This document shows, one piece after another, positions 1 to 64,000 of a stretch of 64,000 nucleotides of DNA. The notes under the pieces were generated by a model. That model made no database searches and was not told the DNA's origin. It was given only the letters and a program-made list of their open reading frames with translations. This DNA comes from Candidatus Shapirobacteria bacterium (GTDB taxonomy: Bacteria > Patescibacteriota > Microgenomatia > UBA12405): assembly GCA_028704635.1 (NCBI GenBank), contig JAQWFB010000003.1:56357-120356 (forward strand), in the 5' to 3' direction. Every line of letters begins with the position of its first letter. Positions within the stretch are counted from its first letter, which is position 1. A program made the translations under genes and the position numbers.

Positions 1-274
1 TCTTTGCTTCCAAAATCCAAGCCCTAATATCGTGTTTGGTAATTTCTCTTTCAGTCTTATCAATTTGTGTGGTTGGAATATTCAATACCGCCTGTCTAAT
101 TTCCGGAGTCAATAGGTCAAAATCTTCCTTAGTAATTTTACCCAATTTAAACATTGCTTCTAAATTAGCAAATTCTACTTCGGCAATAGTTCGATAAAGA
201 TTGTCATAACCAAAAAACTCAACTAACGACTTTGATTGATAACGGGGATTTCCTGGCAACATTAAATTCGCCAT
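1..274 (-). CDS. Partial N-terminus of a lyase_1 family enzyme, probably adenylosuccinate lyase; runs off the window edge
   Basis: Minus-strand ATG at 272-274. Translation MANLMLPGNPRYQSKSLVEFFGYDNLYRTIAEVEFANLEAMFKLGKITKEDFD...ITKHDIRAWI resembles the PurB N-terminus, including the HD(V/I)xA motif. Not in the ORF track because it is truncated. Confidence 0.4.
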   Translation of the reverse strand, partial: MANLMLPGNPRYQSKSLVEFFGYDNLYRTIAEVEFANLEAMFKLGKITKEDFDLLTPEIRQAVLNIPTTQIDKTEREITKHDIRAWILEAK

Positions 275-431
275 AACTAACACTTTCCTTTCTTTTTGTA
301 TTTTTTAAAGATCCATTATAAAAAAAACGCCAATGCCATTTTTATAAAGTTAGGGGATTATACCGTATTTTTTATTTTCAATAGAATTTTACTTTTCAGT
401 TTATTTTCAGCTTTAGATTTATAATTAAACT

Positions 432-1100
432 ATGAAAATTTTAATCGTTGAAGACGAACACTTAATTGCCAACGCTCTTAAAAAGGGGTTAGAGCAAGAA
501 CATTACACGGCAGATTTAGCTTTTGATGGTGAAAAAGGTTTTGATTTGGCTTCAAGTGGGGATTATGATCTAATTTTATTAGATCTCATGCTCCCCAAAA
601 TGAATGGTTTCGAAGTTTGCAATCAACTTCGCCAACAACAAATACACACTCCTATTCTAATGCTTACCGCCAAAGGTCAAGTTGAAGACAAAATCAAAGG
701 TCTCAACAACGGAGCTGATGATTATCTAACCAAACCTTTTGCTTTTGAAGAGCTTTTAGCTCGTATTCGAGCCCTAACTCGTCGTCCTCAAAAATCCGCC
801 AGTGAAATTATTACCATCGGTGATCTTTCTTTGAATTTATCTACTTACGAAGTCATTCGACAGGGTAAACAAATTAATTTATCTAGTAAAGAATATTCTC
901 TTTTGGAATGTCTTATGCGTCATGCCAATAAAATTTTAAACAAAGATCAATTAATTCAGCACGTCTGGAGTTATGAATCAGATATCCTTCCCAACACTGT
1001 CGAAGTTTACATTAGAAATTTACGTCAAAAAATTGACCAACCCTTCAAAACTAAATTAATCAAAACCATCCGTGGTTTTGGATATAAAATCAGTGAATAA
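432..1100 (+). CDS. Two-component response regulator, OmpR/PhoB family
   Basis: Receiver domain with the conserved Asp pocket (VEDE...LLDLMLP...K) and a C-terminal winged-helix domain (LTKPFAFEELLARIRALTRR...VWSYE). Confidence 0.9.
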   Translation: MKILIVEDEHLIANALKKGLEQEHYTADLAFDGEKGFDLASSGDYDLILLDLMLPKMNGFEVCNQLRQQQIHTPILMLTAKGQVEDKIKGLNNGADDYLTKPFAFEELLARIRALTRRPQKSASEIITIGDLSLNLSTYEVIRQGKQINLSSKEYSLLECLMRHANKILNKDQLIQHVWSYESDILPNTVEVYIRNLRQKIDQPFKTKLIKTIRGFGYKISE

Positions 1101-1120
1101 ATTAAATGTTCAAAATAAAT

Positions 1121-1166
1121 CGCCCTGTCAAGGGAGATGTCCCCGCTACGCGGGGACAGAGGGTTT
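1121..1166 (+). repeat. Copy 1 of the dispersed structured repeat (CCCTGTCAAGGGAG, variable GC hairpin, GAGGGTTT)
   Basis: cgCCCTGTCAAGGGAGatgtCCCCGCtacGCGGGGacaGAGGGTTT, in the 78-bp spacer between the response-regulator and histidine-kinase genes. See the copies at 8548, 33319 and 63660. Confidence 0.6.
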
Positions 1167-1177
1167 AATACAAAAAT

Positions 1178-2188
1178 ATGTTTAAACAAGCCCGATTAAA
1201 ACTAACTGGTTGGTATCTTTTAATCATCATGGTTGTTAGTTTTTCCTTTAGTGCTCTTATTTATCAAATCAGTAGCATGGAAATTATCCATTTTGCCGAG
1301 TCCCAACGAAGTCGAATTGAAAGAAAATTCAATTCTTCTTGTCCCGATTCGCCACCGCCACCAATTTTAGTCGACTCTGATCTTATCGTTGAAAGTCAAC
1401 ATCGTCTTCTTGCCAATTTAGGCATCATTAATGGTTTTATTCTTTTAATTTCTGGCTCACTTTCTTATTTTTTGGCTGGTCGCACTCTTCGTCCTATTCA
1501 AAAAATGACCGAAGAACAAAAGCAGTTTATCAGTGACGCTTCTCATGAATTAAGAACCCCCATCACTGCTCTTAAAGCCATGCTTGAAGTTTCTCTTCGC
1601 GACCCTAAATTAGATTTAATTGAATCCAAAAAGGTTCTCACCAATGCTATTTATTCCACTAATCAATTAAAAAATTTATCGGATTCTCTTCTTGAGTTGA
1701 ATCATTTTAATAATAAATCGGCTCTTAATTTAAGCCCAGTTTCAATTAAAAACTTAATGTCTGAATCCATTAAAAAAATTAAACCCAAAGCCGACAAAAA
1801 ACAAATTACCATCAAAGTTAACCCAATCAAAGGCCAGATCAATGTTGATGTTCAAAAAATAGAAGAGCTATTTTTAATTCTTCTCGACAACGCCATTAAA
1901 TATAGTCCCAAATCCAGTCAAATTAAATTCATCGCTCTTAAAACTAGAAAAAATATAATTTTTAAAATCATTGATCAAGGTATTGGTATTTCCCAAAAAG
2001 ATTTGCCTCATATTTTTGATCGTTTTTATCGGGCCGACAATGCTCGCACCAAAAATGGTACTTCTGGTTATGGGCTCGGTCTTTCCATTGCCAAAAAAAT
2101 TATTGAATCACATGGTGGAAAATTGGAAGTTGACAGTAAATTAAATAATGGAACTACTTTTTTCATCTATTTATCGAATTTCAGCTAA
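1178..2188 (+). CDS. Sensor histidine kinase (HisKA plus HATPase_c)
   Basis: N-terminal transmembrane segments, H-box SHELRTPITALKAMLE, and G-box motifs DQGIGIS and GYGLGLSIAK. Confidence 0.85.
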   Translation: MFKQARLKLTGWYLLIIMVVSFSFSALIYQISSMEIIHFAESQRSRIERKFNSSCPDSPPPPILVDSDLIVESQHRLLANLGIINGFILLISGSLSYFLAGRTLRPIQKMTEEQKQFISDASHELRTPITALKAMLEVSLRDPKLDLIESKKVLTNAIYSTNQLKNLSDSLLELNHFNNKSALNLSPVSIKNLMSESIKKIKPKADKKQITIKVNPIKGQINVDVQKIEELFLILLDNAIKYSPKSSQIKFIALKTRKNIIFKIIDQGIGISQKDLPHIFDRFYRADNARTKNGTSGYGLGLSIAKKIIESHGGKLEVDSKLNNGTTFFIYLSNFS

Positions 2189-2218
2189 CCTTCAGTATTA
2201 ACTTTTACACTTCCGTTT

Positions 2219-3559
2219 ATGAAATTACCTAAATTTTTGAGAATAATTTTAATCTTTTTAATCATTGGCTTAATTGGTTATTTTGCTTATTCCAAAATAA
2301 CTTCCTCAACTAAAAAAGTAACTTATAAAACTACTCAAGTTACCAAAGGTACTTTAGTCACTTCTATTTCTGCCACTGGCACCATCACTTCTTCTAATAA
2401 ATCTGCCATTACCACCGGTGCTACCGGTACTATTAAAACCGTTTATGTTAAAGACGGCGACACTGTCACTAAAGGTCAAAAAATTGCCGAAGTTACTCTC
2501 GATGATGATGGTACGAGTAACAAAATTACTGCCTGGACTAATTATTTAACCATGCAGCAAAATGAAAAACAGGCTATTGCTGATCAATCGTCTGCTGATA
2601 TTCAAATGTGGACCGATCGTCAAGCCGTTATCGACGCTCAAGAAAAATATAATAGTTCAATTTCTGGCGGTTGGAATCCAACAACTCACGCTGAATATAC
2701 CTACAATGAAAAAGCTGTTGTTGCTAAAACTTTAACTTTGGCCAAACAAAAATTCACCGCTGATGAAACTACTTACAATAATTATTCTGCTTTTGTCACC
2801 AAAGCCAAACAACAAACCACCGAAGCCTACAATAATTATAAAAAAGTTTCATCAACTATTTATGCCGCAGATTCGGGCACAATTAGCAATTTAAGTATTG
2901 CTCCTGGAGTTATTATTTCCAACACTTCCACTTCAATTACTGTTTCCACCGGCACTAAAAGTACTGAAACATCATCAACCGTTACTTCCCACACTGTTGG
3001 CAGTATCACCAATCCCAAAGGCCAATATCAAGCCACTCTCAGTTTAACTGAATCGGATATTGTTAAAATTAAAGCTGGTCAAAAAGTCACTATGACTATG
3101 GACGCTTTTAGTGGAACTACTTTTACTGGTCAAGTTTTATCTGTTGATGTTGCTGGTGCTACCACTTCTGGTGTTACTTCTTATTCTGTTGTTGTCCTTC
3201 TTGATGACACCGACAAACAAATCTATACCAACATGTCTGTCACTGCCACCGTTATCATCAACTCCAAGGCCGACGTTCTTCTAATTCCATCCACCGCTAT
3301 CGACACCGCCACTGATGGGACTACTACCGTTAGAACCATGAAAGATAATATTGTTTCCACTGTTACCATTACCACTGGTGACACTAACGACAGCGAAATC
3401 GAAGTTAAATCGGGCCTCAATGAAGGCGACACTATCATTTCTTCTTCTGTCAGTAATGACACCAAATCAAACAACAACACCACTTCTGCCTTTAGTAGTT
3501 CTAACTCCAATCGAAACAGTAGTAGTTTTGGTGGCATGGGTGGTCCTCCAGGAATGTAA
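2219..3559 (+). CDS. Periplasmic adaptor / membrane-fusion protein (HlyD/MacA-like), Thr/Ser-rich
   Basis: N-terminal signal anchor. Biotin-lipoyl-like motif GTIKTVYVKDGDTVTKGQKIAEV, C-terminal VKSGLNEGDTII, GGMGGPPGM tail. Immediately upstream of the ABC ATPase and FtsX permease. Confidence 0.65.
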   Translation: MKLPKFLRIILIFLIIGLIGYFAYSKITSSTKKVTYKTTQVTKGTLVTSISATGTITSSNKSAITTGATGTIKTVYVKDGDTVTKGQKIAEVTLDDDGTSNKITAWTNYLTMQQNEKQAIADQSSADIQMWTDRQAVIDAQEKYNSSISGGWNPTTHAEYTYNEKAVVAKTLTLAKQKFTADETTYNNYSAFVTKAKQQTTEAYNNYKKVSSTIYAADSGTISNLSIAPGVIISNTSTSITVSTGTKSTETSSTVTSHTVGSITNPKGQYQATLSLTESDIVKIKAGQKVTMTMDAFSGTTFTGQVLSVDVAGATTSGVTSYSVVVLLDDTDKQIYTNMSVTATVIINSKADVLLIPSTAIDTATDGTTTVRTMKDNIVSTVTITTGDTNDSEIEVKSGLNEGDTIISSSVSNDTKSNNNTTSAFSSSNSNRNSSSFGGMGGPPGM

Positions 3560-3570
3560 TTCAAATAATT

Positions 3571-4311
3571 ATGCCAAAATCAAAAGCCATTATTATTGCC
3601 AAAAATCTTTCCAAAATTTACAAAACTGATGTTTTGGAAACCGTCGCTCTCGACAATGTTTCTTTTCAAATCAACGAAGGGGAGTTTGTCGCCATCATGG
3701 GTCCATCTGGATCAGGTAAATCCACTCTAATGCATATCCTTGGTGCTCTCGATAAACCCACCAGTGGTCGATATATTTTAGATAGCAAAAACGTTGAAAA
3801 TTTATCAGATGATGAATTATCAGAAATCCGTAATAAAAAAATTGGTTTTATTTTTCAGGCCTTCAATCTTTTACCCAGAACCACCACTTTAACTAATGTT
3901 ATGTTGCCTATGGTCTATGCTGGCATTCCCAAAGAAGAAAGACAAAAAATTGCCGAAAAATTCCTTAAAATGGTTGGTCTTAGTGATCGCTTAAACCACA
4001 CTTCAAACCAAATTTCCGGTGGACAACAACAACGCGTTGCCATCGCTCGATCTTTAGTTTTAAATCCAGCCATGATTCTCGCTGACGAACCAACCGGGAA
4101 TATTGCCTCAGCTCAAGCCGATGAAGTTATGTCTATTTTTGAAAAATTAAATGACGAAGGTCACACTATTGTTATGATTACTCACGAACCAGATATTGCC
4201 GAACATGCTAAAAGAATTATTTTTATTAAAGACGGTAAAATTATCAAAGACAGCACCAATCACCAACGTCGAAGAGCAGCCATTAAAAAGGAGGTATTAA
4301 AAAATGATTGA
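3571..4311 (+). CDS. ABC transporter ATP-binding protein (MacB/LolD/FtsE-like)
   Basis: Walker [10 protein letters not shown], signature [13 protein letters not shown], Walker [10 protein letters not shown]-loop ITHE. Confidence 0.9.
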
Positions 4312-5527
4312 ATTTTGGGAATTAATTAAAGAAAGTGTTAACACTCTTCGGCTCAATAAAATGAGAACTAGTTTAGCTGTTTTGGGAATTGTTATTGGTA
4401 TTGGTAGTGTTATTGCTCTTATTTCCATTGGTCAATCCAGCCAAAAATCTGTCACTTCCCAAATAGAATCTCTGGGTTCTAATTTAATTACCGTTTCTCC
4501 TGGATCTCAATCATCTGGCATGGTTCGAACCTCAACTGCCAGAAAAACTTTAACTTTGGCCGATGCCGAAGCTCTTGAAAAAGCCGGTCTTTCAGCTATA
4601 AATTCTGTTTCACCTGAATCTTCCAGTCGGCTTCAAGTCATCGCCGGCGACAATAACACCAACACTACTATTTATGGCGTCAAATCAACTTACTCTGGTA
4701 TTCATAACCTCAAAATTAATGGTGGCCGATTTATCACCGACAGCGATTACACTTCCCAAAGTCACGTGGCCGTTCTTGGCCCCACTGTTGTTGAAGATCT
4801 TTATGGTAGTTCTAGTTACGATTGCATCGGTGAAATCATTCGCATTAATGGTCAAAACTTTACTATCATTGGTATTACTGTGGCCAAAGGTTCATCTGGT
4901 ATGACCGATTCAGATGACGCCATTTACATTCCTCTTTCCACTGCCATGAAGCAACTTTTTGGTGTCAATTATTTATCTTCTATCGCTATCGAAGCCGCCA
5001 GTAGTGATGTTATGGTTCAAGCCCAAAATCAAATCGGTTATTTTTTATTAGCTCGTCACAAAAAAACGGAAATCGCTAAAGCTGATTTTACTATCAGATC
5101 TTCAGAAGAAATGCTTTCCACTGCCTCCAGCGTCACCGGGACTTTCACTTCACTTTTATCCGGTGTTGCCGCCATTTCTCTCATCGTCGGTGGCATTGGT
5201 ATTATGAATATCATGTTAGTTACTGTCACTGAAAGAACTCGAGAAATCGGTTTAAGAAAAGCTCTTGGTGCCAAAAAGAAAACCATTATCACCCAATTTT
5301 TAACCGAATCAGTTATTCTTACTTTTACCGGCGGAATTTTAGGGATCATTATCGGTGTTGCCACTTCGTATGGTTATTCTCGGATCAATTCTTCTAATTT
5401 CACTATTTCACCATATTCAGTTTTATTAGCCTTCAGTGTTTCTGTTGTCATCGGTATTATTTTTGGTTGGTATCCTGCTAAAAAAGCCGCCAGTCTTCAA
5501 CCAATTGAAGCTCTTCGCTACGAGTAA
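4304..5527 (+). CDS. ABC transporter permease, FtsX/MacB-like
   Basis: N-terminal TM, large periplasmic domain, and a C-terminal 3-TM FtsX-type domain. Overlaps the ATPase gene by 8 nt. Confidence 0.8.
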   Translation: MIEFWELIKESVNTLRLNKMRTSLAVLGIVIGIGSVIALISIGQSSQKSVTSQIESLGSNLITVSPGSQSSGMVRTSTARKTLTLADAEALEKAGLSAINSVSPESSSRLQVIAGDNNTNTTIYGVKSTYSGIHNLKINGGRFITDSDYTSQSHVAVLGPTVVEDLYGSSSYDCIGEIIRINGQNFTIIGITVAKGSSGMTDSDDAIYIPLSTAMKQLFGVNYLSSIAIEAASSDVMVQAQNQIGYFLLARHKKTEIAKADFTIRSSEEMLSTASSVTGTFTSLLSGVAAISLIVGGIGIMNIMLVTVTERTREIGLRKALGAKKKTIITQFLTESVILTFTGGILGIIIGVATSYGYSRINSSNFTISPYSVLLAFSVSVVIGIIFGWYPAKKAASLQPIEALRYE

Positions 5528-5535
5528 TTTCAGCC

Positions 5536-6051
5536 TTGTTTCAGTTTAGTTTTTTATTATCAATCAATTATTTATTATTTAAAATTATGAAAAACATAAA
5601 ACAAATATTTTCCGTTTCCACTATTATTATTTCTCTAGTCACTCTTGTTATCGGCTTTGCCGGTGGTTATATTTATCAAAAAAATAAAACACCTTCTTTT
5701 GCTCGCAATGGTCAATCTCAAATGGCTGGTGGTAATCCTTCTAATCGTAGTGGTAATGGAACTGGTGGTATGCCCAGTCAAAGAATTTCCTCTAAAGAAA
5801 CTGTTGGTGAAATCACCACTGTCGATAACTCTTCTATAACCGTCAAAACCCCCGATGGTGGTTCTAAAATTATTATGATTTCTGATTCCACTACTATTAA
5901 CCAAGCTACTAAAGTTGATAAAACCAATCTTAAAGATGGTTCTCAAGTCTCTATTTCTGGTGATCAAAACACTGACGGCACTGTTACCGGTAAGATTATT
6001 AATATTAATTCCACTACTACTGCTGTCACCACTCCTGTCACTAAAAATTAA
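5536..6051 (+). CDS. Hypothetical Gly/Thr-rich secreted or membrane-anchored protein
   Basis: One N-terminal TM, then low-complexity G/T/S-rich sequence. The true start is probably the internal Met near 5587 (MKNIKQIF). Confidence 0.4.
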   Translation: MFQFSFLLSINYLLFKIMKNIKQIFSVSTIIISLVTLVIGFAGGYIYQKNKTPSFARNGQSQMAGGNPSNRSGNGTGGMPSQRISSKETVGEITTVDNSSITVKTPDGGSKIIMISDSTTINQATKVDKTNLKDGSQVSISGDQNTDGTVTGKIININSTTTAVTTPVTKN

Positions 6052-6077
6052 ATTTTTATTAATTTTTAATTAATTTA

Positions 6078-6104
6078 AAACCCTCCCAAATTCGGAGGGT
6101 TTTA
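6078..6104 (+). terminator. Intrinsic terminator hairpin CCCTCCcaaattcGGAGGG followed by TTTT
   Basis: Perfect 6-7 bp GC stem plus a T-run after the efflux operon. Near-identical to the hairpin at 40716. Confidence 0.6.
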
Positions 6105-6143
6105 ACTCGACTGTTAATTTGATAAGATTAAAAACTATTTTCT

Positions 6144-7562
6144 ATGATCAACAAAGCCAAAAATATTATTAAAATGCCCGTTTTTAAGGCACTTTTTACT
6201 CTGGCTATTCCTATTATCATGGCCAATCTTTTTCAGGCCATGTATCAACTTACTGATTCTTTTTGGGTTGGTCGTCTTGGGGGCACTGCTCTCGCCGCTG
6301 TTTCTATTTGTGGTCCGGTCATTTTTTTAACCGTTTCTTTAGGTATTGGTTTTGCTATTGCCGGTTCTACTTTCGTTGCTCAATATTTTGGTGCTAAAAA
6401 CCATAAAATGGTCAGCCATGCCGCCGCCCAAACAATTTTAATGATTATTGCTACATCCATTATTTTTAGTACCTTAGGATTTATTTTTGCTCCACAGATA
6501 CTTCATTTTATGGGAGCTAATACTGAAATTTTCAGTATGGCTTTGGCTTTTTTAAGAATTTCTTTTATTGGTCTTGTTGCTAATTTTTCTTTTTTTATTT
6601 TTCAATCTATTATGAGAGGAATTGGCCGTCCCCAGATTCCCGTCTACATAGTCATTGCCACTGTTTTGTTAAATTTTATCCTTGATCCACTTTTAATTTT
6701 TGGATTTGGTTCAATTCCAGCTTTTGGTCCTGCAGGTGCTGCTGTGGCCACTCTTTTAACCCAAACCATTGCCGCCGTTTCGGGCTTTATTATTCTCTTT
6801 GGTGGGCGCCATGGCATTCATTTAAAAATGAGTGATTTTAGACCAGATTTTAAATTTATTAAAAAAGCTTTTAAAATTGGTTTACCTTCATCAATTGAAC
6901 AATCATCTCGTAATTTAGTCATGGTTTTTATGACGTCTCTTATTGCTGGTTTTGGCACCACCGCTGTTGCCTCTTACGGAGCTGGTTCAAATATTATTCA
7001 AGTCGCTATTTTTATTGCCGTCGGATTATCTGTTGCCAACGGCACTTTAGTTGGTCAAAATATTGGAGCTCAAAATATTAGTCAAGCCATCAAAGCCTCA
7101 AAAATCAGTTCTTTTGTTGCTTTCACTTGTTTATCTTTTTTAGGAATCATTATTTTTATTTTTTCCCGCCAATTCGTTTCTTTCTTCGTTCCCAATGATT
7201 TTGCTGTTATCAAAGAAGCGTCTAATTTTATTAGAACCGTTTCTCTTAGTTTTGGGTTAGTTGCCCTACAGATGTGTTTTAGTAGCGTTTTTAACGCTGC
7301 TGGTCAAACTAAAATCACCATGTTTGTTACCATTTTTTCCCAATGGTGTATTCAAATTCCTTTAGCTTATTTTTTATCACAACACACTAGTCTTGGTATT
7401 CAAGGAATTTGGTTAACTTTTCCTATTACTAATATTTTTACTAGTTTTATCGCTTTTATCTTTTATTCTCGTGGATCTTGGAAAACCACCAGAATTATTG
7501 AAGAAGATAAAACTATTGGTCAAGTGTCTGAAGAGACCACAGTTGAAGAGGGTATTCATTAA
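6144..7562 (+). CDS. MATE family efflux transporter
   Basis: 12 predicted TMs. N-terminal motif PIIMANLFQAMYQLTDSFWVGRLG is typical of MatE/NorM. Confidence 0.7.
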   Translation: MINKAKNIIKMPVFKALFTLAIPIIMANLFQAMYQLTDSFWVGRLGGTALAAVSICGPVIFLTVSLGIGFAIAGSTFVAQYFGAKNHKMVSHAAAQTILMIIATSIIFSTLGFIFAPQILHFMGANTEIFSMALAFLRISFIGLVANFSFFIFQSIMRGIGRPQIPVYIVIATVLLNFILDPLLIFGFGSIPAFGPAGAAVATLLTQTIAAVSGFIILFGGRHGIHLKMSDFRPDFKFIKKAFKIGLPSSIEQSSRNLVMVFMTSLIAGFGTTAVASYGAGSNIIQVAIFIAVGLSVANGTLVGQNIGAQNISQAIKASKISSFVAFTCLSFLGIIIFIFSRQFVSFFVPNDFAVIKEASNFIRTVSLSFGLVALQMCFSSVFNAAGQTKITMFVTIFSQWCIQIPLAYFLSQHTSLGIQGIWLTFPITNIFTSFIAFIFYSRGSWKTTRIIEEDKTIGQVSEETTVEEGIH

Positions 7563-7635
7563 ATAAACTTTACATTCACCTAAAATTCATCTAATATTAA
7601 TTTGTTAGTTATTTTACAAAAGGAGGTGTATTTTA

Positions 7636-7836
7636 ATGAACAAAAGCCCTTTATATACCCTTTGTCTTGTTCTTGCCATAATTGGTGGACTTAATTGGGG
7701 ATTAGTTGGTCTTTTTAATTATGATCTTGTCGCCATGATTTTTGGCAATATGTCCTTTTTGTCAAAATTAGTTTACGACCTTGTTGGTTTATCGTCATTT
7801 TATCTTTTAATAGCTCTTTTTTACTCAAAAAAATAA
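7636..7836 (+). CDS. DUF378 family small membrane protein
   Basis: 66 aa. GGLNWGLVGLFNYDLV matches the DUF378 signature. Ribosome-binding site aaaggagg lies 7 nt upstream. Confidence 0.6.
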   Translation: MNKSPLYTLCLVLAIIGGLNWGLVGLFNYDLVAMIFGNMSFLSKLVYDLVGLSSFYLLIALFYSKK

Positions 7837-7847
7837 AGATATTCTTT

Positions 7848-7874
7848 GGTGACAGAATATTTTCTGTCACCTTT
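7848..7874 (+). terminator. Intrinsic terminator-like hairpin GGTGACAGaatatttTCTGTCACC followed by TTT
   Basis: 8-bp perfect stem followed by a T-run, immediately after the DUF378 gene. Confidence 0.45.
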
Positions 7875-8033
7875 AGTTCACCTTTATTTTTAAATAATCT
7901 TCAATTTCCTTTAATAATTTTTCTGTTGGTTTTCTACAATTACAGTTCTTATTATGTTCTATATGCCATTTTATTCGTTCTTTTTGGGTTGGATTTTTCG
8001 GCATTCTATTTTTCAAATGCCATTCTTTATTAA

Positions 8034-8828
8034 TCATAACTGTTCTTTTCTTTCCATTATCATCTTATAACCCAAATCAATCAAATATTGATAATTCTTT
8101 TTTCTAAAATCTAAAACAAAAGCTTTGTTTTCAATAGAATTTAAATAAATTATTTTTTTATTTTTCAAATGTTTTGCCCTTTCTAAGCTATTACTTTGTT
8201 GCATCGCTATAATTGTTGCATGTAAAACATCCACTACTGTACTTTTTTCATTTATTTTTTTAATTGGTTTAGTAATATCCGATATTATTATTTTTCCCGA
8301 TTTTTCAATCAAACTAGTTGGCACATTATTCACCACTCCGCCATCCACCAAAAATTTATCATGATATTTAAGTGGGGGAAACACCCCGGGAATCGATATC
8401 GACGCCATCACCCCTGGAAAAATTTTTCCTTTTTCAAAAATTATCTCTTCATTATTATTTATATCTGTAGCATTAAATCTCATCTTAATTTTCAAATCAT
8501 CAAAATGATCAGCCTTAATATAATTTTTCAAAAACTTTTCCAAGATAGCCTCCCTGTCAAGGGAGGTGCCCGCAGGGCGGAGGGTTTTATCAAAAATTAT
8601 AGACTGAATTAGTTTAGAAAAATTCAACTCACTCGCTTCCTTTTCAAAATCAATTTTCGGATTAGCCGCATACATCAATCCCACTATTGCTCCAATCGAT
8701 GTCCCACTAATTTCATTTATTTTTATTCCCATTTCCTGGAGTCCTTTTATTACTCCCATATGAAAGAAACCTCTTGCACCACCGCCTCCAAGAACCAATC
8801 CAATTTTATTTTTATTAAACATAATCAT
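8034..8828 (-). CDS. Patatin-like phospholipase
   Basis: GGGGARG oxyanion motif, GTSIG (GxSxG) nucleophile and DGG catalytic Asp. Carries the 14-codon in-frame repeat-derived insert TLRPAGTSLDREA. Confidence 0.8.
   Translation of the reverse strand: MIMFNKNKIGLVLGGGGARGFFHMGVIKGLQEMGIKINEISGTSIGAIVGLMYAANPKIDFEKEASELNFSKLIQSIIFDKTLRPAGTSLDREAILEKFLKNYIKADHFDDLKIKMRFNATDINNNEEIIFEKGKIFPGVMASISIPGVFPPLKYHDKFLVDGGVVNNVPTSLIEKSGKIIISDITKPIKKINEKSTVVDVLHATIIAMQQSNSLERAKHLKNKKIIYLNSIENKAFVLDFRKKNYQYLIDLGYKMIMERKEQL
8548..8588 (+). repeat. Copy 2 of the dispersed structured repeat, inside the patatin CDS in antisense and in frame
   Basis: gcctCCCTGTCAAGGGAGGTGCCCGCAGGGCGGAGGGTTTT. On the minus strand it translates as LRPAGTSLDREA with no stop codon. 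Confidence 0.6.
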
Positions 8829-11065
8829 TTTTCCTTTATTTCAAATTTTCCGTATTTTTCTACAGTTGTGTAATTATTTAAAATATAATTATTTATTAAT
8901 TCTAATTTATCTGCTCCCAACCCTCCAAAACTCATCTCTGAATTGTAGATTATTATTGTTTTTTCATCTTTTTTTAAGTCCTCAATCATCTGCATTTGAT
9001 AATCATTAGTAAAGAAACCGTAAGGGGTATCAATTTTAGTCGCATTTTTTTTATCAGCCAAAAAATAAATTTCTGGCATCCACGGATAGGCAAATATTTT
9101 TTTATCCGGCGAAGTGTGCGAAATATAATTTATTAAATTATCCATATTCGCTGTTGCAGTTCCTTGGTCAACCGCTATTCCAAATCTTGGATTTTGATAG
9201 TTTTTAGAAGTCCCTGGAATTTTCCCGTAAGATTGAATTTTTTCCACTTGTCCATACAAGAAATAATCATTAAATCCATCTCGGTTTAAGATCATGGCAA
9301 AAACTAGAAGAGCTATACCAAAAACTATAGATGGCTTCTGACAAAATTTTTCAACTATTTGGCCAAACAAAATTAAAGCAATAATTATCAGAGGTAATAA
9401 GTGCCACCAGTCTGATCGACCCAAAGCACTTCTAAATAAAACCAAGCCAATCAAACTTAGAATTATAAAAATACCATTCTTTGAATCTTTTTTTTCTCCT
9501 TTAAAATAAAAATAAACTCCCAATAAAAATGAACCAATAATTACTATTTGGCTAAATTGCCACCACATTTCCATTGAACCCAAAAAATCATTAACAACTC
9601 TCCAGTCTAAAAGTGGCAGTAATTTAGTTCTATTGATTGCCAAATTAAAATAACCGTCAGTAAACGCTTTGGAATAATAAGTTAATTGAGTAATCATCTC
9701 CCATAGCGCTCCTTGATAAAGAAGTACTCCAAATATTGGAACGATCACTATCAATAATCCGCCTAAATAATTTAATAGTGGTTTTATTATGTTTATATTT
9801 TTAGTTATGACCAAAAAAGCACCGACAGATAACAGTGATACTATTCCTACTTCTAAACTAACAAATATCGACAATCCACTGGCTATTCCCGCCCAAATTA
9901 ACCACCAATTATTCTTAAATTTTAAATAATTAAATAATGGAATTAATGGTAATAACCCCATCGCCAACCTAATCTCGGCATTATTTTTAGTTAAACCGCT
10001 ACTTATTCCCATAATCATAGCCAAGATTATTATCTGGCCTGTTTTATTATTGATAACTTTTTTTATTAATAGATAAAAAATAAAATAAGCCACTATCTGC
10101 ATCAAATGAAAGAAGAGTTTCATGTTAGCCACACTTGCCCCAGTTATTAAAATAAAATATTTAAGCAGCCAAGCCAATAATGGTGGGTGATAGGCTAAAA
10201 AATCTTTATACATTACTTCTTTGTTTAAAAGATGCTGTAACCATCCCAACCAAAATCCTTCTTCAACTGGATCTAGTGTCGTCCAATAATATAAAGGGTT
10301 AAAAGCCACTAAAGTAATCACTACAAATGGATATATTTTATAAATTAATTCAGTTATTTTTTTCTTATTTTTAAATTTAATCAATTCTGTTAAAACTACC
10401 ACCACTGCCGTTATTACCAATAGAATTAAAAGCCAACTAAAATTTCCTGGCTTAAATATAAAAAAACTTAAAATTATATGACTTGGATTTAACAAAAAAT
10501 TAAATGGCAGTAGATGATAAATTAAAGGCATTAATATTAATACAAATAGCGGTAAGATTAGGGAATAATTAAACTTTTGAACCAACTGCATCATTATTAA
10601 ACCAACAAAAATACCATTGATTAATAATCGACTGTCAAATTTTATAGTTTTATTTTTTCCCTTAAATAAAACCATTGCCCAAAAAATAATTTGAAATAAT
10701 ACAAAAAAAGCCAACATTAAACTGCCTGAAAAACCGACAAAATTAGTCTGTGCAAAAAATAACAGAGAAACTCCAAAATAAAACCAGTCATAAAAAGATT
10801 GTTTTTTTTGACGTTTTTTTAATAAAAAAAGAGTTATCCCAAATAACACTGCCATTATTAAAATAAGCAGTCCATATTCAATCATGTCGATTGATTTTGC
10901 CTGGGCCAATTCCAAAGAAAAAGAGGGAATTGTTTGTAGAAAAGATTGAGAAAATATATTTATCGAACCAAATTTACTGATTAAATATAAAATTACTTTA
11001 TCCAAACCCAATGAGAAGAAAAGTATTCCCAAAAAAAGCCCAATAGTCATCCCAAAGTTTAACAA
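8825..11065 (-). CDS. Large polytopic membrane protein, possibly a GT-C-type glycosyltransferase or YfhO-like; function uncertain
   Basis: 746 aa with more than 15 predicted TM helices and a C-terminal soluble domain. No diagnostic catalytic motif recognised. Confidence 0.4.
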   Translation of the reverse strand: MLNFGMTIGLFLGILFFSLGLDKVILYLISKFGSINIFSQSFLQTIPSFSLELAQAKSIDMIEYGLLILIMAVLFGITLFLLKKRQKKQSFYDWFYFGVSLLFFAQTNFVGFSGSLMLAFFVLFQIIFWAMVLFKGKNKTIKFDSRLLINGIFVGLIMMQLVQKFNYSLILPLFVLILMPLIYHLLPFNFLLNPSHIILSFFIFKPGNFSWLLILLVITAVVVVLTELIKFKNKKKITELIYKIYPFVVITLVAFNPLYYWTTLDPVEEGFWLGWLQHLLNKEVMYKDFLAYHPPLLAWLLKYFILITGASVANMKLFFHLMQIVAYFIFYLLIKKVINNKTGQIIILAMIMGISSGLTKNNAEIRLAMGLLPLIPLFNYLKFKNNWWLIWAGIASGLSIFVSLEVGIVSLLSVGAFLVITKNINIIKPLLNYLGGLLIVIVPIFGVLLYQGALWEMITQLTYYSKAFTDGYFNLAINRTKLLPLLDWRVVNDFLGSMEMWWQFSQIVIIGSFLLGVYFYFKGEKKDSKNGIFIILSLIGLVLFRSALGRSDWWHLLPLIIIALILFGQIVEKFCQKPSIVFGIALLVFAMILNRDGFNDYFLYGQVEKIQSYGKIPGTSKNYQNPRFGIAVDQGTATANMDNLINYISHTSPDKKIFAYPWMPEIYFLADKKNATKIDTPYGFFTNDYQMQMIEDLKKDEKTIIIYNSEMSFGGLGADKLELINNYILNNYTTVEKYGKFEIKEK

Positions 11066-11146
11066 ATTAGAGTGACAAAATTAACTTTTGATATTTTAAT
11101 CAAGAATGGCTCTTAAATTATCCCCATATGTTAAATTAATTTACAA

Positions 11147-11773
11147 ATGAAAATAAAAATAGATTCAACAAATATAGGTTTATTAGTGGCGATTAGTTAT
11201 GTTTCTGCTCAAATATTTTCCAATATTGCCAGCAGTAAAATCGCTCTCATCGGTGGTTTTTCGATTGACGGCGGAACTATTATTTATCCAATTACTTTTA
11301 CTCTTAGAGATTTAATCCATAAAACATTAGGAAAAAAAGTGGCCAGATTTGTGGTTTTTACTGCCGGATTAATTAATATGATTATTGCCTTACTTTTTTG
11401 GATAGTCACTCTGCTCCCTCAAGATCCTGGCTGGGGACTGCAATCCCAATTTGCGATGATACTCGGCCCTGTTTGGAGAATTGTGATGGCTTCAATAATT
11501 GCTCAAGTGGTATCGGAATTAATCGATACCGAAGCCTACCATTTTTTTGTTAACAAAATATCTAAAAAACATCAGTGGGGGAGAGTTTTGTTCTCCAATG
11601 CTTTTAGTGTTCCCACCGACAGTATAATTTTCTGCCTAATCGCTTTTCTAGGCGCCATGCCATTAAAAGTGGTCACCAGCATCATCATCGCCAATATTTT
11701 AATTAAAGGCATCGTCACCATAACCTCAATTCCACTTATTTATTCTGTTCCAGAAAGAAAAAACCACCATTAA
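11147..11773 (+). CDS. yhhQ: Queuosine-precursor transporter YhhQ family (DUF165 / VUT)
   Basis: The pattern GGTIIYPITFTLRDLIHKTLGKKVARFVVF, plus ELIDTEAYHFF and FSNAFSVPTDSIIFCLIAF, aligns with the E. coli YhhQ conserved blocks. Confidence 0.6.
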   Translation: MKIKIDSTNIGLLVAISYVSAQIFSNIASSKIALIGGFSIDGGTIIYPITFTLRDLIHKTLGKKVARFVVFTAGLINMIIALLFWIVTLLPQDPGWGLQSQFAMILGPVWRIVMASIIAQVVSELIDTEAYHFFVNKISKKHQWGRVLFSNAFSVPTDSIIFCLIAFLGAMPLKVVTSIIIANILIKGIVTITSIPLIYSVPERKNHH

Positions 11774-11853
11774 TATCTTTTTGTCTTCATTAAACACTTT
11801 TTCTTTTTAAAATTTAGATATAAAATTAACCTAATTATCGATTAATATTTAAA

Positions 11854-12306
11854 ATGAATGATTGTGTTTTTTGTAAAATTGTTAGTGAAGAATTACCATC
11901 TCATAAAATTTGGGAGGATGAAAAACACATTGCTTTTTTATCAATTTTTCCAAATACTGCCGGTTTTACTGTTGTAATTCCCAAAAAACATTTTTCTAGT
12001 TATGCTTTTGATTTAGAAGACGATGTTTTAAAAGATTTAATAATAGCAGCCAAAAAAGTGGCCAAACTTTTAGACAGTAAACTTGAAGACGTTGGAAGAA
12101 CGGCCATGATTTTTGAAGGCTTTGGCATAGACCATGTTCATGCCAAATTATTTCCCATGCATGGAACTAAAATGACCGAGTGGACACCTTTTAAATCTAA
12201 TGTTGATAAATATTTCGAACAATATGAGGGTTATGTTTCTTCACATGATTATAAAAGAGAGGATGATGCTAAATTAGCAGAGCTGGCTAAAAAAATTAGA
12301 GAATAA
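11854..12306 (+). CDS. HIT-family (histidine triad) hydrolase
   Basis: CVFCKIV...FPNTAGFTVVIPKKH, and a DHVHAKLFP histidine-triad-like motif. Confidence 0.75.
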   Translation: MNDCVFCKIVSEELPSHKIWEDEKHIAFLSIFPNTAGFTVVIPKKHFSSYAFDLEDDVLKDLIIAAKKVAKLLDSKLEDVGRTAMIFEGFGIDHVHAKLFPMHGTKMTEWTPFKSNVDKYFEQYEGYVSSHDYKREDDAKLAELAKKIRE

Positions 12307-12309
12307 AAA

Positions 12310-12354
12310 AAAAGGGTTTGTGCGTACCTACAAGTAGGTAGCCAAACCCTTTTA
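12310..12354. terminator. Bidirectional intrinsic terminator between convergent genes
   Basis: aaaaaaaaGGGTTTGtgcgtacctacaagtaggtagCCAAACCCtttt. A long hairpin with A-run and T-run flanks. Confidence 0.55.
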
Positions 12355-12378
12355 AAGGACAAAAAGTTCAAGATTAAT

Positions 12379-13689
12379 TTATGGAAATAGTCTATTCGGA
12401 CCCCGATATAAAAAAGTTACTTCTCTGACATTTTTTTTACCTAAGAGTAGCATCAGCATTCGAGTCAAACCGAAACCATATCCACCATGAGGAGGGCAAC
12501 CATATTTGAAACAGTTATAATAGTATTTCAATGGTTCTAAATTTAACCCTTTTTCCTGAATCTGCTTTAAAAGTATGTCTGGACGGTGTTCACGTTGTGC
12601 TCCAGTTGTTATTTCCAACCCTTTCCAAAGAAGATCGAAGCTTTTTGTGATTGTCGGATCGTTTTCATCTCTCATATGATAAAAAGGTCGTACATTAGTC
12701 GGATAATCCGTCACAAAAACAAATTCATGGCCATATTTTTTTTTGATATATTCACAAAGTTTTTTCTCTTCCTCTGGATCCAAATCTCCTTTTTCACTAC
12801 GAGATAATTGGTGTCCAGCTTTTTCAAGTATTTGGTAAGCGTCTTTCATGGAAATTTTTGGGAACGGTCTTGTTGGAACAACAACTTCTGCCCCAAAGAT
12901 TTTTTTAATTTTGTCGCCAAAATTATCTTTGATATAGTTGAAAACATATTCTAACCATTTTTCTTCCCATTCCATCACATCATAATGTGATTCGATCCAT
13001 GAAATTTCACAGTCAACACTAATAAACTCAGTATCATGCCGAGACGTAAATGATGGGTTTGCCCTAAAAACAGGTCCAATTTCAAAAATACGATCGAAAC
13101 CTGCCGCCATCGCCATTTGTTTGTAAAATTGAGGTGACTGAGCCAAATAAGCTTGCTTATTAAAATAATCAACTTTAAAAAGCTCGGCCCCCGATTCACT
13201 TGGACTACCCATGAGTTTCGGCGAGTGAAGTTCTACAAAATGATTTTCATACCAAAAGAGTCTCATTGCGTGTTCGATAGCTGTTTGTATTTGAAAAATT
13301 AATAATCCTTGAGGATTTAATCTCAAATAGAGGAATCTCCAATCAGCTCGAAGTTCTTCCTGAAGTGTGTCAGTATTAATAGGAAGTGGCGAAAGTGCCA
13401 GATTTAAAACAATCAGTTTTTCAATCACGATTTCAAATCCATTTTTAGCAATGTTATTGCTGACAACTTTACCAATTATCTCGACTGCAGACTCCAATGT
13501 AAGATGATCTATTTTATTAGAAATTTCAACAGAATTTGTTTTTTCATTAATTGCTTGAATAATGCCTGTTTGGTCACGAATAATAACAAACTGCATTTTT
13601 TTTTGGTTTCGGATATTATTTACCCAACCAAGAATTCTGACTTCTTCATTAATATGGCTTCCTAAATTAGAAATAAGTGTTCGGTTCAT
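12379..13689 (-). CDS. Class II aminoacyl-tRNA synthetase, Asp/Asn family (archaeal-type; aspartyl-like)
   Basis: N-terminal OB fold. Motif 2 FRANPSFTSRHDTEFISVDCE and motif 3 GGYGFGLTRMLMLLLG. EFxSVDxE resembles AspRS. Confidence 0.8.
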   Translation of the reverse strand: MNRTLISNLGSHINEEVRILGWVNNIRNQKKMQFVIIRDQTGIIQAINEKTNSVEISNKIDHLTLESAVEIIGKVVSNNIAKNGFEIVIEKLIVLNLALSPLPINTDTLQEELRADWRFLYLRLNPQGLLIFQIQTAIEHAMRLFWYENHFVELHSPKLMGSPSESGAELFKVDYFNKQAYLAQSPQFYKQMAMAAGFDRIFEIGPVFRANPSFTSRHDTEFISVDCEISWIESHYDVMEWEEKWLEYVFNYIKDNFGDKIKKIFGAEVVVPTRPFPKISMKDAYQILEKAGHQLSRSEKGDLDPEEEKKLCEYIKKKYGHEFVFVTDYPTNVRPFYHMRDENDPTITKSFDLLWKGLEITTGAQREHRPDILLKQIQEKGLNLEPLKYYYNCFKYGCPPHGGYGFGLTRMLMLLLGKKNVREVTFLYRGPNRLFP

Positions 13690-13703
13690 AATAAAAATCT
13701 CCT

Positions 13704-15026
13704 TTACGGTTCAATTTTTCGTCCAAATGTTCTAAAAAATGGAATAGTGTCCCTAACATGAGGTATATCTAATAACCAGCGGATTAGTCTTTCAATTCCC
13801 ATTCCGAAGCCAGCATGTGGTACACAACCATATTGTCTTAAATCTTTAAGCCAGTCATATCTTTCATCGCTAAATTTATTTTTTTCAATCATTCTTTCGT
13901 CTAACATCTCAGGTAGATAAATTTTTTCAGCCACACCAAGAAGCTCACCATAACCGTTTGAAGCAATAAGATCAGCAGTCATAGTACGGCGTGTATCCAA
14001 TGGGTTAATTGAGTAAGGAAAAGGCTCAATCGTTCTAGGGATACCCACCACCCAAAATGGCTTATCATACAAAAATGACAAAATAGCCTCTTCATCAGAC
14101 CCTAAACTCTTACCAAATTCAATATCACAACCCTTCTTTTGTAAATAATTAATTGCTTCAGCATAATCGATTCTGGGAAATGGTGGATCCAAACCATCAG
14201 TGCAAATTTTTATATCAAGAGGTGAAATTATTTCTTGAATATTTTTTTCAAGGCAAAAAGCATTTACATAGCTAATAAGTGATTCGACCGTCGAGACAAT
14301 TCCTTCAAAATCGCAGAATGCTAATTCAGCTTTAATATGCCAGTACTCCATAAGATGTCTTTTGCTTCTACCTTCTTCTCCTCTAAAGCTTGGGCCAATA
14401 TTATAAATCCTTTCAAATGCATGAACAGCAGATTCAAGATAAAATCCAACACATTGGGTGAGAAAAACCTTTTGTCCATGTATATCCAAAAATAAAGCAG
14501 ATCCATCTTCATATAAAAGAGTTGGTGTTAATATAGGGGCGGTGATTTCAATAAAGCGATTTTCTTCAAACCAGTCGCGAACCTTCGCCATTAATAAACT
14601 CCTAAATTTCAGAATAGCAATGTTTTTTTCGTTTCTAATATAGAAATGTTTATTACTCATTAGGTATTCTTGAAGATCTGGGTTAAAAATGTCAATGTTA
14701 TCTCTTGGTGACGGGGAGAGACTAATTGTAGATTCACCAATGATTTGGTAGCTTGACGCTACGATATCAAAACTTTCTTTACCTTGCTGGAGTAATCCGA
14801 CGACTTTAATTGCGGTTTCTTTACTGATTTTTTTGATTCTTTCGTAATCATTCGGTGAAAAATTGTCTCTATTAAAAATAACCTGCATATTACCAGTAGA
14901 GTCGGTAATATTTACAAAAACAATTCCACCGTAGTCCCTTTTTGATTTACACCATCCGTGCATAGTAACTTCCGTTCCAATTTTGTTTTCATCCACCAAT
15001 AGGTCACTAATAAAAACACTTTTCAC
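13704..15026 (-). CDS. Class II aminoacyl-tRNA synthetase, Asp/Asn family (asparaginyl-like)
   Basis: Motif 2 FRGEEGRSKRHLMEYWHIKAELAF (AsnRS-like EFWxxExExAF) and motif 3 GFGMGIERLIRWLL. Confidence 0.8.
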   Translation of the reverse strand: MKSVFISDLLVDENKIGTEVTMHGWCKSKRDYGGIVFVNITDSTGNMQVIFNRDNFSPNDYERIKKISKETAIKVVGLLQQGKESFDIVASSYQIIGESTISLSPSPRDNIDIFNPDLQEYLMSNKHFYIRNEKNIAILKFRSLLMAKVRDWFEENRFIEITAPILTPTLLYEDGSALFLDIHGQKVFLTQCVGFYLESAVHAFERIYNIGPSFRGEEGRSKRHLMEYWHIKAELAFCDFEGIVSTVESLISYVNAFCLEKNIQEIISPLDIKICTDGLDPPFPRIDYAEAINYLQKKGCDIEFGKSLGSDEEAILSFLYDKPFWVVGIPRTIEPFPYSINPLDTRRTMTADLIASNGYGELLGVAEKIYLPEMLDERMIEKNKFSDERYDWLKDLRQYGCVPHAGFGMGIERLIRWLLDIPHVRDTIPFFRTFGRKIEP

Positions 15027-15326
15027 AATACAGCACTCCTTTCAATACTTTAAAAATCTTGAACTTTTTGTTAAAGAACTAATTTATGTAAATATTATTC
15101 TATGCAAATTACAGAATAATAGTAATTAAATTAAATTTGTCGAATTATACCACCAATTTATATCTTAAATACAGTAAAAAACTGAGTATTAAAAACTTAT
15201 TCAACAAAAAAATATTGGAATTGAAGAATATTCAGCAACAGGTTCACAGAGAACACCAAACGTTCCACGAGATGGAAATTGTACGAAGTATTTACGTATG
15301 AATTTATTAGTAATTCAGAACGGGTT

Positions 15327-18300
15327 TTAAGGAGTAATTATAGTGCTAACGTTTAACAGTTTATAATCGTAATAACTTTGAACCTTATCATAAGAATATT
15401 TTTTTACTCGATATACACTTTTTAAAATATATCCCAATCTTAAATTATGGTGTTTTAACCATTCATCTAAATATAATTTGTCTATCATAAGATGTTGGCC
15501 ATGATGTATCGGCAAATCACGGTCATACCTTTCCCTTAACCCTCCAAGCCAGTCACTATACTCAATAATATTTCGACTATTTAAATCTTGATACGACCAT
15601 TTATCTTCTTCTATCTTCAAGTTAAGATTTTTTGAAAGTTCAGGGGTTACATTTAAACTGATTTCCCTATCTCTATAATACTGCCATAAACCAATGCAAA
15701 AATCGTCGTTTCTAGATGTTAATGGATAAATAAACATGTCCTTTAGTTGAGTAAATTCATCACCAATGAGAATAAAATTACTTTGATCTTCAAGAAAATG
15801 AAAAGGATTATTTGTTTTTGTTGGTATTCTTGTAATTGTTTGGCTATATAGTACTTCTTTTGCTATTTCTTCAGGTGATGGAAGCTGTTTCCCGGTTACT
15901 TTATAACCGAAACCTATTAGAGAAAATGAGTGCATTGGAGGTGTGGATTGCCAATCAATACCCGGTTTTATCGAACCTTCGGCTGCAAGTAAATACTTTC
16001 CATCTCTTATTTCACATAATGTTTCAATAGGTTTTTTTAAAGATAAAGAAACAATATTACTTTTTTGGGATACTTCTCCATCGTTTAATTGCGGCCACCA
16101 ACTAGGAATTGGTTTTGGTGATATTTTCCAAAATGATAGTTCGACAGGCAAAGTAGCGTAAGCCCATTCAAGATAAATATCGTTAGGAATTTCTTTTTGA
16201 CTGTGAAAATATTGTAATACCCTAATAAATGCTGATCGATAAACCTGACTTACCTTCGAGGAAAATCCAATAACGAAATCATCATTCTGACTTCTACCCA
16301 TGAAATAGGTTTGATTAGAATCAAGGATAGTGGAGGTATTTTCAACTATCTTATCTGAAACATACGACCAATATTTTATAAATGGTTTACCAGTTGCTTT
16401 TTCGATTTCCTTGGCTCTAATCATATAAATAGGTGCTAGGAATGTTTTAATATGTCCTAAAAAAAACTTGGATATTACATAATTTATAGGAGGGATTTCA
16501 ATCTTTTCATAATTAAGTTCAAATGACTTTGTGGACTTTAATAATTCTGCTATCTCAGAAACCAGTTTATCTACTACAATAGAATTGATTTTTATGGAAT
16601 TTTCGATATCCTTGTAAGAAATATAACTTAATTCACTTATATCTCTTACTAAAAAAATTGCTTTTAAAATAACTAATAACCCGATTGCGATAGTACTTTC
16701 CATTTTTTGTTGGCTAATCCAAACTAGAAGTCTTGTAAAAATGTCTTTTTTGTCTTTAGACTCAATTAATAATCTTGATATCGATGTGGCTGCTCTTTCC
16801 TGAGTAATAGTACTTGGCCATAATAGTCTTTGAAAAAGAAGATCTATAAGATCAATTGAATTTTTATCTTTTTGCCATTCAATATCTGGTAGAGCTAGAT
16901 TGGCCATCAATTCTTCAGCGAATAAAATACTTGAATCAGTGATCTCTTCCGCGACAGCTTGATCATCAAATTGTAAAAAATATTCAACTCCAGTAGAAAG
17001 TGGAACCCCGCCTTCGGTACTTTTTTTGAAGAACTCTAAATATCTTTTTGGGAAAAGTGTTTTAACAATATTCCATCTTTGTTCTGCCTTTTTTTTATCT
17101 GTCCAATATTTTTGCCATCCATGATCGTTTGTTTGTGCGGAACATAAATACTCAAAAGCTTCTTGATTATCAAACTCTTGAGCAAGAGGGAATATTGTAT
17201 CTAATAATTCACCTGAAACATTTTGGATACCATATTTTTTGATCAACTCTTTACAAATCTTATAAACTTCTTTTTTGTCATAATTATCTGTCCAATACTT
17301 TGACCAACCTTTCAAATAATCTGACATTTGCCACTTGTTTTCAAAGTTTGATTCTAAATATGATTTCAGATCATCTGGTTTTATGGTTGAATAATCAATT
17401 ATTTCAGGTGTATATGGTGTTGTATTTCCTCTGTCTTCTTCAGGATAATTAATTTCTCCAAGATATTCTTCGATATTGTTTAATGCGATTTTTGCACCAG
17501 AATTGTTTTTTGATTGTTCTTTTAGAATTGTGAATGATCCCTTATCCAATGCAGTACTCGACAGAGCTATTTCAATGTCGCTTGAATAAGTAAACGATTC
17601 TATTAATATCTTGAAGAGGTTTTCTGCATGATATAGTTCTTCATTTTTGGTAGCATAATACAAGTTTTTAAATAGTAGATTTCTATTTCGTTTCGCCAGT
17701 AAACTTGCCAACTCATCCCTAAGATAACCTGTTTCATCACCGTCGGTATATTCTCCAATGTGCTCAATAATTGGGATAAGTTTATTAATCCAATTATTAA
17801 TTTTTTCTGTAGGTAAGCCGTTTTCAGCACAAAAATCAATAGCTTCTAACACTTCGAATAGAAACATGTCTTTGTGATAGCCGTATCCAAGTAAATTATT
17901 TATGGCGTCTATTAACAGTGGCTTTGAGGTTTTTTCATTATCATATAGGCGGATTAATTTTGTAATTTCGGCATAACCTTTTGATCTATCTGGAAAATAA
18001 GTCACCGAGTCTATCAGCCCTTTAATCTTTTCGTCTCTTATTTTTTGAAAAACATTTTTACTCAATATGGCAACATCGTAATCAAGAGAGAGATCAAGTA
18101 AATCTTTTCTACTGAATAAGAATGGTATTTTATCTATAAGTTTACAATCGTCAATTTCGAAGAGTAAACTGTTTCCGAAAAATGCTTTTATGTTCATGAG
18201 ATCTTTTAAAATTAAGTTTAAGGAATCATGAAAAGCATTTTGTATATTCAATGAATCTCTATCTTCGGGCCACTTAAGTTCCGGTATAGTAATTAAATTG

Positions 18301-21203
18301 ACAAATAAATCTTTATAATTTACTTGCGATTTGTTTATTGAATGCCCAATTGCTAAACTTGCCTCGAACAATGATTTCATAGCATTTACAGACCACTCGT
18401 TATTGGCGTTTTTCATCCAATCCTCTATAACTTTTTCCTTATTGGTTAAGCAATATAGAATTCCCGTCAAAAAACTTTCATAAAAAATATCCCTCCAATA
18501 GGCTCGTTCATTTGGATCGTGTTCTTTCAACACTATTGGGAAAGCGTCTCGAGCTGGTAAGATGGGGCAGTTTTTTATCGGCATACCTTTGATATGAAGG
18601 TAAATTAGCTCTAGTGAAGATAAATTTATTTTTTTATTGAGTAAACCAGACAGATCATGAGAGTTTTTTATAAAGCCGTGTCTAAGATATTCATACCAAA
18701 TTGCTTTTTCTTCATCAGATGTAAGTTTATATTGGAGAAGTTCTTCTAGTTTATTAGTTTGTCCTGTAGATAATAAAGCTGAACTATAAGTTTTAAATAA
18801 TAATGATGTTATGCCCAAATCATTAAATTGAGATATATAATCGTATATTTTTTTAACTTTATGATTTCTGTTAAAAATGATTGTCTCTAATAAAGCATTC
18901 GTGACCAAAGGAACTTCTTCATGTCGATACTCTTGATAATCAAGTCTCTCGATAAGTTCATCAATAATTGCTTTAATAATCCGATCCTTACCTACTGAAT
19001 CAGCTAAGCATGCTAATGTAGATAAAGTTTTTACTGGTAGTTCATTTATATTTATATGCTCAAACAAGTTTTGATTCTGAAAAAAAGATTCTTTCAATAT
19101 TAGCTCTGATGATTCTTCTATAAAACTTTTTGAGTTAATGTAATAATTATTAAGGTAAGAGAGTTTTAATGCTTTTGCAAAATCATTTTGTTCGAAGGCA
19201 ACTTTTGAAGCTTTTTCTAATTGAAACGATATTTGACTCGGATTTGAAGAAATACAAATTGCTTCTATAAGCCATTTTCTATCAATGTTTAGTATGGGGG
19301 TATTATTACCAAGGTCGCATTCGATTAATCTTAGTTCTGCCCACTTTAAATATTCATAAGATGATTGTTCAAGCCACTTTTTTATATTTGTCCTTAAAAC
19401 AATTTTTTGCTGTTCGAACTCAACTCGATTTTTAAGGTAGATTTCGAAACTATTATGGTAAACACTTAATTCGTCTCGATAATTAATTTTTATTAAGTGG
19501 GCTATGGAATTAAACCCACTGGTAATATCTGACGGATTAATTAAAGTGGATGAAACACACTCGATAAGTTGTTGTTCCGTAAAATGAAAATTTACAGAAC
19601 AAACTATTAATAATAGATTTTTTGCAATATCGGAAATTTTCAACCAAAGTGAGTCATAATATTTTTCAATATTCCCTGCATAAGGGATTAGATCACGGCA
19701 TGAGTATTCATTAACTACTGTGTTTCCATTAATGTTTTTTAACTGTTGAAGTGTATATCGTAGATGAAGTGGATTTCCTTTAGTAATTTCACAGACTTTA
19801 TTAACAAGCTCCTTCAACTGCTGAACATCTACTGGAAGTTTAAGAGATATTATATTCTTCTTTATCAAACTCGATATTGAAAATCTATTTAAACCATCAA
19901 TTTTAATCCAATCTTTTTCTGGACATTTTTCTGTGATTATTAAAGGCAAGTAAGGCTTTGCGACTAGTTGCATTCCAATTACTATCCAAACGCCCTTCTG
20001 AGGAAAACTGATTTCGTTTAAAAATGTTTTGAGTTCTTTATCTGCACCATATTTTAGCGGATGATCAAGACCATCAATAATGATTACGAAAGGTCTTTTA
20101 TTTTGTACTGACTTTTCTGCTATTTTTTTAATAAATTCACTTAATGGAAGACCTGGAGAGTTTATGTTTGATAATTCTTCAAGATCATCCTTGTGTATTT
20201 TGAATTGAGCTTTTATAGCATCTATTACGCGGTTAGAATTTAGCCTTTCCATTGGGTTATCATCTTCTGGAGAGATGTGATAGTGGTGCTTTATTGATAT
20301 TACCCCCAATTTATTTAACTGTTCATCTAACTTTGAAAGATAAACACTTTTCCCTGACCCTGGTTCTCCATATATGACCTTTATGCCACCATTAATATTA
20401 TTTAAATCTTTCAATATACCTTTATGAACTGTTTCATCAAAAAATTGAAAATCGGATGGAATTATAAATTTTTCATTTAATGGTTTTGGGATATCAAACT
20501 CACATTGTTTCCTGATTTCTTCGAGTCCAATATTAATTGTGTATTCGTCTTGAGCTCTATTTCGTATCCATTGAATAAAACTATCAAAGCCTGCTTTTGT
20601 AACATGTAGAGTATTGTAATAAAAATTTCTGACATCTATCCCAAACTCATCCTGACTCTTTTGAGAGAATTTGAACTTAAGTTTCTTAAAGAACTGTGTT
20701 GTCAGTTTCTGTCCACCAATTAGTTTTTCGATGGATTTATATAAAACCAGGTCACTCTTTTTTATTAACTCAATATCAATTAATTCATTTTTTAGATATT
20801 TCTTGACTTCTCTAGAAGCTCCGGCATTTGTGATAAAAAAAGCAGTATCTGTATTATTATAAAAACTCTGATTGTTTAGATCTCCTCTGAACAGGGAATA
20901 AGCCCACTTATTTAAAAGTGATTTTTTGCTTTTTGGAAGAGGCTCAATTAATTCACTCCAGGTCCATACATTATTTGGGTCTACTTTATGTTTAGTCTGA
21001 TATAATTCGTATTTCCCTGCCAAATTTGTTACAACAATATCATCTAAATAAAAGTCTTTTTGTTCATTTTTATCTGGATTAACTTCAAATTGTATGGATT
21101 GATATGCTTCTGGATTTAAAAGCCAATCACCAGCTAATTTGACTCCCCATAACTCTTGGTAATAATCTCCTTTTTTTCTAGCACTAGTAATATTTTTTTT
21201 CAT
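15327..21203 (-). CDS. Giant STAND/NACHT-type P-loop NTPase with an N-terminal Mrr-like (PD-(D/E)xK-type) domain and a C-terminal helical-repeat region; Avs-like antiviral candidate
   Basis: 1958 aa. Walker A VIYGEPGSGKS (aa 276-286). Walker B-like FVIIIDGLDH (the hhhhDGxDE pattern of NACHT/STAND). N-terminal GDYYQELWG...DFYLDDIVVTNLAGKYELYQTKHK resembles the Mrr_cat D...(Q/E)xK core. About 1300 aa of predicted alpha-helical repeats sit C-terminal. The overlapping small ORFs in the track are spurious. Confidence 0.6.
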   Translation of the reverse strand: MKKNITSARKKGDYYQELWGVKLAGDWLLNPEAYQSIQFEVNPDKNEQKDFYLDDIVVTNLAGKYELYQTKHKVDPNNVWTWSELIEPLPKSKKSLLNKWAYSLFRGDLNNQSFYNNTDTAFFITNAGASREVKKYLKNELIDIELIKKSDLVLYKSIEKLIGGQKLTTQFFKKLKFKFSQKSQDEFGIDVRNFYYNTLHVTKAGFDSFIQWIRNRAQDEYTINIGLEEIRKQCEFDIPKPLNEKFIIPSDFQFFDETVHKGILKDLNNINGGIKVIYGEPGSGKSVYLSKLDEQLNKLGVISIKHHYHISPEDDNPMERLNSNRVIDAIKAQFKIHKDDLEELSNINSPGLPLSEFIKKIAEKSVQNKRPFVIIIDGLDHPLKYGADKELKTFLNEISFPQKGVWIVIGMQLVAKPYLPLIITEKCPEKDWIKIDGLNRFSISSLIKKNIISLKLPVDVQQLKELVNKVCEITKGNPLHLRYTLQQLKNINGNTVVNEYSCRDLIPYAGNIEKYYDSLWLKISDIAKNLLLIVCSVNFHFTEQQLIECVSSTLINPSDITSGFNSIAHLIKINYRDELSVYHNSFEIYLKNRVEFEQQKIVLRTNIKKWLEQSSYEYLKWAELRLIECDLGNNTPILNIDRKWLIEAICISSNPSQISFQLEKASKVAFEQNDFAKALKLSYLNNYYINSKSFIEESSELILKESFFQNQNLFEHININELPVKTLSTLACLADSVGKDRIIKAIIDELIERLDYQEYRHEEVPLVTNALLETIIFNRNHKVKKIYDYISQFNDLGITSLLFKTYSSALLSTGQTNKLEELLQYKLTSDEEKAIWYEYLRHGFIKNSHDLSGLLNKKINLSSLELIYLHIKGMPIKNCPILPARDAFPIVLKEHDPNERAYWRDIFYESFLTGILYCLTNKEKVIEDWMKNANNEWSVNAMKSLFEASLAIGHSINKSQVNYKDLFVNLITIPELKWPEDRDSLNIQNAFHDSLNLILKDLMNIKAFFGNSLLFEIDDCKLIDKIPFLFSRKDLLDLSLDYDVAILSKNVFQKIRDEKIKGLIDSVTYFPDRSKGYAEITKLIRLYDNEKTSKPLLIDAINNLLGYGYHKDMFLFEVLEAIDFCAENGLPTEKINNWINKLIPIIEHIGEYTDGDETGYLRDELASLLAKRNRNLLFKNLYYATKNEELYHAENLFKILIESFTYSSDIEIALSSTALDKGSFTILKEQSKNNSGAKIALNNIEEYLGEINYPEEDRGNTTPYTPEIIDYSTIKPDDLKSYLESNFENKWQMSDYLKGWSKYWTDNYDKKEVYKICKELIKKYGIQNVSGELLDTIFPLAQEFDNQEAFEYLCSAQTNDHGWQKYWTDKKKAEQRWNIVKTLFPKRYLEFFKKSTEGGVPLSTGVEYFLQFDDQAVAEEITDSSILFAEELMANLALPDIEWQKDKNSIDLIDLLFQRLLWPSTITQERAATSISRLLIESKDKKDIFTRLLVWISQQKMESTIAIGLLVILKAIFLVRDISELSYISYKDIENSIKINSIVVDKLVSEIAELLKSTKSFELNYEKIEIPPINYVISKFFLGHIKTFLAPIYMIRAKEIEKATGKPFIKYWSYVSDKIVENTSTILDSNQTYFMGRSQNDDFVIGFSSKVSQVYRSAFIRVLQYFHSQKEIPNDIYLEWAYATLPVELSFWKISPKPIPSWWPQLNDGEVSQKSNIVSLSLKKPIETLCEIRDGKYLLAAEGSIKPGIDWQSTPPMHSFSLIGFGYKVTGKQLPSPEEIAKEVLYSQTITRIPTKTNNPFHFLEDQSNFILIGDEFTQLKDMFIYPLTSRNDDFCIGLWQYYRDREISLNVTPELSKNLNLKIEEDKWSYQDLNSRNIIEYSDWLGGLRERYDRDLPIHHGQHLMIDKLYLDEWLKHHNLRLGYILKSVYRVKKYSYDKVQSYYDYKLLNVSTIITP

Positions 21204-21282
21204 TCTGATTTAGTGCAATTATACTATTACTTCTAGTAAATAGAAGATAAAATACATTGTAAGATCAATATATTTTCTAAAG

Positions 21283-21789
21283 TTGGTAAAATTGATTATG
21301 GGTCAATTATTTAAATTTCGTGGTTTAGATTATAAAAATTACGAACTAAATTTTAAACAAAAACTATTCTGTGATGGGTATCTAAATTCCAAAGGTGATT
21401 CTATATCAGCAGTCGAAGGTGCAGGTTACAAAGTAAGTGATAATAGAAGATTAGCCTCGTCAATAGCCTCGGAGAACCTAACAAAACCTAACATTTGTGC
21501 ATATTTGAACTTGAAACTAAAAGAAAGTGGATTGGATGATGAATTTGTAGATAAACAACTGCTTTTTTTAGTAAATCAATATTCAGATTTGAGAGTAAAA
21601 CTATCTGCAATTGATACCTATTACAAATTAAAGGGTAGATATGCTCCTAAAAAACTAGATATAAAAGAGGAAAAGAATATTTATAAAGACATGACAGATG
21701 ATGAATTAGATCGATTAGCTTGGGGAGAAAATTATGAGCTCTATAAAAAAACTAAAGCTAAAGAACAGACACAACAACAATCTAATTAA
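21283..21789 (+). CDS. Phage terminase small subunit (Terminase_2 / P27 family)
   Basis: LNFKQKLFCDGYLNSKGDSISAVEGAGYKVSDNRRLASSIASENLTKPNICAYL matches the family consensus KQxxFCxEYLxxxNATxAAxxAGYS...ASENLTKPxI. No large terminase, portal or capsid gene nearby. Confidence 0.7.
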   Translation: MVKLIMGQLFKFRGLDYKNYELNFKQKLFCDGYLNSKGDSISAVEGAGYKVSDNRRLASSIASENLTKPNICAYLNLKLKESGLDDEFVDKQLLFLVNQYSDLRVKLSAIDTYYKLKGRYAPKKLDIKEEKNIYKDMTDDELDRLAWGENYELYKKTKAKEQTQQQSN

Positions 21790-21809
21790 TTTTGTAATTA
21801 TTTAAGAGT

Positions 21810-22514
21810 ATGGATATCAAAACCACAAAGCTAAACTGGACCAAATCAAAGAATGGAATCTTAATGGATTTTGAACTTGATGTGGTTATTCATCCTTTCA
21901 ATAACGGAAAAATAATTATTAATGTTCCTGGAGCTGATGGGTCCATTAATGGATACGAAGATAAATATATTAAGATTGCTAATTATTTAGTTGAACAAAA
22001 AATCGGAGCTGTGGTTAGGATACCCAACATTTCATCTTTAGGGTTTGGTTGGGATATTAATTTAAGAGAAACGCTTTCTTATGTCTTAGATAATGCCAAG
22101 GAAATCTGTGGTAGTAGTAAACCGGAAATATATCTAATGGGTCTTTCTGCGGGGGCTGGTGCTATTTCTATGACTGCTTGGGAATATCCTGAGGTTACAA
22201 AAATATTATTAGTAGAACCAGCTTTAATTTTTAGTGGTGAACATGGGGTTGAAGGAATTAGAGAATACAAAGGTGAAGTTACTATTGTTGTTGGCAAAGG
22301 AGATACGGCTTTAGGTAAAGAGGTTGGTGATAAATTCTTTGATTATTTTATCAATGCTAAACATAAAGAAATTATTGAGATAGAAAATTGTGACCATCGC
22401 TTTATGGGAGAAACTAATGGAAGAATTTTTAGTGAAGCTCCAATCTACGCTTTTAAAGATGGAAAGAAGATTAAGTTCCCAAATCCAAATGGCGGAATAA
22501 AATTATACGACTAA
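21810..22514 (+). CDS. Alpha/beta hydrolase (dienelactone-hydrolase-like)
   Basis: Nucleophile elbow GLSAGAG. Downstream catalytic-type Asp/His (ENCDHRF). 234 aa. Confidence 0.55.
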   Translation: MDIKTTKLNWTKSKNGILMDFELDVVIHPFNNGKIIINVPGADGSINGYEDKYIKIANYLVEQKIGAVVRIPNISSLGFGWDINLRETLSYVLDNAKEICGSSKPEIYLMGLSAGAGAISMTAWEYPEVTKILLVEPALIFSGEHGVEGIREYKGEVTIVVGKGDTALGKEVGDKFFDYFINAKHKEIIEIENCDHRFMGETNGRIFSEAPIYAFKDGKKIKFPNPNGGIKLYD

Positions 22515-23300
22515 ACTTTTTGCTTTGTCTGTAAATAAGTATTTAGGATCAACACATGTGCCAATACGAGGTAGATCTAATCTATCAGCGTCAAGGCAGG
22601 TCTGAACAGTAATGTTATTGATCAATGGGCTATCTACTTTAGTCAATTCTTCAGGTGATAGGTTATGGTTTTTAACTGCAAACTTTAAAACTTCTATTTG
22701 ATCTTTATTTAAGTATTCCGGAAAACTATTACAGAAATTAACAGCTCTTTCACCATGAGATAGGTCCTCGTATTCATTAGCTCTACAATAATCATGTAGA
22801 ACAGAAAAGAAATAAATTACCTTTTTATCAGTTCCATTTTGATCGGCAATTTGTTTTCCAAATTTATATACATTTCGCCAATGAGAGAAGCCATGTACTC
22901 CAGTAAAATCGATTTTGGTCCCGGCTCCGGCATTATCAAGAAAGGCATATGGATTTTTAAAGATGAGATTTTCTATTAAGAAAAACATCCAACAATTAAA
23001 GTAATTATGTTGTCGAACAAAGAAACCGGTATCTAGTTCATTTATTTTGTCAAAGGTCATAAATGATTCGTGAGAAATATATTTATTACCTTCTCTTATA
23101 AAGTGAATTTTAAAAACAACGGTGGGATTCAAACTTCTTAGGATATAAACCCAATCATCTTTTGTTTCGATATACCAACGCTGAGTGTCGGGATTTTGAG
23201 GTTGTTTACGAGGACAGCCTTTCTTAATTAATTCAAACTCTTCTTCATTATATTCAAACCTAGTGTGAATCGAAGTATTGGCATTATCTTCAAATTTCAT
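22503..23300 (-). CDS. HD-domain phosphohydrolase-like protein with an extra N-terminal domain
   Basis: HGFSHW...SVLHDYCR...HGERA...CLDADRLDL follows the H...HD...D pattern of the HD superfamily. Confidence 0.5.
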   Translation of the reverse strand: MKFEDNANTSIHTRFEYNEEEFELIKKGCPRKQPQNPDTQRWYIETKDDWVYILRSLNPTVVFKIHFIREGNKYISHESFMTFDKINELDTGFFVRQHNYFNCWMFFLIENLIFKNPYAFLDNAGAGTKIDFTGVHGFSHWRNVYKFGKQIADQNGTDKKVIYFFSVLHDYCRANEYEDLSHGERAVNFCNSFPEYLNKDQIEVLKFAVKNHNLSPEELTKVDSPLINNITVQTCLDADRLDLPRIGTCVDPKYLFTDKAKSLVV

Positions 23301-23311
23301 AAGAGGATAAA

Positions 23312-23554
23312 TTATTTAAAAATAGACACTAAAAATACAATGGGTAAAATTATTAATAAAGCTAAAATTATATAAAGAATAGTTTTTATTACTTTATAAG
23401 TTTTATCATAAGTCTTTTTCAGACCTTTTTCTTCTAATTTCCCTTTTAATTTAGCAACATATTTTCTTTTTATTTCAGGCAAAATAAACCAACAAACATA
23501 GAGTAATCCACCAATAATTGCAGCTTTAAGTGATCCTAATAATATTTTTTCCAT
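23312..23554 (-). CDS. Small membrane protein (2 TM), hypothetical
   Basis: 80 aa with two hydrophobic helices. Confidence 0.4.
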   Translation of the reverse strand: MEKILLGSLKAAIIGGLLYVCWFILPEIKRKYVAKLKGKLEEKGLKKTYDKTYKVIKTILYIILALLIILPIVFLVSIFK

Positions 23555-23555
23555 A

Positions 23556-23744
23556 TTATTTTTCTAAACCGTGTCCTCTTAAACACATTTTATACTGTAA
23601 CTCCAATTCTTCGGCATTACTTGGTCTATTTGAAATTTTATCTACACAAATTGATCTGATATGGCTTGGTCGGTATCCATACCAATAGAAAAGAAATGAT
23701 AAAACGATAGTGAAAACTGTTATTGTAATAATCTTCATTTTCAT
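23556..23744 (-). CDS. Small membrane protein (1 TM), hypothetical
   Basis: 62 aa with an N-terminal hydrophobic helix. 1-nt spacing to the upstream ORF. Confidence 0.35.
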   Translation of the reverse strand: MKMKIITITVFTIVLSFLFYWYGYRPSHIRSICVDKISNRPSNAEELELQYKMCLRGHGLEK

Positions 23745-23767
23745 AATTTTTTATATTAATAATCAAA

Positions 23768-23866
23768 AAGCTCCCGTCAGTGATAACTTGCGTTACCCAT
23801 ACAAGTTTCCCTGTATGACCATTGAAGGAGCTCTGACGAGAGCTTACTGCCTTCAATGGCTTTTTA
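23768..23866 (+). ncRNA. Candidate structured RNA or terminator element (nested long hairpins followed by a T-run)
   Basis: GACCATTGAAGG(agctc-tgacga-gagct)tactgCCTTCAATGGC followed by TTTTTATTT: an 11-bp perfect stem enclosing a 5-bp hairpin. Upstream GCTCCCGTCAG can pair with CTGACGAGAGC. No coding potential. Confidence 0.3.
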
Positions 23867-24027
23867 TTTACCATGCCTAAAAGTTTATCCTTCTAGGTTT
23901 AGGTAACAAATTGTACGAACAACTTTATCTTACCATATACCTAATTCATTTAAAGGAAAATGAGGGATAATATAGTTTTTATTAAAAGAGATAACCATAT
24001 GTTATATCCATATGATAGGCCAAATTC

Positions 24028-24138
24028 TTGACTTTAATATTTATTTGAAGTAATATTTATTAGAAGTCAAAGACTTTTGTAGAGTTACAGAAAAACTGAG
24101 CTCTCGAACACGTTGTGTTCGGGGGCTTTTTTTTGGTT
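24028..24138 (+). ncRNA. Candidate small RNA: sigma70-like promoter (TTGACT, 17 bp, TAATAT) followed by an intrinsic terminator about 75 nt downstream
   Basis: TTGACTttaatatttatttgaagTAATAT at 24028-24056. Terminator CGAACACgttGTGTTCGggggcTTTTTTTT at 24107-24138. No ORF in between. Confidence 0.25.
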
Positions 24139-24165
24139 CTATTCATAAAAATTAAATAAAATAAT

Positions 24166-24441
24166 ATGGAAAATATTTGTAAATATGAGTATTTGTTTGA
24201 GAGTAAAGATTTAGCTGAATCGAGTTTTTTATTGGCAAAAGGAAAAATATTAGAATCTATTGAGAGAGAAGGTTCGGTTTGTTGGTTTGTTTTTCAGGAT
24301 AAAGAAAGTTGTGAAGATTTGGTCCGAAAATTTCGCTTTGGAGACTCAACTATACAAGCAAAGAAATTCTACGAAGCTATTCAAACCCTTAAAAAATTGA
24401 TATTCCCGGGAGGTAATCGAAATGATCCAAAATATCCTTGA
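24166..24441 (+). CDS. Hypothetical protein (mobile-element cargo)
   Basis: 91-aa ORF. No recognisable motif. Confidence 0.35.
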   Translation: MENICKYEYLFESKDLAESSFLLAKGKILESIEREGSVCWFVFQDKESCEDLVRKFRFGDSTIQAKKFYEAIQTLKKLIFPGGNRNDPKYP

Positions 24442-24958
24442 GATCGAAAAAAAATTCCCAAACTGGTTTAATCAATTTTCTGATTTATCTTATGAGGATC
24501 AGAAATATATTTGGGAAAATATACCTCTAATTAAAGACTTAAAGGATAATAATTTAGAACATAATACCAATGTTAATGGTAATGATAATGGTGCCTGTAA
24601 ACAAAAAGTAAACACAAAATTAACAACGAATAAACAACAAGTAATAGAAAGTTTATTGAAGTGCAACTATAGGACACCTCCACGACTTATTGCTTCATAT
24701 TTAGAAGTATTGTTTTCAAAATTCGAGGCGAAGGAGGGTCACTGGTTATGGATAGCACAACATTACACGCCCAGATCGACAAACCAAGTTATTTTAGAAA
24801 TACTAAAGCTACATAGTTCTGGAAGGTGTAGGGTAGTTAATCCAGGAGCAATGTTTACTTTTCTAATTAAAAAGAGAAAGAAAAGAAAAGTGTTTAGAAA
24901 CACCAATGGTGTCTATAAACAACAAGGTAAAGAACAGATTGGGAGGGTAAAATGTTAA
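24422..24958 (+). CDS. Hypothetical protein (mobile-element cargo)
   Basis: 178-aa ORF overlapping its neighbours by a few nt (operon-like). Basic C-terminus KKRKKRK. Confidence 0.4.
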   Translation: MIQNILEIEKKFPNWFNQFSDLSYEDQKYIWENIPLIKDLKDNNLEHNTNVNGNDNGACKQKVNTKLTTNKQQVIESLLKCNYRTPPRLIASYLEVLFSKFEAKEGHWLWIAQHYTPRSTNQVILEILKLHSSGRCRVVNPGAMFTFLIKKRKKRKVFRNTNGVYKQQGKEQIGRVKC

Positions 24959-25140
24959 GCGATAAAGCAGTGATCGAATACATGGAAATTTATCGTCTGG
25001 AATATGGAAAAGATATAAATATTGAGGCAGCACGAAAACAAGCAACTAATCTATTGAAATTAATTAAATTAATATCCACTCCATCGACACCACTTAATGG
25101 TTTAATAATTGACAAACGAGGAAAATATGAGAATAATTAA
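24952..25140 (+). CDS. Hypothetical small protein
   Basis: 62 aa, overlapping the previous ORF by 7 nt. Confidence 0.3.
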   Translation: MLSDKAVIEYMEIYRLEYGKDINIEAARKQATNLLKLIKLISTPSTPLNGLIIDKRGKYENN

Positions 25141-25206
25141 ATTGCAACCAGGATTATCATTAGGACTTTTTAATGCCCTCATTGGACAGAGTCTTAATGA
25201 TTCTGG

Positions 25207-26973
25207 TTGCACCAATGGGGGCATTTAAGTATGGAAAACAAATATTTTATATACTGTAGAAAATCTAGTGAACAAGAAGATAGACAGGTTCTTTCTCTGG
25301 ATTCACAAGAAAAAGTTTTGGTGAATTTGGCAAAGGAAGAAAAACTGAATGTTATAGATATTTTGAGAGAATCTGGAACTGCACATTCAATGGGGAGAAA
25401 AATATTTGCAGAAATGAACTTGAGATTATTACGAGGTGAGGCTAATGGACTACTTGTCTGGGATGAATCACGAATTGCTAGAAATGCTGGTGATGGTGGA
25501 ATGATAATTAATATGTTTGATATTGGTAAATTGGTGGAAATAAAAAAACCTGGAAAAACTTATCGAAACACTCCTGATGATAAATTCTTTTTAAATTTAA
25601 TATTTTCGATGTCAAAAAAAGAATCAGATGATAAAGGAGTAAATGTAAAAAGAGGTTTAAATACAAAGGCTGAAAAAGGATGGTTACCAAGTGGAGCAAA
25701 ACCTGGATATATGAATGATAAATATGCAGAAAAGGGAAATAAAACAATAAAATCTGATCCTGAAAGATTCCCGATTATTAGAAAAGTCTGGGATCACTTT
25801 ATTTATCAAGGATACTCAATACCTAAGATTTTAAAAAAAATGAATGATGAATGGGGTTATAGATCCCCTGTTAAGAGATCTATTGGGGGTAAACCAATGT
25901 GTCGAAGTCAATTGTATTTAATCCTTCGCGATCCTTTTTATTATGGCTATTTTGAATATCCAATTGGTAGTGGAAAATGGCGTAAAGGAGCTCATAAGCC
26001 GATGATTTCTGAAGAGGAATTTAATAGAGCACAAGTAATCCTTGGTAGGAAAATGGCTCCTAAACCACATAAAACTGAATTTGCTTATACAGGTTTAATT
26101 ACTTGTAGTGAATGTGGAGCAAGAATAACAGCGGAAGAAAAGTGGCATACAGTGTGTTCTGTTTGTAAAACGAAATTTAATTCAACTCATAATAATATCT
26201 GCCCGAATTGTGGAATAAAAACTGAAGATATGGATAAACCAATTATTCGACATTACATTTATTATCACTGCACTAAAAAGAAAAATCCTAATTGTGTTCA
26301 AAAGAGTGTTGAGATAAAAGAGTTAGAAAGACAATTGGATATTTTGTTAGGTGAGGTCCAAATATCAGATAGGTTTGTAAAATGGGCGTTAAAACATTTA
26401 AATGAGCTTAATGATGAGGAAGTTGAAGATAGAAATAATATTGTTAATGCCCTTCAAAATACCTACACTAATTGTTTAAAAAAATTAGATAATTTAACAG
26501 CCTTGATGATTTCTCCTAATAATGCTGATCGATCACTGTTAAGTGATAACGAGTTTAAAGAACGGAAAACAGAAATATTAGAAGAAAAACAAAAATTAGA
26601 AAATCAGATGAATAATACCGGAAGAAGAGTGGAAGATTGGTTAAAAGAAGTTGAAGATAAGTTTGATTTTGCCACACAAGCAAGGAAAAAATTTAATGAA
26701 CCTGATATAACAATTGAAGAAAAAAGAGAGATGATGTTTAGGATAAGTTCGGACCTCAAACTTTATAACAAAAACATCGATGCTTTACTGGAAAACTTAT
26801 ATGAGCCTCTCAGGAGAATAACAAAGGGAGAACCTACAACAAAGCTAGAGTTCGAAACTAAAGAAATAAAGGAAAAATACGGTAATTTAGAGTCTTATTG
26901 GACTCAAAATCCATTAGTGCTCGGCGGAAGGGATGGGAGTCGAACCCACATGCCATTTCTGACGCAGGTTTAG
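25207..26973 (+). CDS. Large serine recombinase (resolvase/invertase N-domain, recombinase domain, Zn-ribbon)
   Basis: N-terminal YFIYCRKSSEQEDRQVLSLDSQ with catalytic Ser/Arg. ARNAGDG...PGYM recombinase domain. Cys-rich CSECGARITAEEKWHTVCSVC...CPNCG zinc ribbon. C-terminal coiled coil. The last roughly 17 codons (positions 26925-26973) overlap the tRNA-Ser gene on the opposite strand. Confidence 0.85.
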   Translation: MHQWGHLSMENKYFIYCRKSSEQEDRQVLSLDSQEKVLVNLAKEEKLNVIDILRESGTAHSMGRKIFAEMNLRLLRGEANGLLVWDESRIARNAGDGGMIINMFDIGKLVEIKKPGKTYRNTPDDKFFLNLIFSMSKKESDDKGVNVKRGLNTKAEKGWLPSGAKPGYMNDKYAEKGNKTIKSDPERFPIIRKVWDHFIYQGYSIPKILKKMNDEWGYRSPVKRSIGGKPMCRSQLYLILRDPFYYGYFEYPIGSGKWRKGAHKPMISEEEFNRAQVILGRKMAPKPHKTEFAYTGLITCSECGARITAEEKWHTVCSVCKTKFNSTHNNICPNCGIKTEDMDKPIIRHYIYYHCTKKKNPNCVQKSVEIKELERQLDILLGEVQISDRFVKWALKHLNELNDEEVEDRNNIVNALQNTYTNCLKKLDNLTALMISPNNADRSLLSDNEFKERKTEILEEKQKLENQMNNTGRRVEDWLKEVEDKFDFATQARKKFNEPDITIEEKREMMFRISSDLKLYNKNIDALLENLYEPLRRITKGEPTTKLEFETKEIKEKYGNLESYWTQNPLVLGGRDGSRTHMPFLTQV

Positions 26974-27007
26974 CAAACCTGTGGCTTACCATTCGCCGCA
27001 CCCTTCC
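26925..27007 (-). tRNA. tRNA-Ser (anticodon GCT), class II with a long variable arm
   Basis: Minus-strand sequence GGAAGGGtgCGGCgaatggtaaGCCaCAGGTttGCTaaACCTGcgtcagaaatggcatGTGGGttcgactCCCATCCCTTCCg. 7-bp acceptor stem, anticodon loop TTGCTAA, T-loop TTCGACT, discriminator G. Confidence 0.75.
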
Positions 27008-27063
27008 TGGGGATAGTGTTTTAGTATATCAAATTTTTCTCAAATGCTTTAAAATTAAAACAA

Positions 27064-27602
27064 TGAAGAAGAAAGCAGTTAGCAAGGTTGATAAGGCGAT
27101 AAAAGACATTAACGAAGAAAAAACTTTATTCAAATGGACAGCCGCCGAAAGGGCATTTAAGAAGAGAGACAAAGATTTTTGGATCACTGCTATTTCCATT
27201 TTAGTTCTATTTTCAGTCGTTTTAATTTTTATTGAAGAATTTTTTCTAATCGTCGCTCTCGTTTCAGTTTTATTTTTATATTACGTTCTCTCTACTGTCC
27301 CTCCTCAAGAAGTTAAATATAAAATTACCAACAGGGGAATTCATTTTGGTGATTCAAAATATAGTTGGGACATTTTATTAAGATTTTGGTTCAGGAAAAG
27401 TCTTAACGTTGAGCTTTTAGAATTTGAAACTAATCTAAGAGTTCCTCGACAAATTTCTTTTGTTATTAAAGAATCTGACAAAGAAGAAATAAAAAAAATT
27501 GTTTTAAAAAAATTACCTTTAGTTGAATCATCGCCAAATTTTGTTGATAAATTGGCCAAGTGGTGGAACGATAAAATGCCTTGGGAAAAACGGGAAAAAT
27601 AG
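27064..27602 (+). CDS. Hypothetical membrane protein (the tracked ORF trimmed to an internal Met)
   Basis: The tracked ORF starts at 26898 inside the tRNA-Ser gene. The likely real start is MKKKAVSKVD at 27064. Two TM helices. Confidence 0.45.
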
Positions 27603-27634
27603 ACTTTATTTGGTATAATTCATATGATTTATTT

Positions 27635-27706
27635 GCGCTTATAGTTTAATGGATAGAATAGCGGTTTGCGGAACCGTTGATCCAGGTTCGATTCCTGGTA
27701 GGCGCA
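27635..27706 (+). tRNA. tRNA, most likely Arg with anticodon GCG by my manual fold
   Basis: GCGCTTAtaGTTTaatggataGAATaGCGGTttGCGgaACCGTtgatCCAGGttcgattCCTGGTAGGCGCa. Acceptor and T arm (GGTTCGATTCC) are clear. Anticodon loop TTGCGGA. Promoter-like TATAAT sits upstream. Confidence 0.7.
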
Positions 27707-27719
27707 CTCTTTAAAAAAT

Positions 27720-27801
27720 GGAGGGTTGGCCGAGTGGTTTATGGCGCACGCCTCGAAAGCGTGTGGGGAAACCCGCAGAGGTTCAAATCCTCTACCCTCC
27801 G
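27720..27801 (+). tRNA. tRNA-Ser (anticodon CGA), class II
   Basis: GGAGGGTtgGCCgagtggtttatGGCgCACGCctCGAaaGCGTGtggggaaacccgcAGAGGttcaaatCCTCTACCCTCCg. Anticodon loop CTCGAAA, long variable arm, discriminator G. Confidence 0.8.
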
Positions 27802-27813
27802 CTCAATATTTAA

Positions 27814-29331
27814 CTACTTAAGGACACCTATTTTTTTATAGGTTAAATCTGCTAATTTTTTGGATTTTATATTAATCAACCCATCATAATAGATGTTCTT
27901 ATCCGAGATAATTGCTTTTTTATATTTTTCATCAGATAAATATGCTTCATCAGTGATGATGTTATATTTAATTATTTTTAGAGATCCATTAGGATAAACA
28001 TCATCATGTGATAAAAAATAGGCAATATTATTATCATTCCTAATGTCATATATATCATTAAATTCAGTAGTAATAGAATCATCGTCAAACTTTATTACAC
28101 CATTAACATTTGCAAGTGTTTTTTTAGTTATCTCCTTTTTATCAAGATCAATTATTGTTAAACCATAAGTGTTTGCAAAAATTAGAAAGTTTTTATAGTT
28201 TATATATTTACATAAATCATTAATATTTTCACAATCTTCCATATTACCTATTTCATAATTTTTATTGGAAATACTGTCATAATATTCAAGGATGGACATA
28301 TGTTTATTATTATCAATAGTTTTTCCATTAGATAGGTAATAATAATTTCCATCCATATAGGAATAACCTAGATTTGTTCCATTATAATCAATAGTCTCAC
28401 CTTGAGAATTTATTGCCAAACCTTGATTATTAAATTGTATCGACATTAAAGTATTATCATTGCATTGAGGATTTGTTTTATCAATTTTACAAACAGTTAG
28501 GGTTGAATCTGTTGAATTTTTGGTTAAAGCTAGGCGTTTTACTACCGTACTATGACCAGTACCAGCTTCAGGCACATTATAGTATAAATAGTTGTTGTCA
28601 TGATTTTTAATCGATATTGCCTTCTTATCAATTTCCTTTATTTTTTTTGTAGATACATCATACTCTTTAAGACCATTATTTTTATAATTTTCCGTTTTAT
28701 CTATAAAATATATTTTATTATCAGTAGCAAAAGTCATATCGTTGCCCAGATTAATTTCAGAAGTAACATTAAAAATTGTATTTGTGTTCAAATTGAAAAT
28801 CTTATTAACATAAGTGGTTAGCAATGATAAAACAAAAAATATTATCGAAATAATAATAATTTTTACAATGACAGATTTTGTAGAAAATTTCGTTAGTTTA
28901 TTAAAAAACCAGGTATATATCGAAAAGAAAACTAAACCAGCAGAAATATTTCCAATTAAAAAAATGGCAGATGCCACCATAAAAGCTAACGCAAAACCAG
29001 CTCCTGCCCCTCCTTCTGAAGACATGTTTTGTCCAGATAGAAAAAACATATATCCCAACACTCCTACCACAACAGTTCCAATATAGCTAATTAATAAACT
29101 TAAAGAAATTACAAATAAGTGTTTTTTAAGTAAAATTTTATTGCGCCAACGATAAATTAGTACTACAACTTCAGAGATAACTATTAAAAAAATAATTAAC
29201 CTAATATTAGTAATAAAAACAAGAGCAGAACTACCAGTCATTTGTGAAGAAAAATGTAATATTGGTGAACCAAAAAAAATAAAGAAAACTAACATCAAGA
29301 CAAAAAATACTATTCCAATTATTATTTCCAT
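27814..29331 (-). CDS. Hypothetical membrane protein: N-terminal multi-TM region plus a C-terminal extracytoplasmic domain
   Basis: 505 aa. About six N-terminal hydrophobic helices, then an Asn/Tyr-rich domain with repeated beta-strand-like segments. No catalytic motif recognised. Confidence 0.45.
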   Translation of the reverse strand: MEIIIGIVFFVLMLVFFIFFGSPILHFSSQMTGSSALVFITNIRLIIFLIVISEVVVLIYRWRNKILLKKHLFVISLSLLISYIGTVVVGVLGYMFFLSGQNMSSEGGAGAGFALAFMVASAIFLIGNISAGLVFFSIYTWFFNKLTKFSTKSVIVKIIIISIIFFVLSLLTTYVNKIFNLNTNTIFNVTSEINLGNDMTFATDNKIYFIDKTENYKNNGLKEYDVSTKKIKEIDKKAISIKNHDNNYLYYNVPEAGTGHSTVVKRLALTKNSTDSTLTVCKIDKTNPQCNDNTLMSIQFNNQGLAINSQGETIDYNGTNLGYSYMDGNYYYLSNGKTIDNNKHMSILEYYDSISNKNYEIGNMEDCENINDLCKYINYKNFLIFANTYGLTIIDLDKKEITKKTLANVNGVIKFDDDSITTEFNDIYDIRNDNNIAYFLSHDDVYPNGSLKIIKYNIITDEAYLSDEKYKKAIISDKNIYYDGLINIKSKKLADLTYKKIGVLK

Positions 29332-29541
29332 AATTTGAACATTTTTTTTAATTAATTTTAATAATTAAACCAAAAAAAATAGTCTAACTTAGATAAGAAT
29401 ACACCCATTTAGTAAAATAAGACAAAAAAGAGGTAGTCATGTTATAAGGACAAAAGAGTTCTGGATTTCTACCCTCCGACAAAATATTCAGACTTAGTCT
29501 TATATACCCGAATGCAAAGTAGACAATGATACAATCATAGG

Positions 29542-31002
29542 ATGATTTCGGCAAAAAACATATTTTATTCTTACGGCAAAGAGAACATTTTTGAAGGGGC
29601 TAACTTTTATGTTGCCAAAAATAGTAAGGTTGGTGTAGTTGGAGCCAATGGTTCTGGTAAATCCACTCTTTTCAATTTAATTACCGGTGAAGATCGTATT
29701 GATGATGGCAGTCTCGAGATTGTTGGCGATGTTATGTCTGTTCCTCAAGAAGTTAAGCACGATGCCACCATGGAAAAAGCCGAATCAATTCGTGACTATA
29801 TCGATCCTTATTGGCAAAAACAAGATTATGAAATTTTAAAAATGCTTTCTCGATTAGAATTATCTCGCCTAACTCTTGACGGCAAACCTCAAGTTTTAAG
29901 TGGTGGTCAAAAAACCAAATTAGCCATCGCCAGGGCTTTAATCTTTGAGCCAGAAATTTTACTTCTCGACGAACCCACTAATTTTTTAGATGTCGAAGGT
30001 AAACTTTGGATGATGAATTTTTTAGGTCGTTATTCAAAAACTCTAATTATTATTTCTCATGATTTAAAATTACTCGACAAAAACATCGATAAAATTATCG
30101 AAGTTGACAAACGAACTAAACAAATTACTGAATATAACGGCAATTACAGCAATTATGTTAATTTAAAAGGCGAAAGAGAAACTCTTTTAGTCAATCAAAT
30201 TCATGTTCAAGAACGTAAGATTGTTGATATGAAAAAAGGTTTAGTCAGAATTTCTGGCAATCGATCAGAAAAAGGTGTTCGCCAAAAACTTAATTTGCAA
30301 AAAAGAATCGAAAAATTAGTCGTTGCGCTGCCAGAAATGCCACCAAGTGTTAAAAAAATTAACATGCAATTACCCGAGCCAGCCTGGGTAGGTGAAGTGC
30401 CATTTATGGTCAAAAATTTATGTAAGTCTTATGGTGAAAAGAAAATTTTAATTGATATTAATTTTGATATAAAAAGAGGCGAGAGAGTTGCTCTCATGGG
30501 TCAAAATGGCGCTGGTAAAAGTACTTTAATTAAAATTTTAATGGGCATGTTAAACCCAGATTCTGGTGAAATTATTAAAGATGAAAAATTAAAGATTGGT
30601 TATTATTCCCAAGAATTTGAAACTTTTGACATGGATAAAAATCTTTTAGAAACGGTCAAAGATAAATGTGAAATGACCGAACCCCAACTTCGTTGTTTAT
30701 TAGGTCGTTTTTTATTTCCCGGTCAAAAAGTTTTCCAAAAAATTTCTACTCTTTCTGGTGGCGAAAAAACCCGTCTTTCAATTGCCACTCTTTTAGCCAA
30801 AAATTACAATCTTTTAATTCTCGACGAACCAACCACTTATCTTGATGTTCTTTCTCAAAGACTAATTCTTGAAGCTCTAAAATTTTATCAAGGCGCCATG
30901 ATTATCGTCAGCCACACCCCAGAATTTATTGAAGAATTAAAACCATCCCGTAAATTTCTCCTTCCTGAAAATAAAATGGTTTTGTGTTCAGAAAATTATT
31001 AA
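29542..31002 (+). CDS. ABC-F family ATPase (tandem ABC domains, no TM; translation-associated type)
   Basis: Two Walker A motifs (GANGSGKST and GQNGAGKST), two signatures (LSGGQKTKLAIARAL and LSGGEKTRLSIATLL), two Walker B motifs (LLLDEPTN and LILDEPTT), and an inter-domain linker. Confidence 0.8.
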   Translation: MISAKNIFYSYGKENIFEGANFYVAKNSKVGVVGANGSGKSTLFNLITGEDRIDDGSLEIVGDVMSVPQEVKHDATMEKAESIRDYIDPYWQKQDYEILKMLSRLELSRLTLDGKPQVLSGGQKTKLAIARALIFEPEILLLDEPTNFLDVEGKLWMMNFLGRYSKTLIIISHDLKLLDKNIDKIIEVDKRTKQITEYNGNYSNYVNLKGERETLLVNQIHVQERKIVDMKKGLVRISGNRSEKGVRQKLNLQKRIEKLVVALPEMPPSVKKINMQLPEPAWVGEVPFMVKNLCKSYGEKKILIDINFDIKRGERVALMGQNGAGKSTLIKILMGMLNPDSGEIIKDEKLKIGYYSQEFETFDMDKNLLETVKDKCEMTEPQLRCLLGRFLFPGQKVFQKISTLSGGEKTRLSIATLLAKNYNLLILDEPTTYLDVLSQRLILEALKFYQGAMIIVSHTPEFIEELKPSRKFLLPENKMVLCSENY

Positions 31003-31016
31003 AATACAGTCTTTTA

Positions 31017-31520
31017 TTACATTTTTCTCGAATCGTAAGCCCAATGCAATAATGCTTGTCTTTGAATTGGTCTACATTTAAAATCTCTAATTTTACAGTT
31101 TTTTCTAAGTTGACCAATATGTCTTTTCATTGCCAACCATCTTTTGATTTGTATTTCATCATCTTCGCATCTTCTCCCCAAATAATATCGGCAATACCAT
31201 TGGAACCAACCTCTTGGGTCATCTTTAGAAATCCAACCTTTTTCTCTCCAAACACTTAATGGTTGGCTAGCGTTTACTTCAAAAAAATTAATTTTCGGGT
31301 CATGAAATTCATGACACAATTTTTCTTTTTTAAACCAATCTTTCGGGAATTCATTTTGACAGTCAGTCATATATTTACCTCCAAAAACTCCCATACCCAA
31401 CATTTCTTCTGGAGTTAATTCTGGTTTAAATGTTGGATTAAATCGTTCACCTTCAGGTTCAGTTAAATAATACCTATAGTCTGTTTGCATTAAATCATTA
31501 ACTACCATCAGTTTTTTCAT
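31017..31520 (-). CDS. Conserved hypothetical protein, Trp/Cys-rich (GWFQWYCRYYLGRR motif)
   Basis: 167 aa with no TM. Family not recognised by inspection. Confidence 0.45.
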   Translation of the reverse strand: MKKLMVVNDLMQTDYRYYLTEPEGERFNPTFKPELTPEEMLGMGVFGGKYMTDCQNEFPKDWFKKEKLCHEFHDPKINFFEVNASQPLSVWREKGWISKDDPRGWFQWYCRYYLGRRCEDDEIQIKRWLAMKRHIGQLRKNCKIRDFKCRPIQRQALLHWAYDSRKM

Positions 31521-31525
31521 AAAAT

Positions 31526-32185
31526 TTATTTCATCGCTGTTTTTTTATACTCATATTTTCCATAGATTCTCACTTCTGTCCCAATCTCAGCCCAATTAAA
31601 AATTTCCGCCGCATCGGCCGTTTTCATATTAATACATCCATGGCTCATCGGCACTCCAAAATTATTATGCCAATAGGTGCCATGTAAACTAAAACCAACT
31701 CTTTTTGCATATACATTATTATAGAAGAACATAATATATGGAACATTAGGCAAATAATAATAATCATTTGTCAACTTAGACCCACCAGACATCTTTTGTG
31801 ATCTAATTTTAGTCCATATTTTAAAAACTCCAGTCGGAGTTCTTCCCCATTTTCCCGAAGAAATAATATATTCCTTAAGTCTTTGACTATTTTCATAGGT
31901 ATAAACTTTCTGAGAAGTTAAATCAACTTCAATATATTTATTTGAATTATTTGTCATAGCCATATATGTCTCTCCTAAAACTTGTGGCTGATCTTGTGGT
32001 ATATTCACTTCCTTATTATTAAATATTCCCACTCGTGCCAAAGGATCGTAGTATTCAGATATAGTGTTCGGATCAATTTCTTTCTGAAAAGAAAGATATT
32101 TTGGCCACCACGGCTGACTTATAATCATCAATCCCAAAAAACTAGCCAAAAACAGTAATAAAAATAACACTTTCCGCATTATCAA
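31526..32185 (-). CDS. L,D-transpeptidase (YkuD domain)
   Basis: Signal anchor, then catalytic motif SLHGTYWHNNFGVPMSHGCINM (the H...SHGC signature). Confidence 0.8.
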   Translation of the reverse strand: MIMRKVLFLLLFLASFLGLMIISQPWWPKYLSFQKEIDPNTISEYYDPLARVGIFNNKEVNIPQDQPQVLGETYMAMTNNSNKYIEVDLTSQKVYTYENSQRLKEYIISSGKWGRTPTGVFKIWTKIRSQKMSGGSKLTNDYYYLPNVPYIMFFYNNVYAKRVGFSLHGTYWHNNFGVPMSHGCINMKTADAAEIFNWAEIGTEVRIYGKYEYKKTAMK

Positions 32186-32202
32186 ATAATAAACTTTTTT
32201 AT

Positions 32203-32484
32203 CTACTTTGTAAACTGTCGGTCAAATTTTTTTGTCAAAGGAATTGTTAAAAAACTAATTATGATCAAAATCATAATTACCGCCGATATTATATCGCTAA
32301 TCCAACCATTAGTAATTTTTGGCCAAAATTGGGTTAATCCTAAGATTTGAAAATAATTCAAAAATTTTATATTCCCGTTTTTAATTGTACTAAAAACCAA
32401 CACTCCAATATGAATCAATGCTGTTAATAACACAAATTTTAAAAAACTTGACCAAATTTTTTTACTTATTTTTATAAAAATCAT
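32203..32484 (-). CDS. Small membrane protein, hypothetical
   Basis: 93 aa, 2-3 TM. Confidence 0.35.
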   Translation of the reverse strand: MIFIKISKKIWSSFLKFVLLTALIHIGVLVFSTIKNGNIKFLNYFQILGLTQFWPKITNGWISDIISAVIMILIIISFLTIPLTKKFDRQFTK

Positions 32485-32569
32485 AAATCAGCTTATCATA
32501 TAAAATTTAATCCCTTGACAAATATGTTAACTAGATCTAACATATAGTTAGAATTAATTAACAATTAAT

Positions 32570-33115
32570 ATGACACTTAAAAAATATAATCAAATCAGAT
32601 TAGCTATAGTTATAATAATTTCCATTGTTGTTGGCCAATCAATCGTCTTGGAAAATTATTTAATGTCTATTTCTACTGTAGCCATTGGTTCTTTAGTTTT
32701 ACTTTTTCTTCGTCGTCAAGTTAAGGAAGTTGTTGCTGATGAGCGTGATTATGCCCTTACGGGTAAATCTGCCAGTTGGGCTATCCAAATTTATTCTTGG
32801 ATTGCTGTTATTGCTATGTTTATTTTATATGCCTTCAAAAATCTAAATCCCAGCTATGAGCCAATTGCCTTGACTTTAGCCTATTCAACTTGTGCTCTTA
32901 TGCTAATTTACAGTCTTATTTATAAATTTATAAATAAAATTAAATTCACTCCAAGCAAAAGCAAATTTATTGTCTTTATTATAATTTTAGCCATATTCTT
33001 AGGAATTTTTACTGTTCGTTTATTCTCAGGTGAAGATAACTGGGTTTGCCAAAAAGGGGAATGGATTCAACATGGCCATCCTGACTTTTCTGCTCCCACT
33101 ATCCCTTGTAAATAA
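32570..33115 (+). CDS. Hypothetical membrane protein (4 TM) upstream of the XRE regulator
   Basis: 181 aa. Cys-rich C-terminal tail [23 protein letters not shown]. Confidence 0.45.
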
Positions 33116-33117
33116 TT

Positions 33118-33306
33118 ATGCAAACCAAAATTAAAGAATATCGAGCCAAATTAAATCTAACTCAAGAGCAGTTGGCTGATTTGGTTGGAGTCAGAAGAGA
33201 AACAATCGTTTTTCTCGAGCAGGGGAAATACAACCCCTCACTAAAATTAGCCCATGATGTGGCTAAAATTTTAAAAACATCAATTGATAATTTGTTTATA
33301 TTTTAA
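33118..33306 (+). CDS. XRE-family helix-turn-helix transcriptional regulator
   Basis: [41 protein letters not shown] is a canonical HTH_XRE. 62 aa. Confidence 0.85.
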
Positions 33307-33318
33307 TTATTAATTTAA

Positions 33319-33366
33319 GCCGCCCTGTTAAGGGAGGTGCCCCGCAGAGCGGGGCGGAGGGTTTTT
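33319..33366 (+). repeat. Copy 3 of the dispersed structured repeat, intergenic, directly after the XRE gene
   Basis: gccgCCCTGTTAAGGGAGGTGCCCCGCagaGCGGGGCGGAGGGTTTTT. The tracked ORF at 33337 starts inside it. The likely real start is ATG 33369 (MIGKAKW). Confidence 0.6.
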
Positions 33367-33368
33367 AT

Positions 33369-33765
33369 TATGATTGGAAAAGCAAAATGGTTCAAAATTA
33401 GAAAATATACTGGTTGGGGATTAACTCCAGTAACTTGGCAAGGGTGGCTTTATATAGTCTTATTTGTAGCCCCAATAGCCCTTATTAATTCAATTTCTCT
33501 AGATCAAAATATCAAAAATATTTTTATCTTAACTTTAATCGCTTTATTTATAATCGATATTATTCATATCATGTCCCAAATTAAAAAAGACGAAAGAGAA
33601 AGACTTCATGAAGCCATTGCCGATAGAAACGCCCTCTGGTTTATGATTTTTGTTTTATTGATTGGAGCTTTTATTAACCAAATTGTCGATCCAATTTTTA
33701 TTATTGCCATCGTCGGTGCTACATTAATTAGAGCGGGGACTCAATTTTATTTAAGAGATAAATAA
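33369..33765 (+). CDS. Hypothetical membrane protein (3-4 TM)
   Basis: The tracked ORF 33337-33765, trimmed to the Met after the repeat. Confidence 0.45.
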
Positions 33766-33770
33766 AAAAA

Positions 33771-34976
33771 TTATCGACAAATAAACAACTTGTCACTTTT
33801 CCTCACTTTTTCTTCAACCTTAAAAGTCATGATGTTGTTATCCATTTTTATTCCAAAAAATTTTCCTCTAATTACACCACTGCTTGGCCCAATAATCACA
33901 TAGTTGTCGCCATTATTTACTCGTTCACTGTTGGTTAATTTTATTTCGGCAATTTTAACTTTTGGATAATAATGATCAATTTTACCCAACAATATTCTTT
34001 TCTCTGTCGCCAAACTATTTTCTCCTTGGGCCCATTCTTCTACCTTTCTTCCTAAATAATAACCCTCAGAAAATCCTCTATTAAAAACTGTTTTTAATTG
34101 CTCCAATAATTTTTCTTTAATGGCTTTATCATATTTTTTTTCTTCAATTAATTTCAATGCCTTTTTGTAAACCCTCACCACTGTATCCACATAATCAGCA
34201 CTTCTAGCTCGACCTTCAATTTTAATAGTACTAATTCCTGTTTCCACTAATTTATCCAACAATCCAATCGTACACAAATCACTTCGGCTCATAATTAAAT
34301 TATTATCAAGAATTAATTTTTTCCCGGTTTCCATTTCCATCACTTCATATTTTCGTCGACACATTTGCACACATTTTCCTCGGTTAGCCGACAAATTTTG
34401 ATGAAATAAACTCATTTGACATCGACCCGAAATTCCCACACACATTGCTCCATGTCCAAACACTTCAATTTCAATTAATTGCTTTTTTGGTCCTTTATTT
34501 TTTTCTTTTTTAATTCCCTCAACTATTTTTTTAATTTGTTCTAAATTTAATTCTCGGGCCAAGACAATTCTATCCACCCACTTACTTAAAAATTTTATTG
34601 TTTCCAAATTCGACACTGACATTTGGGTCGACACACAAACTTCAATTTTCTTTTCGTTTGCCAATTTTATAATTGCCAAATCAGAGGCAATAACCCCATC
34701 AATTCCAGTTTTTTTAATTTTGTCCAAAATCTTTTTTATTTCTTCAATTTCTTCATCATAAACCACTGTATTTAAAGTCACCCAAGCTTTTATTTTTGCT
34801 TTTTTACAAATTTGACTAATTTTTTCTAAGTCATTAATAGAAAAATTATTAGCCCCCGCCGCTCTCATATTTAAAATTCCAATTCCAAAATAAATCTCAT
34901 CGGCTCCGGCATTTACTGCCGCCATCAGTGACTCAAAATTTCCCGCCGGCGCTAATATTTTTATTTTATTTTTCAA
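33771..34976 (-). CDS. Peptidase U32 family protein (collagenase-like / YhbU-type)
   Basis: N-terminal KILAPAGNFESLMAAVNAGADEIYFG and conserved Cys-rich region EVFGHGAMCVGISGRCQMS...CVQMCRR, typical of U32. Confidence 0.85.
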   Translation of the reverse strand: MKNKIKILAPAGNFESLMAAVNAGADEIYFGIGILNMRAAGANNFSINDLEKISQICKKAKIKAWVTLNTVVYDEEIEEIKKILDKIKKTGIDGVIASDLAIIKLANEKKIEVCVSTQMSVSNLETIKFLSKWVDRIVLARELNLEQIKKIVEGIKKEKNKGPKKQLIEIEVFGHGAMCVGISGRCQMSLFHQNLSANRGKCVQMCRRKYEVMEMETGKKLILDNNLIMSRSDLCTIGLLDKLVETGISTIKIEGRARSADYVDTVVRVYKKALKLIEEKKYDKAIKEKLLEQLKTVFNRGFSEGYYLGRKVEEWAQGENSLATEKRILLGKIDHYYPKVKIAEIKLTNSERVNNGDNYVIIGPSSGVIRGKFFGIKMDNNIMTFKVEEKVRKSDKLFICR

Positions 34977-36474
34977 TTAAACTTTCTCCTGTCATTTCCA
35001 CTGGCTTCTCTATTCCCATTAATTCTAAAATTGTTGGTGCCACATCTTTTAATCCACCATCTTTAACTTGGCCATCAATTCCAATAAAAGAAAACTTAAC
35101 TGGATTAAAACCATGAGACACATCAACCCCACCATCTTTATAAAGCATATTTTCAGCGTTACCATGATCAGCTCCCACAATTACCACATAATCATTTTCA
35201 ATTCCTTTATTTACAATTTTACCTACTTGTTCATCTACCACTTCACAAGCTTTTTTAACCGCCTCAAATTTTCCACTATGTCCCACCAAATCCGCATTAG
35301 CAAAATTAACCAAAATAAAATCGTAATTACCAATTACTTCCAATACTTTTTCTGACACCTGCGGTGCTGACATCTCCGGTTGTAAATCATAAGACAACAC
35401 TTTTGGACTAGGCACCATTATTCTATCCTCACCAGCAAATGCTGTTTCTTGCTGAGAATCAAAAAAGAAAGTCACATGAGCATATTTCTCAGTTTCCGCA
35501 ATTCTAATTTGTTTTTTATTATTTTTCGACAAAACTTCACCCAAATTATTTTTTACATTTTCCAATAAAAAGGCGACTGGTAAATCCCAAGATTTATCAT
35601 ATGTTCCCATGCAAACCCAAACCAAATCCAAATTACTTTGCAGTTCAGTTGGGCAAAGTGTTTGCCTAGTTATCATCGCTGTAATTTGGCGAGATCTATC
35701 AGTTCTAAAGTTAAACCAAATAAATGAATCACCATTTTTTAATAATCCATTTTTATCAATTATTGTTGGTTGTACATAATAATCAGTTTCATCGCCTCGT
35801 TCATAAGCCAAATTTATGGCTTCAATTGCGTCCATTGCTTCATAACCCTCACCTTTAATCCACAAACCAGCTGCTTTCTCAGTTCTTTCCCAATTAGTAT
35901 CCCTATCCATAGCATAATATCTTCCTACTGCTGTGGCAATTTTACCTACCCCAATTTCTTTTATTTTTTTATTTAATTGTTCAACATAACTTTTTGCCGA
36001 TTTTTCGGGAACATCTCGTCCATCCAACACTAAATGAATATAAACTTTTTCCAAACCATTATCTTTAGACAATTTTAATAAAGCATACAAATGATTCACG
36101 TCAGAATGAACTCCAGCATCTGACAATAATCCTGACAAATGTAAAGTGGAATTATTTTTTCGACAATTTTCAATTGCTTTTAATAAGGCTGGATTTTTAA
36201 AAAAATTCCCATCACTAATAGCATTATTAATCGTTTCCTGTGGTTGCCACACGATTCTTCCGGCTCCCATCGTCAAATGGCCAACCTCACTCCCACCTTG
36301 CGATCCTTTTGGATTCCCAACATCTTCGCCGGTGCACTTTAATAAGGCCGATGGACATTGGGCTAAATATTTATCATTATTTGGCACTTTCGCCGCCATA
36401 ATAGCATTACCATAAGAATCAGTTGAATAACCCCAACCATCTCTAATTATCAAAATTACTTTTTTATTATTCAT
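34966..36474 (-). CDS. gpmI: 2,3-bisphosphoglycerate-independent phosphoglycerate mutase
   Basis: IRDGWGY N-terminus, HLxGLLSDGGVHS-type motif (HLSGLLSDAGVHS), C-terminal ADHGNAE. Confidence 0.9.
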   Translation of the reverse strand: MNNKKVILIIRDGWGYSTDSYGNAIMAAKVPNNDKYLAQCPSALLKCTGEDVGNPKGSQGGSEVGHLTMGAGRIVWQPQETINNAISDGNFFKNPALLKAIENCRKNNSTLHLSGLLSDAGVHSDVNHLYALLKLSKDNGLEKVYIHLVLDGRDVPEKSAKSYVEQLNKKIKEIGVGKIATAVGRYYAMDRDTNWERTEKAAGLWIKGEGYEAMDAIEAINLAYERGDETDYYVQPTIIDKNGLLKNGDSFIWFNFRTDRSRQITAMITRQTLCPTELQSNLDLVWVCMGTYDKSWDLPVAFLLENVKNNLGEVLSKNNKKQIRIAETEKYAHVTFFFDSQQETAFAGEDRIMVPSPKVLSYDLQPEMSAPQVSEKVLEVIGNYDFILVNFANADLVGHSGKFEAVKKACEVVDEQVGKIVNKGIENDYVVIVGADHGNAENMLYKDGGVDVSHGFNPVKFSFIGIDGQVKDGGLKDVAPTILELMGIEKPVEMTGESLIEK

Positions 36475-37759
36475 TTTTTAATTCTTCCTCTATCCTCATT
36501 AATCTATTATACTTACACACTCTTTCCCCTCGAGTCGGTCCAACTTTAATATAATCCGACCCAACTGCCACTGCCAAATCCACCATAAAAGTATCATTCG
36601 TTTCACCACCGCCGCGATGGCTTGGCATCGTCATCAAATTATTTTGTCTGGCCAAAAGGCAGCAATCCACAGTTTCCGTTAAAGTTCCCGCCTGATTTAA
36701 TTTAATTAAAATCGCTGTCGCTGCCTTCATGTCAATCGCCTTTTGCAATAGTTTTGTATTAGTCACTGTCAAATCGTCAGCGATCAATGGAAATTTCCCA
36801 TTAATTTTTTCCACTAATTTTGGCCAACTTTCCCAATCAAATTCCGACAACATGTCTTCCATTGTCACAATTGGGTATTTTTCAATCCATGGCAAATAAT
36901 AGTTGATCAATTCTTCACTCGTTAAAATTTTTCCTTCTAATTTCAAATCATACATTTTTGATTCCTCGTTGAAAAATTCCGATGCCGCTGCATCAATTCC
37001 CACTCCAGCATCAACCCCTGGAATATAACCAGCATTTTTAATTGCCTCAACAAAATACTCCATTGGTTTTTCATTCGAAGAAATTCCATTTGGAGCAAAA
37101 GCGCCTTCATTTCCCACATTAGTTGATAATTTTTCCGCCTTCAAAATCTTTTTTAAAGCGTTATAAATTTCCATTTCCATTCTCACGTTTTCGGCCGCTG
37201 TTTTCGTTCCCATCGCTCCAATCATAAATTCCTGCAAATCAGTCGTTTCATCGGCATGTTTTCCCCCTTCAATCATCACCATCATTGGTTTTGGTAAAGT
37301 CCAGTTCACCGTATCGAAGTCGCTAGACGAAGTTCCGCCAATTCCATAAATTTTTCTCAAATATTTATATAAAGGCAAATTCTCTTCATTCGCTTCTGCA
37401 CGAGCCACAGCCAAACTCACTCCCAAAATTGCATTTCCACCCAAAATAGATTTATTTTCAGTCCCATCCAATTCAATCATTTTTTGGTCAATATTTCTTT
37501 GTTCTCCGGCTTCCATCCCCACCAAATTTTCTTTAATAATAGTATTAATATTCTCAATTGCCCTTAACATTCCCTTACCGTTATATCGAGCCATATTACC
37601 ATCCACTAATACTGTCGCTTCTTTTGATCCAGCCGATGCTCCATAACTTACTGATGCCTCCCCAATTAATCCCGATTCTAATGTGACTGTCACTTCTAAA
37701 CTTGGGGCTCCACCACTAGCCAAAATCTCTCGTGCAAAAATATTTTTTATTTTACTCAT
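36467..37759 (-). CDS. eno: Enolase (phosphopyruvate hydratase)
   Basis: N-terminal IFAREILASGGAPSLEV...SGASAGS, and the signature GKFPLIADDLTVTNTK / SHRGGGETNDTFMVDLAV. Confidence 0.9.
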   Translation of the reverse strand: MSKIKNIFAREILASGGAPSLEVTVTLESGLIGEASVSYGASAGSKEATVLVDGNMARYNGKGMLRAIENINTIIKENLVGMEAGEQRNIDQKMIELDGTENKSILGGNAILGVSLAVARAEANEENLPLYKYLRKIYGIGGTSSSDFDTVNWTLPKPMMVMIEGGKHADETTDLQEFMIGAMGTKTAAENVRMEMEIYNALKKILKAEKLSTNVGNEGAFAPNGISSNEKPMEYFVEAIKNAGYIPGVDAGVGIDAAASEFFNEESKMYDLKLEGKILTSEELINYYLPWIEKYPIVTMEDMLSEFDWESWPKLVEKINGKFPLIADDLTVTNTKLLQKAIDMKAATAILIKLNQAGTLTETVDCCLLARQNNLMTMPSHRGGGETNDTFMVDLAVAVGSDYIKVGPTRGERVCKYNRLMRIEEELKNE

Positions 37760-37815
37760 AGCCCATTATACAAAATCTTAAATTATTAATTCTTAACTAG
37801 TAACTATTAATTATT

Positions 37816-38673
37816 TTATGTCTCCGGTCGTCCTAAAATTCTTTTGACTAATTTTTTTATCCAAAAACTCTTAAATTGTCCCAAGCGGTCGTTAAAATTA
37901 ATCTCACTTTTAACCCATAAATTTCCATAATCGTCCTCATTTTTATCACTATACTTTTTATCCAAAAATTTTTGTGAGGCAGGGAAGTGGATTTGAATAT
38001 ATTCATCCACCCAAAATATTTTTTTATAAATTTTTCTAAAAAATTCTATCATTTCTTTAATCTCCGAGCCGGCATTTTTTGCCCCCCATGGCCAATATTC
38101 AAAAAATATTATTGGTTTACTTTTTTCTATTGTTTCTTTTCCGCCTTCAATCACCAATGGCTCAAACCCCTGGACATCCATTTTAATAAAATCAATTTTT
38201 GTAAATTCTAATTCTCTTAATAAATCATCCAACCTCCTACAAAAAACAGGAACAGACGGCCCATTTCCCCACATCCTATGATCTCCATAATTTTCTTTAG
38301 ACTCGTAAATCCCCATTTTTTTATTCTCACTTCCCATTGCCGCTTGCACTGCCACCACATTAAATAATTTATTTTCTTTAATATTTTTTTGCAAAATTTC
38401 AAAGTTAATTGAATCCGGCTCAATCGCAATTACTTTTCCATTGTTACCAACTTTGTCAGCAAATAAAACCGTATCATAGCCAATATTTGCTCCTATATCC
38501 AAAACGACATCTCCAGCTTTTATTTTTGACAACATTAAATCAGTCAAATACGGTTCATATTTTTCCAACGCCACTCTTTGTCCCACATATTTATCATCTG
38601 GCAGATAATAAAAAATATATTTTCCAAAAACTTTAACTTTTTCTAATTTCATTTTCACGCTTAATTTTATCAA
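37816..38673 (-). CDS. FkbM-family SAM-dependent methyltransferase
   Basis: Motif I VLDIGANIGYDTVLFA and motif II-like VIAIEPD. 285 aa. Confidence 0.7.
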   Translation of the reverse strand: MIKLSVKMKLEKVKVFGKYIFYYLPDDKYVGQRVALEKYEPYLTDLMLSKIKAGDVVLDIGANIGYDTVLFADKVGNNGKVIAIEPDSINFEILQKNIKENKLFNVVAVQAAMGSENKKMGIYESKENYGDHRMWGNGPSVPVFCRRLDDLLRELEFTKIDFIKMDVQGFEPLVIEGGKETIEKSKPIIFFEYWPWGAKNAGSEIKEMIEFFRKIYKKIFWVDEYIQIHFPASQKFLDKKYSDKNEDDYGNLWVKSEINFNDRLGQFKSFWIKKLVKRILGRPET

Positions 38674-38734
38674 TTTTTACTCGATATTCTTCGTGCTAAA
38701 ATCGTATACACGATTATTTTTTAAAAATATTTTT

Positions 38735-39022
38735 ATGACCAAAATCCATCCGGTTCCTGGCTTTTTATTAGTCGAACCACAAAAAAAAGAATCCACCACT
38801 GCCTCCGGCATTGTTCTCCCTGAATCTCATCAGGACAAACCTCAACAAGGAAAAGTTTTAGCCATTGGTGATGCCACTTTTATTGATGGTCGAGAAGTTA
38901 AATCCCCTTGTCAAATAGGCGATATTGTCGTTTATAAAGAATGGGGTGGCAAAGAATACAAGGAAGATTCCGTCGATTTGTTATTATTAAAATTCGACGA
39001 CATCATGGCAATCATAAAATAA
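38735..39022 (+). CDS. groES: Co-chaperonin GroES
   Basis: KIHPVPGFLLVEPQ...ASGIVLPES...GKVLAIGD...GDIVVYKEWGG. The tracked ORF start at 38693 is an upstream over-extension. Confidence 0.9.
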   Translation: MTKIHPVPGFLLVEPQKKESTTASGIVLPESHQDKPQQGKVLAIGDATFIDGREVKSPCQIGDIVVYKEWGGKEYKEDSVDLLLLKFDDIMAIIK

Positions 39023-39027
39023 TTTAA

Positions 39028-40695
<1,668 letters not shown>

Positions 40696-40715
40696 ATCAA
40701 AGTCTTTTCATTAAA

Positions 40716-40741
40716 AACCCTCCCTAATCGGAGGGTTTTTA
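40716..40741. terminator. Intrinsic (palindromic, bidirectional) terminator CCCTCCctaatcGGAGGG followed by TTTTT
   Basis: Sits between the groEL stop and the convergent minus-strand operon. Same motif as the hairpin at 6078. Confidence 0.65.
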
Positions 40742-41494
40742 ATTCAAATCCAATACTATCGGAAGTAATTTCTTCAAAAATTCTAAAAAATTAGAAATTT
40801 TAATAACACCGATTTTACAGAGAAAGCAAATTAATATAGAAACTATAAAAATAACTAATAACCATCTTAAAATCCAACTTAATGTATTACGTAAAAACTT
40901 TTTCAAAAAACCACCAAAAATTTTAGATTTCTTTTCTCTATTTATTTCAATCATTGCGTTTGTCAAAACTTCTATTCCGTTTTCACCCAGTTTAAAGGCG
41001 TACTGGGCATATTTATCTTTCTCTGAATTTAAATCTTCAGACGCTAAACCTAACAGTTCTAAAAATTTAGCAAACCAAAAAATTATTTTATTCCCTTCAG
41101 CTCTTATCAAACCATATTTAAAGTCATCCTTTAATAACAATCTCTCGATTTCCTTTTTTTTTCGAGAAATCTCTTTGATTTTTGTCGTACAAAAAATAAG
41201 CCACTTATCTCCTTCTAATGATTTAATTACGTCACTACCTGATTTTGTTATTTTATCTTTTTTATCTATCCAACCTATTTGTCTACAAAAAAACAACATA
41301 TCTGGGTCAATCAACCACCCATCCATGTAATACTCAAAAAATTGTTTTGTCTTTAAGAAACCGTTTTCTTGTTTTCTCCACTCTTGCCTTTTCTTATAAA
41401 GGGCAGTCTCTTGTGTTGCATTAACAAGAGGTAAATTATTTTCCCATTCTAATGGGTCAAAAGTAGTCCTTTCTTGATTTATTCCTAAACTCAT
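40739..41494 (-). CDS. Hypothetical protein with a C-terminal transmembrane anchor, translationally coupled to the upstream 1004-aa protein
   Basis: 251 aa. Soluble N-terminal roughly 210 aa, then C-terminal LSWILRWLLVIFIVSILICFLC. Its start overlaps the upstream stop (ATGA, 41491-41494). Confidence 0.45.
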   Translation of the reverse strand: MSLGINQERTTFDPLEWENNLPLVNATQETALYKKRQEWRKQENGFLKTKQFFEYYMDGWLIDPDMLFFCRQIGWIDKKDKITKSGSDVIKSLEGDKWLIFCTTKIKEISRKKKEIERLLLKDDFKYGLIRAEGNKIIFWFAKFLELLGLASEDLNSEKDKYAQYAFKLGENGIEVLTNAMIEINREKKSKIFGGFLKKFLRNTLSWILRWLLVIFIVSILICFLCKIGVIKISNFLEFLKKLLPIVLDLN

Positions 41495-44400
41495 TTAAAT
41501 ACCCCCATAATGGAGTTGTAAGGAATAGTTCCTGCAATCTCTTGAAGGTATTTCTTCTGAACATCTTCAATTTTTGTATTTAACCAATTTATATCTTCAA
41601 TATTTTGATTTTTTCTAAGCCATTTTTTAGTTTTTTCTATTGCTTCTAGTCTAGAATCCAATTCAATATTCCCCAAATATCCAAAAAATATATTCCATAA
41701 ATAATTTACAAAAGGCCAAACCTTTTGTCTTTCATTAGTGTTTAATCTTTCAACAGACAAATCCAATAAGGAAATTAATTTATCAAGATATTTTGGATTT
41801 TTTAACTTCATTATCGGCCCAGCAAAATAGAAATCATTGGTCTCGTTTTCTGCCGGTCCAACTTCATGAACCACACCAGTTGGAATAGTCAATCCCTCTA
41901 TTTCTTCTTTTTTACCTTTAATTCGGTCAATTCTCCAGTCAATTGACACCTCGTCACCAAATCTCCTAATTAAAATTCTATTAGCAATTTCCGCTAAATT
42001 TCTTTTAGTTTCATCTTCACTTTTAACACCATCAGTAAAAATACTTTCACAGTATTTTTTCTCTTCTTTAGTTTTTTTGATAAATTTTCCCAATACTTTT
42101 AATGCATGTCTTTGGTCATAACCAGAAACTTTTGAATCACCAATAAAAGATTTTAGTACTTTAACCACTTCATTTTTGTCGGTTTTCTTTTTTAAATTGA
42201 ATTGAACAAATTCGACGTAGGCCGATGGTAATAAGTATCCAGTATCATCATTTTTATCTAAATAAATTTTATTAATTCTTTCCAACTTTGAACTGTCTAC
42301 TTTTCCAACTATTTCACCAACGGTCACACGGTCGTCGGAGTAGGCAAATGGAATAAAATCAATAAAATCTTGATAATATTTTTTTAATTTATCCGGGTTT
42401 AATTTTTGAGTTGTTCGCATTGCGTCGCCATAATATTTGACATAGTCAGTAATATTGTAATTTTTTGCCCCATCGACACCAAAAGTATTTATTTTTACCT
42501 TTACTTTTTGTGGTTTGGCTTTTTCCAAAATTTCATCAACGGCTAAGTTTTTTAATCTTGTTAATTCCTCTTTTGAGACCTTACTTTCAAGCTCTTTTTG
42601 ATTTTGATTATAATATTCAAAAACGGTTGGAAAATATCGGTTATCTCCTGGTTCAAGTAATTTTTTAAACTCTTTATATTTACTATCAACCGGATCTTCA
42701 ACAACTTTTTCCTGTTTAATATCTTCTATCAATTGAAGCCTTACCGCTTCATCTTTAATTTTTACCCCATCATCTTTTCTATACCATCCAACTCGCCAAA
42801 CTGTCATATTTGCAAATCGGTCACTATCATTATCAATTTCTTTTATTTCAGTAAAAAATTTTCTCAAATCTTCTTTTTGGATTATCCAAGCCATTAAATC
42901 AACATAGTTATAAAGCAACTCAGATTTATTCTCTCCACTGTTTTTTAAATTTTCTAAAAGTTCAAATAAATATCTTTTTTCCTTATCTGATATTATTTCG
43001 GCTAATTTTTTGATGAAATATGATTCATTAAAACGATAATAACGGTTCTCACTAAAAGCCAAAGCGATAATATTTTTTAGTAATTTAGAAATATCTTTAT
43101 CAAAATATTTTCTGATTCTTTTAATAATTATTTCATCACGTGGATCTTTTTCTTTATTAAAAATACTTTCCTTGTCTAAAAATTCACTCAAAAAACTAAC
43201 TTCAGTGGCAAAAAAGTTTAATAATTCTTTTATTCCTGTTTTTGAGGTTATTTTATACAATGCATATCTACCATAAATATCAATTCCATGTTTATTTATT
43301 CCATCAACCACAGCCTTAATCGATTCATGATTATTTGGATCCGTATTTCCACAAAATCTCACGAATGCCTCTTTCACCAGAGAATCACTGTGACTGAAAC
43401 ATATTTCTTTAAGTTCAGGAATTAGATTTGGGTCTTTGTAATATGCCAAAACGTCCAAAGATTTTCTTTTAAGAACTCCATTTTCTTTATCGTCATTTTT
43501 AATTAGCTCAATCAATTTAGCTTTCCAAAAAATCAGACTTTCTTTAGTTAAAATTTCTTTTCTGAATTCAAAAACACCTTCTAAAATCTCTAAAATATTT
43601 CCCCATCTAACAATATTTTCAGTTCTAGTTCCTTTAATATTAATTTTTTCTTCTAATGACAGTATTTGCTCTTTTGAGGCATATTTTGAAAGCTGCTCAA
43701 TTGACCAATTTGAAATCCAGATTGTTTTATCCCAATAAGATTGGAAAATTAATTCAAAAATTTCAGTTTTAGTTTCATTTTTTAATAAATTAGATTCTAT
43801 TGAAGTTATCGCATTAGAAAAATATTCATCAACTGTATCTTTGTGACTTTTTGAGAAATTTAAAAGCCACTCTAAAACTAAATCACGAGTGTCAGTTTCT
43901 AACAAGAATCTTATAACCCCATACCAACTTGGATTTATCGCTTCAAACTTATCTTTTTTAACTATAGCTAAAAAATCAAGTTTTTTTATCGGCTCAGTTC
44001 TTAAAAAATTCTTTGCAGCCAAAAATTCTTGAATAATATGGTGATAAAATCCAGTTTTTAAAATTTTTTTATCTTTTTGATCCGGTCTATCTTCAATTAT
44101 TTTTTGAGAGTATAAATAATTAATTTCGTCTTCGACAACACCATCTTCTTTTGATAACCATAAAAATCTATCTTTATGGATTTCATTTGCCTGAAAATAT
44201 TCCATATTAATCGCCAAATCGTCAAGTTTCTCTAGTAGTAAATTGTCAGGTATTAATTTATCAAAAACATAATTTAAAAAATCAAATCTTGAATCAGGAA
44301 CTCTTTTTTTATCCCTAATAAATTCAATCAAATAATTCAAATATATTTCCCTAGAAATCAAACTATTGTAAGCATCCATTCTCCAAAACATTTCCACCAT

Positions 44401-44505
44401 CTCCTGTGCTTTGATTTTTGTCATTTTAAAGCCAGTAGGGTAGTTAGCCGCAATCAGTTTTTCGATTATTTCACTATTATCTAATCTTCCTGTTATAAAG
44501 GACAT
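41491..44505 (-). CDS. Large hypothetical protein (1004 aa) with HEAT/ARM-like helical repeats and no NTPase motif
   Basis: Predominantly alpha-helical repeat composition, for example NGVLKRKSLDVLAYYKDPNLIPELKEICFSHSDSLVKEAFVRFCGN (HEAT-like). No Walker A motif. Confidence 0.45.
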   Translation of the reverse strand: MSFITGRLDNSEIIEKLIAANYPTGFKMTKIKAQEMVEMFWRMDAYNSLISREIYLNYLIEFIRDKKRVPDSRFDFLNYVFDKLIPDNLLLEKLDDLAINMEYFQANEIHKDRFLWLSKEDGVVEDEINYLYSQKIIEDRPDQKDKKILKTGFYHHIIQEFLAAKNFLRTEPIKKLDFLAIVKKDKFEAINPSWYGVIRFLLETDTRDLVLEWLLNFSKSHKDTVDEYFSNAITSIESNLLKNETKTEIFELIFQSYWDKTIWISNWSIEQLSKYASKEQILSLEEKINIKGTRTENIVRWGNILEILEGVFEFRKEILTKESLIFWKAKLIELIKNDDKENGVLKRKSLDVLAYYKDPNLIPELKEICFSHSDSLVKEAFVRFCGNTDPNNHESIKAVVDGINKHGIDIYGRYALYKITSKTGIKELLNFFATEVSFLSEFLDKESIFNKEKDPRDEIIIKRIRKYFDKDISKLLKNIIALAFSENRYYRFNESYFIKKLAEIISDKEKRYLFELLENLKNSGENKSELLYNYVDLMAWIIQKEDLRKFFTEIKEIDNDSDRFANMTVWRVGWYRKDDGVKIKDEAVRLQLIEDIKQEKVVEDPVDSKYKEFKKLLEPGDNRYFPTVFEYYNQNQKELESKVSKEELTRLKNLAVDEILEKAKPQKVKVKINTFGVDGAKNYNITDYVKYYGDAMRTTQKLNPDKLKKYYQDFIDFIPFAYSDDRVTVGEIVGKVDSSKLERINKIYLDKNDDTGYLLPSAYVEFVQFNLKKKTDKNEVVKVLKSFIGDSKVSGYDQRHALKVLGKFIKKTKEEKKYCESIFTDGVKSEDETKRNLAEIANRILIRRFGDEVSIDWRIDRIKGKKEEIEGLTIPTGVVHEVGPAENETNDFYFAGPIMKLKNPKYLDKLISLLDLSVERLNTNERQKVWPFVNYLWNIFFGYLGNIELDSRLEAIEKTKKWLRKNQNIEDINWLNTKIEDVQKKYLQEIAGTIPYNSIMGVFK

Positions 44506-44686
44506 TTATTTTATAACCTATAAAACACTATTTCTAGTGGCTGTCCACCATCATACCCACTACCACTGGACCACGTCAATAGATTAAAATATATCAAAAC
44601 CCCAATTTACAATTAATCCGCGGATAAATAATCAAATCCCTCCTTAAATGTAGGTTTTTTTGATAAAATAGAGTACTTTTCAATCT

Positions 44687-44760
44687 GACGCGGTAGTCAA
44701 GCGGTTAGACAGCAGTCTGCAAAACTGCGTAGATGGGTTCGACTCCCATCCGCGTCTCCA
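44687..44760 (+). tRNA. tRNA-Cys (anticodon GCA), CCA encoded
   Basis: GACGCGGtagtcaagcggttagacaGCAGTctGCAaaACTGCgtagaTGGGTtcgactCCCATCCGCGTCtCCA. Anticodon loop CTGCAAA, T-loop TTCGACT. Confidence 0.85.
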
Positions 44761-44794
44761 AGTATAAATTCTATCCTATAATTTGCATTTTTTC

Positions 44795-44883
44795 ATTTTT
44801 TTTAGTACAATTCCACCACTTTATTAACTGGCCACAATAGGCGACTGGATTAATAAATCCCCACATTTAAAATCAATAAAACT
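44795..44883 (+). repeat. Cassette-array module (partial): TATAAT, TTTAGTACAAT...CACTTTATTAA box, and left inverted repeat AAAATCAATAAAACT
   Basis: Homologous to 45373-45453 and 45943-46035. The left inverted repeat at 44869-44883 is the reverse complement of AGTTTTATTGATTT at 45313-45326. Confidence 0.5.
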
Positions 44884-44905
44884 GAAGTTAGAAAGGAAGA
44901 TTTTA

Positions 44906-45304
44906 ATGGCGAAACATAATCCTTATAAGTATTGTCGGAACCCAAAAGATTATCAAGATATGGAAGAGGCTTTAGACCAACAAGAAGCTGCAGAAATTAA
45001 GGTTTTTTTAAAATTCAACAACAATGATCTTAAGGAACTTCCACAAATTTGGCGTTTTGTTTTTGGCTTTTTGTTTATTTTTACGACAGTCATCTTAATT
45101 GCTTTTGACAAAAATCCTAAATTTATTAAAGCCCATCCGATCGAAATTATAACCTCATTTGTGCTTATTTTTTTGATCGCAGCCATACCAACTTTTAAAG
45201 CCCTACTAACAAAGAGAAAATTAATTCATAGGTTGGAAAAATTAGAAAATAAAAAATTCCAAACAACCTCAACAGCAAAAATAATTAAATTTCGACCGAA
45301 ATAA
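44906..45304 (+). CDS. Cassette 1 ORF: small membrane protein (2 TM), hypothetical
   Basis: 132 aa. Ribosome-binding site gaaaggaag upstream. Hydrophobic central region FVFGFLFIFTTVILIAF...IITSFVLIFLIAAI. Confidence 0.45.
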   Translation: MAKHNPYKYCRNPKDYQDMEEALDQQEAAEIKVFLKFNNNDLKELPQIWRFVFGFLFIFTTVILIAFDKNPKFIKAHPIEIITSFVLIFLIAAIPTFKALLTKRKLIHRLEKLENKKFQTTSTAKIIKFRPK

Positions 45305-45312
45305 AAACCTTT

Positions 45313-45453
45313 AGTTTTATTGATTTAAGCCGGTAGGTAGACTACATATTAAATATGTATACACCGCCGGCTCTTTTTTTGTTATAATGTAATTACTTTA
45401 TTGATTAGTCTATTGCAGACTTTTTTAATAAATTCCTTGAAAATCAATAAAAC
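45313..45453 (+). repeat. Inter-cassette module 1: right inverted repeat AGTTTTATTGATTT, hairpin/terminator (45329-45380), TATAAT box, left inverted repeat GAAAATCAATAAAACT
   Basis: Bounded by about 15-bp inverted repeats. Internal hairpin GCCGGtaggtagacTACATATtaaATATGTAtacaCCGCCGGC plus T9. Confidence 0.5.
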
Positions 45454-45494
45454 TTTGCAGTTTGTGTTTTAGAAAAAGAAAGGCGGTTTTGTCA

Positions 45495-45878
45495 ATGTCA
45501 AAGAAAATTCCAACGTCGACGCTGGATGAATTTTTTCATCTTACCAACAATGAAAAAATCAAGGTGGCCCACGTTGGCTATACCAAGGAAGGAGATTTGT
45601 ATTATGTAGATGAGTATGGAGATATAGAAAGGGTTGTAAGTAGAGCTAAAATCGTAAATAGTTATATTTGTAATAGCAATGAACCCTCTTCAGAAAATTT
45701 AAGTCTTAAGATCAAAGATTTAGTTGTCCAGAGAACATTTTTGATGTGGTTGGTTATTAAAATAAACAATCTTGAATACAAAAAAGAAAACTGCGGTAAA
45801 ATTAAAATCCCTTTTTCTACCTTCGTAGTTTTAACTTCACTAAACATAGATACAAAAATATTTAAAATAATTAAGTAG
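45495..45878 (+). CDS. Cassette 2 ORF: hypothetical protein
   Basis: The tracked ORF starts at 45462. The likely start is ATG 45495 (MSKKIPTST), preceded by the ribosome-binding site aaagaaagg. No motif recognised. Confidence 0.4.
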   Translation: MSKKIPTSTLDEFFHLTNNEKIKVAHVGYTKEGDLYYVDEYGDIERVVSRAKIVNSYICNSNEPSSENLSLKIKDLVVQRTFLMWLVIKINNLEYKKENCGKIKIPFSTFVVLTSLNIDTKIFKIIK

Positions 45879-45880
45879 TC

Positions 45881-46035
45881 AGTTTTATTGATTTTCATTT
45901 TAAACCGGGCAGGTTTGTGCATTAGCATAAATTATGTCCGGTATTTTTTTATAATTTTTAGTACAATCATTCACTTTATTAATCAGTGTCTTTAAGAGAA
46001 ATTAATAAATCGTTCCTTTAAAATTAATAAAACTA
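45881..46035 (+). repeat. Inter-cassette module 2: right inverted repeat AGTTTTATTGATTTT, hairpin/terminator (45903-45950), TATAAT-TTTAGTACAAT box, left inverted repeat AAAATTAATAAAACT
   Basis: Same architecture as module 1. Hairpin AACCGGGCAGG...TGTCCGGT plus T8. Confidence 0.5.
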
Positions 46036-46047
46036 ATAAAGAAAGAG

Positions 46048-46515
46048 GTGTTATTTTTGGTTAAAGATGTTTTTTTTGTCAGACATGGGGATTATAGTTT
46101 TAGCAGTGGGAAACTTAACAGTGAAGGAATAAGGTTAATCAATATCCTCGCAGACGAGATATTGCCTTACACCCTAAATAAAAAAATTGTGATTCTTTCA
46201 TCATCGGCAATTAGGACTTTAGACAGTGCTGAAATCATTAGTAATAAACTCAATATCCGTTTTGAAACCAAAGAAATATTATGTCCAGATAATAATTTTG
46301 ACCTTAAAGCTGTTTTTAATCTTATTCAATCATATATTGAAGAAGCTGATATTCTTATTTTAGTCACTCATTTAGAGTACACCGATGTATTACCGTATTA
46401 TTTTGCCTGTAAACAATTAAAAACAACTAGTCTTAAGTCATTTCCTATTCCTAAAGGCAGCGCATGGCACATCAATTGTGTCGAAAAAACTATAAAAATA
46501 ATTAATCCCCAGTGA
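46048..46515 (+). CDS. Cassette 3 ORF: histidine phosphatase superfamily (SixA/PGAM-like)
   Basis: RHG motif in FVRHGDYS, and a second His in ILVTHLEYTD. The tracked start is GTG 46048. Alternative TTG 46057 has better ribosome-binding-site spacing. Confidence 0.5.
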   Translation: MLFLVKDVFFVRHGDYSFSSGKLNSEGIRLINILADEILPYTLNKKIVILSSSAIRTLDSAEIISNKLNIRFETKEILCPDNNFDLKAVFNLIQSYIEEADILILVTHLEYTDVLPYYFACKQLKTTSLKSFPIPKGSAWHINCVEKTIKIINPQ

Positions 46516-46579
46516 GTTTTATCGATTTTAAACCGGGCAGGTCAATGCATTTTTTAAATGTATACCTGCTATTTTTTTG
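46515..46579 (+). repeat. Cassette-array terminal module: right inverted repeat AGTTTTATCGATTTT plus hairpin GCAGGT...ACCTGC plus T-run
   Basis: Homologous to the right-hand parts of modules 1 and 2 (shared AAACCGGGCAGG and TTAAATGTATAC). Confidence 0.5.
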
Positions 46580-47200
46580 TCAAAAATTTTCACAAACACC
46601 ATCCGCCCACATTCCTATCTTTTTTTCTTTTGCCATTTTTTCTACTTTTTTGAATTCTGTCTGAAATTTATAATCAATTTTGTAAGTATATTCCATACCA
46701 AATCCTTCCTCCACTAATTTTTTATTAACCAAAGTTCCATCTTCTAAATAAACATATCGTAGCAATCGGTCATATTTATCTTTATTATCTTGACTACTAT
46801 CAGCCTCCAATTTTATTTTTTTATTTTCCATTAATTCTTTTGCTCTTTTAGTTGCCTCTTTTTCAAAACATTCATTTTTTTCCGGGGTATCAATTCCAAC
46901 CAGTCTTATAGATTCCTCTTTGCCGTTAATTTTCACTATCACTGTGTCACCATCAATTACTTTTACCACTTCAACTAATTCTTGTTCTTGTTTCACAATA
47001 GGAGTTGTTACTGCCAGTTTTAGTCTTTCAATTGGATTAATATTCTCTTTTACTACTTTTCTTTGATTTCTATTTTGTAAAATTTTAAAAACCAATATTA
47101 AAAATAAAATTCCAGCTATTGTCCATCCCAAATTTTTTATCTTAAAAATCTTTCTCATTCTCCTATCACTTGTACCAAAACTTTTCTTGGCCGACAACAA
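46580..47200 (-). CDS. Thermonuclease (SNase-like), membrane-anchored
   Basis: VIDGDTVIVKINGKEESIRLVGIDTPE matches the staphylococcal nuclease motif DGDT...RLxGIDxPE. N-terminal TM. The real start is probably the internal Met at 47158, which gives a 4-nt overlap with the upstream gene. Confidence 0.7.
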   Translation of the reverse strand: MLSAKKSFGTSDRRMRKIFKIKNLGWTIAGILFLILVFKILQNRNQRKVVKENINPIERLKLAVTTPIVKQEQELVEVVKVIDGDTVIVKINGKEESIRLVGIDTPEKNECFEKEATKRAKELMENKKIKLEADSSQDNKDKYDRLLRYVYLEDGTLVNKKLVEEGFGMEYTYKIDYKFQTEFKKVEKMAKEKKIGMWADGVCENF

Positions 47201-47607
47201 TCTAATTCAATTGCAAAAATTTTTTGCCACATTCCCAATGTCATTTTTCCATCAATAATTGGGATAGTTTCCGAGTTTCTCATCAATAAATGAGTGCAAT
47301 GTGAATGCCCGTTCAAACAATCCGACGCTCCCGACTGACAAACTAAATTTTCAGTTCTCTTTGTTAAATCATTATGTTCATAATAAGCATTTTTTGGTAT
47401 TAATTTATCAGTTAAATTCTTAAAATCAGCCACAATTCCTTTCTCTTTTTCATTAATGCAAATTGATAAAGTCGTATGAGTTGAATAAATTAAAACATTC
47501 CCATTTTTTATTTTACTTTCTTCTACAAATTTTTCTACTTCATCAGTCAGATCTCTAAATTCCATATTATCACTACTTGTAAATTCAATTGTCGTATTTT
47601 TGATCAT
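47155..47607 (-). CDS. YjbQ / UPF0047 family protein (secondary thiamine-phosphate synthase-like)
   Basis: IYSTHTTLSICINE...NAYYEHND...NGHSHCTHLLMRNSETIPIIDGKMTLGMWQKIFAIELD fits the YjbQ pattern. Confidence 0.65.
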   Translation of the reverse strand: MIKNTTIEFTSSDNMEFRDLTDEVEKFVEESKIKNGNVLIYSTHTTLSICINEKEKGIVADFKNLTDKLIPKNAYYEHNDLTKRTENLVCQSGASDCLNGHSHCTHLLMRNSETIPIIDGKMTLGMWQKIFAIELDCCRPRKVLVQVIGE

Positions 47608-47635
47608 AGCAATTTAGTCGAGAGCTATTTTAAAA

Positions 47636-47980
47636 TCATTTGCTTCTCATTACTCTAATTATCCAATATCCCAAATATGCCAATAAAAAAAATTCAATTC
47701 CACTCACTATTAAAAAAAACATTCCAACTCCATTAATAATTAGGCCAAATCGATAATAATCCCAAACCACTCTTGCCACAGAATAAGCCAAAATCGGCAT
47801 CAAAAAAACTATTCCCACTAAAAACATCTGCGATTTATCCCTATCTTTTACAATTAATTTTTTAAACGTCAAAAAGGGTTGTTCAATCATATGATACAAA
47901 TTACACAACAATTTCCAAATCTGCCTTATCGTTATCAAAAAAACTAATTCACTTATTTTTTTAATCCTTTTTTTGATCAT
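47636..47980 (-). CDS. Small membrane protein, putative anti-sigma factor partner
   Basis: 114 aa, 3 TM. Overlaps the end of the ECF sigma gene by 20 nt (co-operonic). Confidence 0.35.
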   Translation of the reverse strand: MIKKRIKKISELVFLITIRQIWKLLCNLYHMIEQPFLTFKKLIVKDRDKSQMFLVGIVFLMPILAYSVARVVWDYYRFGLIINGVGMFFLIVSGIEFFLLAYLGYWIIRVMRSK

Positions 47981-48461
47981 AAACCCAAGCCTCCCTAAAT
48001 TTTTTTTTCGCCCTAATTAATTTTGATTCCACCGCTTTACCTGTCAATTTTAAATTTATTGCAATTTCGTTTATTTTCATTCCCTCTATATATTTAAGTC
48101 GTAGAATATCTTTATATCCTTTGCTTAATTCTGCTAAAGTTTTTTTGATTTCTTCTTTTAATTCATTTTTAAGTACATCTCTTTCCGGTGTTAAAGCCTT
48201 ATCAGCAATTTCCTCAAATTCATCTGATATTGAAAATAAAATCATTTTCAATTTTTTCTTTCGGTAATAATCAATAATTTTATGTTTAGCAATACTACAA
48301 ATCCAACTAAATTCATTGCAATCCCCATTAAAATTTGATCGGCACACCATTGCCGCCATCATAATATCATTAGTCAATTCTTCCACCAATCCTTCATCAT
48401 CAATCTTTTGACTGACAAATTTTTTAACCCCTAAATAATATTTTTTATAAAAACTGTCCAT
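47961..48461 (-). CDS. RNA polymerase ECF-type sigma-70 factor
   Basis: Region 2 (LVEELTNDIMMAA...YYRKKK) and region 4 HTH (LKYIEGMKINEIAINLKLTGKAVESKLIRAKKKFRE). Confidence 0.8.
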   Translation of the reverse strand: MDSFYKKYYLGVKKFVSQKIDDEGLVEELTNDIMMAAMVCRSNFNGDCNEFSWICSIAKHKIIDYYRKKKLKMILFSISDEFEEIADKALTPERDVLKNELKEEIKKTLAELSKGYKDILRLKYIEGMKINEIAINLKLTGKAVESKLIRAKKKFREAWVYDQKKD

Positions 48462-48529
48462 CTGTAAGCAATATTATATCTAATTTAAATTTAATTTGAT
48501 TTTAATTTAATATTAAATGATAATTAATC

Positions 48530-49552
48530 ATGGAAAATAAGAACAACCTCGATACTAATATTTTCCAATCGAATATTTTTATATATTTATTTTTTTTATC
48601 TTTATTAATCTTATTAATAATAATTGCTTCTATTTATTTAATTACCGAAAATAAAAAATATAAAATCATTTCACCTAAATCAAAAAATAACTATCAAATC
48701 GTTTCCACTGAATTTAAAGATAAAAATTCAATTTCGATCAATAAAACAGAAATTAGCACTAAAACTACAACCATATTATTAACCGGAGATATTATGTTGG
48801 GCAGAAGTGTAATGGGTACAAGTTTAGCCAAAAACAATCCCAATTACCCTTTTAAAGAAGTCGCCGAAGTTGTGAAAAGTGCCGATATTACATTTTCTAA
48901 TTTAGAAAATCCAATTACCAAAAATTGTCCAACATCAAACGATGGTTTTATATTTTGCACCGACCCTAAAATGATTAACGGTCTCAACTATGCCGGAGTC
49001 GATATTGTAAATTTGGCCAATAATCATACTAAAAATTATGGTCAAGATGGAATTAACCAGACCAAAAAGTACCTAATAGATTCTGGTATTGATTATGTGG
49101 GACTAGAAAATTTAATTACCAAAAATATTAATGGAATAAAATTTGGGTTTTTAGGTTTTGATTTTGTCAGCCAAAAACCAACAGATTCTGATTACACATT
49201 AATTTCAGATTATAAAAAAAATATTGATGTTTTAATTATTATGGTCCATTGGGGAGTTGAATATGTTTCAATTCCAAACTCAAATCAAAAAGAAATTGCC
49301 AAAAATTTAATTAATGCTGGAGCTGATGTTATTGTCGGCGGTCATCCACATTGGGTCCAAAGTATTGAATATATTAGTGAAAAACCAGTTTTTTATTCAC
49401 TTGGAAATTTTATTTTTGATCAATCATGGAGTGAAGAAACCAAAAAAGGTTTGGCTATTAAATTAACTTATCAAAACAATCAACTTATAAAAATTGACCA
49501 ACTACCAATTTACATGAAAAATTTTGCTCAGCCAGAGTGGGTTGTTAATTAA
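48530..49552 (+). CDS. CapA/PGA_cap family metallophosphatase-like protein, membrane-anchored
   Basis: LLTGDIMLGRSV...FSNLENPIT...VHWGVEY...GGHPHWVQ matches CapA. Its N-terminal anchor MENKNNLDTNI is paralogous to 52377 and 56719. Confidence 0.7.
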   Translation: MENKNNLDTNIFQSNIFIYLFFLSLLILLIIIASIYLITENKKYKIISPKSKNNYQIVSTEFKDKNSISINKTEISTKTTTILLTGDIMLGRSVMGTSLAKNNPNYPFKEVAEVVKSADITFSNLENPITKNCPTSNDGFIFCTDPKMINGLNYAGVDIVNLANNHTKNYGQDGINQTKKYLIDSGIDYVGLENLITKNINGIKFGFLGFDFVSQKPTDSDYTLISDYKKNIDVLIIMVHWGVEYVSIPNSNQKEIAKNLINAGADVIVGGHPHWVQSIEYISEKPVFYSLGNFIFDQSWSEETKKGLAIKLTYQNNQLIKIDQLPIYMKNFAQPEWVVN

Positions 49553-50630
49553 AATGAAAAAAAATATTTTATTTTTAATCTCACTAGATTCAGTACTATT
49601 AATATTAATATTTTTATTTAAATTATATTTTCAACCAATTGCCATTGTTGTTCCTCATCATAATATTGTAAAAGAAAAACGCTTAGAATTTTTTAAAACC
49701 ATTGCTCAAAAAAGACCAGTTACAAAAAAAATTATTATCATTGGCCCCGATCATTTTTCGCCTTATCAAAATACTATTTCTTACTCTAATTTCAATTGGA
49801 ATCTTTCCAATGGTGAAATTAAATTCAATTCATCTCTTGAAACTAAATTAAAACCATTTTTATCTCTTCAAAATAGTATCGTCAAAAATGATCATGCTAT
49901 TTATAATTTATTGCCTGATATTAAATTTGTTTGGCCTAATTCTCAAGTTTTTCCCATTTTAGTTGGTCAAAATTATCCCATTTCTAAGCTTAATAATTTA
50001 ATTAACGAATTAAAAAATGTTTGTAATTATGATTGTTTATTAATTTCTTCAGTCGATTTTTCTCATTATCTTCCAGCCGCTTTTGCTAATGTTCATGATC
50101 AAAAAAGCATTTATGATTTATCCACTCAAAATTTAACTGAAATTCCCAAATTAGAAGTTGACAGTCCTCAATCTTTATATGTTTTAACTAAGTATTCAAT
50201 ATTAAAAAATGCCCATAAATGGGATTTATTTTATCATTCAAATTCTGGCGAGATAGCCAATGATCCTGACATTGAAACTACTAGCCATGTTTTAGGTTTC
50301 TATCAAAGAAGTTTTTTTAAAAACAAAATTACTAAAGTTGAAACTTATTTAATTTCTAAAAATATTGACTCTAAAAAAAGTCTAAATTCTCTTGGCAAAA
50401 GATTTTTTTATGGCACCGATTATATTGATTTAAATTATTCTTCAAAATCATCATATATTTTACCTTTTGATTTAGCCGACGATATGGTTGTTACTGTTGT
50501 TGTTGCAGATAATAAACCAACTTTCACTTTTTTCCCTACCGAAATTAAAAATGGCGCTACATATTTTTTAAGAGGTCAAGAAAAAATAAATAAATTAAAT
50601 TATGTTAAATTTATTTATGGAATTAAATAA
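49524..50630 (+). CDS. Memo-like (AmmeMemoRadiSam system protein B-like) protein, membrane-anchored
   Basis: AIVVPHHNIV...KIIIIGPDHFSPY...SSVDFSHYLP matches Memo1-family blocks (vvPHAGY, ilGPsH, DlSHy). Only moderate similarity by eye. Confidence 0.4.
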   Translation: MLSQSGLLIKMKKNILFLISLDSVLLILIFLFKLYFQPIAIVVPHHNIVKEKRLEFFKTIAQKRPVTKKIIIIGPDHFSPYQNTISYSNFNWNLSNGEIKFNSSLETKLKPFLSLQNSIVKNDHAIYNLLPDIKFVWPNSQVFPILVGQNYPISKLNNLINELKNVCNYDCLLISSVDFSHYLPAAFANVHDQKSIYDLSTQNLTEIPKLEVDSPQSLYVLTKYSILKNAHKWDLFYHSNSGEIANDPDIETTSHVLGFYQRSFFKNKITKVETYLISKNIDSKKSLNSLGKRFFYGTDYIDLNYSSKSSYILPFDLADDMVVTVVVADNKPTFTFFPTEIKNGATYFLRGQEKINKLNYVKFIYGIK

Positions 50631-52374
50631 TATTAACCCTATAGAGTCACAACTAGAAACTAATTTAGAAATTAATTCTCAACCAATTTCACCTAAAAAA
50701 ATAAAAACATTTCCAATTGTTTTAGCTGGGGGGATTATTATTGGTGTTATTCTAACTGCCTCAATCACTTCAGCTGTGTATTTTTATCAAAAAAGTAAAA
50801 CTACTATTACCAGTAACTTTACTCAAAACCAACCAACAATCACTCCTACCACCGCTTATGAATATTCTCAATTTGGATCCATTTCTTGGCTAGATCAACC
50901 AAAACAAATATCAGCTATCAGCATTTTTAATTCAGAAAAAATCAATTCTGAAGAATATCCTTATCTTGATATTTCTAGTGCAGAATATTTTCAAGTTGGT
51001 GTTTTTTCTAATGGGGCTCAACTAATCAATGCCTATATTAATCCAAATGACCCAGGTGGAACCATTATTTTTCGTTTGATTAAGGATAATAATAGTATTT
51101 TTTTGTTAACCAACATGATTGGCGGTCGAGATCTTGAAAGTGTAAAAGAATATTTGGTTAGTAGTCTTTTATTTTCAGATATAAAAATATTGGAATTAAG
51201 TCCACTAGAAAATATTTCTCTTAGTACTGACAATATTCTTTATCTTTTTGATAGTGATTCTGCCTCGTCAAAAAGATCATCTGATTTTAAAAATTTACAA
51301 AAAATTGCCGATTCCAGTTATGGATCAATATATAAAAATACTTTTAGTATAATGGACAATATTTCCATTGATCAGGTTGCTGGTAGAACCATTTATTTAA
51401 AAATGAAAGATGGCACCTTAGTTAGTTATAAATATAAAAATGAGGTTTCTGATGATAGTATTCCTCGAATAACTTGGAACTCAGGGACTACTAACAATGA
51501 TGTTTATACACAAAATATTTCTTCAGGATGTGGTACTCAAACCTTCGGAAGTGTCCCTGTTATTTTAAAAGATTCAACTTTACTTGGCGATAAAATTCAA
51601 GTAGGTAAAACTCAAAGCGGAAAAAGTGTTTTTAAAATAGAAAATAAAAACAATGAATTTGTTAAAAAACTTTATGCTGAGTATAAACAAACCCGATCTT
51701 ATGAAAACACCAAAATAATTACTTTAGAAGAATTTGTAACTAACCCTAATCATTTTCTTTTACAAGATCCAACAGGTGATTGGCAAATTTTTGTAAATTC
51801 TAATTATTCTTCTTTGGCTGAATGTGGTAAACCTGTGATTTATTTATATCCTACCAAAGAGACCCAAATTAAAGTTCAAGTTGGTGCTCAAATCACTAAA
51901 AGTGAACCAACTTATCCTAATGATGGATGGGTGGTAATAGCCAAACCAAATGGAGAGTTAATTTATCAAAATCAAACCTATTCATACTTATTTTGGGAAG
52001 GTTTAGGTAATGGTCTTTACCCAGATTATAAAAATAAGGGGATTGTCGTTGCTCAAAAAGATTTAATTTCCACCCTTTATTCTCAATTATCACAATTAGG
52101 GTTAAACCAAAAAGAATCAGCTGATTTTATGGAATTTTGGCAATCAAAACTACCCACCACTCCTTTTATTCGTCTAACTTGGTTGGGAACCAAAGACATG
52201 GATATTTTAGCTCCATTAACAGTTAATCCTCAACCGGATACTAGGATTAGAATCTTTTTAGAATTTCAAGGTTTACAAAATCCAGTTAAATTAATTCCTC
52301 AAAAACTATCTGCTCCTGCTCGTGAGGGTTTCACTTTAATTGAATGGGGTGGTCTCTTATTTAAAAACAATTAA
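50602..52374 (+). CDS. Hypothetical membrane-anchored extracytoplasmic protein (590 aa)
   Basis: One N-terminal TM, then a large domain with no recognisable motifs. Confidence 0.45.
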   Translation: MLNLFMELNNINPIESQLETNLEINSQPISPKKIKTFPIVLAGGIIIGVILTASITSAVYFYQKSKTTITSNFTQNQPTITPTTAYEYSQFGSISWLDQPKQISAISIFNSEKINSEEYPYLDISSAEYFQVGVFSNGAQLINAYINPNDPGGTIIFRLIKDNNSIFLLTNMIGGRDLESVKEYLVSSLLFSDIKILELSPLENISLSTDNILYLFDSDSASSKRSSDFKNLQKIADSSYGSIYKNTFSIMDNISIDQVAGRTIYLKMKDGTLVSYKYKNEVSDDSIPRITWNSGTTNNDVYTQNISSGCGTQTFGSVPVILKDSTLLGDKIQVGKTQSGKSVFKIENKNNEFVKKLYAEYKQTRSYENTKIITLEEFVTNPNHFLLQDPTGDWQIFVNSNYSSLAECGKPVIYLYPTKETQIKVQVGAQITKSEPTYPNDGWVVIAKPNGELIYQNQTYSYLFWEGLGNGLYPDYKNKGIVVAQKDLISTLYSQLSQLGLNQKESADFMEFWQSKLPTTPFIRLTWLGTKDMDILAPLTVNPQPDTRIRIFLEFQGLQNPVKLIPQKLSAPAREGFTLIEWGGLLFKNN

Positions 52375-52376
52375 TT

Positions 52377-53192
52377 ATGGAAAATACAAACAATCTCGAT
52401 ACTAATATTCCTCAACCAACTGAATCTCCAATTATTTTTCCCACTCCAAAAAAAATAAATATTTTCAAATATTTATTTTTTATTTCAGTTGCAGCTTTAT
52501 TAACAGTAATTATTTCTTTTTATTTTATTTTAAAAAATAAAAATTCAAAAGTTAATCAAATCCAATCAAACAATAATATTGTTCAACAAACACCAGACAA
52601 TAACACCGTTAAATCAATAACAGAAACGCCTACAAATACTCAAGAAAAAACTATTTCATATCAAGCCAAATCAGTTGAAGATGACACCAATTCAGTTTCA
52701 AAATTAATTTTAGTGGATCAAAACAATAAAGAAAAAATTATTACTGAAGATAAATATCTTGACGATGAAAATGGTACTGTAAATAAAACACTTACAAAAG
52801 TGAGTTATAGTAATTTTATTTTTTCATCAGATAATAAATATTTATTTTATGATACTAACTATGGCTATGAATACGGAACTTCCTTTTTGTATGATATTAA
52901 AAATAATCAAATAGTCAAAATAGGTTTTCTTGCAACTAACGCAGGTTTCACTTCAAACCTAAAATATTTTTATAGTTGTGCTCAATCTGGTATGTCAGCT
53001 GGGGGAATTTTAATTAAACAGCTTCCATCACTAGAGAATGAATTTATTCGTTCAGGAGGAGAAGATTCGTACAACTGTAATTACATTAATAATAAAATTA
53101 CTTTTTCTGGGTTAAAAGAAAATGACCCAGCGACAGTTGTTTCACAATACGAATTTTCAGAAGATTCAGGTAGTATTTTAAAAATAAAATAA
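52377..53192 (+). CDS. Hypothetical membrane-anchored protein, paralog of 56719-57495
   Basis: N-terminal MENTNNLDTNIPQ...IFKYLFFISVAALLTVIISFYFILKNK is shared with 48530 and 56719. Confidence 0.45.
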   Translation: MENTNNLDTNIPQPTESPIIFPTPKKINIFKYLFFISVAALLTVIISFYFILKNKNSKVNQIQSNNNIVQQTPDNNTVKSITETPTNTQEKTISYQAKSVEDDTNSVSKLILVDQNNKEKIITEDKYLDDENGTVNKTLTKVSYSNFIFSSDNKYLFYDTNYGYEYGTSFLYDIKNNQIVKIGFLATNAGFTSNLKYFYSCAQSGMSAGGILIKQLPSLENEFIRSGGEDSYNCNYINNKITFSGLKENDPATVVSQYEFSEDSGSILKIK

Positions 53193-53219
53193 AGTCTGAT
53201 TTTGCTTTATACTTAATCA

Positions 53220-53999
53220 ATGCTCCCGTTTATTAAGGCCAATCCACTCCAAAAAGTCAGTCAAGATTTGCGACATGATTTATTGGACATGATTTACAAA
53301 AATGGTGGACACATCGGCGGATCTCTCTCTTCAATTGATTTAATTACTGCCGTTTATTTCGGCAACCTCTTTAATTTTAAAAAAGATCATTTTATTTTAT
53401 CGGCTGGTCACTTAGCTCCAGCTCTTTATACCGTCCTAGCCAACGCCGGTTATTTTTCTAAAAAATTACTCGATACTTATTCCTCTTTTGATTCTATTCT
53501 TCAACATCATATTTCTCGCGATGTTCCTGGAGTTGAGTATTCTTCTGGCTCTCTTGGCCAAGGACTTTCTTTTGCTTGTGGTTTGGCTCTGGGCAACCCT
53601 AAACACACCACCATTTGTCTCACCAGCGACGGTGAACATCAAGAAGGTCAAATCTGGGAATCGTTGCTTTTTGCCAAAAAATATAAATTAGGTAATTTAA
53701 TTAATATTGTCGATTTTAATCAGTTCCAAATCGATGGCCCAGTTTCTGAAATTATGCCTCTCGACAATTTAGCTGCCAAATATATTCAATTTGGCTGGAC
53801 AGTTACCACTGTCGACGGTCACAATTTTAATCAAATAATTTCTGCTCTTAAAAATGCCAAAAAATCAGATTATCCAAATTGTATTATTGCCAAAACAACC
53901 ATAGGTAAGGGAGTTTCCTTTATGGAAAATAACTTCAAATATCATGACGTTAAAAATCTTTCCGAGGTCTTATACAATCAGGCCAAATCAGAATTATGA
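53220..53999 (+). CDS. Transketolase, N-terminal (TPP-binding) subunit
   Basis: GHIGGSLSSIDLITAVYF...GHLAPALY...SSGSLGQGLSFACGLAL...TSDGEHQEG. Confidence 0.9.
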   Translation: MLPFIKANPLQKVSQDLRHDLLDMIYKNGGHIGGSLSSIDLITAVYFGNLFNFKKDHFILSAGHLAPALYTVLANAGYFSKKLLDTYSSFDSILQHHISRDVPGVEYSSGSLGQGLSFACGLALGNPKHTTICLTSDGEHQEGQIWESLLFAKKYKLGNLINIVDFNQFQIDGPVSEIMPLDNLAAKYIQFGWTVTTVDGHNFNQIISALKNAKKSDYPNCIIAKTTIGKGVSFMENNFKYHDVKNLSEVLYNQAKSEL

Positions 54000-54943
54000 C
54001 CAATTCTATTCGCCAATCATTTGGTGACACTCTCACCAAATTAGCTAAAAATAACAAAAATATTTTTGTTGTTAACGCCGATTTAAAATCATCTCTTTTT
54101 TTAAACGATTTTGCTAAAAAATTCCCTCGTTGTTTCATTGAGTGTGGTGTTGCTGAAAACAATGCTGCGGCTATTGCTGCCGGTTTAGCGCAAACTGGAA
54201 AAACTGTTTTTTTAACTTCTTTTGCCTGTTTTTCTCCTGCCATCAATTGGAATACCATCAAACAATCAATTTGTTACAACAATTCTAATGTCAAAATTAT
54301 TGGCTCTCATGCCGGTCTTATGAGTACTGATCTTGGTGCCACCCATCAAATGCTTGAAGATTTAGCCTTAATGCGTTCCCTTCCCAATATGGAAGTTTTT
54401 TCACCCCTCGATGCTCTTGAAACTGAAAAAATTGTTAAAACCGTTTCATTCAGTAAAAAACCAGCTTACATTCGCTTAGTTCGTCCTTCAACTCAAAATC
54501 TTTTTGATCCAAAATTCGATTTCACCATCGGTAAATCTCATATTTTACAACCCGGCAAAAACATTACCATTATTGGTCATGGGCCCATTTTAGAAGAAGC
54601 TTTTCAAGTCCAGGCCAAACTAAATTTGGACGACAAATACAAAAAAATTACTCTCGAAATTATCAACTGTTCATCAATCAAACCTCTTGATACCACTACA
54701 ATTTTAAAAAGCGTTAAAAAAACTGGCCGCTTAATTTGCCTTGAAGATCATCAAAAAAATGGTGGATTAGGGGAGGCGGTCGCTTCTCTAATTCTAACCA
54801 ATAATCTTTCTTGTAAATTTATTCATTTGGCTGTCGACAACAGTTTTGGCCGTTCAGCTAAAACTTATCAGGAGCTGTACAATTATTATGGCATTGGTGT
54901 TAATGATTTACTCTCCGCTGTCAAAAAAATAATTTTAAAATAA
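53996..54943 (+). CDS. Transketolase, C-terminal (pyrimidine-binding) subunit
   Basis: FIECGVAENNAAAIAAGLA...GSHAGL...GATHQMLEDLALMRSLPNM. 4-nt overlap with the N-terminal subunit gene. Confidence 0.9.
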   Translation: MTNSIRQSFGDTLTKLAKNNKNIFVVNADLKSSLFLNDFAKKFPRCFIECGVAENNAAAIAAGLAQTGKTVFLTSFACFSPAINWNTIKQSICYNNSNVKIIGSHAGLMSTDLGATHQMLEDLALMRSLPNMEVFSPLDALETEKIVKTVSFSKKPAYIRLVRPSTQNLFDPKFDFTIGKSHILQPGKNITIIGHGPILEEAFQVQAKLNLDDKYKKITLEIINCSSIKPLDTTTILKSVKKTGRLICLEDHQKNGGLGEAVASLILTNNLSCKFIHLAVDNSFGRSAKTYQELYNYYGIGVNDLLSAVKKIILK

Positions 54944-55788
54944 TGAAAACCTTACGCCAATTATTAACTGAATATCGTGCCACCGGCAAAGCCATTCCCG
55001 CTTTTAATATCGATACTTTTGAAATTTACCAAGCAGTCGAAGACTCTGTCAAAGAAACCGGTTTGCCTTGCATTGTCCAGCTTTCCACAGGGGAAGATAA
55101 ATTTATTCAGGCTGAACGTCTTTTTGTTTTGGTTAAAAAAGCTCAGCTCGATGGTTTACCAATTTATTTAAATATGGATCACGCCTCCGACCAAATTCGT
55201 TTAGAAAAATTAATCAGTCTTGGCTTTGACATGGTTCATTTTGACGGTTCAAAAATGGATTATTCCACCAATTTAGAAACCAGTCAAAAATTCATTCACA
55301 TTTTAAAAAATCATTATCCACACACTCTTTTTGAAGTCGAATTTAATCATATTAATTTAGTCGACACCGAAGTTTCCAAAAACAGTTTCACTGATCCAAA
55401 TCAAGCTTATGAATTTATGACTCAAACTTCTGCCGATCTTCTGGCTGTTTCTATTGGCAATCTTCATGGCGTCAGTTTAAAATTACCAGAAACCATCGAC
55501 TTAAATTTATTAACCAAAATTAAAAATAAAATTCCCGAAGATCGATTCATTACTCTTCATGGCGGTTCCGGTATCAGTCCTGATCAAATCACTCAGGCCA
55601 TTCAACTCGGTGTCGTTAAAATTAATATCAATACCGAATTAAGAATTGCTTTTAATCAATCACTCGCCAAAATTTATTCGAAGGAAGTTAGCCAAAAAAT
55701 TTACGATAATTTTTCTCCCGCCATCGATGAATTAAAAAATATTATCAAATCAAAATTACTTCTTTTTTCCACTTCCAAATATGCTTGA
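54943..55788 (+). CDS. Class II fructose/tagatose-bisphosphate aldolase
   Basis: AFNIDTFE...MDHASD...HFDGS...LHGGSGI...KININTE hallmarks. Confidence 0.85.
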   Translation: MKTLRQLLTEYRATGKAIPAFNIDTFEIYQAVEDSVKETGLPCIVQLSTGEDKFIQAERLFVLVKKAQLDGLPIYLNMDHASDQIRLEKLISLGFDMVHFDGSKMDYSTNLETSQKFIHILKNHYPHTLFEVEFNHINLVDTEVSKNSFTDPNQAYEFMTQTSADLLAVSIGNLHGVSLKLPETIDLNLLTKIKNKIPEDRFITLHGGSGISPDQITQAIQLGVVKININTELRIAFNQSLAKIYSKEVSQKIYDNFSPAIDELKNIIKSKLLLFSTSKYA

Positions 55789-56701
55789 TGTTATTTCCAT
55801 TGGCGGTGCCACTATCGATATTTTCGCTAAATCAAAACAATTTATCGTCGATAACAATTTATTATCTTTAGAATATTCCTCGAAAGCCGAAATCAGTCAA
55901 AGCCTAATTTGCAGTGGCGGTGGTGCCACTAATTCCGCTGTTTCTTTTAGTCGTCTTGGTTTAAAATCTACATGTATTTCTTTAATTGCCGACGATCATT
56001 TAAGTAATTACATTATCGACGATTTAAAAAAAGAATCAGTCAGCACCAATCTTTTAATTAAAAATAAAAAAGACACTACTGACTTTTCCATTATTTTAGT
56101 TGCCCCCGACGGTGGTCGATCAATTCTTACCAATAGGGGAACCACTCGCCTCGAAGAAAAAAATATTAATTGGAATAAAATTCCTAAAGCTAAATGGTTT
56201 TACATTACTTCTCTTGAAGGCAATCTTGATTTATTGGAAAAAGTAATCGGTTTTGCCAAAGAAAATAATAGCAAAATTGCCATAAATCCTGGCAATCGTG
56301 AGTTATCTCAAAGAAAAAAACTTTTACCTTTATTGAAATTAGTTGATTTTTTGCTTTTAAATAAAACCGAATCAGAAACTTTAGTCGGTCTTAATATTGA
56401 TGATAAAAATTTTTGGAATCATTTAGTTTCCCTTTCTCCGACAACTGTCGCCGTCACCAATGGCCGCAATGGCGCCTTTGTTTTTGCCGAGGGTCGTCAT
56501 TATTTCTCTCCTGTTATCAACGTTAAACCAGTTGACGAAACCGGTGCCGGCGATGCTTTTGGTTCTACTTTTGTCAGTGCTCTAATTTACAAACACACTC
56601 CTCAGGAAGCCCTCTTTTGGGCTATCAAAAACTCCGCCTCTGTCGTTTCCGCCCTCGGCGCCAAATCCAACCTCCTGACCTTAAAACAAATTAAAAAATA
56701 A
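55781..56701 (+). CDS. PfkB-family carbohydrate kinase (ribokinase-like)
   Basis: N-terminal GGATIDIF, and the C-terminal anion-hole / ATP motif DETGAGDAFGSTFVSAL. Confidence 0.8.
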   Translation: MLDVISIGGATIDIFAKSKQFIVDNNLLSLEYSSKAEISQSLICSGGGATNSAVSFSRLGLKSTCISLIADDHLSNYIIDDLKKESVSTNLLIKNKKDTTDFSIILVAPDGGRSILTNRGTTRLEEKNINWNKIPKAKWFYITSLEGNLDLLEKVIGFAKENNSKIAINPGNRELSQRKKLLPLLKLVDFLLLNKTESETLVGLNIDDKNFWNHLVSLSPTTVAVTNGRNGAFVFAEGRHYFSPVINVKPVDETGAGDAFGSTFVSALIYKHTPQEALFWAIKNSASVVSALGAKSNLLTLKQIKK

Positions 56702-56718
56702 ATTAAGTATAATAATTT

Positions 56719-57495
56719 ATGGAAGATATAAATCAAACAGATATAACGAATCAAATATTAGGCAATCAACCAACAAATATCCCAATTTCCAAATCAAAAA
56801 ATATTTTTAAATTACTATTTTTTATTTCTATTTTTGTTTTATTGGTTGTAATAATTTCTTTCTATTTTATTATTTTAAATAAAAAAAATTATCAAGCATC
56901 AAACAATAATATTTCTCAGATAACACCAACCACTTCTGTTTCCAAAAGCGATAATTTAAATATTAGTGCATATATTAAAACAGACAATAAAAATAGTTAT
57001 CTTGTTTTAAATAAAAACAATGAAGAATTTATTATTGACACCATCGACAAAGATATGTGGTTGGATGAAGTTAGATTTACAGGCAGTCTGAGGTATTTAA
57101 TATACGCTATCAAAGCCCCAGGAGCTACTAGTATTAAAATTTATGATACTAAACATAATTCTTTTATTAAAGATGAAGAGTCAGACGGTTTTTTTCCTCA
57201 ATCAGGTCCTCCTATAATCACCAATGATGAAAATTACTTAATTTTTTGTTCGGGTAGTGACTATGCTGGGATAAGTGGTGGTAAAATAATTTCGTTATCA
57301 GATCAAAGTGTCAAATTTGATTTTATTAAATATTTAGGTAATAAAATAGCAGATTCTTCAATTTCTTGTTCATATAATTCAAATACTAATATTGTTTCTT
57401 TCCAATACTATCAAGGTACTGGTGGTACAAAAGATTCAGGCGTTAACTACAATTTAAACACAGACAAGTTTGAAGATTGGCAAATAGATAATTAA
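56719..57495 (+). CDS. Hypothetical membrane-anchored protein, paralog of 52377-53192
   Basis: MEDINQTDITNQ...IFKLLFFISIFVLLVVIISFYFIILNKK N-terminus. C-terminal domain similar to 52377 (FCSGSDYAGISGGKII vs SCAQSGMSAGGILI). Confidence 0.45.
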   Translation: MEDINQTDITNQILGNQPTNIPISKSKNIFKLLFFISIFVLLVVIISFYFIILNKKNYQASNNNISQITPTTSVSKSDNLNISAYIKTDNKNSYLVLNKNNEEFIIDTIDKDMWLDEVRFTGSLRYLIYAIKAPGATSIKIYDTKHNSFIKDEESDGFFPQSGPPIITNDENYLIFCSGSDYAGISGGKIISLSDQSVKFDFIKYLGNKIADSSISCSYNSNTNIVSFQYYQGTGGTKDSGVNYNLNTDKFEDWQIDN

Positions 57496-57549
57496 TTTCA
57501 ATATTTTTTCTTCGAACCCTTGTTCTTAAATATGTCATAATTTACTATC

Positions 57550-58164
57550 ATGTTGCCTAAACAAGAAAAAATCAAAAAGAAGCCAGACACCGAACAACCC
57601 GGTCTTTTTGATAAAGAAGACGAAAAAAAACGTCTCGCTAAAAAAAGAAAATTTGTTTACATTGCTATGATTTTAACTGTCGGTCTCAGTTTGTCTTTTT
57701 GGGCCTATCGCTCCATCAAAAACTTTAAAATGCCAACTTTAAATATGCCTGTTTCTTCACCTAAAACTACTTCCATAAAAACCACCAGTAATTTTACTTT
57801 ACCCAAAGATACTAATTCAACCTGGTCTTTTTTCTTAAAAAGAATTGATACCGACTCTGTTATTTTTCAAAATAACCAAGACATTATTTTTTCCACTCAA
57901 GATCTAAATTCTGTTTTGGACAAAATTAATCAAACAGATTTTATTACTTCCAGTTCTTATTCTTCTTATCTCCCTCAAGGTCTAAAAATAAAAGAAATTG
58001 TCGAAGAAAATGATTCTTCTTTTTCCTATTTTTCTACCATCACCACTCCGGCTCAACAATTACTTTTAATTATAAAAATCACTGATTCTAAAGATTTAAC
58101 TCAAGCTAAAAATTCAATTCCAGATTTAATTAATCAACTTTATTGGTATTCTCTCCAAAAATAA
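57550..58164 (+). CDS. Hypothetical membrane-anchored protein
   Basis: 204 aa, one TM, Ser/Thr-rich. Confidence 0.4.
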   Translation: MLPKQEKIKKKPDTEQPGLFDKEDEKKRLAKKRKFVYIAMILTVGLSLSFWAYRSIKNFKMPTLNMPVSSPKTTSIKTTSNFTLPKDTNSTWSFFLKRIDTDSVIFQNNQDIIFSTQDLNSVLDKINQTDFITSSSYSSYLPQGLKIKEIVEENDSSFSYFSTITTPAQQLLLIIKITDSKDLTQAKNSIPDLINQLYWYSLQK

Positions 58165-58167
58165 TTT

Positions 58168-58566
58168 CTAACCTCGCTTATTATTCAACTTTTTATCAAA
58201 ACTAAAAAATTCCATTCCTTCGTATTTTTCCAAAGCCAACAAATAACTGTCAACAAAATGTTGTCCTTTTTCATACCAATTCCACAATCCCAATAATGCT
58301 TTTTCATGTTCCAAAGTCAACCATGGTTGCATTAAAATTAATTGAATGCTTTTAGATATTTCGGTTAATGATTTGTGATAAAAATTTTGCAACACATAAG
58401 CCGTTTCAGCCACAACTATTGGTAATAATATTAACTCTATTTCTCCTTTTTCTGCTTTAATAAACAATTTTTCCACCTCATCTGCCTGACTTTTTATATC
58501 ATTAACCAAAAATCTAACAATAATATTAGTGTCAATAATTATTTTTTTTATATTTTTCGAGCCCAT
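58168..58566 (-). CDS. vapC: PIN-domain toxin (VapC-like)
   Basis: IIIDTNIIV (Asp), VAETAYVL (Glu) and FVDSYL (Asp) acidic PIN residues. 132 aa. Confidence 0.75.
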   Translation of the reverse strand: MGSKNIKKIIIDTNIIVRFLVNDIKSQADEVEKLFIKAEKGEIELILLPIVVAETAYVLQNFYHKSLTEISKSIQLILMQPWLTLEHEKALLGLWNWYEKGQHFVDSYLLALEKYEGMEFFSFDKKLNNKRG

Positions 58567-58796
58567 TTTTTTTCAAATTTTCTTCTTGCCTCAGATAATT
58601 GATTATCAGTTAATTTAATATTAGATTTTAATAAACCTTTTAATAGTCGAAAATCCGTCACCGGTTTAATTCTTAATTCTTCTCCAACCAAAGTTACCAT
58701 TAGTTTTTTAGGCTTAACTTTACCCCAAACACGTGACATATTTACTGGAATACTAATTTGATTTTGACTGGTTAAACTTACTATTTGTTGTGTCAT
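58548..58796 (-). CDS. Antitoxin (SpoVT/AbrB-like, VapB-type)
   Basis: 82 aa, QISIPVNMSRVWG swapped-hairpin-like N-terminus. Overlaps the PIN gene start by 19 nt. Confidence 0.55.
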   Translation of the reverse strand: MTQQIVSLTSQNQISIPVNMSRVWGKVKPKKLMVTLVGEELRIKPVTDFRLLKGLLKSNIKLTDNQLSEARRKFEKKWARKI

Positions 58797-58838
58797 ACCA
58801 TTACTTTATATAATTTACATTACTTTGTCAAGTGTTCA

Positions 58839-60788
58839 TTACTTTTCTTCAAAAATAATTTTATCGTCAGGCAACGAAATCGTTGATCCTGTCCATTGTT
58901 CATCAATTTTATTTTCTAAAATTTTAGTCATAATTCTATTCCAAATTGGCGTTGCTCCACTTACACCCGAAGCCACCCAACTCATTGGAGTTGAATCGTT
59001 ATTTCCCACCCAAGCCGCCACCAAATAATTAGGCGTCCACCCAATACACCAATTATCTTTCAAATTATTTGTCGTTCCAGTTTTTACTGCCACAGTTTTC
59101 CCTTCAATCTTCAATTTTGAACTTAATCCAAAAATAGGCGATCTGGCCTGGTTGTCACTCAAAATACTATCAATTGTTAAAGCTAAATTAGGATCCACAA
59201 TTTGTTCCGATTCTCTTTCTTTTATATAAATATTTTCTCCCAAATAATTATCAATTTTATAAATCGGGTTAATTTCCACCTTCTCTCCTAAATTGGCAAA
59301 CACAGTATATGCCTGAGCCAATTCTGTCATTTTAACTTCACCACTTCCCAATGCCAACGACAACCCATATCTGTTTCTATCTTTCCATGTAGTTATTCCC
59401 ATTTTTTCGGCTAAATCAATCATATTATTTACACCGTTTTCTGCCAATAATTTTACCGACGGCACATTTAAAGATGATGCTAACGCCGTTCTTAATGTTA
59501 CCTTGCCTAAATATTTACCAGTGTAATTTTGTGGTGAATATGGTTTTTGTCCCGGCACATAATAACTCACTGGGCTGTCATCGATATAATCTTCTGGATT
59601 TTTTCCTTTTTCAAATGCCAACAAATAATTAATTGGTTTTATTGACGACCCTGGTTGTCTTAAAGAAGTTGCCACATTCACATTACCATCAATATCAGCC
59701 GCTCCATAATCCTTCGATCCCACCATTGCCAAAATATCACCGTTCTTTACTCCAACCACCAATGCTGCCCCATTTGATATTTTTAAATTTTTCACTTTAT
59801 CAACTTCATCTCTAACCACTTTTTCTGCTTCTTTTTGGATATTCAAATCTAAACTGGTGTAAATATTTAATCCCTGTCTTTCCATATTTATATAGCCATA
59901 CTTATTTTCCAATATATTTTTAATATAAAAAACAAAATGAGGAGCTTCTATTTTTTGTTTTCTTTTTTCAAAAATTAATTTTTGTTCTAGTATTCTTACA
60001 CCCTCTTCCTCAGAAATATATTTTGCCGCCATCATTTCCTCGACCACTCTTTTCTGTCGGAAAATTCCCAATTCTGGATTATTTCCAAAAGGGGAGTAAG
60101 AACTTGGTGCGGCTGGCAGTCCTGCCAAAAAAGTTATTTCACTATCACTCAAATCATCAACATTTACCCCAAAATATTTTTGAGCTGCTTCCTGAATTCC
60201 ATACGCCTCACCACCATAAGAAACTTGGTTAAAATATCTTTCTAAAATTTCATCTTTAGTCCATTTTCTTTCTACTCGTAGAGTCAAAATTGCTTCCTTA
60301 ATTTTTCTTTTAAAAGATTTTTCATTAGTCAGAAACACATTTTTAACCAATTGTTGGGTAATTGTTGAGCCGCCTCGCAATTTATCATCATCAGATTTTT
60401 TAAAGTTATAAATAAATGCTTTTAAAATTCCCTTCAATGATAATCCCTTGTGTCTATAAAAATCTTTATCTTCAATTGATAAAGTTGCTTCAATAAATGT
60501 TTTTGGAATTTTATCTAAACTTATCCAAGTTCTATTTTCTTCTTCATAAAAACTATAAAGCAGATTTCCATTTCGGTCAAAAATTTTAGTTGATAATTTT
60601 GGCGGATTATAAATTAAATTTATATCCGGTATTTCTTTATTTAAAAATTGATAGCCATTATAAGTAAATACAATTAAAATAATTATTACCAAAAAAAACT
60701 TTGTTTTCTTCAAAAACCAAAAAATTGGCCTTCCTATTACTATTAAAAATTTAATTAATTTTTCCAGTAAAATCATCTCATTTAACAA
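58839..60788 (-). CDS. Class A penicillin-binding protein (glycosyltransferase GT51 plus transpeptidase)
   Basis: GT51 motifs (EDKDFYRHKG, GGSTITQQLVKN) and transpeptidase motifs (PGSSIKP as SxxK, KTGTT). Confidence 0.85.
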   Translation of the reverse strand: MLNEMILLEKLIKFLIVIGRPIFWFLKKTKFFLVIIILIVFTYNGYQFLNKEIPDINLIYNPPKLSTKIFDRNGNLLYSFYEEENRTWISLDKIPKTFIEATLSIEDKDFYRHKGLSLKGILKAFIYNFKKSDDDKLRGGSTITQQLVKNVFLTNEKSFKRKIKEAILTLRVERKWTKDEILERYFNQVSYGGEAYGIQEAAQKYFGVNVDDLSDSEITFLAGLPAAPSSYSPFGNNPELGIFRQKRVVEEMMAAKYISEEEGVRILEQKLIFEKRKQKIEAPHFVFYIKNILENKYGYINMERQGLNIYTSLDLNIQKEAEKVVRDEVDKVKNLKISNGAALVVGVKNGDILAMVGSKDYGAADIDGNVNVATSLRQPGSSIKPINYLLAFEKGKNPEDYIDDSPVSYYVPGQKPYSPQNYTGKYLGKVTLRTALASSLNVPSVKLLAENGVNNMIDLAEKMGITTWKDRNRYGLSLALGSGEVKMTELAQAYTVFANLGEKVEINPIYKIDNYLGENIYIKERESEQIVDPNLALTIDSILSDNQARSPIFGLSSKLKIEGKTVAVKTGTTNNLKDNWCIGWTPNYLVAAWVGNNDSTPMSWVASGVSGATPIWNRIMTKILENKIDEQWTGSTISLPDDKIIFEEK

Positions 60789-62961
60789 AGGCAGATGATG
60801 TATTAGGACTTGTATCTCCTACTAATGGGCAATCTAAACACACTTTAACTCCACTGACATCAGTCACCACTATGTGGTCCTGCCACTCCGCATTTGGTGT
60901 CTCTTCATTATCTTTCACAATTCTACCAGTATCTTTATTAATCAATACATTCATTCTCAAATTTGTTGCCACTGGTAAAAATTTTTTATTAAAATATTCA
61001 TAATGAGAGTCGCACCCGCCTTCTGGAACCGCTCCACCAGTCAAATTACAAACATTCATACCAATCACATCAGTTGGCATCACTGGTTTTTTAACAGTTT
61101 TATCTTTCAATAATTCAGTCATTATTTTATTCCAAATTGGCGCTGCTCCACTTATTCCCGAAACCACCCCACTCATTTTTGAATTATCATTATTTCCCAC
61201 CCAAGTTCCTACTACATAATCAGCCGTATAACCATAAGTCCAATTATCTCGTAAATCATTTGTTGTTCCAGTTTTTACCGCCACCTCTGGATGGTTTTTG
61301 ATATTTAACAGTGACCCTCTTCCAAAAACCATACCTCTCGCCCCATCATCAGATAATATATTTTGAATAATATAAGCTGTTTCTCTCGACAACACTCTTT
61401 CTCCAGGTGATTCTTCAAATTCTTCCAAAGTTTTTCCATCCTTATCTTCAATTTTTAATATTGGTGTCAAAGTTTGTTTAACTCCCATATTTGCTAAAAC
61501 ACCATAAGCGGTGGCCATATCTGTCATGTAAACTTCACCTCCACCTAAAGTCAATGATAATCCATAATTAGACGGATCAATAAAAGTAGTTATTCCCATT
61601 GCCGATGCCGATGCTATAAAAGTTTCTACTCCATTTAATTTCAAGACTTTCACTGCTCCAATATTTAAAGAATTAGCCAAAGAATTCCTGATGGTTTGCA
61701 GTCCATGATAAGCCCCGCCATAATTTGTTGGACAATACGGCTTCTGGTTTTCTAAACCAAAACAAGTTGGATCATCATCAACTATTGACGCCGCTGTTAT
61801 TTTTCCTAACTCCAATGCTGTTGCATAATTTAAAGGTTTTATTGACGACCCTGGCTGTCTTAATGCTGTTGCCACGTTATATTTACCATCTATATCATTA
61901 GAAAAATAATCAATCGATCCCACCATTGCTAAAATTTGTCCTGTTCCTGGTTCAGTCACCAAAGCTGCGCCATTTGTTACATTTGATTTTTTCAATTTCG
62001 CCACTTCAGAAGCTACCACTACTTCTGTCATATTTTGCATATCCAAATCTAATGTTGTAGTAATTTTCAACCCTCCCTCAGTCAATTTTTTCAAACCATA
62101 TTCTTCCGTCAATCGTTCTTTAACATAAAAAACAAAATGAGGTGCCAAAATTCCATTTTTATCCAAAAAATAATTTAATTTTTCTGCTTTTGCTGCTTCC
62201 ATCTCCTCTTTAGTAATAAAACCAACTTCATTCATTCTCGTCAAAACCAATTCTTGTCTAGCCTTAGCTGCTACCGGATGACTAAACGGATTGTATTTTG
62301 TTGGCGATGCTGGCAATCCAGCAATCAATGCCGCCTCAGCTAAATCCAAATCTTTTATATCCTTATTAAAAAATTCTCTTGCTGCTGATTTTGCTCCCCA
62401 TAAGGTTCCGCCATATGGCGTTTGATTAAAATACATTTCCAAAATTTGATCCTTACTATAAAGTGCCTCTGTTGCCACAGTTAATATCGCTTCTTTAATT
62501 TTTCTAGATATTGTTCTTTCTTGTGTTAATAATGCATTTTTAACCAATTGTTGGGTTAAAGTTGATCCTCCCTGCAATCGTTTTTCCACTATAGTTCTAT
62601 AAAGACCTCTCAAAATTCCTCTAAAATCAAAGCCATTATGTTTATAAAAATTAACATCCTCAATTGCTAAAGTCGCTTTTCTTAAATTATCTGGCACCTC
62701 CGCAAGTTTAACGGGAGTCCTTTTTTTATCTAAATAAATTTCAAATAATAATCGACCTTTTCGATCTAATATTTGCGAAGATTGAGGATAACTGCCATTG
62801 CTTAATTGAGTTGGGTTAGGTATTTCTTTAACAATATAAAAAATTACCAATACTAATAATACTAATATCAATACCAATATCCCAATCCCTTTTTTTAAAA
62901 AAGACTTCTTAATTCCTTTCATTATATTCCCTATTTTTTTGATTCCAGTTTTCCAACTCAT
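60778..62961 (-). CDS. Class A penicillin-binding protein, second tandem paralog
   Basis: EDVNFYKHNG, GGSTLTQQLVKN, PGSSIKP, KTGTT. 727 aa. 11-nt overlap with the downstream PBP gene. Confidence 0.85.
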   Translation of the reverse strand: MSWKTGIKKIGNIMKGIKKSFLKKGIGILVLILVLLVLVIFYIVKEIPNPTQLSNGSYPQSSQILDRKGRLLFEIYLDKKRTPVKLAEVPDNLRKATLAIEDVNFYKHNGFDFRGILRGLYRTIVEKRLQGGSTLTQQLVKNALLTQERTISRKIKEAILTVATEALYSKDQILEMYFNQTPYGGTLWGAKSAAREFFNKDIKDLDLAEAALIAGLPASPTKYNPFSHPVAAKARQELVLTRMNEVGFITKEEMEAAKAEKLNYFLDKNGILAPHFVFYVKERLTEEYGLKKLTEGGLKITTTLDLDMQNMTEVVVASEVAKLKKSNVTNGAALVTEPGTGQILAMVGSIDYFSNDIDGKYNVATALRQPGSSIKPLNYATALELGKITAASIVDDDPTCFGLENQKPYCPTNYGGAYHGLQTIRNSLANSLNIGAVKVLKLNGVETFIASASAMGITTFIDPSNYGLSLTLGGGEVYMTDMATAYGVLANMGVKQTLTPILKIEDKDGKTLEEFEESPGERVLSRETAYIIQNILSDDGARGMVFGRGSLLNIKNHPEVAVKTGTTNDLRDNWTYGYTADYVVGTWVGNNDNSKMSGVVSGISGAAPIWNKIMTELLKDKTVKKPVMPTDVIGMNVCNLTGGAVPEGGCDSHYEYFNKKFLPVATNLRMNVLINKDTGRIVKDNEETPNAEWQDHIVVTDVSGVKVCLDCPLVGDTSPNTSSAFVK

Positions 62962-63532
62962 TTATAATTTTATCTACTTTTTCATTTTTGTAATTGAATG
63001 ATTTTACTATATCTTCATAAGCTAAACCAGCCTGATCAATTTGTTGATTAGTTTTAAAAAATTCAACATCCTTTTGATTTTTTTCAAAAAGATTCTTTTT
63101 AGCTTCTTCTAAATTACAAATTGAATCATCCAATGTTTTTAAAATTAAGTCATCACTTTTTTTATCCTTAATCAAATTTACCACTTCGAACATCCTTTTA
63201 TCCGCCATTAGTAAATATACTTCAGCCTTTTCTTTTGGTGTTCGACTCAATAAAATCCATAACTCATCTCGAAATTTTTTTAACGAATACCTTATATCTC
63301 CTGGTTCAATATTACTTTCAGGAACCTTATAAATTTTTAAAATTTTTTCCCCATTTCCAATTTCCTTTACATATTCAATCGGAATATTTCTTAACCTATT
63401 AGATCTCATATCGCTCATCATTTTTTCAAATCCCGCCGATACCAAAGACCAAAACAAAATCATTAAACTGATTATTAATAAAAAAAACCGGCCACACCAT
63501 TTTATAGTTTTTTCTTTTGGCCGGGAAATCAT
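62909..63532 (-). CDS. Hypothetical membrane-anchored protein
   Basis: 207 aa, one N-terminal TM, coiled-coil-like C-terminus. Overlaps the PBP start by 53 nt, so one of the two starts is probably internal. Confidence 0.35.
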   Translation of the reverse strand: MISRPKEKTIKWCGRFFLLIISLMILFWSLVSAGFEKMMSDMRSNRLRNIPIEYVKEIGNGEKILKIYKVPESNIEPGDIRYSLKKFRDELWILLSRTPKEKAEVYLLMADKRMFEVVNLIKDKKSDDLILKTLDDSICNLEEAKKNLFEKNQKDVEFFKTNQQIDQAGLAYEDIVKSFNYKNEKVDKIINELENWNQKNREYNERN

Positions 63533-63547
63533 TCTTTATTTTATCAT

Positions 63548-63958
63548 TCAATGGTGAAAAAAAGCTTTATGCAATCCAACTTTCTCATTTTTTATTTTTT
63601 TCTTCATATATAAAAATTGCAGCCAAAACATCAACCAATTAATTATCCTTTCTGATAAAGCCTCCCTGTCAAGGGAGGTCCCCCGATTTATCGGGGGGGA
63701 GGGTTTTTTCAAACTATAACCAGTAGCAATGTACTTTTTTGCCCAATCATTAGCCAAAATAAATTTTTCATAAGTTTTATTCTTGTTTATCAGCGGTTTC
63801 ATTAATATTAAATCAACCGCATTTTTTAAATGTTGTTTTTCTTTGTCCAATTCCAATGACTTTTCATCCAACCATAAGTTAAAACAAAACTCATCTGTTT
63901 TTTCTTTTTTTCCAAATTTACGATGGGGGATTTTATTAACCATAATAAAAAGTCTCAA
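63548..63958 (-). CDS. Hypothetical protein carrying an in-frame repeat-derived insert
   Basis: 136 aa. It contains KPSPPINRGTSLDREA, encoded by repeat copy 4 in antisense. Confidence 0.3.
   Translation of the reverse strand: MRLFIMVNKIPHRKFGKKEKTDEFCFNLWLDEKSLELDKEKQHLKNAVDLILMKPLINKNKTYEKFILANDWAKKYIATGYSLKKPSPPINRGTSLDREALSERIINWLMFWLQFLYMKKKIKNEKVGLHKAFFHH
63660..63708 (+). repeat. Copy 4 of the dispersed structured repeat, inside a minus-strand ORF in antisense and in frame
   Basis: gcctCCCTGTCAAGGGAGGTCCCCCGAtttaTCGGGGGGGAGGGTTTTTT. Confidence 0.6.
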
Positions 63959-64000
63959 CTTTAGTCTTATCAGCCATAATTTATTTATTTTTGTAATTAT

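Follow-up and report, generated by a model that had tools for sequence, protein, structure and literature searches.

Dispersed mirror-repeat elements with a putative intrastrand-triplex fold in Shapirobacteria and other Patescibacteria

Knowledge of intrastrand triplex repeats in E. coli goes back to the 1990s (BoxC, later PIT and TMECO), and we know of no evidence that the triplex matters in vivo. The repeats count as purine-motif intrastrand triplex motifs of class II (Hoyne & Maher 2000; Holder et al. 2015, PMC4666352). The ITxF definition comprises a pyrimidine (Y) arm, a complementary purine (R) arm and a mirrored third arm, with stems of 6-15 nt in which one mismatch is allowed and loops of 1-6 nt (PMC4666352). 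TMECO has the consensus CCCTCNCCC N3-6 GGGNGAGGG N3 GGGNGAGGG and is reported as always intergenic (PMC4666352). As single-stranded DNA it forms a stable triplex by CD and NMR (Holder et al. 2015, PMC4666352), and the in vitro proof of the fold concerns only these E. coli relatives of the repeats described below. In vivo DMS footprinting of E. coli TMECO showed no stable triplex, and copy number in E. coli is reported to vary greatly between related genomes.

The window analysed here, a stretch of 64,000 nt from a Candidatus Shapirobacteria bacterium (contig JAQWFB010000003.1, positions 56,357 to 120,356), holds four copies of what is, judged by its sequence, a repeat of the same kind as BoxC, PIT and TMECO, in a variant with GTCA as loop 1 and a palindrome as loop 2. 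A sequence-only reading of this DNA had described a dispersed structured repeat family with four same-orientation copies, and all four were confirmed on the plus strand, where they share a common hairpin 1, a variable GC hairpin and GGAGGG(T)TT. The core CCCTGTYAAGGGAG has four exact matches in the window against 0.26 expected, at least five matches at up to two mismatches were seen in 0 of 100 shuffles, and repeat detection across the window grouped the four copies as a single family (D4). Their coordinates and parts are given in Table 1, in which the two genes flanking copy 1 were assigned from a Pfam scan.

Table 1. Positions, parts and surroundings of the four window copies, and the two genes in which copies 2 and 4 lie (window numbering).
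Feature	Position	Strand	Y arm	Loop 1	R arm	Hairpin 2	Third arm	3' end	Surroundings and remarks
Copy 1	1116..1167	+	TCGCCCT 1120-1126	GTCA 1127-1130	AGGGAGA 1131-1137	GTCCCCGC-TAC-GCGGGGAC 1139-1157	AGAGGGT 1158-1164	TT	AAA flank; intergenic, between response-regulator gene (432-1100) and histidine-kinase gene (1178-2188)
Copy 2	8545..8588	+	CCTCCCT 8549-8555	GTCA 8556-8559	AGGGAGG 8560-8566	GCCC-GCA-GGGC 8568-8578	GGAGGGT 8579-8585	TTT 8586-8588	antisense within patatin-like phospholipase gene
Copy 3	33316..33366	+	CCGCCCT 33320-33326 (position 5: G opposite A)	GTTA 33327-33330	AGGGAGG 33331-33337	GCCCCGC-AGA-GCGGGGC 33339-33355	GGAGGGT 33356-33362	T-run 33363-33366	intergenic, 204 nt past DUF2178 gene (32570-33115)
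Copy 4	63657..63710	+	CCTCCCT 63661-63667	GTCA 63668-63671	AGGGAGG 63672-63678	CCCCCGA-TTTA-TCGGGGG 63680-63697	GGAGGGT 63698-63704	T-run 63705-63709	antisense within nucleotidyltransferase gene
Patatin-like phospholipase CDS	8034..8828	-							host of copy 2; PF01734 in all homologues
Nucleotidyltransferase-domain CDS, 3' part	63548..64000	-							host of copy 4; whole CDS 256 aa; continues past window end

Read 5' to 3', the element consists of a pyrimidine arm, a GTCA loop, a purine arm, an optional GC palindrome, a mirrored purine arm and TT, the 3' block GGAGGGT being a mirror repeat of the 3' (purine) arm of hairpin 1, a central feature that the earlier reading overlooked. From the start of the pyrimidine arm to the end of the third arm it measures 37-49 nt, and the family overall spans about 30-55 nt. 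Loop 1 is 4 nt long, and GTCA is kept across subfamilies. Short variants among the related loci have a 3-nt second loop and no hairpin 2, which leaves pure Y-loop-R-loop-R' units. In all four window copies the third arm is mirrored at 7/7 positions, and the arms of hairpin 1 form Watson-Crick pairs at 7/7 positions in copies 2 and 4 and at 6/7 in copies 1 and 3, which have a G·A at position 5. At its 3' end copy 1 has AGAGGGTTT and not GGAGGGTTTT, a change that covaries with both arms of hairpin 1. Folded as single-stranded DNA (nearest-neighbour hairpin folding), the window copies reach -11.1 to -15.5 kcal/mol, with z from -2.6 to -4.1.

The likeness to BoxC, PIT and TMECO extends from the order of parts on a single strand (C-rich arm, loop, G-rich arm, loop, mirrored G-rich arm) to the triads C-G·G, T-A·A and T-A·T, to the mispairing of G with A at arm position 5, seen in roughly half of the copies of either family, and to the TTA second loop that the short variants have in common with them. 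Both families occur as many dispersed copies that vary between relatives, and for neither is a mobilising gene known. The three blocks and the triads of the ITxF definition are present in every window copy, whereas the connector from purine arm to third arm, which carries its own hairpin, is 12-20 nt long and so exceeds the 1-6 nt set for both loops. With 7-nt arms of the form CCKCCCT/AGGGAGR/RGAGGGT they do not fit the TMECO consensus, and they differ from TMECO in their conserved GTCA at loop 1 and in having at loop 2 a hypervariable palindrome of 9-28 nt instead of 3 nt. Copies that lie within genes and are read through make up two of the four in the window and about 45% of those at related loci, whereas TMECO is reported as intergenic; the orientation of the repeats has a strong GC-skew bias that is absent in E. 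coli; and the hosts are Shapirobacteria and other Patescibacteria. Near-consensus copies were seen only at two loci of other phyla (L054 and L064), and these are nearly identical to TMECO sequences listed in Table 1 of PMC4666352.

The four copies are members of a large family of small, non-coding, dispersed DNA repeats. A genome scan with the family pattern gave more than 112 related loci among the matches listed, and the dispersed, structured family described in the earlier reading is thus genuine. Family members are present in several phyla, and their hosts include Shapirobacteria and other Patescibacteria. Because the related loci were picked around pattern matches and many come from related MAGs, the counts given here are not counts of independent events. 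The viral contigs scanned with the family pattern gave 0 matches, an Rfam covariance-model search of the window copies returned no family, whether at the gathering threshold or with E allowed up to 5, and in the literature we found no report of these repeats in candidate-phyla-radiation bacteria or within genes.

The pyrimidine, purine and mirrored arms covary as triads in at least 11 sequence subfamilies; at arm position 7, for example, the triads are C-G·G in 79 cases, T-A·A in 28 and T-A·T in 7. The mirrored arm follows downstream, at a distance of up to 60 nt, in 166 of the 174 distinct GTYA hairpins that have a purine arm, and the controls on the same hairpins gave 20 for a direct copy, 10 for an upstream mirror copy and 7 for a permuted one. 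Eleven of twelve 7-nt arm sequences have their own matching third arm. An independent metagenome scan, in which only the loop, a purine arm of any sequence and hairpin 2 were prescribed, found the third arm mirrored at 7/7 positions in 42 of 64 matches and direct at 7/7 in 1 of 64. Wobble pairs in hairpin 1 (about 9 T·G vs 0 C·A) favour the G-rich strand as the folding strand; in hairpin 2 the corresponding numbers are 9 G·T and 5 A·C, which say little about the strand.

We infer that the G-rich strand, when single-stranded, can form a hairpin in which the mirrored arm occupies the major groove, and the covariation suggests that this putative fold is a purine-motif intrastrand DNA triplex built from G·G-C, A·A-T and T·A-T triads. 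Only the purine motif accommodates A or T over A-T pairs, and purine-motif triplexes do not form in RNA, as stated by Holder et al. 2015 (PMC4666352), which points to DNA rather than RNA as the folding molecule. The c(GNA)g triloops found in part of the hairpin-2 loops and the lack of an Rfam match point the same way.

Three other structures were considered and rejected. Watson-Crick pairing between the 5' arm and the 3' block (CCTCC/GGAGG) is available to the G variants only, is broken in the A variants (TCGCC/AGAGG) and is not conserved. A G-quadruplex in the G-rich half would be possible in short GGGG variants, and A-containing arms such as AGGGAGA and AAGAAGG are without G-tracts. A pyrimidine-motif triplex formed by the opposite strand would depend on consecutive protonated Cs and cannot accommodate the A/T alternation of the third arm.

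The covariation also bears on whether the repeats might be plain palindromic insertion elements, MITE- or RPE-like, in which the two hairpins matter and the mirrored 3' arm is incidental, having been inherited from a founder. They do resemble RPEs in their small size, in their high GC content within an AT-rich genome and in their in-frame read-through, and most copies belong to the two abundant subfamilies AGGGAGG and AGGGAGA, so that many triad matches are inherited and not independent. An inherited third arm is, however, hard to square with eleven arm sequences that each have their own mirrored third arm while the permuted and direct controls fail, or with short variants that dispense with hairpin 2. 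Nor do the copies have the hallmarks of a MITE: their ends (AAAG... and ...TTT) are not inverted repeats, and no target duplication is seen at the clean filled/empty pairs. The subfamily data already go most of the way to refuting a plain palindrome, which we consider quite improbable. Triad covariation through so many subfamilies argues instead for selection on the predicted triplex fold itself: we know of no polymerase process that copies sequence in mirror order, so the mirror match must be selected.

Hairpin 2 is complementary in all four window copies. The observation that it varies in sequence and yet pairs had been made in the earlier reading and holds good, except that copy 2, given there as CCCGC/GGGCGG, pairs better as GCCC/GGGC. 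Across the family we counted 57 distinct stems, with 411 Watson-Crick pairs vs 24 others, and c(GNA)g triloops in 28 of 84 hairpin-2 loops. This complementarity had been put forward as a sign of structural selection, for which it is weak evidence, because orthologous copies exchange the entire hairpin-2 interior as a module. The orthologue of copy 1 in L077, for instance, has the same arms and a different interior, and the orthologue of copy 3 in L098 has a different hairpin 2.

Insertion into genes is a behaviour associated with the Rickettsia palindromic elements (RPEs), reportedly described by Ogata et al. in 2000. RPEs are about 100-150 bp long, consist of one long imperfect palindrome and are, to our knowledge, confined to Rickettsia. 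The repeats here are like them in being small non-coding repeats that lie in frame in protein genes, are translated and place their peptide in a tolerated region, and in being also intergenic, in a reduced AT-rich genome. Compared by description, they differ in their length of 30-55 nt, in their mirror-repeat (triplex) layout in place of a single long palindrome, and in hosts from several phyla instead of Rickettsia. The comparison with RPEs drawn from the sequence was therefore apt as far as the genic copies are in frame, derived and read through, but the Y-R-R' mirror layout places the family with BoxC, PIT and TMECO and not with RPEs.

As had been noticed from the sequence, copies 2 and 4 lie antisense in minus-strand ORFs without introducing stops, and the peptides quoted for them are correct: on the minus strand copy 2 encodes ..DKTLRPAGTSLDREA.. 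and copy 4 encodes ..KKPSPPINRGTSLDREA.. The patatin motifs GGGxRG and GTSIG lie upstream of copy 2 and DGG downstream, and therefore a single patatin gene spans the copy; in an AF2 model of the protein the copy-2 residues fall in the loop of lowest pLDDT, between two helices. The ORF around copy 4, previously delimited as 63548-63958, is longer and belongs to the nucleotidyltransferase that runs off the window end; the full-length gene was read on an identical contig (L117). Among related copies, 78 of 172 lie inside ORFs, and 50 are deep within long ORFs, where sense and antisense frames both occur, two of each. The antisense orientation accounts for half of the genic copies. The genic copies found are those with a stop-free frame, in both window genes they sit in variable protein loops, and they add peptides of 7-19 residues, such as the GTSLDREA-containing segments in enzymes. 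Insertions and hypervariable loops in proteins of candidate-phyla-radiation bacteria arise recurrently from such segments, which, once translated, could mislead alignments, domain calls and structure predictions.

Comparison of orthologous sites shows that genic copies are derived. Patatin orthologues that are 82-89% identical are without the copy-2 segment, as are some nucleotidyltransferase homologues without the copy-4 segment, others having different variants of it. Neither window site is a clean insertion: the patatin site has a net gain of 21 nt with the frame shifted between two indels, and one nucleotidyltransferase allele has an equal-length AT-only replacement. Clean cases are a 36-nt in-frame insertion in L003, with empty sites in L036 and L029, and an intergenic pair (L018 filled, L053 empty), both without target duplication. 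The site of copy 1 in L060 has a different spacer without the element. All four window copies are old, because orthologous copies exist at 80-90% flank identity, and among near-identical strains we found no presence/absence difference of copies. Empty sites were sought by all-against-all BLAST of flanks, which yielded usable pairs and several others that were confounded by conserved tRNA flanks or divergent spacers. Exact-protein look-ups found the response regulator and the DUF2178 protein not on record, and a third look-up led to the identical contig.

Intergenic copies are oriented at random with respect to the flanking genes (28/24/15/14, which matches background). With respect to GC skew, the G-rich strand of the element lies on the G-poor genome strand in 149 of 172 copies, and in 115 vs 7 where |skew| > 0.1. 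The bias persists within genes of either orientation, when counted per assembly (27 vs 6) and in the independent metagenome set (29 vs 9). No such bias was seen in the non-Patescibacteria assemblies sampled, or among E. coli TMECO singletons, which by our own count from Table 1 of PMC4666352 divide into 8 on the leading strand and 5 on the lagging strand. Orientation in Patescibacteria is tied to GC skew and not to transcription, which suggests that it is during replication that the fold matters. The skew bias would then reflect a link to replication, with fork direction read from 8-kb pieces and not from mapped origins.

We think it probable, with some reserve, that the repeats are selfish elements acting at the DNA level, that the triplex fold must be kept for a copy to propagate, and that propagation is linked to replication. 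Elements enter or overwrite AT-rich DNA without target-site duplication, copies may be exchanged between sites by gene conversion, and genic copies with a stop-free frame, which in the two window genes lie in variable loops, are simply translated. The link to replication could take either of two forms: the folding strand might be incorporated as, or within, the nascent lagging strand, or it might stall the polymerase when it lies on the single-stranded lagging-strand template, so that copies are lost.

A replication-oriented bias of this strength, independent of gene orientation, would also be expected of a chromosomal DNA signal that is useful to the host, with a logic like that of Chi, KOPS or other strand-skewed motifs, and whose copies are kept by host selection and not by selfish spread. 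Such a signal might program a pause in replication, mark a recombination hot spot or form a structure on the leading-strand template to which proteins bind. Orthologous copies that persist with conserved arms over 10-20% flank divergence, a GTCA loop conserved across subfamilies and the presence of the family in several phyla would all suit such a role. However, the copies sit at arbitrary CDS positions and in several frames, their presence differs between close orthologues, copy numbers are very uneven between related genomes, as is reported for E. coli, the bias is missing from E. coli and from the non-Patescibacteria assemblies sampled, and the short KOPS-like GGGNAGGG that some copies contain has the wrong orientation for a leading-strand signal. 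We regard a host signal as unlikely.

Propagation as selfish DNA has partial parallels elsewhere. Fungal mitochondrial double-hairpin elements and GC clusters, and the very small dispersed repeats (SDR) of cyanobacteria, are tiny GC-rich structured repeats in AT-rich genomes that lie between genes and inside coding or structural-RNA genes and encode no transposase; we know of no mirror or triplex architecture described for them. Compared by description, the repeats here are likewise tiny, GC-rich and both intergenic and genic, and differ in hosts and sequences. With the REP/BIME-RAYT and IS200/IS605 systems they have in common that they are short, defined by structure and without target duplication, and their skew-tied orientation resembles that of IS200/IS605, in which insertion orientation is coupled to the replication fork. 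Unlike REP/BIME, they are without a GTAG-type 5' tetranucleotide and are not restricted to extragenic sites. A Pfam scan of ten window ORFs found no transposase and no RAYT/TnpA, and identified no mobilising gene.

More tentatively, and with less than even confidence, we suggest that the three-way covariation, which holds through many subfamilies and phyla, may be the first comparative-genomic evidence of a purine-motif intrastrand triplex that is formed and selected in living cells; that the elements may be structure-specific mobile DNA, the folded triplex being recognised by an enzyme at the replication fork, or else a replication-oriented chromosomal signal; and that protein loops may be routinely remodelled by them in Patescibacteria. 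The window copies offer concrete sequences for biophysical tests.

The plus strand of the repeats had also been proposed as a terminator, and as an RNA element it might act as an intrinsic terminator or 3'-end stabiliser, or as a translational switch that hides a GGAGG ribosome-binding site. In favour of such a role, TTT(T) comes after the hairpins, two copies (1 and 3) are preceded by genes of the same orientation, and in copy 3 and about 12 related copies the third-arm GGAGG is 6-10 nt ahead of a start codon. A general terminator role is unsupported because orientation is random with respect to genes, intergenic copies being at the random expectation and half of the genic ones antisense; for copies 2 and 4 there is no gene on the plus strand that they could serve. 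Moreover, the unpaired third arm, of 7-9 nt, puts the T-run 8-9 nt past hairpin 2, which does not agree with an intrinsic terminator, and a consensus scan for terminators and promoters over window positions 1-20000 called neither copy 1 nor copy 2 and gave totals at shuffle level. The covariation has the purine-motif pattern reported not to form in RNA, E. coli PIT elements are reported to have no promoter or terminator activity (PMC4666352), and an Rfam match is absent, all of which makes an RNA element very improbable. On the selfish-DNA reading, a few copies incidentally provide a GGAGG ribosome-binding site; the third arm of copy 3, whose GGAGG is 9 nt upstream of the ATG at 33370, can double as that of a 131-aa ORF.

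The repeats have the same plus-strand layout at all four sites of the window, as read directly from its sequence: a pyrimidine arm, loop 1, a purine arm, a second hairpin, a mirrored third arm and TT. Four exact matches to the 14-nt core CCCTGTYAAGGGAG occur in the window, where 0.26 would be expected by chance, and de novo repeat detection grouped the four copies as one family, confirming the family noticed in the sequence-only reading. In this stretch of about 31% G+C, each copy folds as single-stranded DNA into two adjacent hairpins (-11.1 to -15.5 kcal/mol, z -2.6 to -4.1) with arms of 7 nt, a loop 1 of GTCA in copies 1, 2 and 4 and GTTA in copy 3, and a GC palindrome in place of the second loop. 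Copies 1 and 3 fall between genes. Copies 2 and 4 fall within minus-strand ORFs, in antisense, and are open in the frame of the host gene, as had been claimed.

Positions of the repeat copies, their host genes and other features in the window
Feature	Position	Strand
Repeat copy 1	1116-1167	+
Hairpins, family D16	6070-6108; 40707-40745	
Patatin-like phospholipase CDS, host of copy 2	8034-8828	-
Repeat copy 2	8545-8588	+
1958-aa ORF	15327-21203	-
LOOT RNA (Rfam RF03000)	23782-23905	-
Repeat copy 3	33316-33366	+
1004-aa ORF	41491-44505	
54-nt repeat, family D11	45897-45950; 46525-46578	
Repeat families D2, D6, D7	48502-48657; 52349-52543; 56770-56885	
Class A penicillin-binding proteins, tandem pair	58839-60788; 60778-62961	-
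Nucleotidyltransferase CDS, host of copy 4	63548-64000	-
Repeat copy 4	63657-63710	+

The 3' block of the element is the 3' arm of hairpin 1 in reversed order, and is neither a direct nor an inverted copy of any sequence. We scanned one genome per species with the pattern CCCTGTYAAGGGAG N8-38 GAGGGTT, for which we estimate only a handful of chance matches, and found many further copies, at no fewer than 112 loci. Among the matches listed, three bases co-vary, namely those after AGGGAG, before GAGGG and two positions before CCCT, and the triads at arm position 7 (5' arm, 3' arm, third arm) are C-G·G in 79 cases, T-A·A in 28 and T-A·T in 7. When the same loci were searched more generally, for any 7-bp hairpin whose 3' arm is all purine and recurs as a mirrored arm after it, many subfamilies of differing sequence were recovered; these include the purine/third arm pairs AGGGAGG/GGAGGGT, AAGAGGG/GGGAGAT, AAGAAGG/GGAAGAT, AAGGGAG/GAGGGAT, AGGGGAG/GAGGGGT, AGGGAAG/GAAGGGT and AGGGAAA/AAAGGGT, and further subfamilies obey the same rule. 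A mirrored arm lies within 60 nt downstream in 166 of 174 distinct GTYA hairpins with a purine arm, against 20 with a direct copy, 10 with a mirror copy upstream and 7 with a permuted arm. An independent test on metagenome contigs used a pattern that set only the loop, a 7-mer of any purines and one frequent hairpin 2, leaving both the 5' arm and the third arm unspecified; the mirrored third arm matched at 7/7 positions in 42 of the 64 distinct hits and at 6/7 in 8, against a 7/7 direct copy in only one. Judged from sequence, the triads follow the rules of a purine-motif triple helix: its third arm runs antiparallel to the purine arm, placing G on a G-C pair and either A or T on an A-T pair. 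Two further hairpins in the window (family D16) are ordinary ones, built as AAAACCCTCC(C)-loop-GGAGGGTTTT; their GGAGGGTTTT equals the third arm of the repeats but is Watson-Crick paired to an upstream CCCTCC; these look like bidirectional terminators.

The family is of the intrastrand-triplex kind known from the E. coli BoxC repeats, which were renamed PIT elements and later TMECO (Holder et al. 2015, PMC4666352). TMECO have the form CCCTCNCCC N3-6 GGGNGAGGG N3 GGGNGAGGG and belong to class II (C-G·G) of the intrastrand triplex motifs; CD and NMR show that their single-stranded DNA folds into a very stable triplex. They are always intergenic in E. coli K-12, lack promoter or terminator activity and are linked with local genome variability; purine-motif triplexes are stated not to form in RNA (PMC4666352). 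In common with TMECO, the present family has this layout and these triads, and its short variants (e.g. CCCCGCCCT-GTCA-AGGGAGGGG-TTA-GGGGAGGGT) have TTA as their second loop. Both families also often place a G opposite the A of arm position 5: about half of the copies do so here (62 with G and 60 with T among the matches listed), and the E. coli figure is 15 of 23 'mm' copies (PMC4666352). The copies at L054 (Margulisiibacteriota MAG) and L064 (unclassified MAG) come very close to TMECO in sequence. Those of the window depart from it in their 7-nt arms, their conserved GTCA (in copy 3, GTTA) loop 1 and the GC palindrome in place of the second loop. Likening the repeats to Rickettsia palindromic elements suits their behaviour but not their kind. 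TMECO-like units also occur in short tandem arrays at L055:1195-1283 (Cytophagia MAG) and L064:3266-3392, as TCCCCCTGTCAAGGGGGA every 30 nt and CCCTCTCCCTGTTAAGGGAGAGGG every 46 nt, some within long ORFs.

Several lines point to the element acting as DNA, with the G-rich strand folding. That strand is favored because the triad rules suit a purine motif on it; a triplex on the opposite strand, which we rejected, would depend on extended tracts of protonated C and could not accommodate the alternation of A and T. Mispairs in hairpin 1 include T·G and no C·A. Twenty-eight of 84 hairpin-2 loops are GNA triloops closed by C-G, which are unusually stable in DNA, and about 31 more are near-perfect palindromes. 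An Rfam search of the repeat copies gave no family match.

Homologues of the patatin occur in filled (..IFDKTLRPAGTSLDREA-ILEK..) and empty (..ILGMNKKPDG-ILEK..) forms, and the alignment bears out an insertion, the segment being missing from the closest relatives (82-89% identity) and from all distant homologues. At the DNA level the filled allele is a net 21 nt longer, most readily explained by two changes of about +29 and -8, between which the frame is shifted. A second clade, whose nearest relative is empty, also has filled alleles, suggesting recurrence, segment transfer or repeated loss. Patatin allele P0002 (L115:470-720) carries an extra 21-nt GC-rich insert within the GTCA loop, giving SLD-PASGRAG-REA, and its 'SLDPASxRA' signature recurs in two nucleotidyltransferase homologues (P0174 and P0185, SLDPASWRAS), from other genomes and at the site of copy 4. 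The insert is either nested in the element or the mark of a subfamily in which loop 1 is extended. The AlphaFold model of the patatin (mean pLDDT 78) places the element-encoded residues, about 77-92, in its lowest-confidence loop (pLDDT <50 at residues 78-85), between two helices and away from the GGGxRG, GxSxG and DGG motifs.

Comparison of homologues places copy 4 within a hypervariable segment of about 24 residues of the nucleotidyltransferase, where some homologues have the same element, one has a different subfamily (arm AGGGAGA and a different hairpin 2) and others have unrelated sequence. In allele P0124 (L118:1167-1347), 85% identical to that of the window, an AT-only stretch of 41 nt and equal length, AAAATTTTTAATTTTAAATTTTTAATTTTAAAAAAAGAAATT, stands in place of most of copy 4, and the AGGGAGGCT end is kept. 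A cleaner case is a CDS at L003, with a 36-nt AAGAAGG-family copy that is absent from L036 and L029 (flanks 85-88% identical); no target duplication was found in this comparison. An intergenic pair is filled at L018 and empty at L053. For each of the four window copies, other assemblies hold an orthologous copy whose flanks are 80-90% identical, indicating that the window copies are old; between these orthologues the arms are conserved and the hairpin-2 interior is replaced. The variation of hairpin 2 between copies had been taken as covariation under selection on structure; the interiors do differ, but module replacement or palindrome-correcting mutation accounts for this no less than selection for pairing does.

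Shapirobacteria are the source of most hits among the matches listed, and copies also occur in other Patescibacteria and in Peribacteria. Copies in Oscillospiraceae, Selenomonadales, Cloacimonadota, Elusimicrobia, Margulisiibacteriota and Cytophagia MAGs are convincing, while a few hits in Desulfopila, Ignavibacteria and Omnitrophota look like chance. No copy was found in the viral contigs scanned. MAGs labeled 'uncultured Gammaproteobacteria' (CAYSME, CAYPBP, CAYUUU; L004, L013, L018, L025 and others) have about 32% G+C, Shapirobacteria-type genes (nucleotidyltransferase homologues P0161 and P0180, on contigs of 40,609 and 86,782 nt) and syntenic sites in common with Shapirobacteria MAGs, and the label is probably wrong. 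In Oscillospiraceae MAG CAKSZX01 (L010, L065, L106, L046), a gut Firmicute, a conserved GTCAATGTGCAA comes after the copies and their flanks resemble one another, so that the triplex unit there is part of a larger repeat.

Gene context was counted for 172 elements from the loci listed and the window, together with the frames used. Seventy-six are intergenic, 78 lie fully within long ORFs (45 antisense, 33 sense) and 18 overlap an ORF end. The 50 deep copies, each over 150 nt away from either end of its ORF (32 antisense, 18 sense), occupy two sense and two antisense frames; the third antisense frame is unusable because it contains TGA. Orientation of intergenic copies relative to their neighbors (co-oriented tandem 28, anti-oriented tandem 24, divergent 15, convergent 14) is random and agrees with the gene-pair background, which argues against a general terminator or leader role and leaves the suggested terminator function unsupported. 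About 12 co-oriented copies end 6-10 nt upstream of a start codon, copy 3 lying 9 nt from the ATG at 33370, so the third-arm GGAGG can act as a ribosome-binding site. At L074:6425-6610 an element occupies the spacer between two tRNA genes; compared with L012 and L009, the same two genes abut at L012 with zero spacer.

For the same 172 copies we computed local GC skew with the elements masked, and it is negative in the element's orientation for 149; where |skew| exceeds 0.1, 115 are negative and 7 positive. Mean skew within genes is -0.08 for genes co-oriented with the element and -0.27 for anti-oriented genes, and since the bias is present in both it is not a by-product of gene orientation. 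The per-assembly majority is negative in 27 assemblies and positive in 6 (Patescibacteria assemblies split 42:5, 22:1, 17:1, 10:0 and 8:0), an independent metagenome set gave 29 against 9, and all four window copies obey the bias. Leading strands are normally G-rich, which would put the folding strand on lagging-strand sequence, i.e. the leading-strand template. The folded strand might be incorporated on the lagging side of the fork; alternatively, a folding strand on the exposed lagging-strand template might block the polymerase, and such copies would be lost. E. coli TMECO singletons have no such bias (8 leading, 5 lagging, our count from Table 1 of PMC4666352). Relative to the literature found, the breadth of triad covariation, the GTCA loop with the loop-2 palindrome, the in-frame copies within genes and the replication-strand bias in Patescibacteria are new.

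Other features of the window include a match over the full length of the LOOT RNA family, unrelated to the repeats (88.4 bits, gathering score 46.4). The sole Pfam signal in the 1958-aa ORF is a P-loop NTPase region (AAA_22/NPHP3_N-like, residues 273-410), and a Pfam scan of its 1004-aa neighbor gave no match. The 54-nt D11 repeat, starting ATTTTAAACCGGGCAGGT, has two copies 628 nt apart, each after a small plus-strand ORF. The paralogous penicillin-binding proteins (Transgly and Transpeptidase) are the source of repeat families D1, D3, D5 and D10, with a spacing of 2.2 kb. Families D2, D6 and D7 arise where three plus-strand genes, which begin at 48530, 52377 and 56719 and are probably paralogues in one gene cluster, resemble one another at their 5' ends.

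Follow-up and report, generated by a model that had tools for sequence, protein, structure and literature searches.

The stretch of Candidatus Shapirobacteria DNA analysed here (the window, 64,000 nucleotides) carries on its minus strand a tRNA-Ser gene with the anticodon GCT, which ARAGORN called at 26923–27007. The Rfam tRNA model matched positions 26925–27007 of the same strand with 50.9 bits (gathering score 29). The fold comprises a 7-bp acceptor stem, a long variable arm and a G discriminator, in agreement with the complete tRNA-Ser(GCT) that the first-pass annotation had placed at 26925–27007. CC-G follows the discriminator, and CCA is not encoded. The tRNA adjoins a host gene for a DUF5673 protein (Pfam; 27063–27602, plus strand), and the same two genes are neighbours in 20+ relatives without the recombinase. 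From its true start (ATG 27063), the DUF5673 protein aligns with those of the relatives over residues 1–179, with identities of up to 97%. A longer ORF (26898–27602) had been suspected of running too far. We judge it to be an over-extension through the tRNA gene, because the DUF5673 homology in the relatives begins only at ATG 27063 and because left of 26921 the relatives are unrelated to the window.

The plus strand also encodes a large serine recombinase (LSR) of 580 amino acids (25231–26973). The gene starts at ATG 25231, and the mechanical ORF opens at TTG 25207. Its product has a Resolvase domain (PF00239; E=1.5e-13, residues 14–158), a Recombinase domain (PF07508; 36.8 bits) and a Zn_ribbon_recom domain (PF13408; 26.8 bits, cut-off 25.3), with ~200 residues C-terminal to the zinc ribbon. 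In an alignment of 51 sequences, residues R10, S12 and S13 are nearly invariant and eight cysteines are invariant. PHROG gave an integrase match (2.4e-54), and the Pfam search returned no match to the tyrosine recombinase domain Phage_integrase. We identified 1,719 homologues, mostly from Patescibacteria by source annotation, the best of which is 81% identical and likewise 580 amino acids long. These matches indicate that the predicted protein is a real large serine recombinase.

The LSR reading frame (...WTQNPLVLGGRDGSRTHMPFLTQV*) ends inside the tRNA gene. The overlap spans 51 nt (26923–26973, plus strand in the LSR frame) and encodes the last residues of the protein (GGRDGSRTHMPFLTQV*) antisense to the acceptor 3' strand, the T arm and the variable arm of the tRNA. 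The antisense overlap of ~17 codons described in the first-pass annotation is therefore real, but it consists of 16 sense codons and the stop. The leucine codon CTC (26920–26922) counted with them earlier lies on the side of the mobile element described below and contains its crossover dinucleotide TC. The C-termini of homologues share ...W.QNP..L and then split into the antisense products of their local tRNAs, so the tail encoded at 26923–26973 is not conserved among them. This divergence bears out the suspicion that the C-terminus is junction-derived. Furthermore, the overlap sequence is identical in two loci of host relatives with an empty site (L123 and L127). On this comparison, the last 16 LSR codons and the stop are host DNA, as is the whole of the mature tRNA-Ser sequence.

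Junctions and limits of the integrated element

We retrieved 24 loci from close relatives of the host, with DUF5673 proteins up to 97% identical. The LSR gene was absent from all 24, and in every one the similarity to the window stopped at 26921–26924. From 26923 onward, the displayed sequence agrees at every position with the empty sites of L123 and L127. Coming from the other side, related LSR genes cease to match at ...GTGCTC, and similarity to the host relatives begins at 26921–26924. These breakpoints and a four-way alignment of junctions and sites place the integrase-proximal junction, a P-B' hybrid att site, at 26897–26947 with its crossover TC at 26921–26922.

The integrase-distal junction, a B-P' hybrid (15238–15301), was identified from the empty site of L123, the four-way alignment and translation. 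In L123 and L127, the sequence ...CACATAGAACACCAAACGTTC precedes the tRNA. The 28 nt that directly abut the tRNA in L123 (1014–1041) match the window at 15238–15265, which reads ...CACAGAGAACACCAAACGTTC and then continues into unrelated sequence. Thus, the host flank (...GAACACCAAACGT) leads directly into the TC at 15264–15265. The match is short (28 nt, E=1e-4); a 27-nt indel separates it from ~35 nt of further similarity, and beyond about 90 nt host synteny is lost. The P' arm occupies 15266–15301 and would complete a free-form LSR ORF. When sought with the attP arms of two related loci (L083 and L002) and with tail peptides (tblastn), it gave no match. The window P' is too diverged from the arms of its relatives and was located solely via the host empty site.

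Bounded by the two junctions, the element extends from 15266 to 26922 (11,657 bp counting one TC). Its reconstructed attP reads …TTAGTGC-TC-CACGAGATGG… (in longer form …CAAAATCCATTAGTGC-TC-CACGAGATGGAAATTGTACGAAG…) and the reconstructed attB reads …AAACGT-TC-GGCGGAAGGG… (longer form …GAACACCAAACGT-TC-GGCGGAAGGGATGGG…). In the four-way alignment, the two junctions and the empty site have nothing in common but the dinucleotide TC, as expected from an LSR crossover. This TC corresponds to GA in the tRNA sense, at trailer positions 3–4 after the discriminator. A search for direct repeats within 1–40000 returned nothing relevant.

Two other features had been considered as element limits. The intergenic region 21204–21282, where synteny with the related element of L002 stops, was excluded as the left boundary by the host flank at 15238–15265. 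A hairpin (GAGCTCTCGAACACGTTGTGTTCGGGGGC, 24098–24128) that contains GCTC and TCGAAC was rejected as a junction; it is element-internal in L002 and L084, where compensatory changes keep its pairing.

The empty sites of the host relatives and the identification of both junctions attribute the LSR/tRNA arrangement to integration. We therefore consider it very probable that 15266–26922 is an 11.7-kb integrative element that entered when a serine integrase recombined its attP with an attB formed by the tRNA-Ser(GCT) 3' end and trailer. The former attB had the tRNA as its B' arm. The LSR gene lies at the very end of the element, and attP falls within the final dozen codons of that gene. In the proposed mechanism, exchange of strands at the central TC would have fused the LSR ORF to the antisense strand of the tRNA and carried the original 11-codon tail to the far end of the element (15266–15301). 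Indeed, joining P to P' as in the excised form yields an LSR ORF that ends in HEMEIVRSIYV*, for a predicted free-form protein of 575 amino acids. The 564 residues upstream stay contiguous, and only these last 11 codons are displaced. We infer that the element may still be able to excise.

Cargo of the element

The host flank at 15238–15265 places inside the element a gene on the minus strand (15327–21203) for a STAND-type ATPase of 1,957 amino acids, with weak Pfam matches to AAA_22, NACHT and NPHP3_N. PADLOC gave no match for this gene and its neighbours. It is followed by a plus-strand gene (21283–21789) for a small terminase subunit-like protein (Terminase_2, 34.4 bits in Pfam; PHROG 51, terminase small subunit), which has a syntenic copy in L002. 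The cargo also includes a plus-strand ORF with no match (21810–22514) and a gene on the minus strand (22503–23300) for a putative HD-domain protein, whose Pfam match (E=6e-4) is below the curated cut-off. Both are missing from the related element in L002 by tblastx synteny.

We also identified a LOOT RNA (RF03000) on the minus strand at 23782–23905, which has a terminator of its own (a stem and a T-run). The RNA covers positions 1–121 of the 121-position Rfam model (88.4 bits, gathering score 46.4) and is transcribed divergently from the integrase operon. Of 85 loci, 17 have a LOOT RNA close to the LSR gene, as do 2 viral contigs. The text of the 2017 discovery paper, supplements aside, yielded no description of this RNA.

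A module of three plus-strand genes (24166–25140) precedes the LSR gene and encodes a DUF5659 protein (Pfam; 91 amino acids) and proteins of 178 and 62 amino acids. The order of the module is kept in L001, L002 and L084, and upstream of it are a promoter-like site and the conserved hairpin at 24098–24128 with its T-run and compensatory changes. The three proteins are conceivable candidates for regulators or a directionality factor. No recombination directionality factor was recognised in the element. Its ORFs gave no Pfam or PHROG match to a primase/helicase replication module, nor any PHROG match to virion structural genes, in a gene set where most ORFs match nothing.

Attachment sites across the recombinase family

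The overlap of an LSR ORF with the antisense strand of a tRNA 3' end recurs in 56 of ~86 homologous genes, a frequency far from chance. The overlaps span 10–123 nt, never fewer than 10 nt, and involve tRNAs of 14 amino-acid identities (Asn 21, His 7, Gln 6, Trp, Leu and Ser 5 each, and several others). Throughout the family, attP lies within the LSR ORF. In L041, where both ends of a related element are visible, the left end consists of a host terminator followed by TGGCTC and CACATCGTGAATGAAGTTATAACC, and its right end of the LSR 3' end followed by TGGCTC and tRNA-Asn. Far ends of related elements were also seen in L007, L010 and L022. Many family members bring a replacement terminator, not a replacement tRNA end. 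The LSRs in the viral contigs that we scanned were all distant and shorter, and none overlapped a tRNA.

Homologues that are not fused to a tRNA keep an intact attP (TGGCTCC-N-GTT(A/C)GAAC) that mimics a tRNA end. Its T-loop-like GTT(A/C)GAAC is set 5 bp further out than in tRNA junctions, with GAAC at +20..+23 in attP forms versus +15..+18 in tRNA-Asn junctions. The integrase LI of Listeria innocua has the motif of its zinc-ribbon domain 5 bp further inward in attB than in attP (PMC3783163). At the family level, the register of the attP and attB sites matches this published shift. We infer that the B' half-site read by the LSR may be the acceptor end with the T arm, and that its zinc-ribbon domain may recognise the T-loop-like motif.

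The window site departs from this register. The T-loop GAAC of its tRNA-Ser attB lies at +20..+23, as in attP, with a weaker match in the +8..+18 register. This suggests that tRNA-Ser may be a secondary site or that the enzyme reads different bases. In the first case, the cognate attB of this LSR subclade would be tRNA-Asn, and the insertion an off-target event at a tRNA-Ser trailer that is similar in the attB register. The closest tRNA-fused homologues examined (P0001, 81% identical; P0004, 71%) are indeed at tRNA-Asn(GTT), with GAAC at +15..+18. The tRNA body in the window is shifted by 5 nt relative to these sites, and at +8..+18 the tRNA-Ser sequence (GGGATGGGAGT) matches the tRNA-Asn of L001 (AGGATTCGAAC) at 7 of 11 positions. 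However, two other family members (L071 and L082) also occupy tRNA-Ser(GCT). Furthermore, GGTTC in the B arm (-23..-19) mirrors GAACC at +20..+24, which gives the window site its own dyad symmetry, and the window P' is unlike that of L083, so specificity may have co-evolved. We regard a secondary-site event as possible, with the balance tipped against it.

The tails of the LSRs differ with the state of the element. In the integrated form, the tail consists of 2 to about 40 amino acids of arbitrary tRNA antisense, whereas free-form tails are conserved as [DE]x[VI]RT[FY]. The HEMEIVRSIYV* tail reconstructed for the window agrees with the [DE]x[VI]R[TS] pattern seen in non-tRNA homologues such as P0002 (...PVVDYIRTSVCGN). 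In some clades, the free-form tail is a ~35-amino-acid extension (PLVDxFRNREIEFGFSLQNIQTVF...). Such conservation could mean that attP is deliberately embedded in the stop-proximal codons, so that the C-terminus reports the integration state and the swap acts as a programmed switch in which the free-form tail tunes activity, stability or directionality. The LOOT RNA could join the same regulatory module. This proposal would add to integration at the tRNA rather than replace it. It draws on the conservation of free-form tails across LSRs that are only ~50% identical, on their reach well past the ~8 codons needed for a half-site and on the family-wide location of attP inside the ORF. Against it, the arbitrary length and sequence of integrated tails suggest that maintenance, at least, does not depend on the tail. 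The short tail motif is also explained by a constraint on P' at the DNA level, since GTT(A/C)GAAC encodes V-R-T. We consider a programmed switch unlikely, and a variable C-terminal tail that is tolerated but not required would be consistent with the integrated forms.

Serine integration at a tRNA gene and its relation to known systems

The first-pass annotation had read the locus as integration into the tRNA 3' end. The empty sites and two junctions place the insertion beside that end; the crossover, however, is not within the mature tRNA. With an integrase gene adjacent to the tRNA 3' end, the element has the usual look of an island. In classical integration of the tyrosine-integrase type, the crossover falls within the tRNA, the element carries a copy of the tRNA 3' end and a displaced partial copy marks its other end. 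The window keeps the tRNA-adjacent part of this pattern, but its enzyme is a serine recombinase, the junctions share TC alone and the host sequence from 26923 onward is that of the empty sites. Nor did a search with the 51-nt segment (up to 3 mismatches) find the further partial tRNA copy once anticipated. Such a copy is not expected from a crossover in the trailer, outside the mature tRNA, where the element supplies no tRNA sequence. We consider a classical event highly improbable. The odds are slighter still that the overlap is an ORF-calling coincidence in which a resident recombinase runs to the first stop in a neighbouring tRNA, for although AT-rich genomes have long chance extensions such as ORF 26898–27602, the element is missing from all 24 loci of the relatives with a breakpoint exactly at the tRNA end and the overlap recurs across the family without falling below 10 nt.

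Serine-integrase recombination at the tRNA-Ser trailer is the reading on which we compare the element with known systems. The targeting of tRNA genes is credited to tyrosine integrases. Islands and prophages of that kind likewise abut the tRNA 3' end, with a tRNA-proximal integrase, a functional tRNA and a variable hot-spot locus. The window element differs from them in its enzyme family, in its trailer crossover and in duplicating no tRNA segment (the repeat is 2 bp). In mycobacteriophages with integration-dependent immunity, attP lies inside the repressor gene, the enzyme is a tyrosine integrase and the functional consequence has been demonstrated. There, as in the window, integration swaps the 3' end of a gene and gives a different protein isoform in the prophage. 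The gene affected is a repressor in the phages and the LSR in the window, where a consequence is a possibility. SSV1-type archaeal tyrosine integrases also have attP within the int ORF, and integration splits int into two parts. The window LSR shares the location of attP in the integrase coding sequence and the alteration of the gene on integration. Unlike the SSV1-type split, however, only the 11 last codons are exchanged, and the catalytic and DNA-binding domains stay intact (SSV1-type integrases are reviewed in PMC8371274).

The large serine integrases of phages (Listeria A118/LI, Bxb1 and phiC31) have the three-domain architecture of the window LSR. They also cross over at a 2-bp central dinucleotide between attP and attB sites that are quasi-dyads and otherwise share no identity, and the outer half-site motif is 5 bp nearer the centre in attB (PMC3783163), a shift seen here at the family level. 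In contrast to these phages, the window has an attB supplied by a tRNA gene end and not by a protein-coding gene, and the attP is embedded in the final codons of the integrase itself. A 2020 survey noted that use of t(m)RNA genes by serine integrases had not yet been reported and called for proof of it; the survey itself counted 14 such cases among 297 (PMC7192596). The word tRNA is absent from the main text of a 2022 LSR survey (PMC10083194), and our search of the literature on the candidate phyla radiation (Patescibacteria) turned up nothing specific on serine integrases that use tRNA genes. Tycheposons and PICI-like satellites are likewise compact and tRNA-associated, with an integrase, terS and cargo (bioRxiv 10.1101/2020.12.28.424599). 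A large serine recombinase is present in a minority, 27 of 937, of the tycheposons from Prochlorococcus and the cryptic elements related to them (bioRxiv 10.1101/2020.12.28.424599). The window element differs from these satellites in its host phylum, in having no detected replication module and in lacking the partial tRNA repeats cited in the tycheposon description.

Judged from the genomic sequences compared here, a large natural clade of LSRs appears to use tRNA 3' ends as its default attB. For several members, the sequence directly reveals both junctions, the empty site or an intact attP, and the family yields many natural attP/attB pairs that obey the 5-bp register rule proposed on structural grounds. 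This suggests a route for a serine integrase to read a universal feature of RNA genes, the acceptor end and T arm. The clade also points to enzymes with targets in almost all genomes, a property of interest for genome engineering with integrases. In addition, the orphan LOOT RNA is now placed on mobile elements. The C-termini of metagenomic integrases are often host-derived junction artefacts, which bears on their annotation and on the choice of constructs. If true, reporting of the integration state by the C-terminus would be the serine-integrase counterpart of integration-dependent immunity.

The tRNA-Ser(GCT) junction and the limits of the element

ARAGORN placed a tRNA-Ser(GCT) gene at 26923–27007 (-), and the Rfam tRNA model matched 26925–27007 (-) with 50.9 bits. 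Its fold has a 7-bp acceptor stem, a long variable arm and a G discriminator, in agreement with the first-pass annotation, which had described a complete gene; CC-G follows directly, so CCA is not encoded. The ORF at 25207/25231–26973 (+) contains the Resolvase, Recombinase and Zn_ribbon_recom domains of a large serine recombinase (LSR) and ends in WTQNPLVLGGRDGSRTHMPFLTQV and a stop. The antisense overlap claimed for its 3′ end also held, as the final 51 nt (26923–26973) are the reverse complement of the tRNA acceptor 3′ strand, T arm and part of the variable arm.

Using the adjacent DUF5673 protein (27063–27599) as a query against metagenome contigs, we retrieved 24 loci from close host relatives (DUF5673 up to 97% identical). 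None of the 24 encodes the LSR, and in all of them nucleotide similarity to the window ends at 26921–26924. The sequence preceding the tRNA in two (L123 and L127) is ...CACATAGAACACCAAACGTTC, and the window carries ...CACAGAGAACACCAAACGTTC at 15238–15265; leftward of 15238, similarity to the empty-site flank resumes across a 27-nt indel. The empty site reads ...AAACGT-TC-GGCGGAAGGG..., the left junction ...AAACGT-TC(15264–15265)-CACGAGATGG... and the right junction ...TTAGTGC-TC(26921–26922)-GGCGGAAGGG..., with TC as the sole sequence common to all three. The element delimited by these junctions is 15266–26922 (11,657 bp). In the tRNA sense, the crossover is GA at trailer positions 3–4 past the discriminator; therefore, the mature tRNA consists entirely of host sequence, without duplication of any tRNA fragment. 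Accordingly, the second partial copy of the tRNA 3′ end that had been proposed was not found at up to 3 mismatches. With the element half-sites rejoined (P to P′), the LSR would end in ...QNPLVL-HEMEIVRSIYV and a stop, which fits the attP-form tail motif of the family.

The tRNA-Ser flank is a variable hot spot that differs among relatives (window 11755–15265 compared with L145 2103–3974, L126 8835–9863 and L124 4338–9863). The window has there, besides the element, a HIT protein and a side-by-side pair of class II aminoacyl-tRNA synthetase paralogues; the closest relative (L145) has a different 1.9-kb set (238-aa, 162-aa membrane and 102-aa proteins). A 60–90-nt stretch directly downstream of tRNA-Ser is kept among relatives (window ~15200–15263, with a 27-nt deletion; L123 ~955–1041; L127 ~9775–9860; related flanks in L134, L143 and L146), and the DNA farther out differs. 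This stretch may represent a trailer structure, a terminator or the relic of older insertions. Just downstream of the DUF5673 gene are tRNA-Arg(GCG) (27635–27707, +) and tRNA-Ser(CGA) (27720–27802, +), so that three tRNA genes are no more than 900 nt from the point of insertion.

Recombinase tails and attachment sites in the family

A database search yielded 1,719 LSR homologues (best, 81% identical), and among those with a named source the label is mostly Patescibacteria. Their C-termini have ...W.QNP..L in common and then diverge, often into T-arm antisense, consistent with the earlier suggestion of a junction-derived terminus. Frequent continuations (PRVDSNHEP, PREDSNLEP, GWEESNLR) are translated reverse complements of T arms, because GAT-TCG-AAC encodes D-S-N. 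Sorted roughly, the tails of the top 120 homologues comprised 46 T-loop-derived-looking tails, at least 33 tails of just two residues and about 25 longer tails with no tRNA origin. We also located every LSR stop and every tRNA in 84 fetched genomic loci. The LSR gene overlaps an antisense tRNA 3′ end by 10–123 nt in 56 of the ~86 genes having a stop (tRNA-Asn, 21; His, 7; Gln, 6; Trp, Leu and Ser, 5 each; also Lys, Ile, Tyr, Ala, Glu, Gly and Arg). A tRNA-type tail is also present in several more loci, but the contig ends first; in no case does the ORF terminate before reaching the tRNA. The overlap is a property of the family.

LSR genes without a tRNA have the conserved tail [DE]x[VI]RT[FY], extended in some clades by PLVDxFRNREIEFGF.... 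Their DNA reads (CCA-complement)TGG-C-TCC, 11–13 nt, then GA(Y)GTT(A/C)GAAC, and so mimics the final tRNA bases before a T-loop-like motif. Counted from the central TC of TGGC-TC-C, GAAC lies at +20..+23 in these sites versus +15..+18 in tRNA-Asn junctions. A 5-bp displacement of this kind, with the zinc-ribbon-domain motif nearer the centre in attB than in attP, is reported for the Listeria innocua (LI) integrase (PMC3783163). Because of this shift, the tRNA-free forms look like intact attP sites and the tRNA end like the host B′ arm of attB. The ends of one element (L041) confirm this reading: the far end, which lies 7.97 kb upstream of the junction with the tRNA, has a host terminator hairpin, TGGCTC and CACATCGTGAATGAAGTTATAACC, and the near end has the LSR 3′ end, TGGCTC and tRNA-Asn. 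Extra far ends in L007, L010 and L022 have 6–9 nt in common with the tRNA end. An LSR with an intact attP-like tail lies upstream of a tRNA-fused LSR in L002, L006, L016, L022 and L029, as well as in L007 and L042; the paired modules have the same orientation and are 6–9 kb apart. This arrangement suggests either tandem accretion or composite elements that carry two integrases.

Among the tRNA-fused homologues examined, the closest occupy tRNA-Asn and have their T-loop GAAC at +15..+18. The window's tRNA-Ser body is 5 nt farther out, which puts GAAC at +20..+23, the register of the window's own P′ arm. At +8..+18, tRNA-Ser (GGGATGGGAGT) and the tRNA-Asn of L001 (AGGATTCGAAC) match at 7 of 11 positions, and the host B arm has GGTTC, the mirror of GAACC, at -23..-19. 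The 5-nt offset from the tRNA-Asn sites of the closest homologues could mean that tRNA-Ser is a secondary site for this LSR, a reading we regard as the less likely one; otherwise, the window's enzyme reads its site differently.

Element genes, LOOT RNA and putative replacement terminators

Half of the element is occupied by a STAND/NACHT-like ATPase (1,957 aa; 15327–21203, -) with no PADLOC match, which may represent defence-type cargo of an unclassified kind. It is followed by a small-terminase-like gene (21283–21789, +), an ORF without a match (21810–22514, +), a weak HD-domain ORF (22503–23300, -), two small membrane-like ORFs without a match (23312–23744, -), a LOOT RNA (23782–23905, -; 88.4 bits) and an operon (24166–26973, +) encoding DUF5659, 178-aa, 62-aa and LSR proteins, an order kept in L001, L002 and L084. 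A conserved hairpin and T-run (24098–24128, +) between a promoter-like site and this operon has compensatory base changes relative to its equivalents in L002 and L084 and may attenuate integrase operon expression. None of the element's ORFs was recognised as a replication or virion gene. Overall, the element resembles a small island with cargo genes, perhaps of satellite type, and may be compared with tycheposons bearing terS (bioRxiv 10.1101/2020.12.28.424599).

LOOT (RF03000) recurs at about 1–8 kb from LSR genes, in 17 of 85 LSR loci and in 2 IMG/VR viral contigs, whereas none of the 24 host loci that lack the LSR has it. Other copies are in L002 (8551–8664), L003 (6020–6138), L082, L008, L022, L023, L016, L030, L031, L038, L045, L043, L027, L046, L058, L053, L102 and L095. 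Because a stem and T-run of its own come directly after it, this orphan motif looks like a free-standing small RNA borne by LSR mobile elements.

The P arm within the LSR coding sequence (last ~40 nt) forms, in many members of the family, a strong GC-rich hairpin with a T-run, on the tRNA's strand and 8–12 nt downstream of the tRNA. Such hairpins lie within the 45–55 nt left of the tRNA 3′ end in L020, L015, L012, L016, L022, L024, L025, L032, L037, L040, L041, L064, L069, L074, L081 and L082, and are encoded antisense to the conserved peptide ...EKSxAFxxxNP.... The mean P-arm folding energy is -11.4 kcal/mol versus -5.4 for controls; the window's hairpin (GAGTC-CAATAA-GACTC) is weak. It looks as if the P-arm hairpin would act as a replacement terminator supplied by the element.

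Relation to known integration systems

The mechanism is ordinary LSR integration, and tRNA gene ends are an unusual target class for LSRs. The use of t(m)RNA genes by S-Int was described as unreported, with 14 of 297 cases seen (Mageeney et al., 2020, PMC7192596), and the word tRNA is absent from the main text of a later study (Durrant et al., 2022, PMC10083194). Our literature searches found no description of this LSR clade. Also unusual is the position of attP within the last codons of the integrase, for which SSV-type tyrosine integrases are the closest parallel. The SSV-type genes are truly split by integration, unlike the LSR gene of the window. With attP inside its last codons, the tail of the LSR protein therefore depends on the integration state of the element.

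Follow-up and report, generated by a model that had tools for sequence, protein, structure and literature searches.

Two minus-strand genes at positions 40739 to 44505 of the window (the whole 64,000-nucleotide stretch of DNA analyzed here) probably make up a bicistronic system of sensor and effector that is complete in itself and belongs to the conflict or immunity type. It is most likely directed against phages or mobile elements and acts by abortive infection. On sequence homology, the larger protein is a descendant of NACHT/NLR-type STAND proteins that has lost the NTPase and kept the post-NBD NACHT module. The smaller protein occupies a slot downstream of the sensor whose position and overlap geometry are conserved among relatives and whose filling families are interchangeable.

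The locus is laid out as follows.

41491..44505, minus strand: sensor gene, 1004 amino acids (open reading frame; NCBI PHD49_02650, Candidatus Shapirobacteria MAG)
40739..41494, minus strand: partner (effector-slot) gene, 251 amino acids (open reading frame; PHD49_02645)
41491..41494, minus strand: 4-nt ATGA start/stop overlap of the sensor and partner genes, read from the sequence
38693-40695, plus strand: groES/groEL
40710..40743, no strand assigned: perfect 14-bp hairpin with flanking A- and U-runs (dG -19.3 kcal/mol)
44550..44579, minus strand: sigma-70-like promoter candidate (TTGACG, 18-nt spacer, TATGAT; 10/12 match)
44687..44760, plus strand: tRNA-Cys(GCA), the upstream operon boundary, given as context and outside the system

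The preliminary description had reported two minus-strand genes joined by an ATGA overlap and lying between a palindromic groEL terminator and tRNA-Cys, and the reading frames, the hairpin, and the tRNA were all found where this requires. A GGGGG Shine-Dalgarno-like run is positioned 9-13 nt 5' of the partner-gene ATG, and the tRNA is 181 nt upstream of the sensor gene. The hairpin, with arms AAAAACCCUCC and GGAGGGUUUUU, falls in the 43-nt spacer between groEL and the partner gene, overlaps the partner-gene stop codon, and is unusually stable (z = -6.24; equally good folding in 0 of 200 shuffles). As predicted from its sequence, it can act as a bidirectional intrinsic terminator common to groEL and the two-gene operon, able to end both convergent transcripts. 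The promoter candidate precedes the sensor ATG by about 45 nt. It is recognized only by its match to the consensus, and promoter-like sites in the region do not exceed the shuffled expectation in number. In the window the pair has housekeeping neighbors (iPGM, enolase, FkbM methyltransferase, and GroES/EL), with no defense genes or recognizable mobile element around it, and the proposal that a tRNA-flanking variable spot speaks for an accessory role was not confirmed.

Neither protein can be named from PADLOC, NCBIfam, or Pfam models, and PADLOC-DB v2.0.0 returned for both only short stretches at E of 0.01 or worse. The large protein had been described as devoid of NTPase motifs, and indeed a motif search of the window sensor found neither Walker A, Walker B, nor D[AGS]hDE, and no Pfam P-loop model matches it. 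It had also been called unrecognizable; it derives, rather, from a NACHT/STAND family and lacks the NTPase. The sensor family comprises 989 representatives at E<=1e-3, and the window sensor forms full-length alignments with NACHT-bearing proteins at E values down to 1e-60, with P0017-P0020 and about 80 more representatives aligning over the whole core. Pfam NACHT is matched by 18 of the 24 long forms tested (best E 1.8e-9). These long relatives, of 1330-1435 amino acids, carry a Walker A motif GEPGxGK[ST] and a Walker B motif hhhhD[GA]LDE, and in alignment A1 the short forms all begin right after the Walker A, Walker B, and sensor-1 region. The ancestor most likely combined an NTPase domain, a helical/winged-helix module, and a HEAT solenoid, and ended in an extension bearing a nuclease-like motif; the window sensor has neither the NTPase domain nor this C-terminal extension, and it retains the helical/WHD module with its QE[FY]LAA-type motif. 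Precomputed annotations also place Pfam DUF8371 (PF28130) on long-form relatives, a domain for which no mention was found in the literature searched.

Loss of the NBD is not peculiar to the window. It is absent in 62 of the best 164 representatives, and 55 of the 56 complete NBD-less forms group as one pure clade in a neighbor-joining (NJ) tree. The reading frames of NBD-less forms close a few codons upstream of their starts, at least 55 diverged NBD-less clusters have start point and length in common, and one related pair of loci is under purifying selection in both genes (dN/dS of 0.087 for the sensor and 0.049 for the partner). Because the clade is pure, the upstream frames are closed, and dN/dS is low, the NBD-less form is regarded as a lineage and not as debris.

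Within the sensor, the following parts can be distinguished.

43891..44505, minus strand: residues 1-205, leftover of the post-NTPase NACHT module (helical domain and winged helix)
44014..44052, minus strand: residues 152-164, conserved WHD-type motif GFYHHIIQEFLAA, placed by its position in the sequence
41494..43890, minus strand: residues ~206-1004, HEAT/ARM-like alpha-solenoid (Pfam HEAT_2, PDB alphaRep, structural matches, and secondary structure)

The first 205 residues include beta-hairpins at 137-153 and 181-190. The WHD-type motif lines up with F[ED]NxEFQEYLAA of the NTPase-bearing forms, and its residues H155, H156, E160, and L162 are invariant in the 10 short forms compared. The large protein is almost wholly alpha-helical and of HEAT character, in line with the helical repeats described at the outset. 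Pfam HEAT_2 (PF13646) matches residues 330-403 at 22.2 bits (E 1.7e-4), below the gathering threshold of 27.7 bits, and exceeds that threshold in the homologues P0002 (29.3 bits) and P0009 (33.7 bits). A family profile searched against the PDB matched alphaRep designed HEAT proteins over residues 333-434, structural matches of the solenoid to Importin/CAND1-type HEAT solenoids support the HEAT assignment, and the AF2 model of the sensor is confident (pLDDT 88.7, pTM 0.76). Only some 10% of the protein is covered by HEAT_2, which is uninformative on function. The solenoid of about 800 amino acids is presumed to be the ligand-sensing part.

The partner was expected to carry a single C-terminal transmembrane segment, and a strongly hydrophobic segment is present there.

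40811..40885, minus strand: residues ~204-228, predicted single transmembrane helix of the partner (Kyte-Doolittle)

Kyte-Doolittle windows above 1.6 begin at residues 200-222, and AF2 predicts a helix at 171-227 containing the hydrophobic segment, in a poor model (pLDDT 57). The protein is predicted to consist of a cytoplasmic N-terminal domain and a C-terminal membrane anchor, and an N-in, tail-anchored topology is suggested because a basic stretch, KKSKIFGGFLKKFLRN, precedes the helix (positive-inside rule). Pfam, PADLOC, and NCBIfam recognize no toxic domain in it, and the helix could be a mere anchor. A search of 5.8 billion clusters gave it a single homologue, P0022, a protein of 316 amino acids with 28-30% identity and likewise a C-terminal transmembrane segment, encoded beside P0002, the closest sensor homologue.

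Among the NBD-less loci, 16 have readable sequence downstream of the sensor, and in all 16 a same-strand gene follows it, overlapping it by 1-14 nt in 15 of these and separated by a 14-nt gap in the remaining one. At least six unrelated families fill this slot: proteins with a D..(E/D)CK motif in six loci, a TIR protein in one, SLFN_AlbA_2 in one, transmembrane-bearing proteins of at least three unrelated kinds in six, and unknowns in two. The D..(E/D)CK proteins, the commonest family, are PD-(D/E)xK-like, and an invariant motif together with weak Pfam matches (E about 0.05-0.1) suggests that they are nuclease-like. Co-conserved adjacency, which had been proposed as a check, is thus seen for the slot; the 251-amino-acid family itself is kept only beside the closest sensor homologue.

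Fusions point to the same relation between sensor and slot. Among NBD-less sensors, P0024 carries a C-terminal TIR domain (22.6 bits against a cut-off of 21.3; PADLOC PDC-S66, E 3.8e-10), P0058 a C-terminal Mrr_cat domain (24.4 bits against a cut-off of 21), and P0128 a C-terminal D..ECK domain that is a separate gene in other loci. Long forms have either a conserved C-terminal extension with a D...E.K motif or a DUF4365 gene or multi-transmembrane genes downstream of them. A conserved sensor, a swappable partner slot, and sensor-effector fusions are therefore all present in the family. TIR and the Mrr nuclease are known defense effector domains, and PADLOC matches of relatives arise only through the NBD (mad8, weak) or the fused TIR (PDC-S66).

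When the relatives are placed into genomic context, the family is sparse and has no synteny between genomes; sensor clusters have one or two members each, the surroundings differ in every genome, and GroEL-linked relatives at 75-79% identity do not have the module. This agrees with the earlier view of an accessory pair rather than a conserved housekeeping one. Type I R-M genes occur near sensor relatives at L003 and L005, an N6-methyltransferase-like gene abuts the sensor at L109, GmrSD and AAA_15/DUF3696 are found at L009, TA genes at L006, and serine recombinases or integrases at L004, L007, L008, and L009, with plasmid-type genes (TrbL and ParB-methylase) beside some relatives. As a raw count, about 9 of 12 related loci have R-M, TA, GmrSD, or recombinase genes no farther than 6 kb away, and such genes are absent in the window. 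The suggestion of an accessory, possibly defensive sensor with a membrane effector accordingly finds agreement in the comparative evidence, but not in the window itself, where the neighbors are housekeeping genes and form no defense island. Among the patterns searched in IMG/VR viral contigs no family member was found, and there is therefore no direct link of the family to phages.

It is conceivable from these observations how the pair might work. STAND signaling normally requires NTP-driven oligomerization, and as the window sensor has no NBD, nucleotide-dependent oligomerization is impossible in cis. The 1004-amino-acid protein would be the sensor and the 251-amino-acid protein the occupant of the effector slot, with translational coupling setting a fixed proportion of the two. 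An inactive complex may form through the cytoplasmic N-terminal domain of the effector and be tethered to the membrane by its C-terminal helix. Binding of an invader-derived protein to the HEAT solenoid could then shift the complex into another conformation or oligomeric state with no nucleotide switch, a mode of activation modeled on the NTPase-less sensors Dsr1 and DSR2, and the tail-anchored effectors, released or clustered, might perturb the membrane so that the infected cell stops growing.

The same slot could also be read as serving conflict other than with phages, either selfishly, as an addiction or exclusion module, or on behalf of an episymbiotic CPR cell against its host or competitors, with the small protein a membrane toxin restrained by the sensor in a TA-like manner. 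Such a role would suit the toxin-type domains (TIR and nucleases) in the slot, the recombinases, TA genes, TrbL, and ParB-methylase adjoining relatives, the tight translational coupling, as in TA operons, and the viral contigs without relatives. We consider it unlikely, however, since an NLR-derived solenoid protein of 1000 amino acids is typical of ligand sensors and not of antitoxins, the window pair is not on a recognizable mobile element, and known STAND-derived sensors that carry effectors of this type recognize phage proteins (PMC13581612).

The housekeeping surroundings of the pair, the generic use of HEAT solenoids as protein-binding scaffolds, and the small protein without a toxic domain would each fit a housekeeping HEAT adaptor recruited to the membrane by its tail-anchored partner, for example in envelope or secretion functions, with the likeness to NLRs a matter of ancestry only. 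This is quite improbable for a sparse, non-syntenic family that closely related GroEL loci do without. Sister lineages would not replace a housekeeping tether with TIR, Mrr, SLFN, or nuclease-like modules, and the long-form relatives are NACHT proteins with a nuclease-like-motif terminal extension.

The strong conservation of the WHD motif (HH, E, and L invariant) raises a further option, namely that the NBD-less sensor serves a full-length STAND protein as accessory or decoy and either needs an NTPase in trans or modulates one. In NLRs the WHD motif touches the nucleotide or the NBD, and truncated NLRs of eukaryotes regulate full-length ones. An unrelated, STAND-like protein of 1958 amino acids at 15327-21203 of the window would be a candidate. 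Yet an NBD-profile search of the window and 15 short-form loci found no NACHT-NBD-like open reading frame, only generic P-loop matches of 20 bits or less. Autonomy is favored by the effector slot that the short forms bring with them, and such dependence is highly unlikely. Least probable, and largely refuted, is that a NACHT defense gene truncated at both its 5' and 3' ends decays here as a non-functional remnant beside a fortuitous downstream frame: the NTPase and the C-terminal nuclease-like extension are both missing, but the 1004-codon frame is intact, diverged NBD-less clusters agree in start and length, dN/dS is low in the related pair, the sensor model is confident, and the partner-gene overlap is conserved.

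The NTPase switch is the defining feature of NLR/STAND receptors. If a sensor-effector system of the kind favored here is real, pattern recognition would be coupled to cell-killing effectors without nucleotide-driven oligomerization by a diversified lineage under purifying selection, a complement to the reuse of the Avs7 sensor in NTPase-less Dsr1. A candidate immune system would also be added to CPR/Patescibacteria, and the literature searched yielded no paper joining Patescibacteria, defense systems, and NACHT. As the family offers natural experiments in which one sensor is combined with TIR, nuclease-like, SLFN, or transmembrane partners, fused or split, the hypothesis is directly testable.

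Among known systems, bNACHT/Avs proteins resemble the window family in their helical/WHD module, large alpha-repeat C-terminal sensor, and interchangeable effectors (TIR, Mrr, PD-(D/E)xK-like, and transmembrane), and in being horizontally scattered, sparse, and near R-M and TA genes. Their defining switch, the NTPase domain, is in contrast entirely absent in the window sensor, which no PADLOC Avs or other model matches. Effectors of the window family are C-terminal or encoded by the downstream overlapping gene, whereas in most Avs proteins the effector is at the N-terminus. Such N-terminal effectors are described in PMC13581612.

The NLR/Bell and Bab/Agp (BASS) systems likewise pair an NLR-type or sensor gene with an adjacent small gene for a membrane-targeting executioner. 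In two relatives, L015 (E 3e-4) and L005/L005b (E 7.5e-7), a short G/N/S/V-rich motif is common to the C-terminus of the sensor or adaptor and the N-terminus of the next small transmembrane protein, formally matching the paired-motif architecture of Dyrka et al. 2020 and Ibarlosa et al. 2024. The polarity of these candidate amyloid-like motifs is reversed relative to BASS, and BASS is reported mainly in multicellular Actinobacteria and Cyanobacteria, not in CPR bacteria. The window pair has no significant common motif (best E 0.2, at internal positions). It could be speculated, with more doubt than conviction, that the NBD-less sensors form a class of their own among NLR-derived immune sensors, nucleotide-independent and of single origin, mainly in Patescibacteria/CPR, in which the STAND switch is gone and the winged helix is kept as a coupler to plug-in effectors. 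Some members would then signal to small membrane executioners by paired amyloid-like terminal motifs, with polarity opposite to BASS and in unicellular, ultra-small bacteria, and the window pair would be a direct-binding, tail-anchored version.

By analogy, the nearest functional counterparts for nucleotide-independent activation appear to be Dsr1 and DSR2, which like the window sensor have a large helical-repeat (HEAT-like) sensor without a STAND NTPase; no sequence relationship to the window proteins was detected. Lee et al. 2026 (PMC13581612) showed that the STAND protein Avs7 and the NTPase-less defense protein Dsr1 have a sensor fold in common and that each recognizes the major capsid protein of phages. 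DSR2 combines a SIR2 effector with a HEAT-repeat domain and is switched on by the tail tube protein (PMC11263360). The SIR2 domain of Dsr1 and DSR2 is fused at the N-terminus, whereas the window system has a separate, coupled, tail-anchored protein and a sensor that keeps the WHD of the NACHT module.

The two genes under study lie on the minus strand of the window, in the following arrangement:

38693-40695, plus strand: groES/groEL
40710-40743: perfect 14-bp hairpin with A- and U-runs on its flanks, in the 43-nt spacer between groEL and the stop of the small gene
40739..41494, minus strand: small gene, an ORF of 251 aa, deposited as hypothetical protein PHD49_02645 in the same MAG as the large gene
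41491..44505, minus strand: large gene, an ORF of 1004 aa, deposited as hypothetical protein PHD49_02650 of a Candidatus Shapirobacteria MAG
44687-44760, plus strand: tRNA-Cys(GCA), found by ARAGORN, 181 nt upstream of the large gene

The TGA of the large gene is overlapped by the ATG of the small gene (ATGA), with a GGGGG run 9-13 nt upstream. The hairpin folds at -19.3 kcal/mol (z = -6.2; 0 of 200 shuffles fold equally well) and can terminate both convergent transcripts, that of groEL and that of the small gene. TTGACG-18-TATGAT, promoter-like by consensus match only, is found ~45 nt before the large gene. On the strength of the ATGA overlap, the hairpin terminator, the promoter-like site, and the tRNA and groEL borders, the pair looks like an autonomous bicistronic operon. 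The layout proposed in the preliminary description, two overlapping genes between a groEL terminator and tRNA-Cys, is thus borne out by the ORFs, the overlap, the hairpin, and ARAGORN.

Apart from a Pfam HEAT_2 match to the 1004-aa protein (22 bits, itself below threshold), scans of both proteins with Pfam, NCBIfam, and PADLOC gave only sub-threshold noise; the sensor is covered by no PADLOC model, and the only matches from Foldseek against the PDB were generic HEAT solenoids at low TM-scores. Neither Walker A nor Walker B is present in the 1004-aa protein, in agreement with the preliminary view that it has no NTPase motif. The accompanying statement that it matches nothing recognized has to be revised, as it is homologous to NACHT-bearing proteins. 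A word-indexed search gave 16 full-length relatives (986-1025 aa, 30-45% identity) and four distant ones (1338-1376 aa) with P-loop/NACHT-type matches, and HMMER, run exhaustively over 1.84 billion representatives, gave 989 proteins at E <= 1e-3, 366 of them at E <= 1e-30. Local classification covered the best 164 of these 989 representatives, among which about 80 carry an N-terminal NTPase domain (NBD; long forms) and 62 do not (short forms). The long forms display Walker A (xEPGxGK[ST]), Walker B (hhhhD[GA]LDE), and sensor-1 (S[SC]R) motifs, and 64 of the ~80 within the best 164 have a C-terminal extension of ~170-200 aa. Pfam NACHT is matched by 18 of 24 long forms (best E 1.8e-9); PF28130 (DUF8371), for which a literature search gave no papers, is also recorded on long forms.

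In a joint alignment, every short form starts directly after the NBD of the long forms and keeps the helical/winged-helix region downstream of it; in the long forms, the aligned counterpart of GFYHHIIQEFLAA (window residues 152-164) is F[ED]NxEFQEYLAA. Given the NACHT-bearing homologues and the start of the short forms directly after the NBD, we interpret the 1004-aa protein as an NLR-type receptor without its NTPase, predicted to consist of a ~205-aa module derived from the part after the NBD and, C-terminal to it, a ~800-aa HEAT solenoid. As it has the homology, the winged-helix domain module, and the repeat sensor of STAND/NACHT proteins but lacks the defining NTPase, it is better termed NACHT-derived than a NACHT protein.

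The 251-aa partner has a hydrophilic N-terminal part of ~200 aa, a basic stretch, one strongly hydrophobic segment at residues ~204-228, and a short amphipathic tail, which predicts an N-in, tail-anchored membrane protein. Among 5.8 billion clusters, one homologue was detectable: P0022 (316 aa), whose N-domain shows 28-30% identity and which likewise has a C-terminal TM helix; its gene follows, with a 4-nt overlap, that of P0002, the nearest homologue of the window sensor. Searches with the single sequence and with a two-sequence profile gave nothing beyond P0022, and a local jackhmmer run on the full set of partner proteins reached convergence with no further members. With hhalign there was a weak hint of a link to the partner at locus L013 (P = 0.0017) and no match to those at L017 and L005. 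AF2 models the 251-aa protein poorly (pLDDT 57).

Readable downstream DNA is available at 16 NBD-less loci, which place the partner slot in context. In all 16, the sensor is followed by a gene on the same strand, overlapping it by 1-14 nt in 15 and separated from it by a 14-nt gap in the other, and the partner families differ. Mutually related partners of ~240-260 aa with an invariant D...(E/D)CKN motif, the D..ECK family, occupy six loci; this family looks PD-(D/E)xK-like by sequence and gives only weak matches to Mrr_cat, PDDEXK_3, and RRG7 against PDB and Pfam profiles. A TIR_2 partner (L110) and an SLFN_AlbA_2 partner (L001/L002) each occur at one locus, TM-bearing partners of at least three unrelated kinds at six (window and L003; L017; L005 and L005b; L015 and L109), and soluble partners of no recognized family at two (L011, L013).

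Fusions to NBD-less sensors are also found, with a C-terminal TIR domain that passes the Pfam TIR threshold (P0024; PADLOC PDC-S66, E 3.8e-10), a C-terminal Mrr_cat domain above threshold (P0058), or a C-terminal D..ECK domain, elsewhere a separate partner gene (P0128). An RNDFTH (HEPN-like) segment in P0027 and a TIR-like FISHA segment in P0037 were identified by eye only. The C-terminal extension of the long forms has a conserved D...E.K motif (RTDFLI..GF.GPI..E[IV]KL), and downstream of other long forms there is a DUF4365 gene (L008), or there are small multi-TM genes (L018, L019/L022). The conserved slot, the interchangeable toxic modules, and the alternation of one domain between split and fused forms mark the family as a putative modular sensor-effector immune system.

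Near the N-termini of partners, compared among the window, L003, L004, L107, L011, L108, and L109, acidic proline motifs can be seen (window FDPLEWEN, L011 LPLFEWEE, L003 VPPELEQ, L004 APPELEK), and EYQPYP is common to the L001 and L007 partners. Such short motifs in partners of differing type (weak statistically: BLAST E 0.004-0.03 in a tiny database) may represent a common sensor-docking peptide; the strict form of the by-eye pattern P[PL]E[LW]E fits only a few partner sequences.

Two relatives show a different kind of paired motif. At L015 (8980-9317), the C-terminal tail of the sensor, DRSIIIVDSSIDGSNIGS, resembles the N-terminus of the next protein, a 76-aa TM protein (DTSINIVESKLEGSNVAS; 56% over 18 aa, pairwise E 3e-4), and the 125-aa TM protein of L109 resembles this small protein (E 2e-4). 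At L005 (8966-9965), the C-terminus of the 241-aa partner pairs with the N-terminus of the next 96-aa TM protein, L005b (STNVPGNGNKVQGG against STNVTGDGNSVQGG), with STNV.G.GN.VQGG common to both (E 7.5e-7). These motifs are short and rich in G, N, S, and V, and their layout formally matches the paired motifs of NLR-associated amyloid signaling (BASS; Bab/Agp), although with polarity reversed. A search of the window pair for a shared terminal motif gave none. Should the motifs of the two relatives be real, amyloid-type signaling would extend to CPR bacteria in this reversed form.

Relatives are adjoined by type I R-M genes (L003, L005), GmrSD with AAA_15/DUF3696 (L009), or Gp49/HTH and Phd antitoxins (L006); an N6-methyltransferase-like gene (NPPY motif) abuts the sensor at L109, and ParB-methylase, PrimPol, serine recombinases, or integrases lie near relatives at L004, L005, L007, L008, and L009. 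Members carry the MAG labels Shapirobacteria, Patescibacteria, Paceibacterota, Saccharibacteria, Ignavibacteria, Aminicenantes, Dormiibacterota, Acidobacteriota, and others, in protein clusters of one or two members each, and none were found in the viral contigs scanned. The window pair has housekeeping neighbors: iPGM, enolase, an FkbM methyltransferase, and GroES/EL. The tRNA-flanking variable spot of the preliminary description was probed through GroEL-anchored relatives: those at 75-79% GroEL identity have other genes after groEL, with no module, tRNA-Cys, or synteny, and so carry no information on an insertion site. The module is clearly no conserved housekeeping pair, the possibility that the preliminary description had weighed against its own proposal. 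A metagenome contig whose GroEL is 98% identical to that of the window (L027, Ga0265294_10004474) ends at 8591 inside the groEL 3' end, just before the module position; this break could reflect strain heterogeneity at the junction, or chance.

Small HTH genes of HTH_17/MerR or XRE type lie directly upstream of the sensor at L006 (5574-5867), L007 (5660-5881), and L108 (1234-1428), and an XRE-type HTH gene lies ~2.7 kb downstream of it at L005 (11661-11894). In two of 24 scanned long forms, P0049 and P0072, which have the longest N-terminal extensions, an N-terminal HTH_17/MerR domain is fused before the NBD; it is the extension of P0072 that reads as this domain. The upstream genes and fusions suggest that transcriptional control may be linked to the sensor system; the window contains no small HTH gene of these types. 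In the complete 1.32-Mb genome CP064960.1 (L026), a family match at 5911-8751 falls in short ORFs (longest 423 aa, table 11), and either a pseudogene or an organism with an alternative genetic code would explain it.

Other features of the window are as follows:

8034-11065, minus strand: patatin-like phospholipase gene (264 aa) with a 4-nt overlap onto the end of the gene for a 746-aa PMT_2-type glycosyltransferase
15327-21203, minus strand: 1958-aa protein, unrelated to the sensor, with a STAND-like P-loop at residues 273-410 (AAA_22 30.1 bits, NPHP3_N 25.5 bits)
within 25207-27802: large serine recombinase, 588 aa (Resolvase + Recombinase + Zn_ribbon_recom)
26923-27007, minus strand: tRNA-Ser(GCT), overlapped by the 3' end of the recombinase
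27635-27802: tRNA-Arg and tRNA-Ser, beyond the recombinase
44906-46515, plus strand: three small ORFs shortly after tRNA-Cys, of 132 aa (including a hydrophobic segment), 138 aa, and 155 aa, with no Pfam match
46580-47200, minus strand: SNase homologue after the three small ORFs, then UPF0047 and an ECF sigma factor

The 1958-aa protein may be another NLR-like conflict gene, and an integrated element that takes in its gene may have its edge at 25207-27802. The coupling of phospholipase and glycosyltransferase genes is unusual.

The pair consists of an NLR-derived sensor without NTPase and a translationally coupled partner in the effector slot, and a defence-type system is its somewhat favored reading. 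It can be hypothesized that the sensor would form a complex with the partner through the cytoplasmic domain of the latter, tethered at the membrane, and that an invader protein would bind the HEAT solenoid. Binding could then release or cluster the tail-anchored partner, which would damage the membrane and result in abortive infection. That the 251-aa protein acts specifically by damaging the membrane is less certain than the defence-type reading. Alternatively, the pair could be another conflict module, TA-like or acting in symbiont-host interaction, or the 251-aa protein, with its predicted tail anchor, could be a mere membrane tether. It is also conceivable that the sensor depends on a STAND NTPase in trans; in the window and 15 short-form loci, translated in six frames, an NBD profile gave no specific NACHT-like NBD, which argues that the NTPase was not simply split off nearby.

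The short-form reading frames are closed within a few codons upstream of their starts, and the window DNA upstream of the large gene holds the promoter-like site and the tRNA, not a lost exon. In an NJ tree of the shared core, a simple distance tree and not a likelihood analysis, one pure clade holds 55 of the 56 complete NBD-less forms, which implies that the NBD was probably lost essentially once and that the short forms diversified afterwards. The sensor has a dN/dS of 0.087 between the related loci L004 and L107, and the partner one of 0.049, values that show relatives of the pair to be under purifying selection. That the pair is a decaying remnant is largely excluded.

A literature search found no paper joining Patescibacteria, "defense systems," and NACHT. 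The nearest functional precedent for the NTPase-less window sensor is sensor sharing between Avs7 and Dsr1, in which the Avs7 sensor is reused in NTPase-less Dsr1 and the phage major capsid protein triggers both (PMC13581612). The SIR2-HEAT protein DSR2 provides a second (PMC11263360). We rate the system as of a known kind, NLR-like sensor-effector immunity, and as new in its absence of a nucleotide switch and its split, swappable effector.
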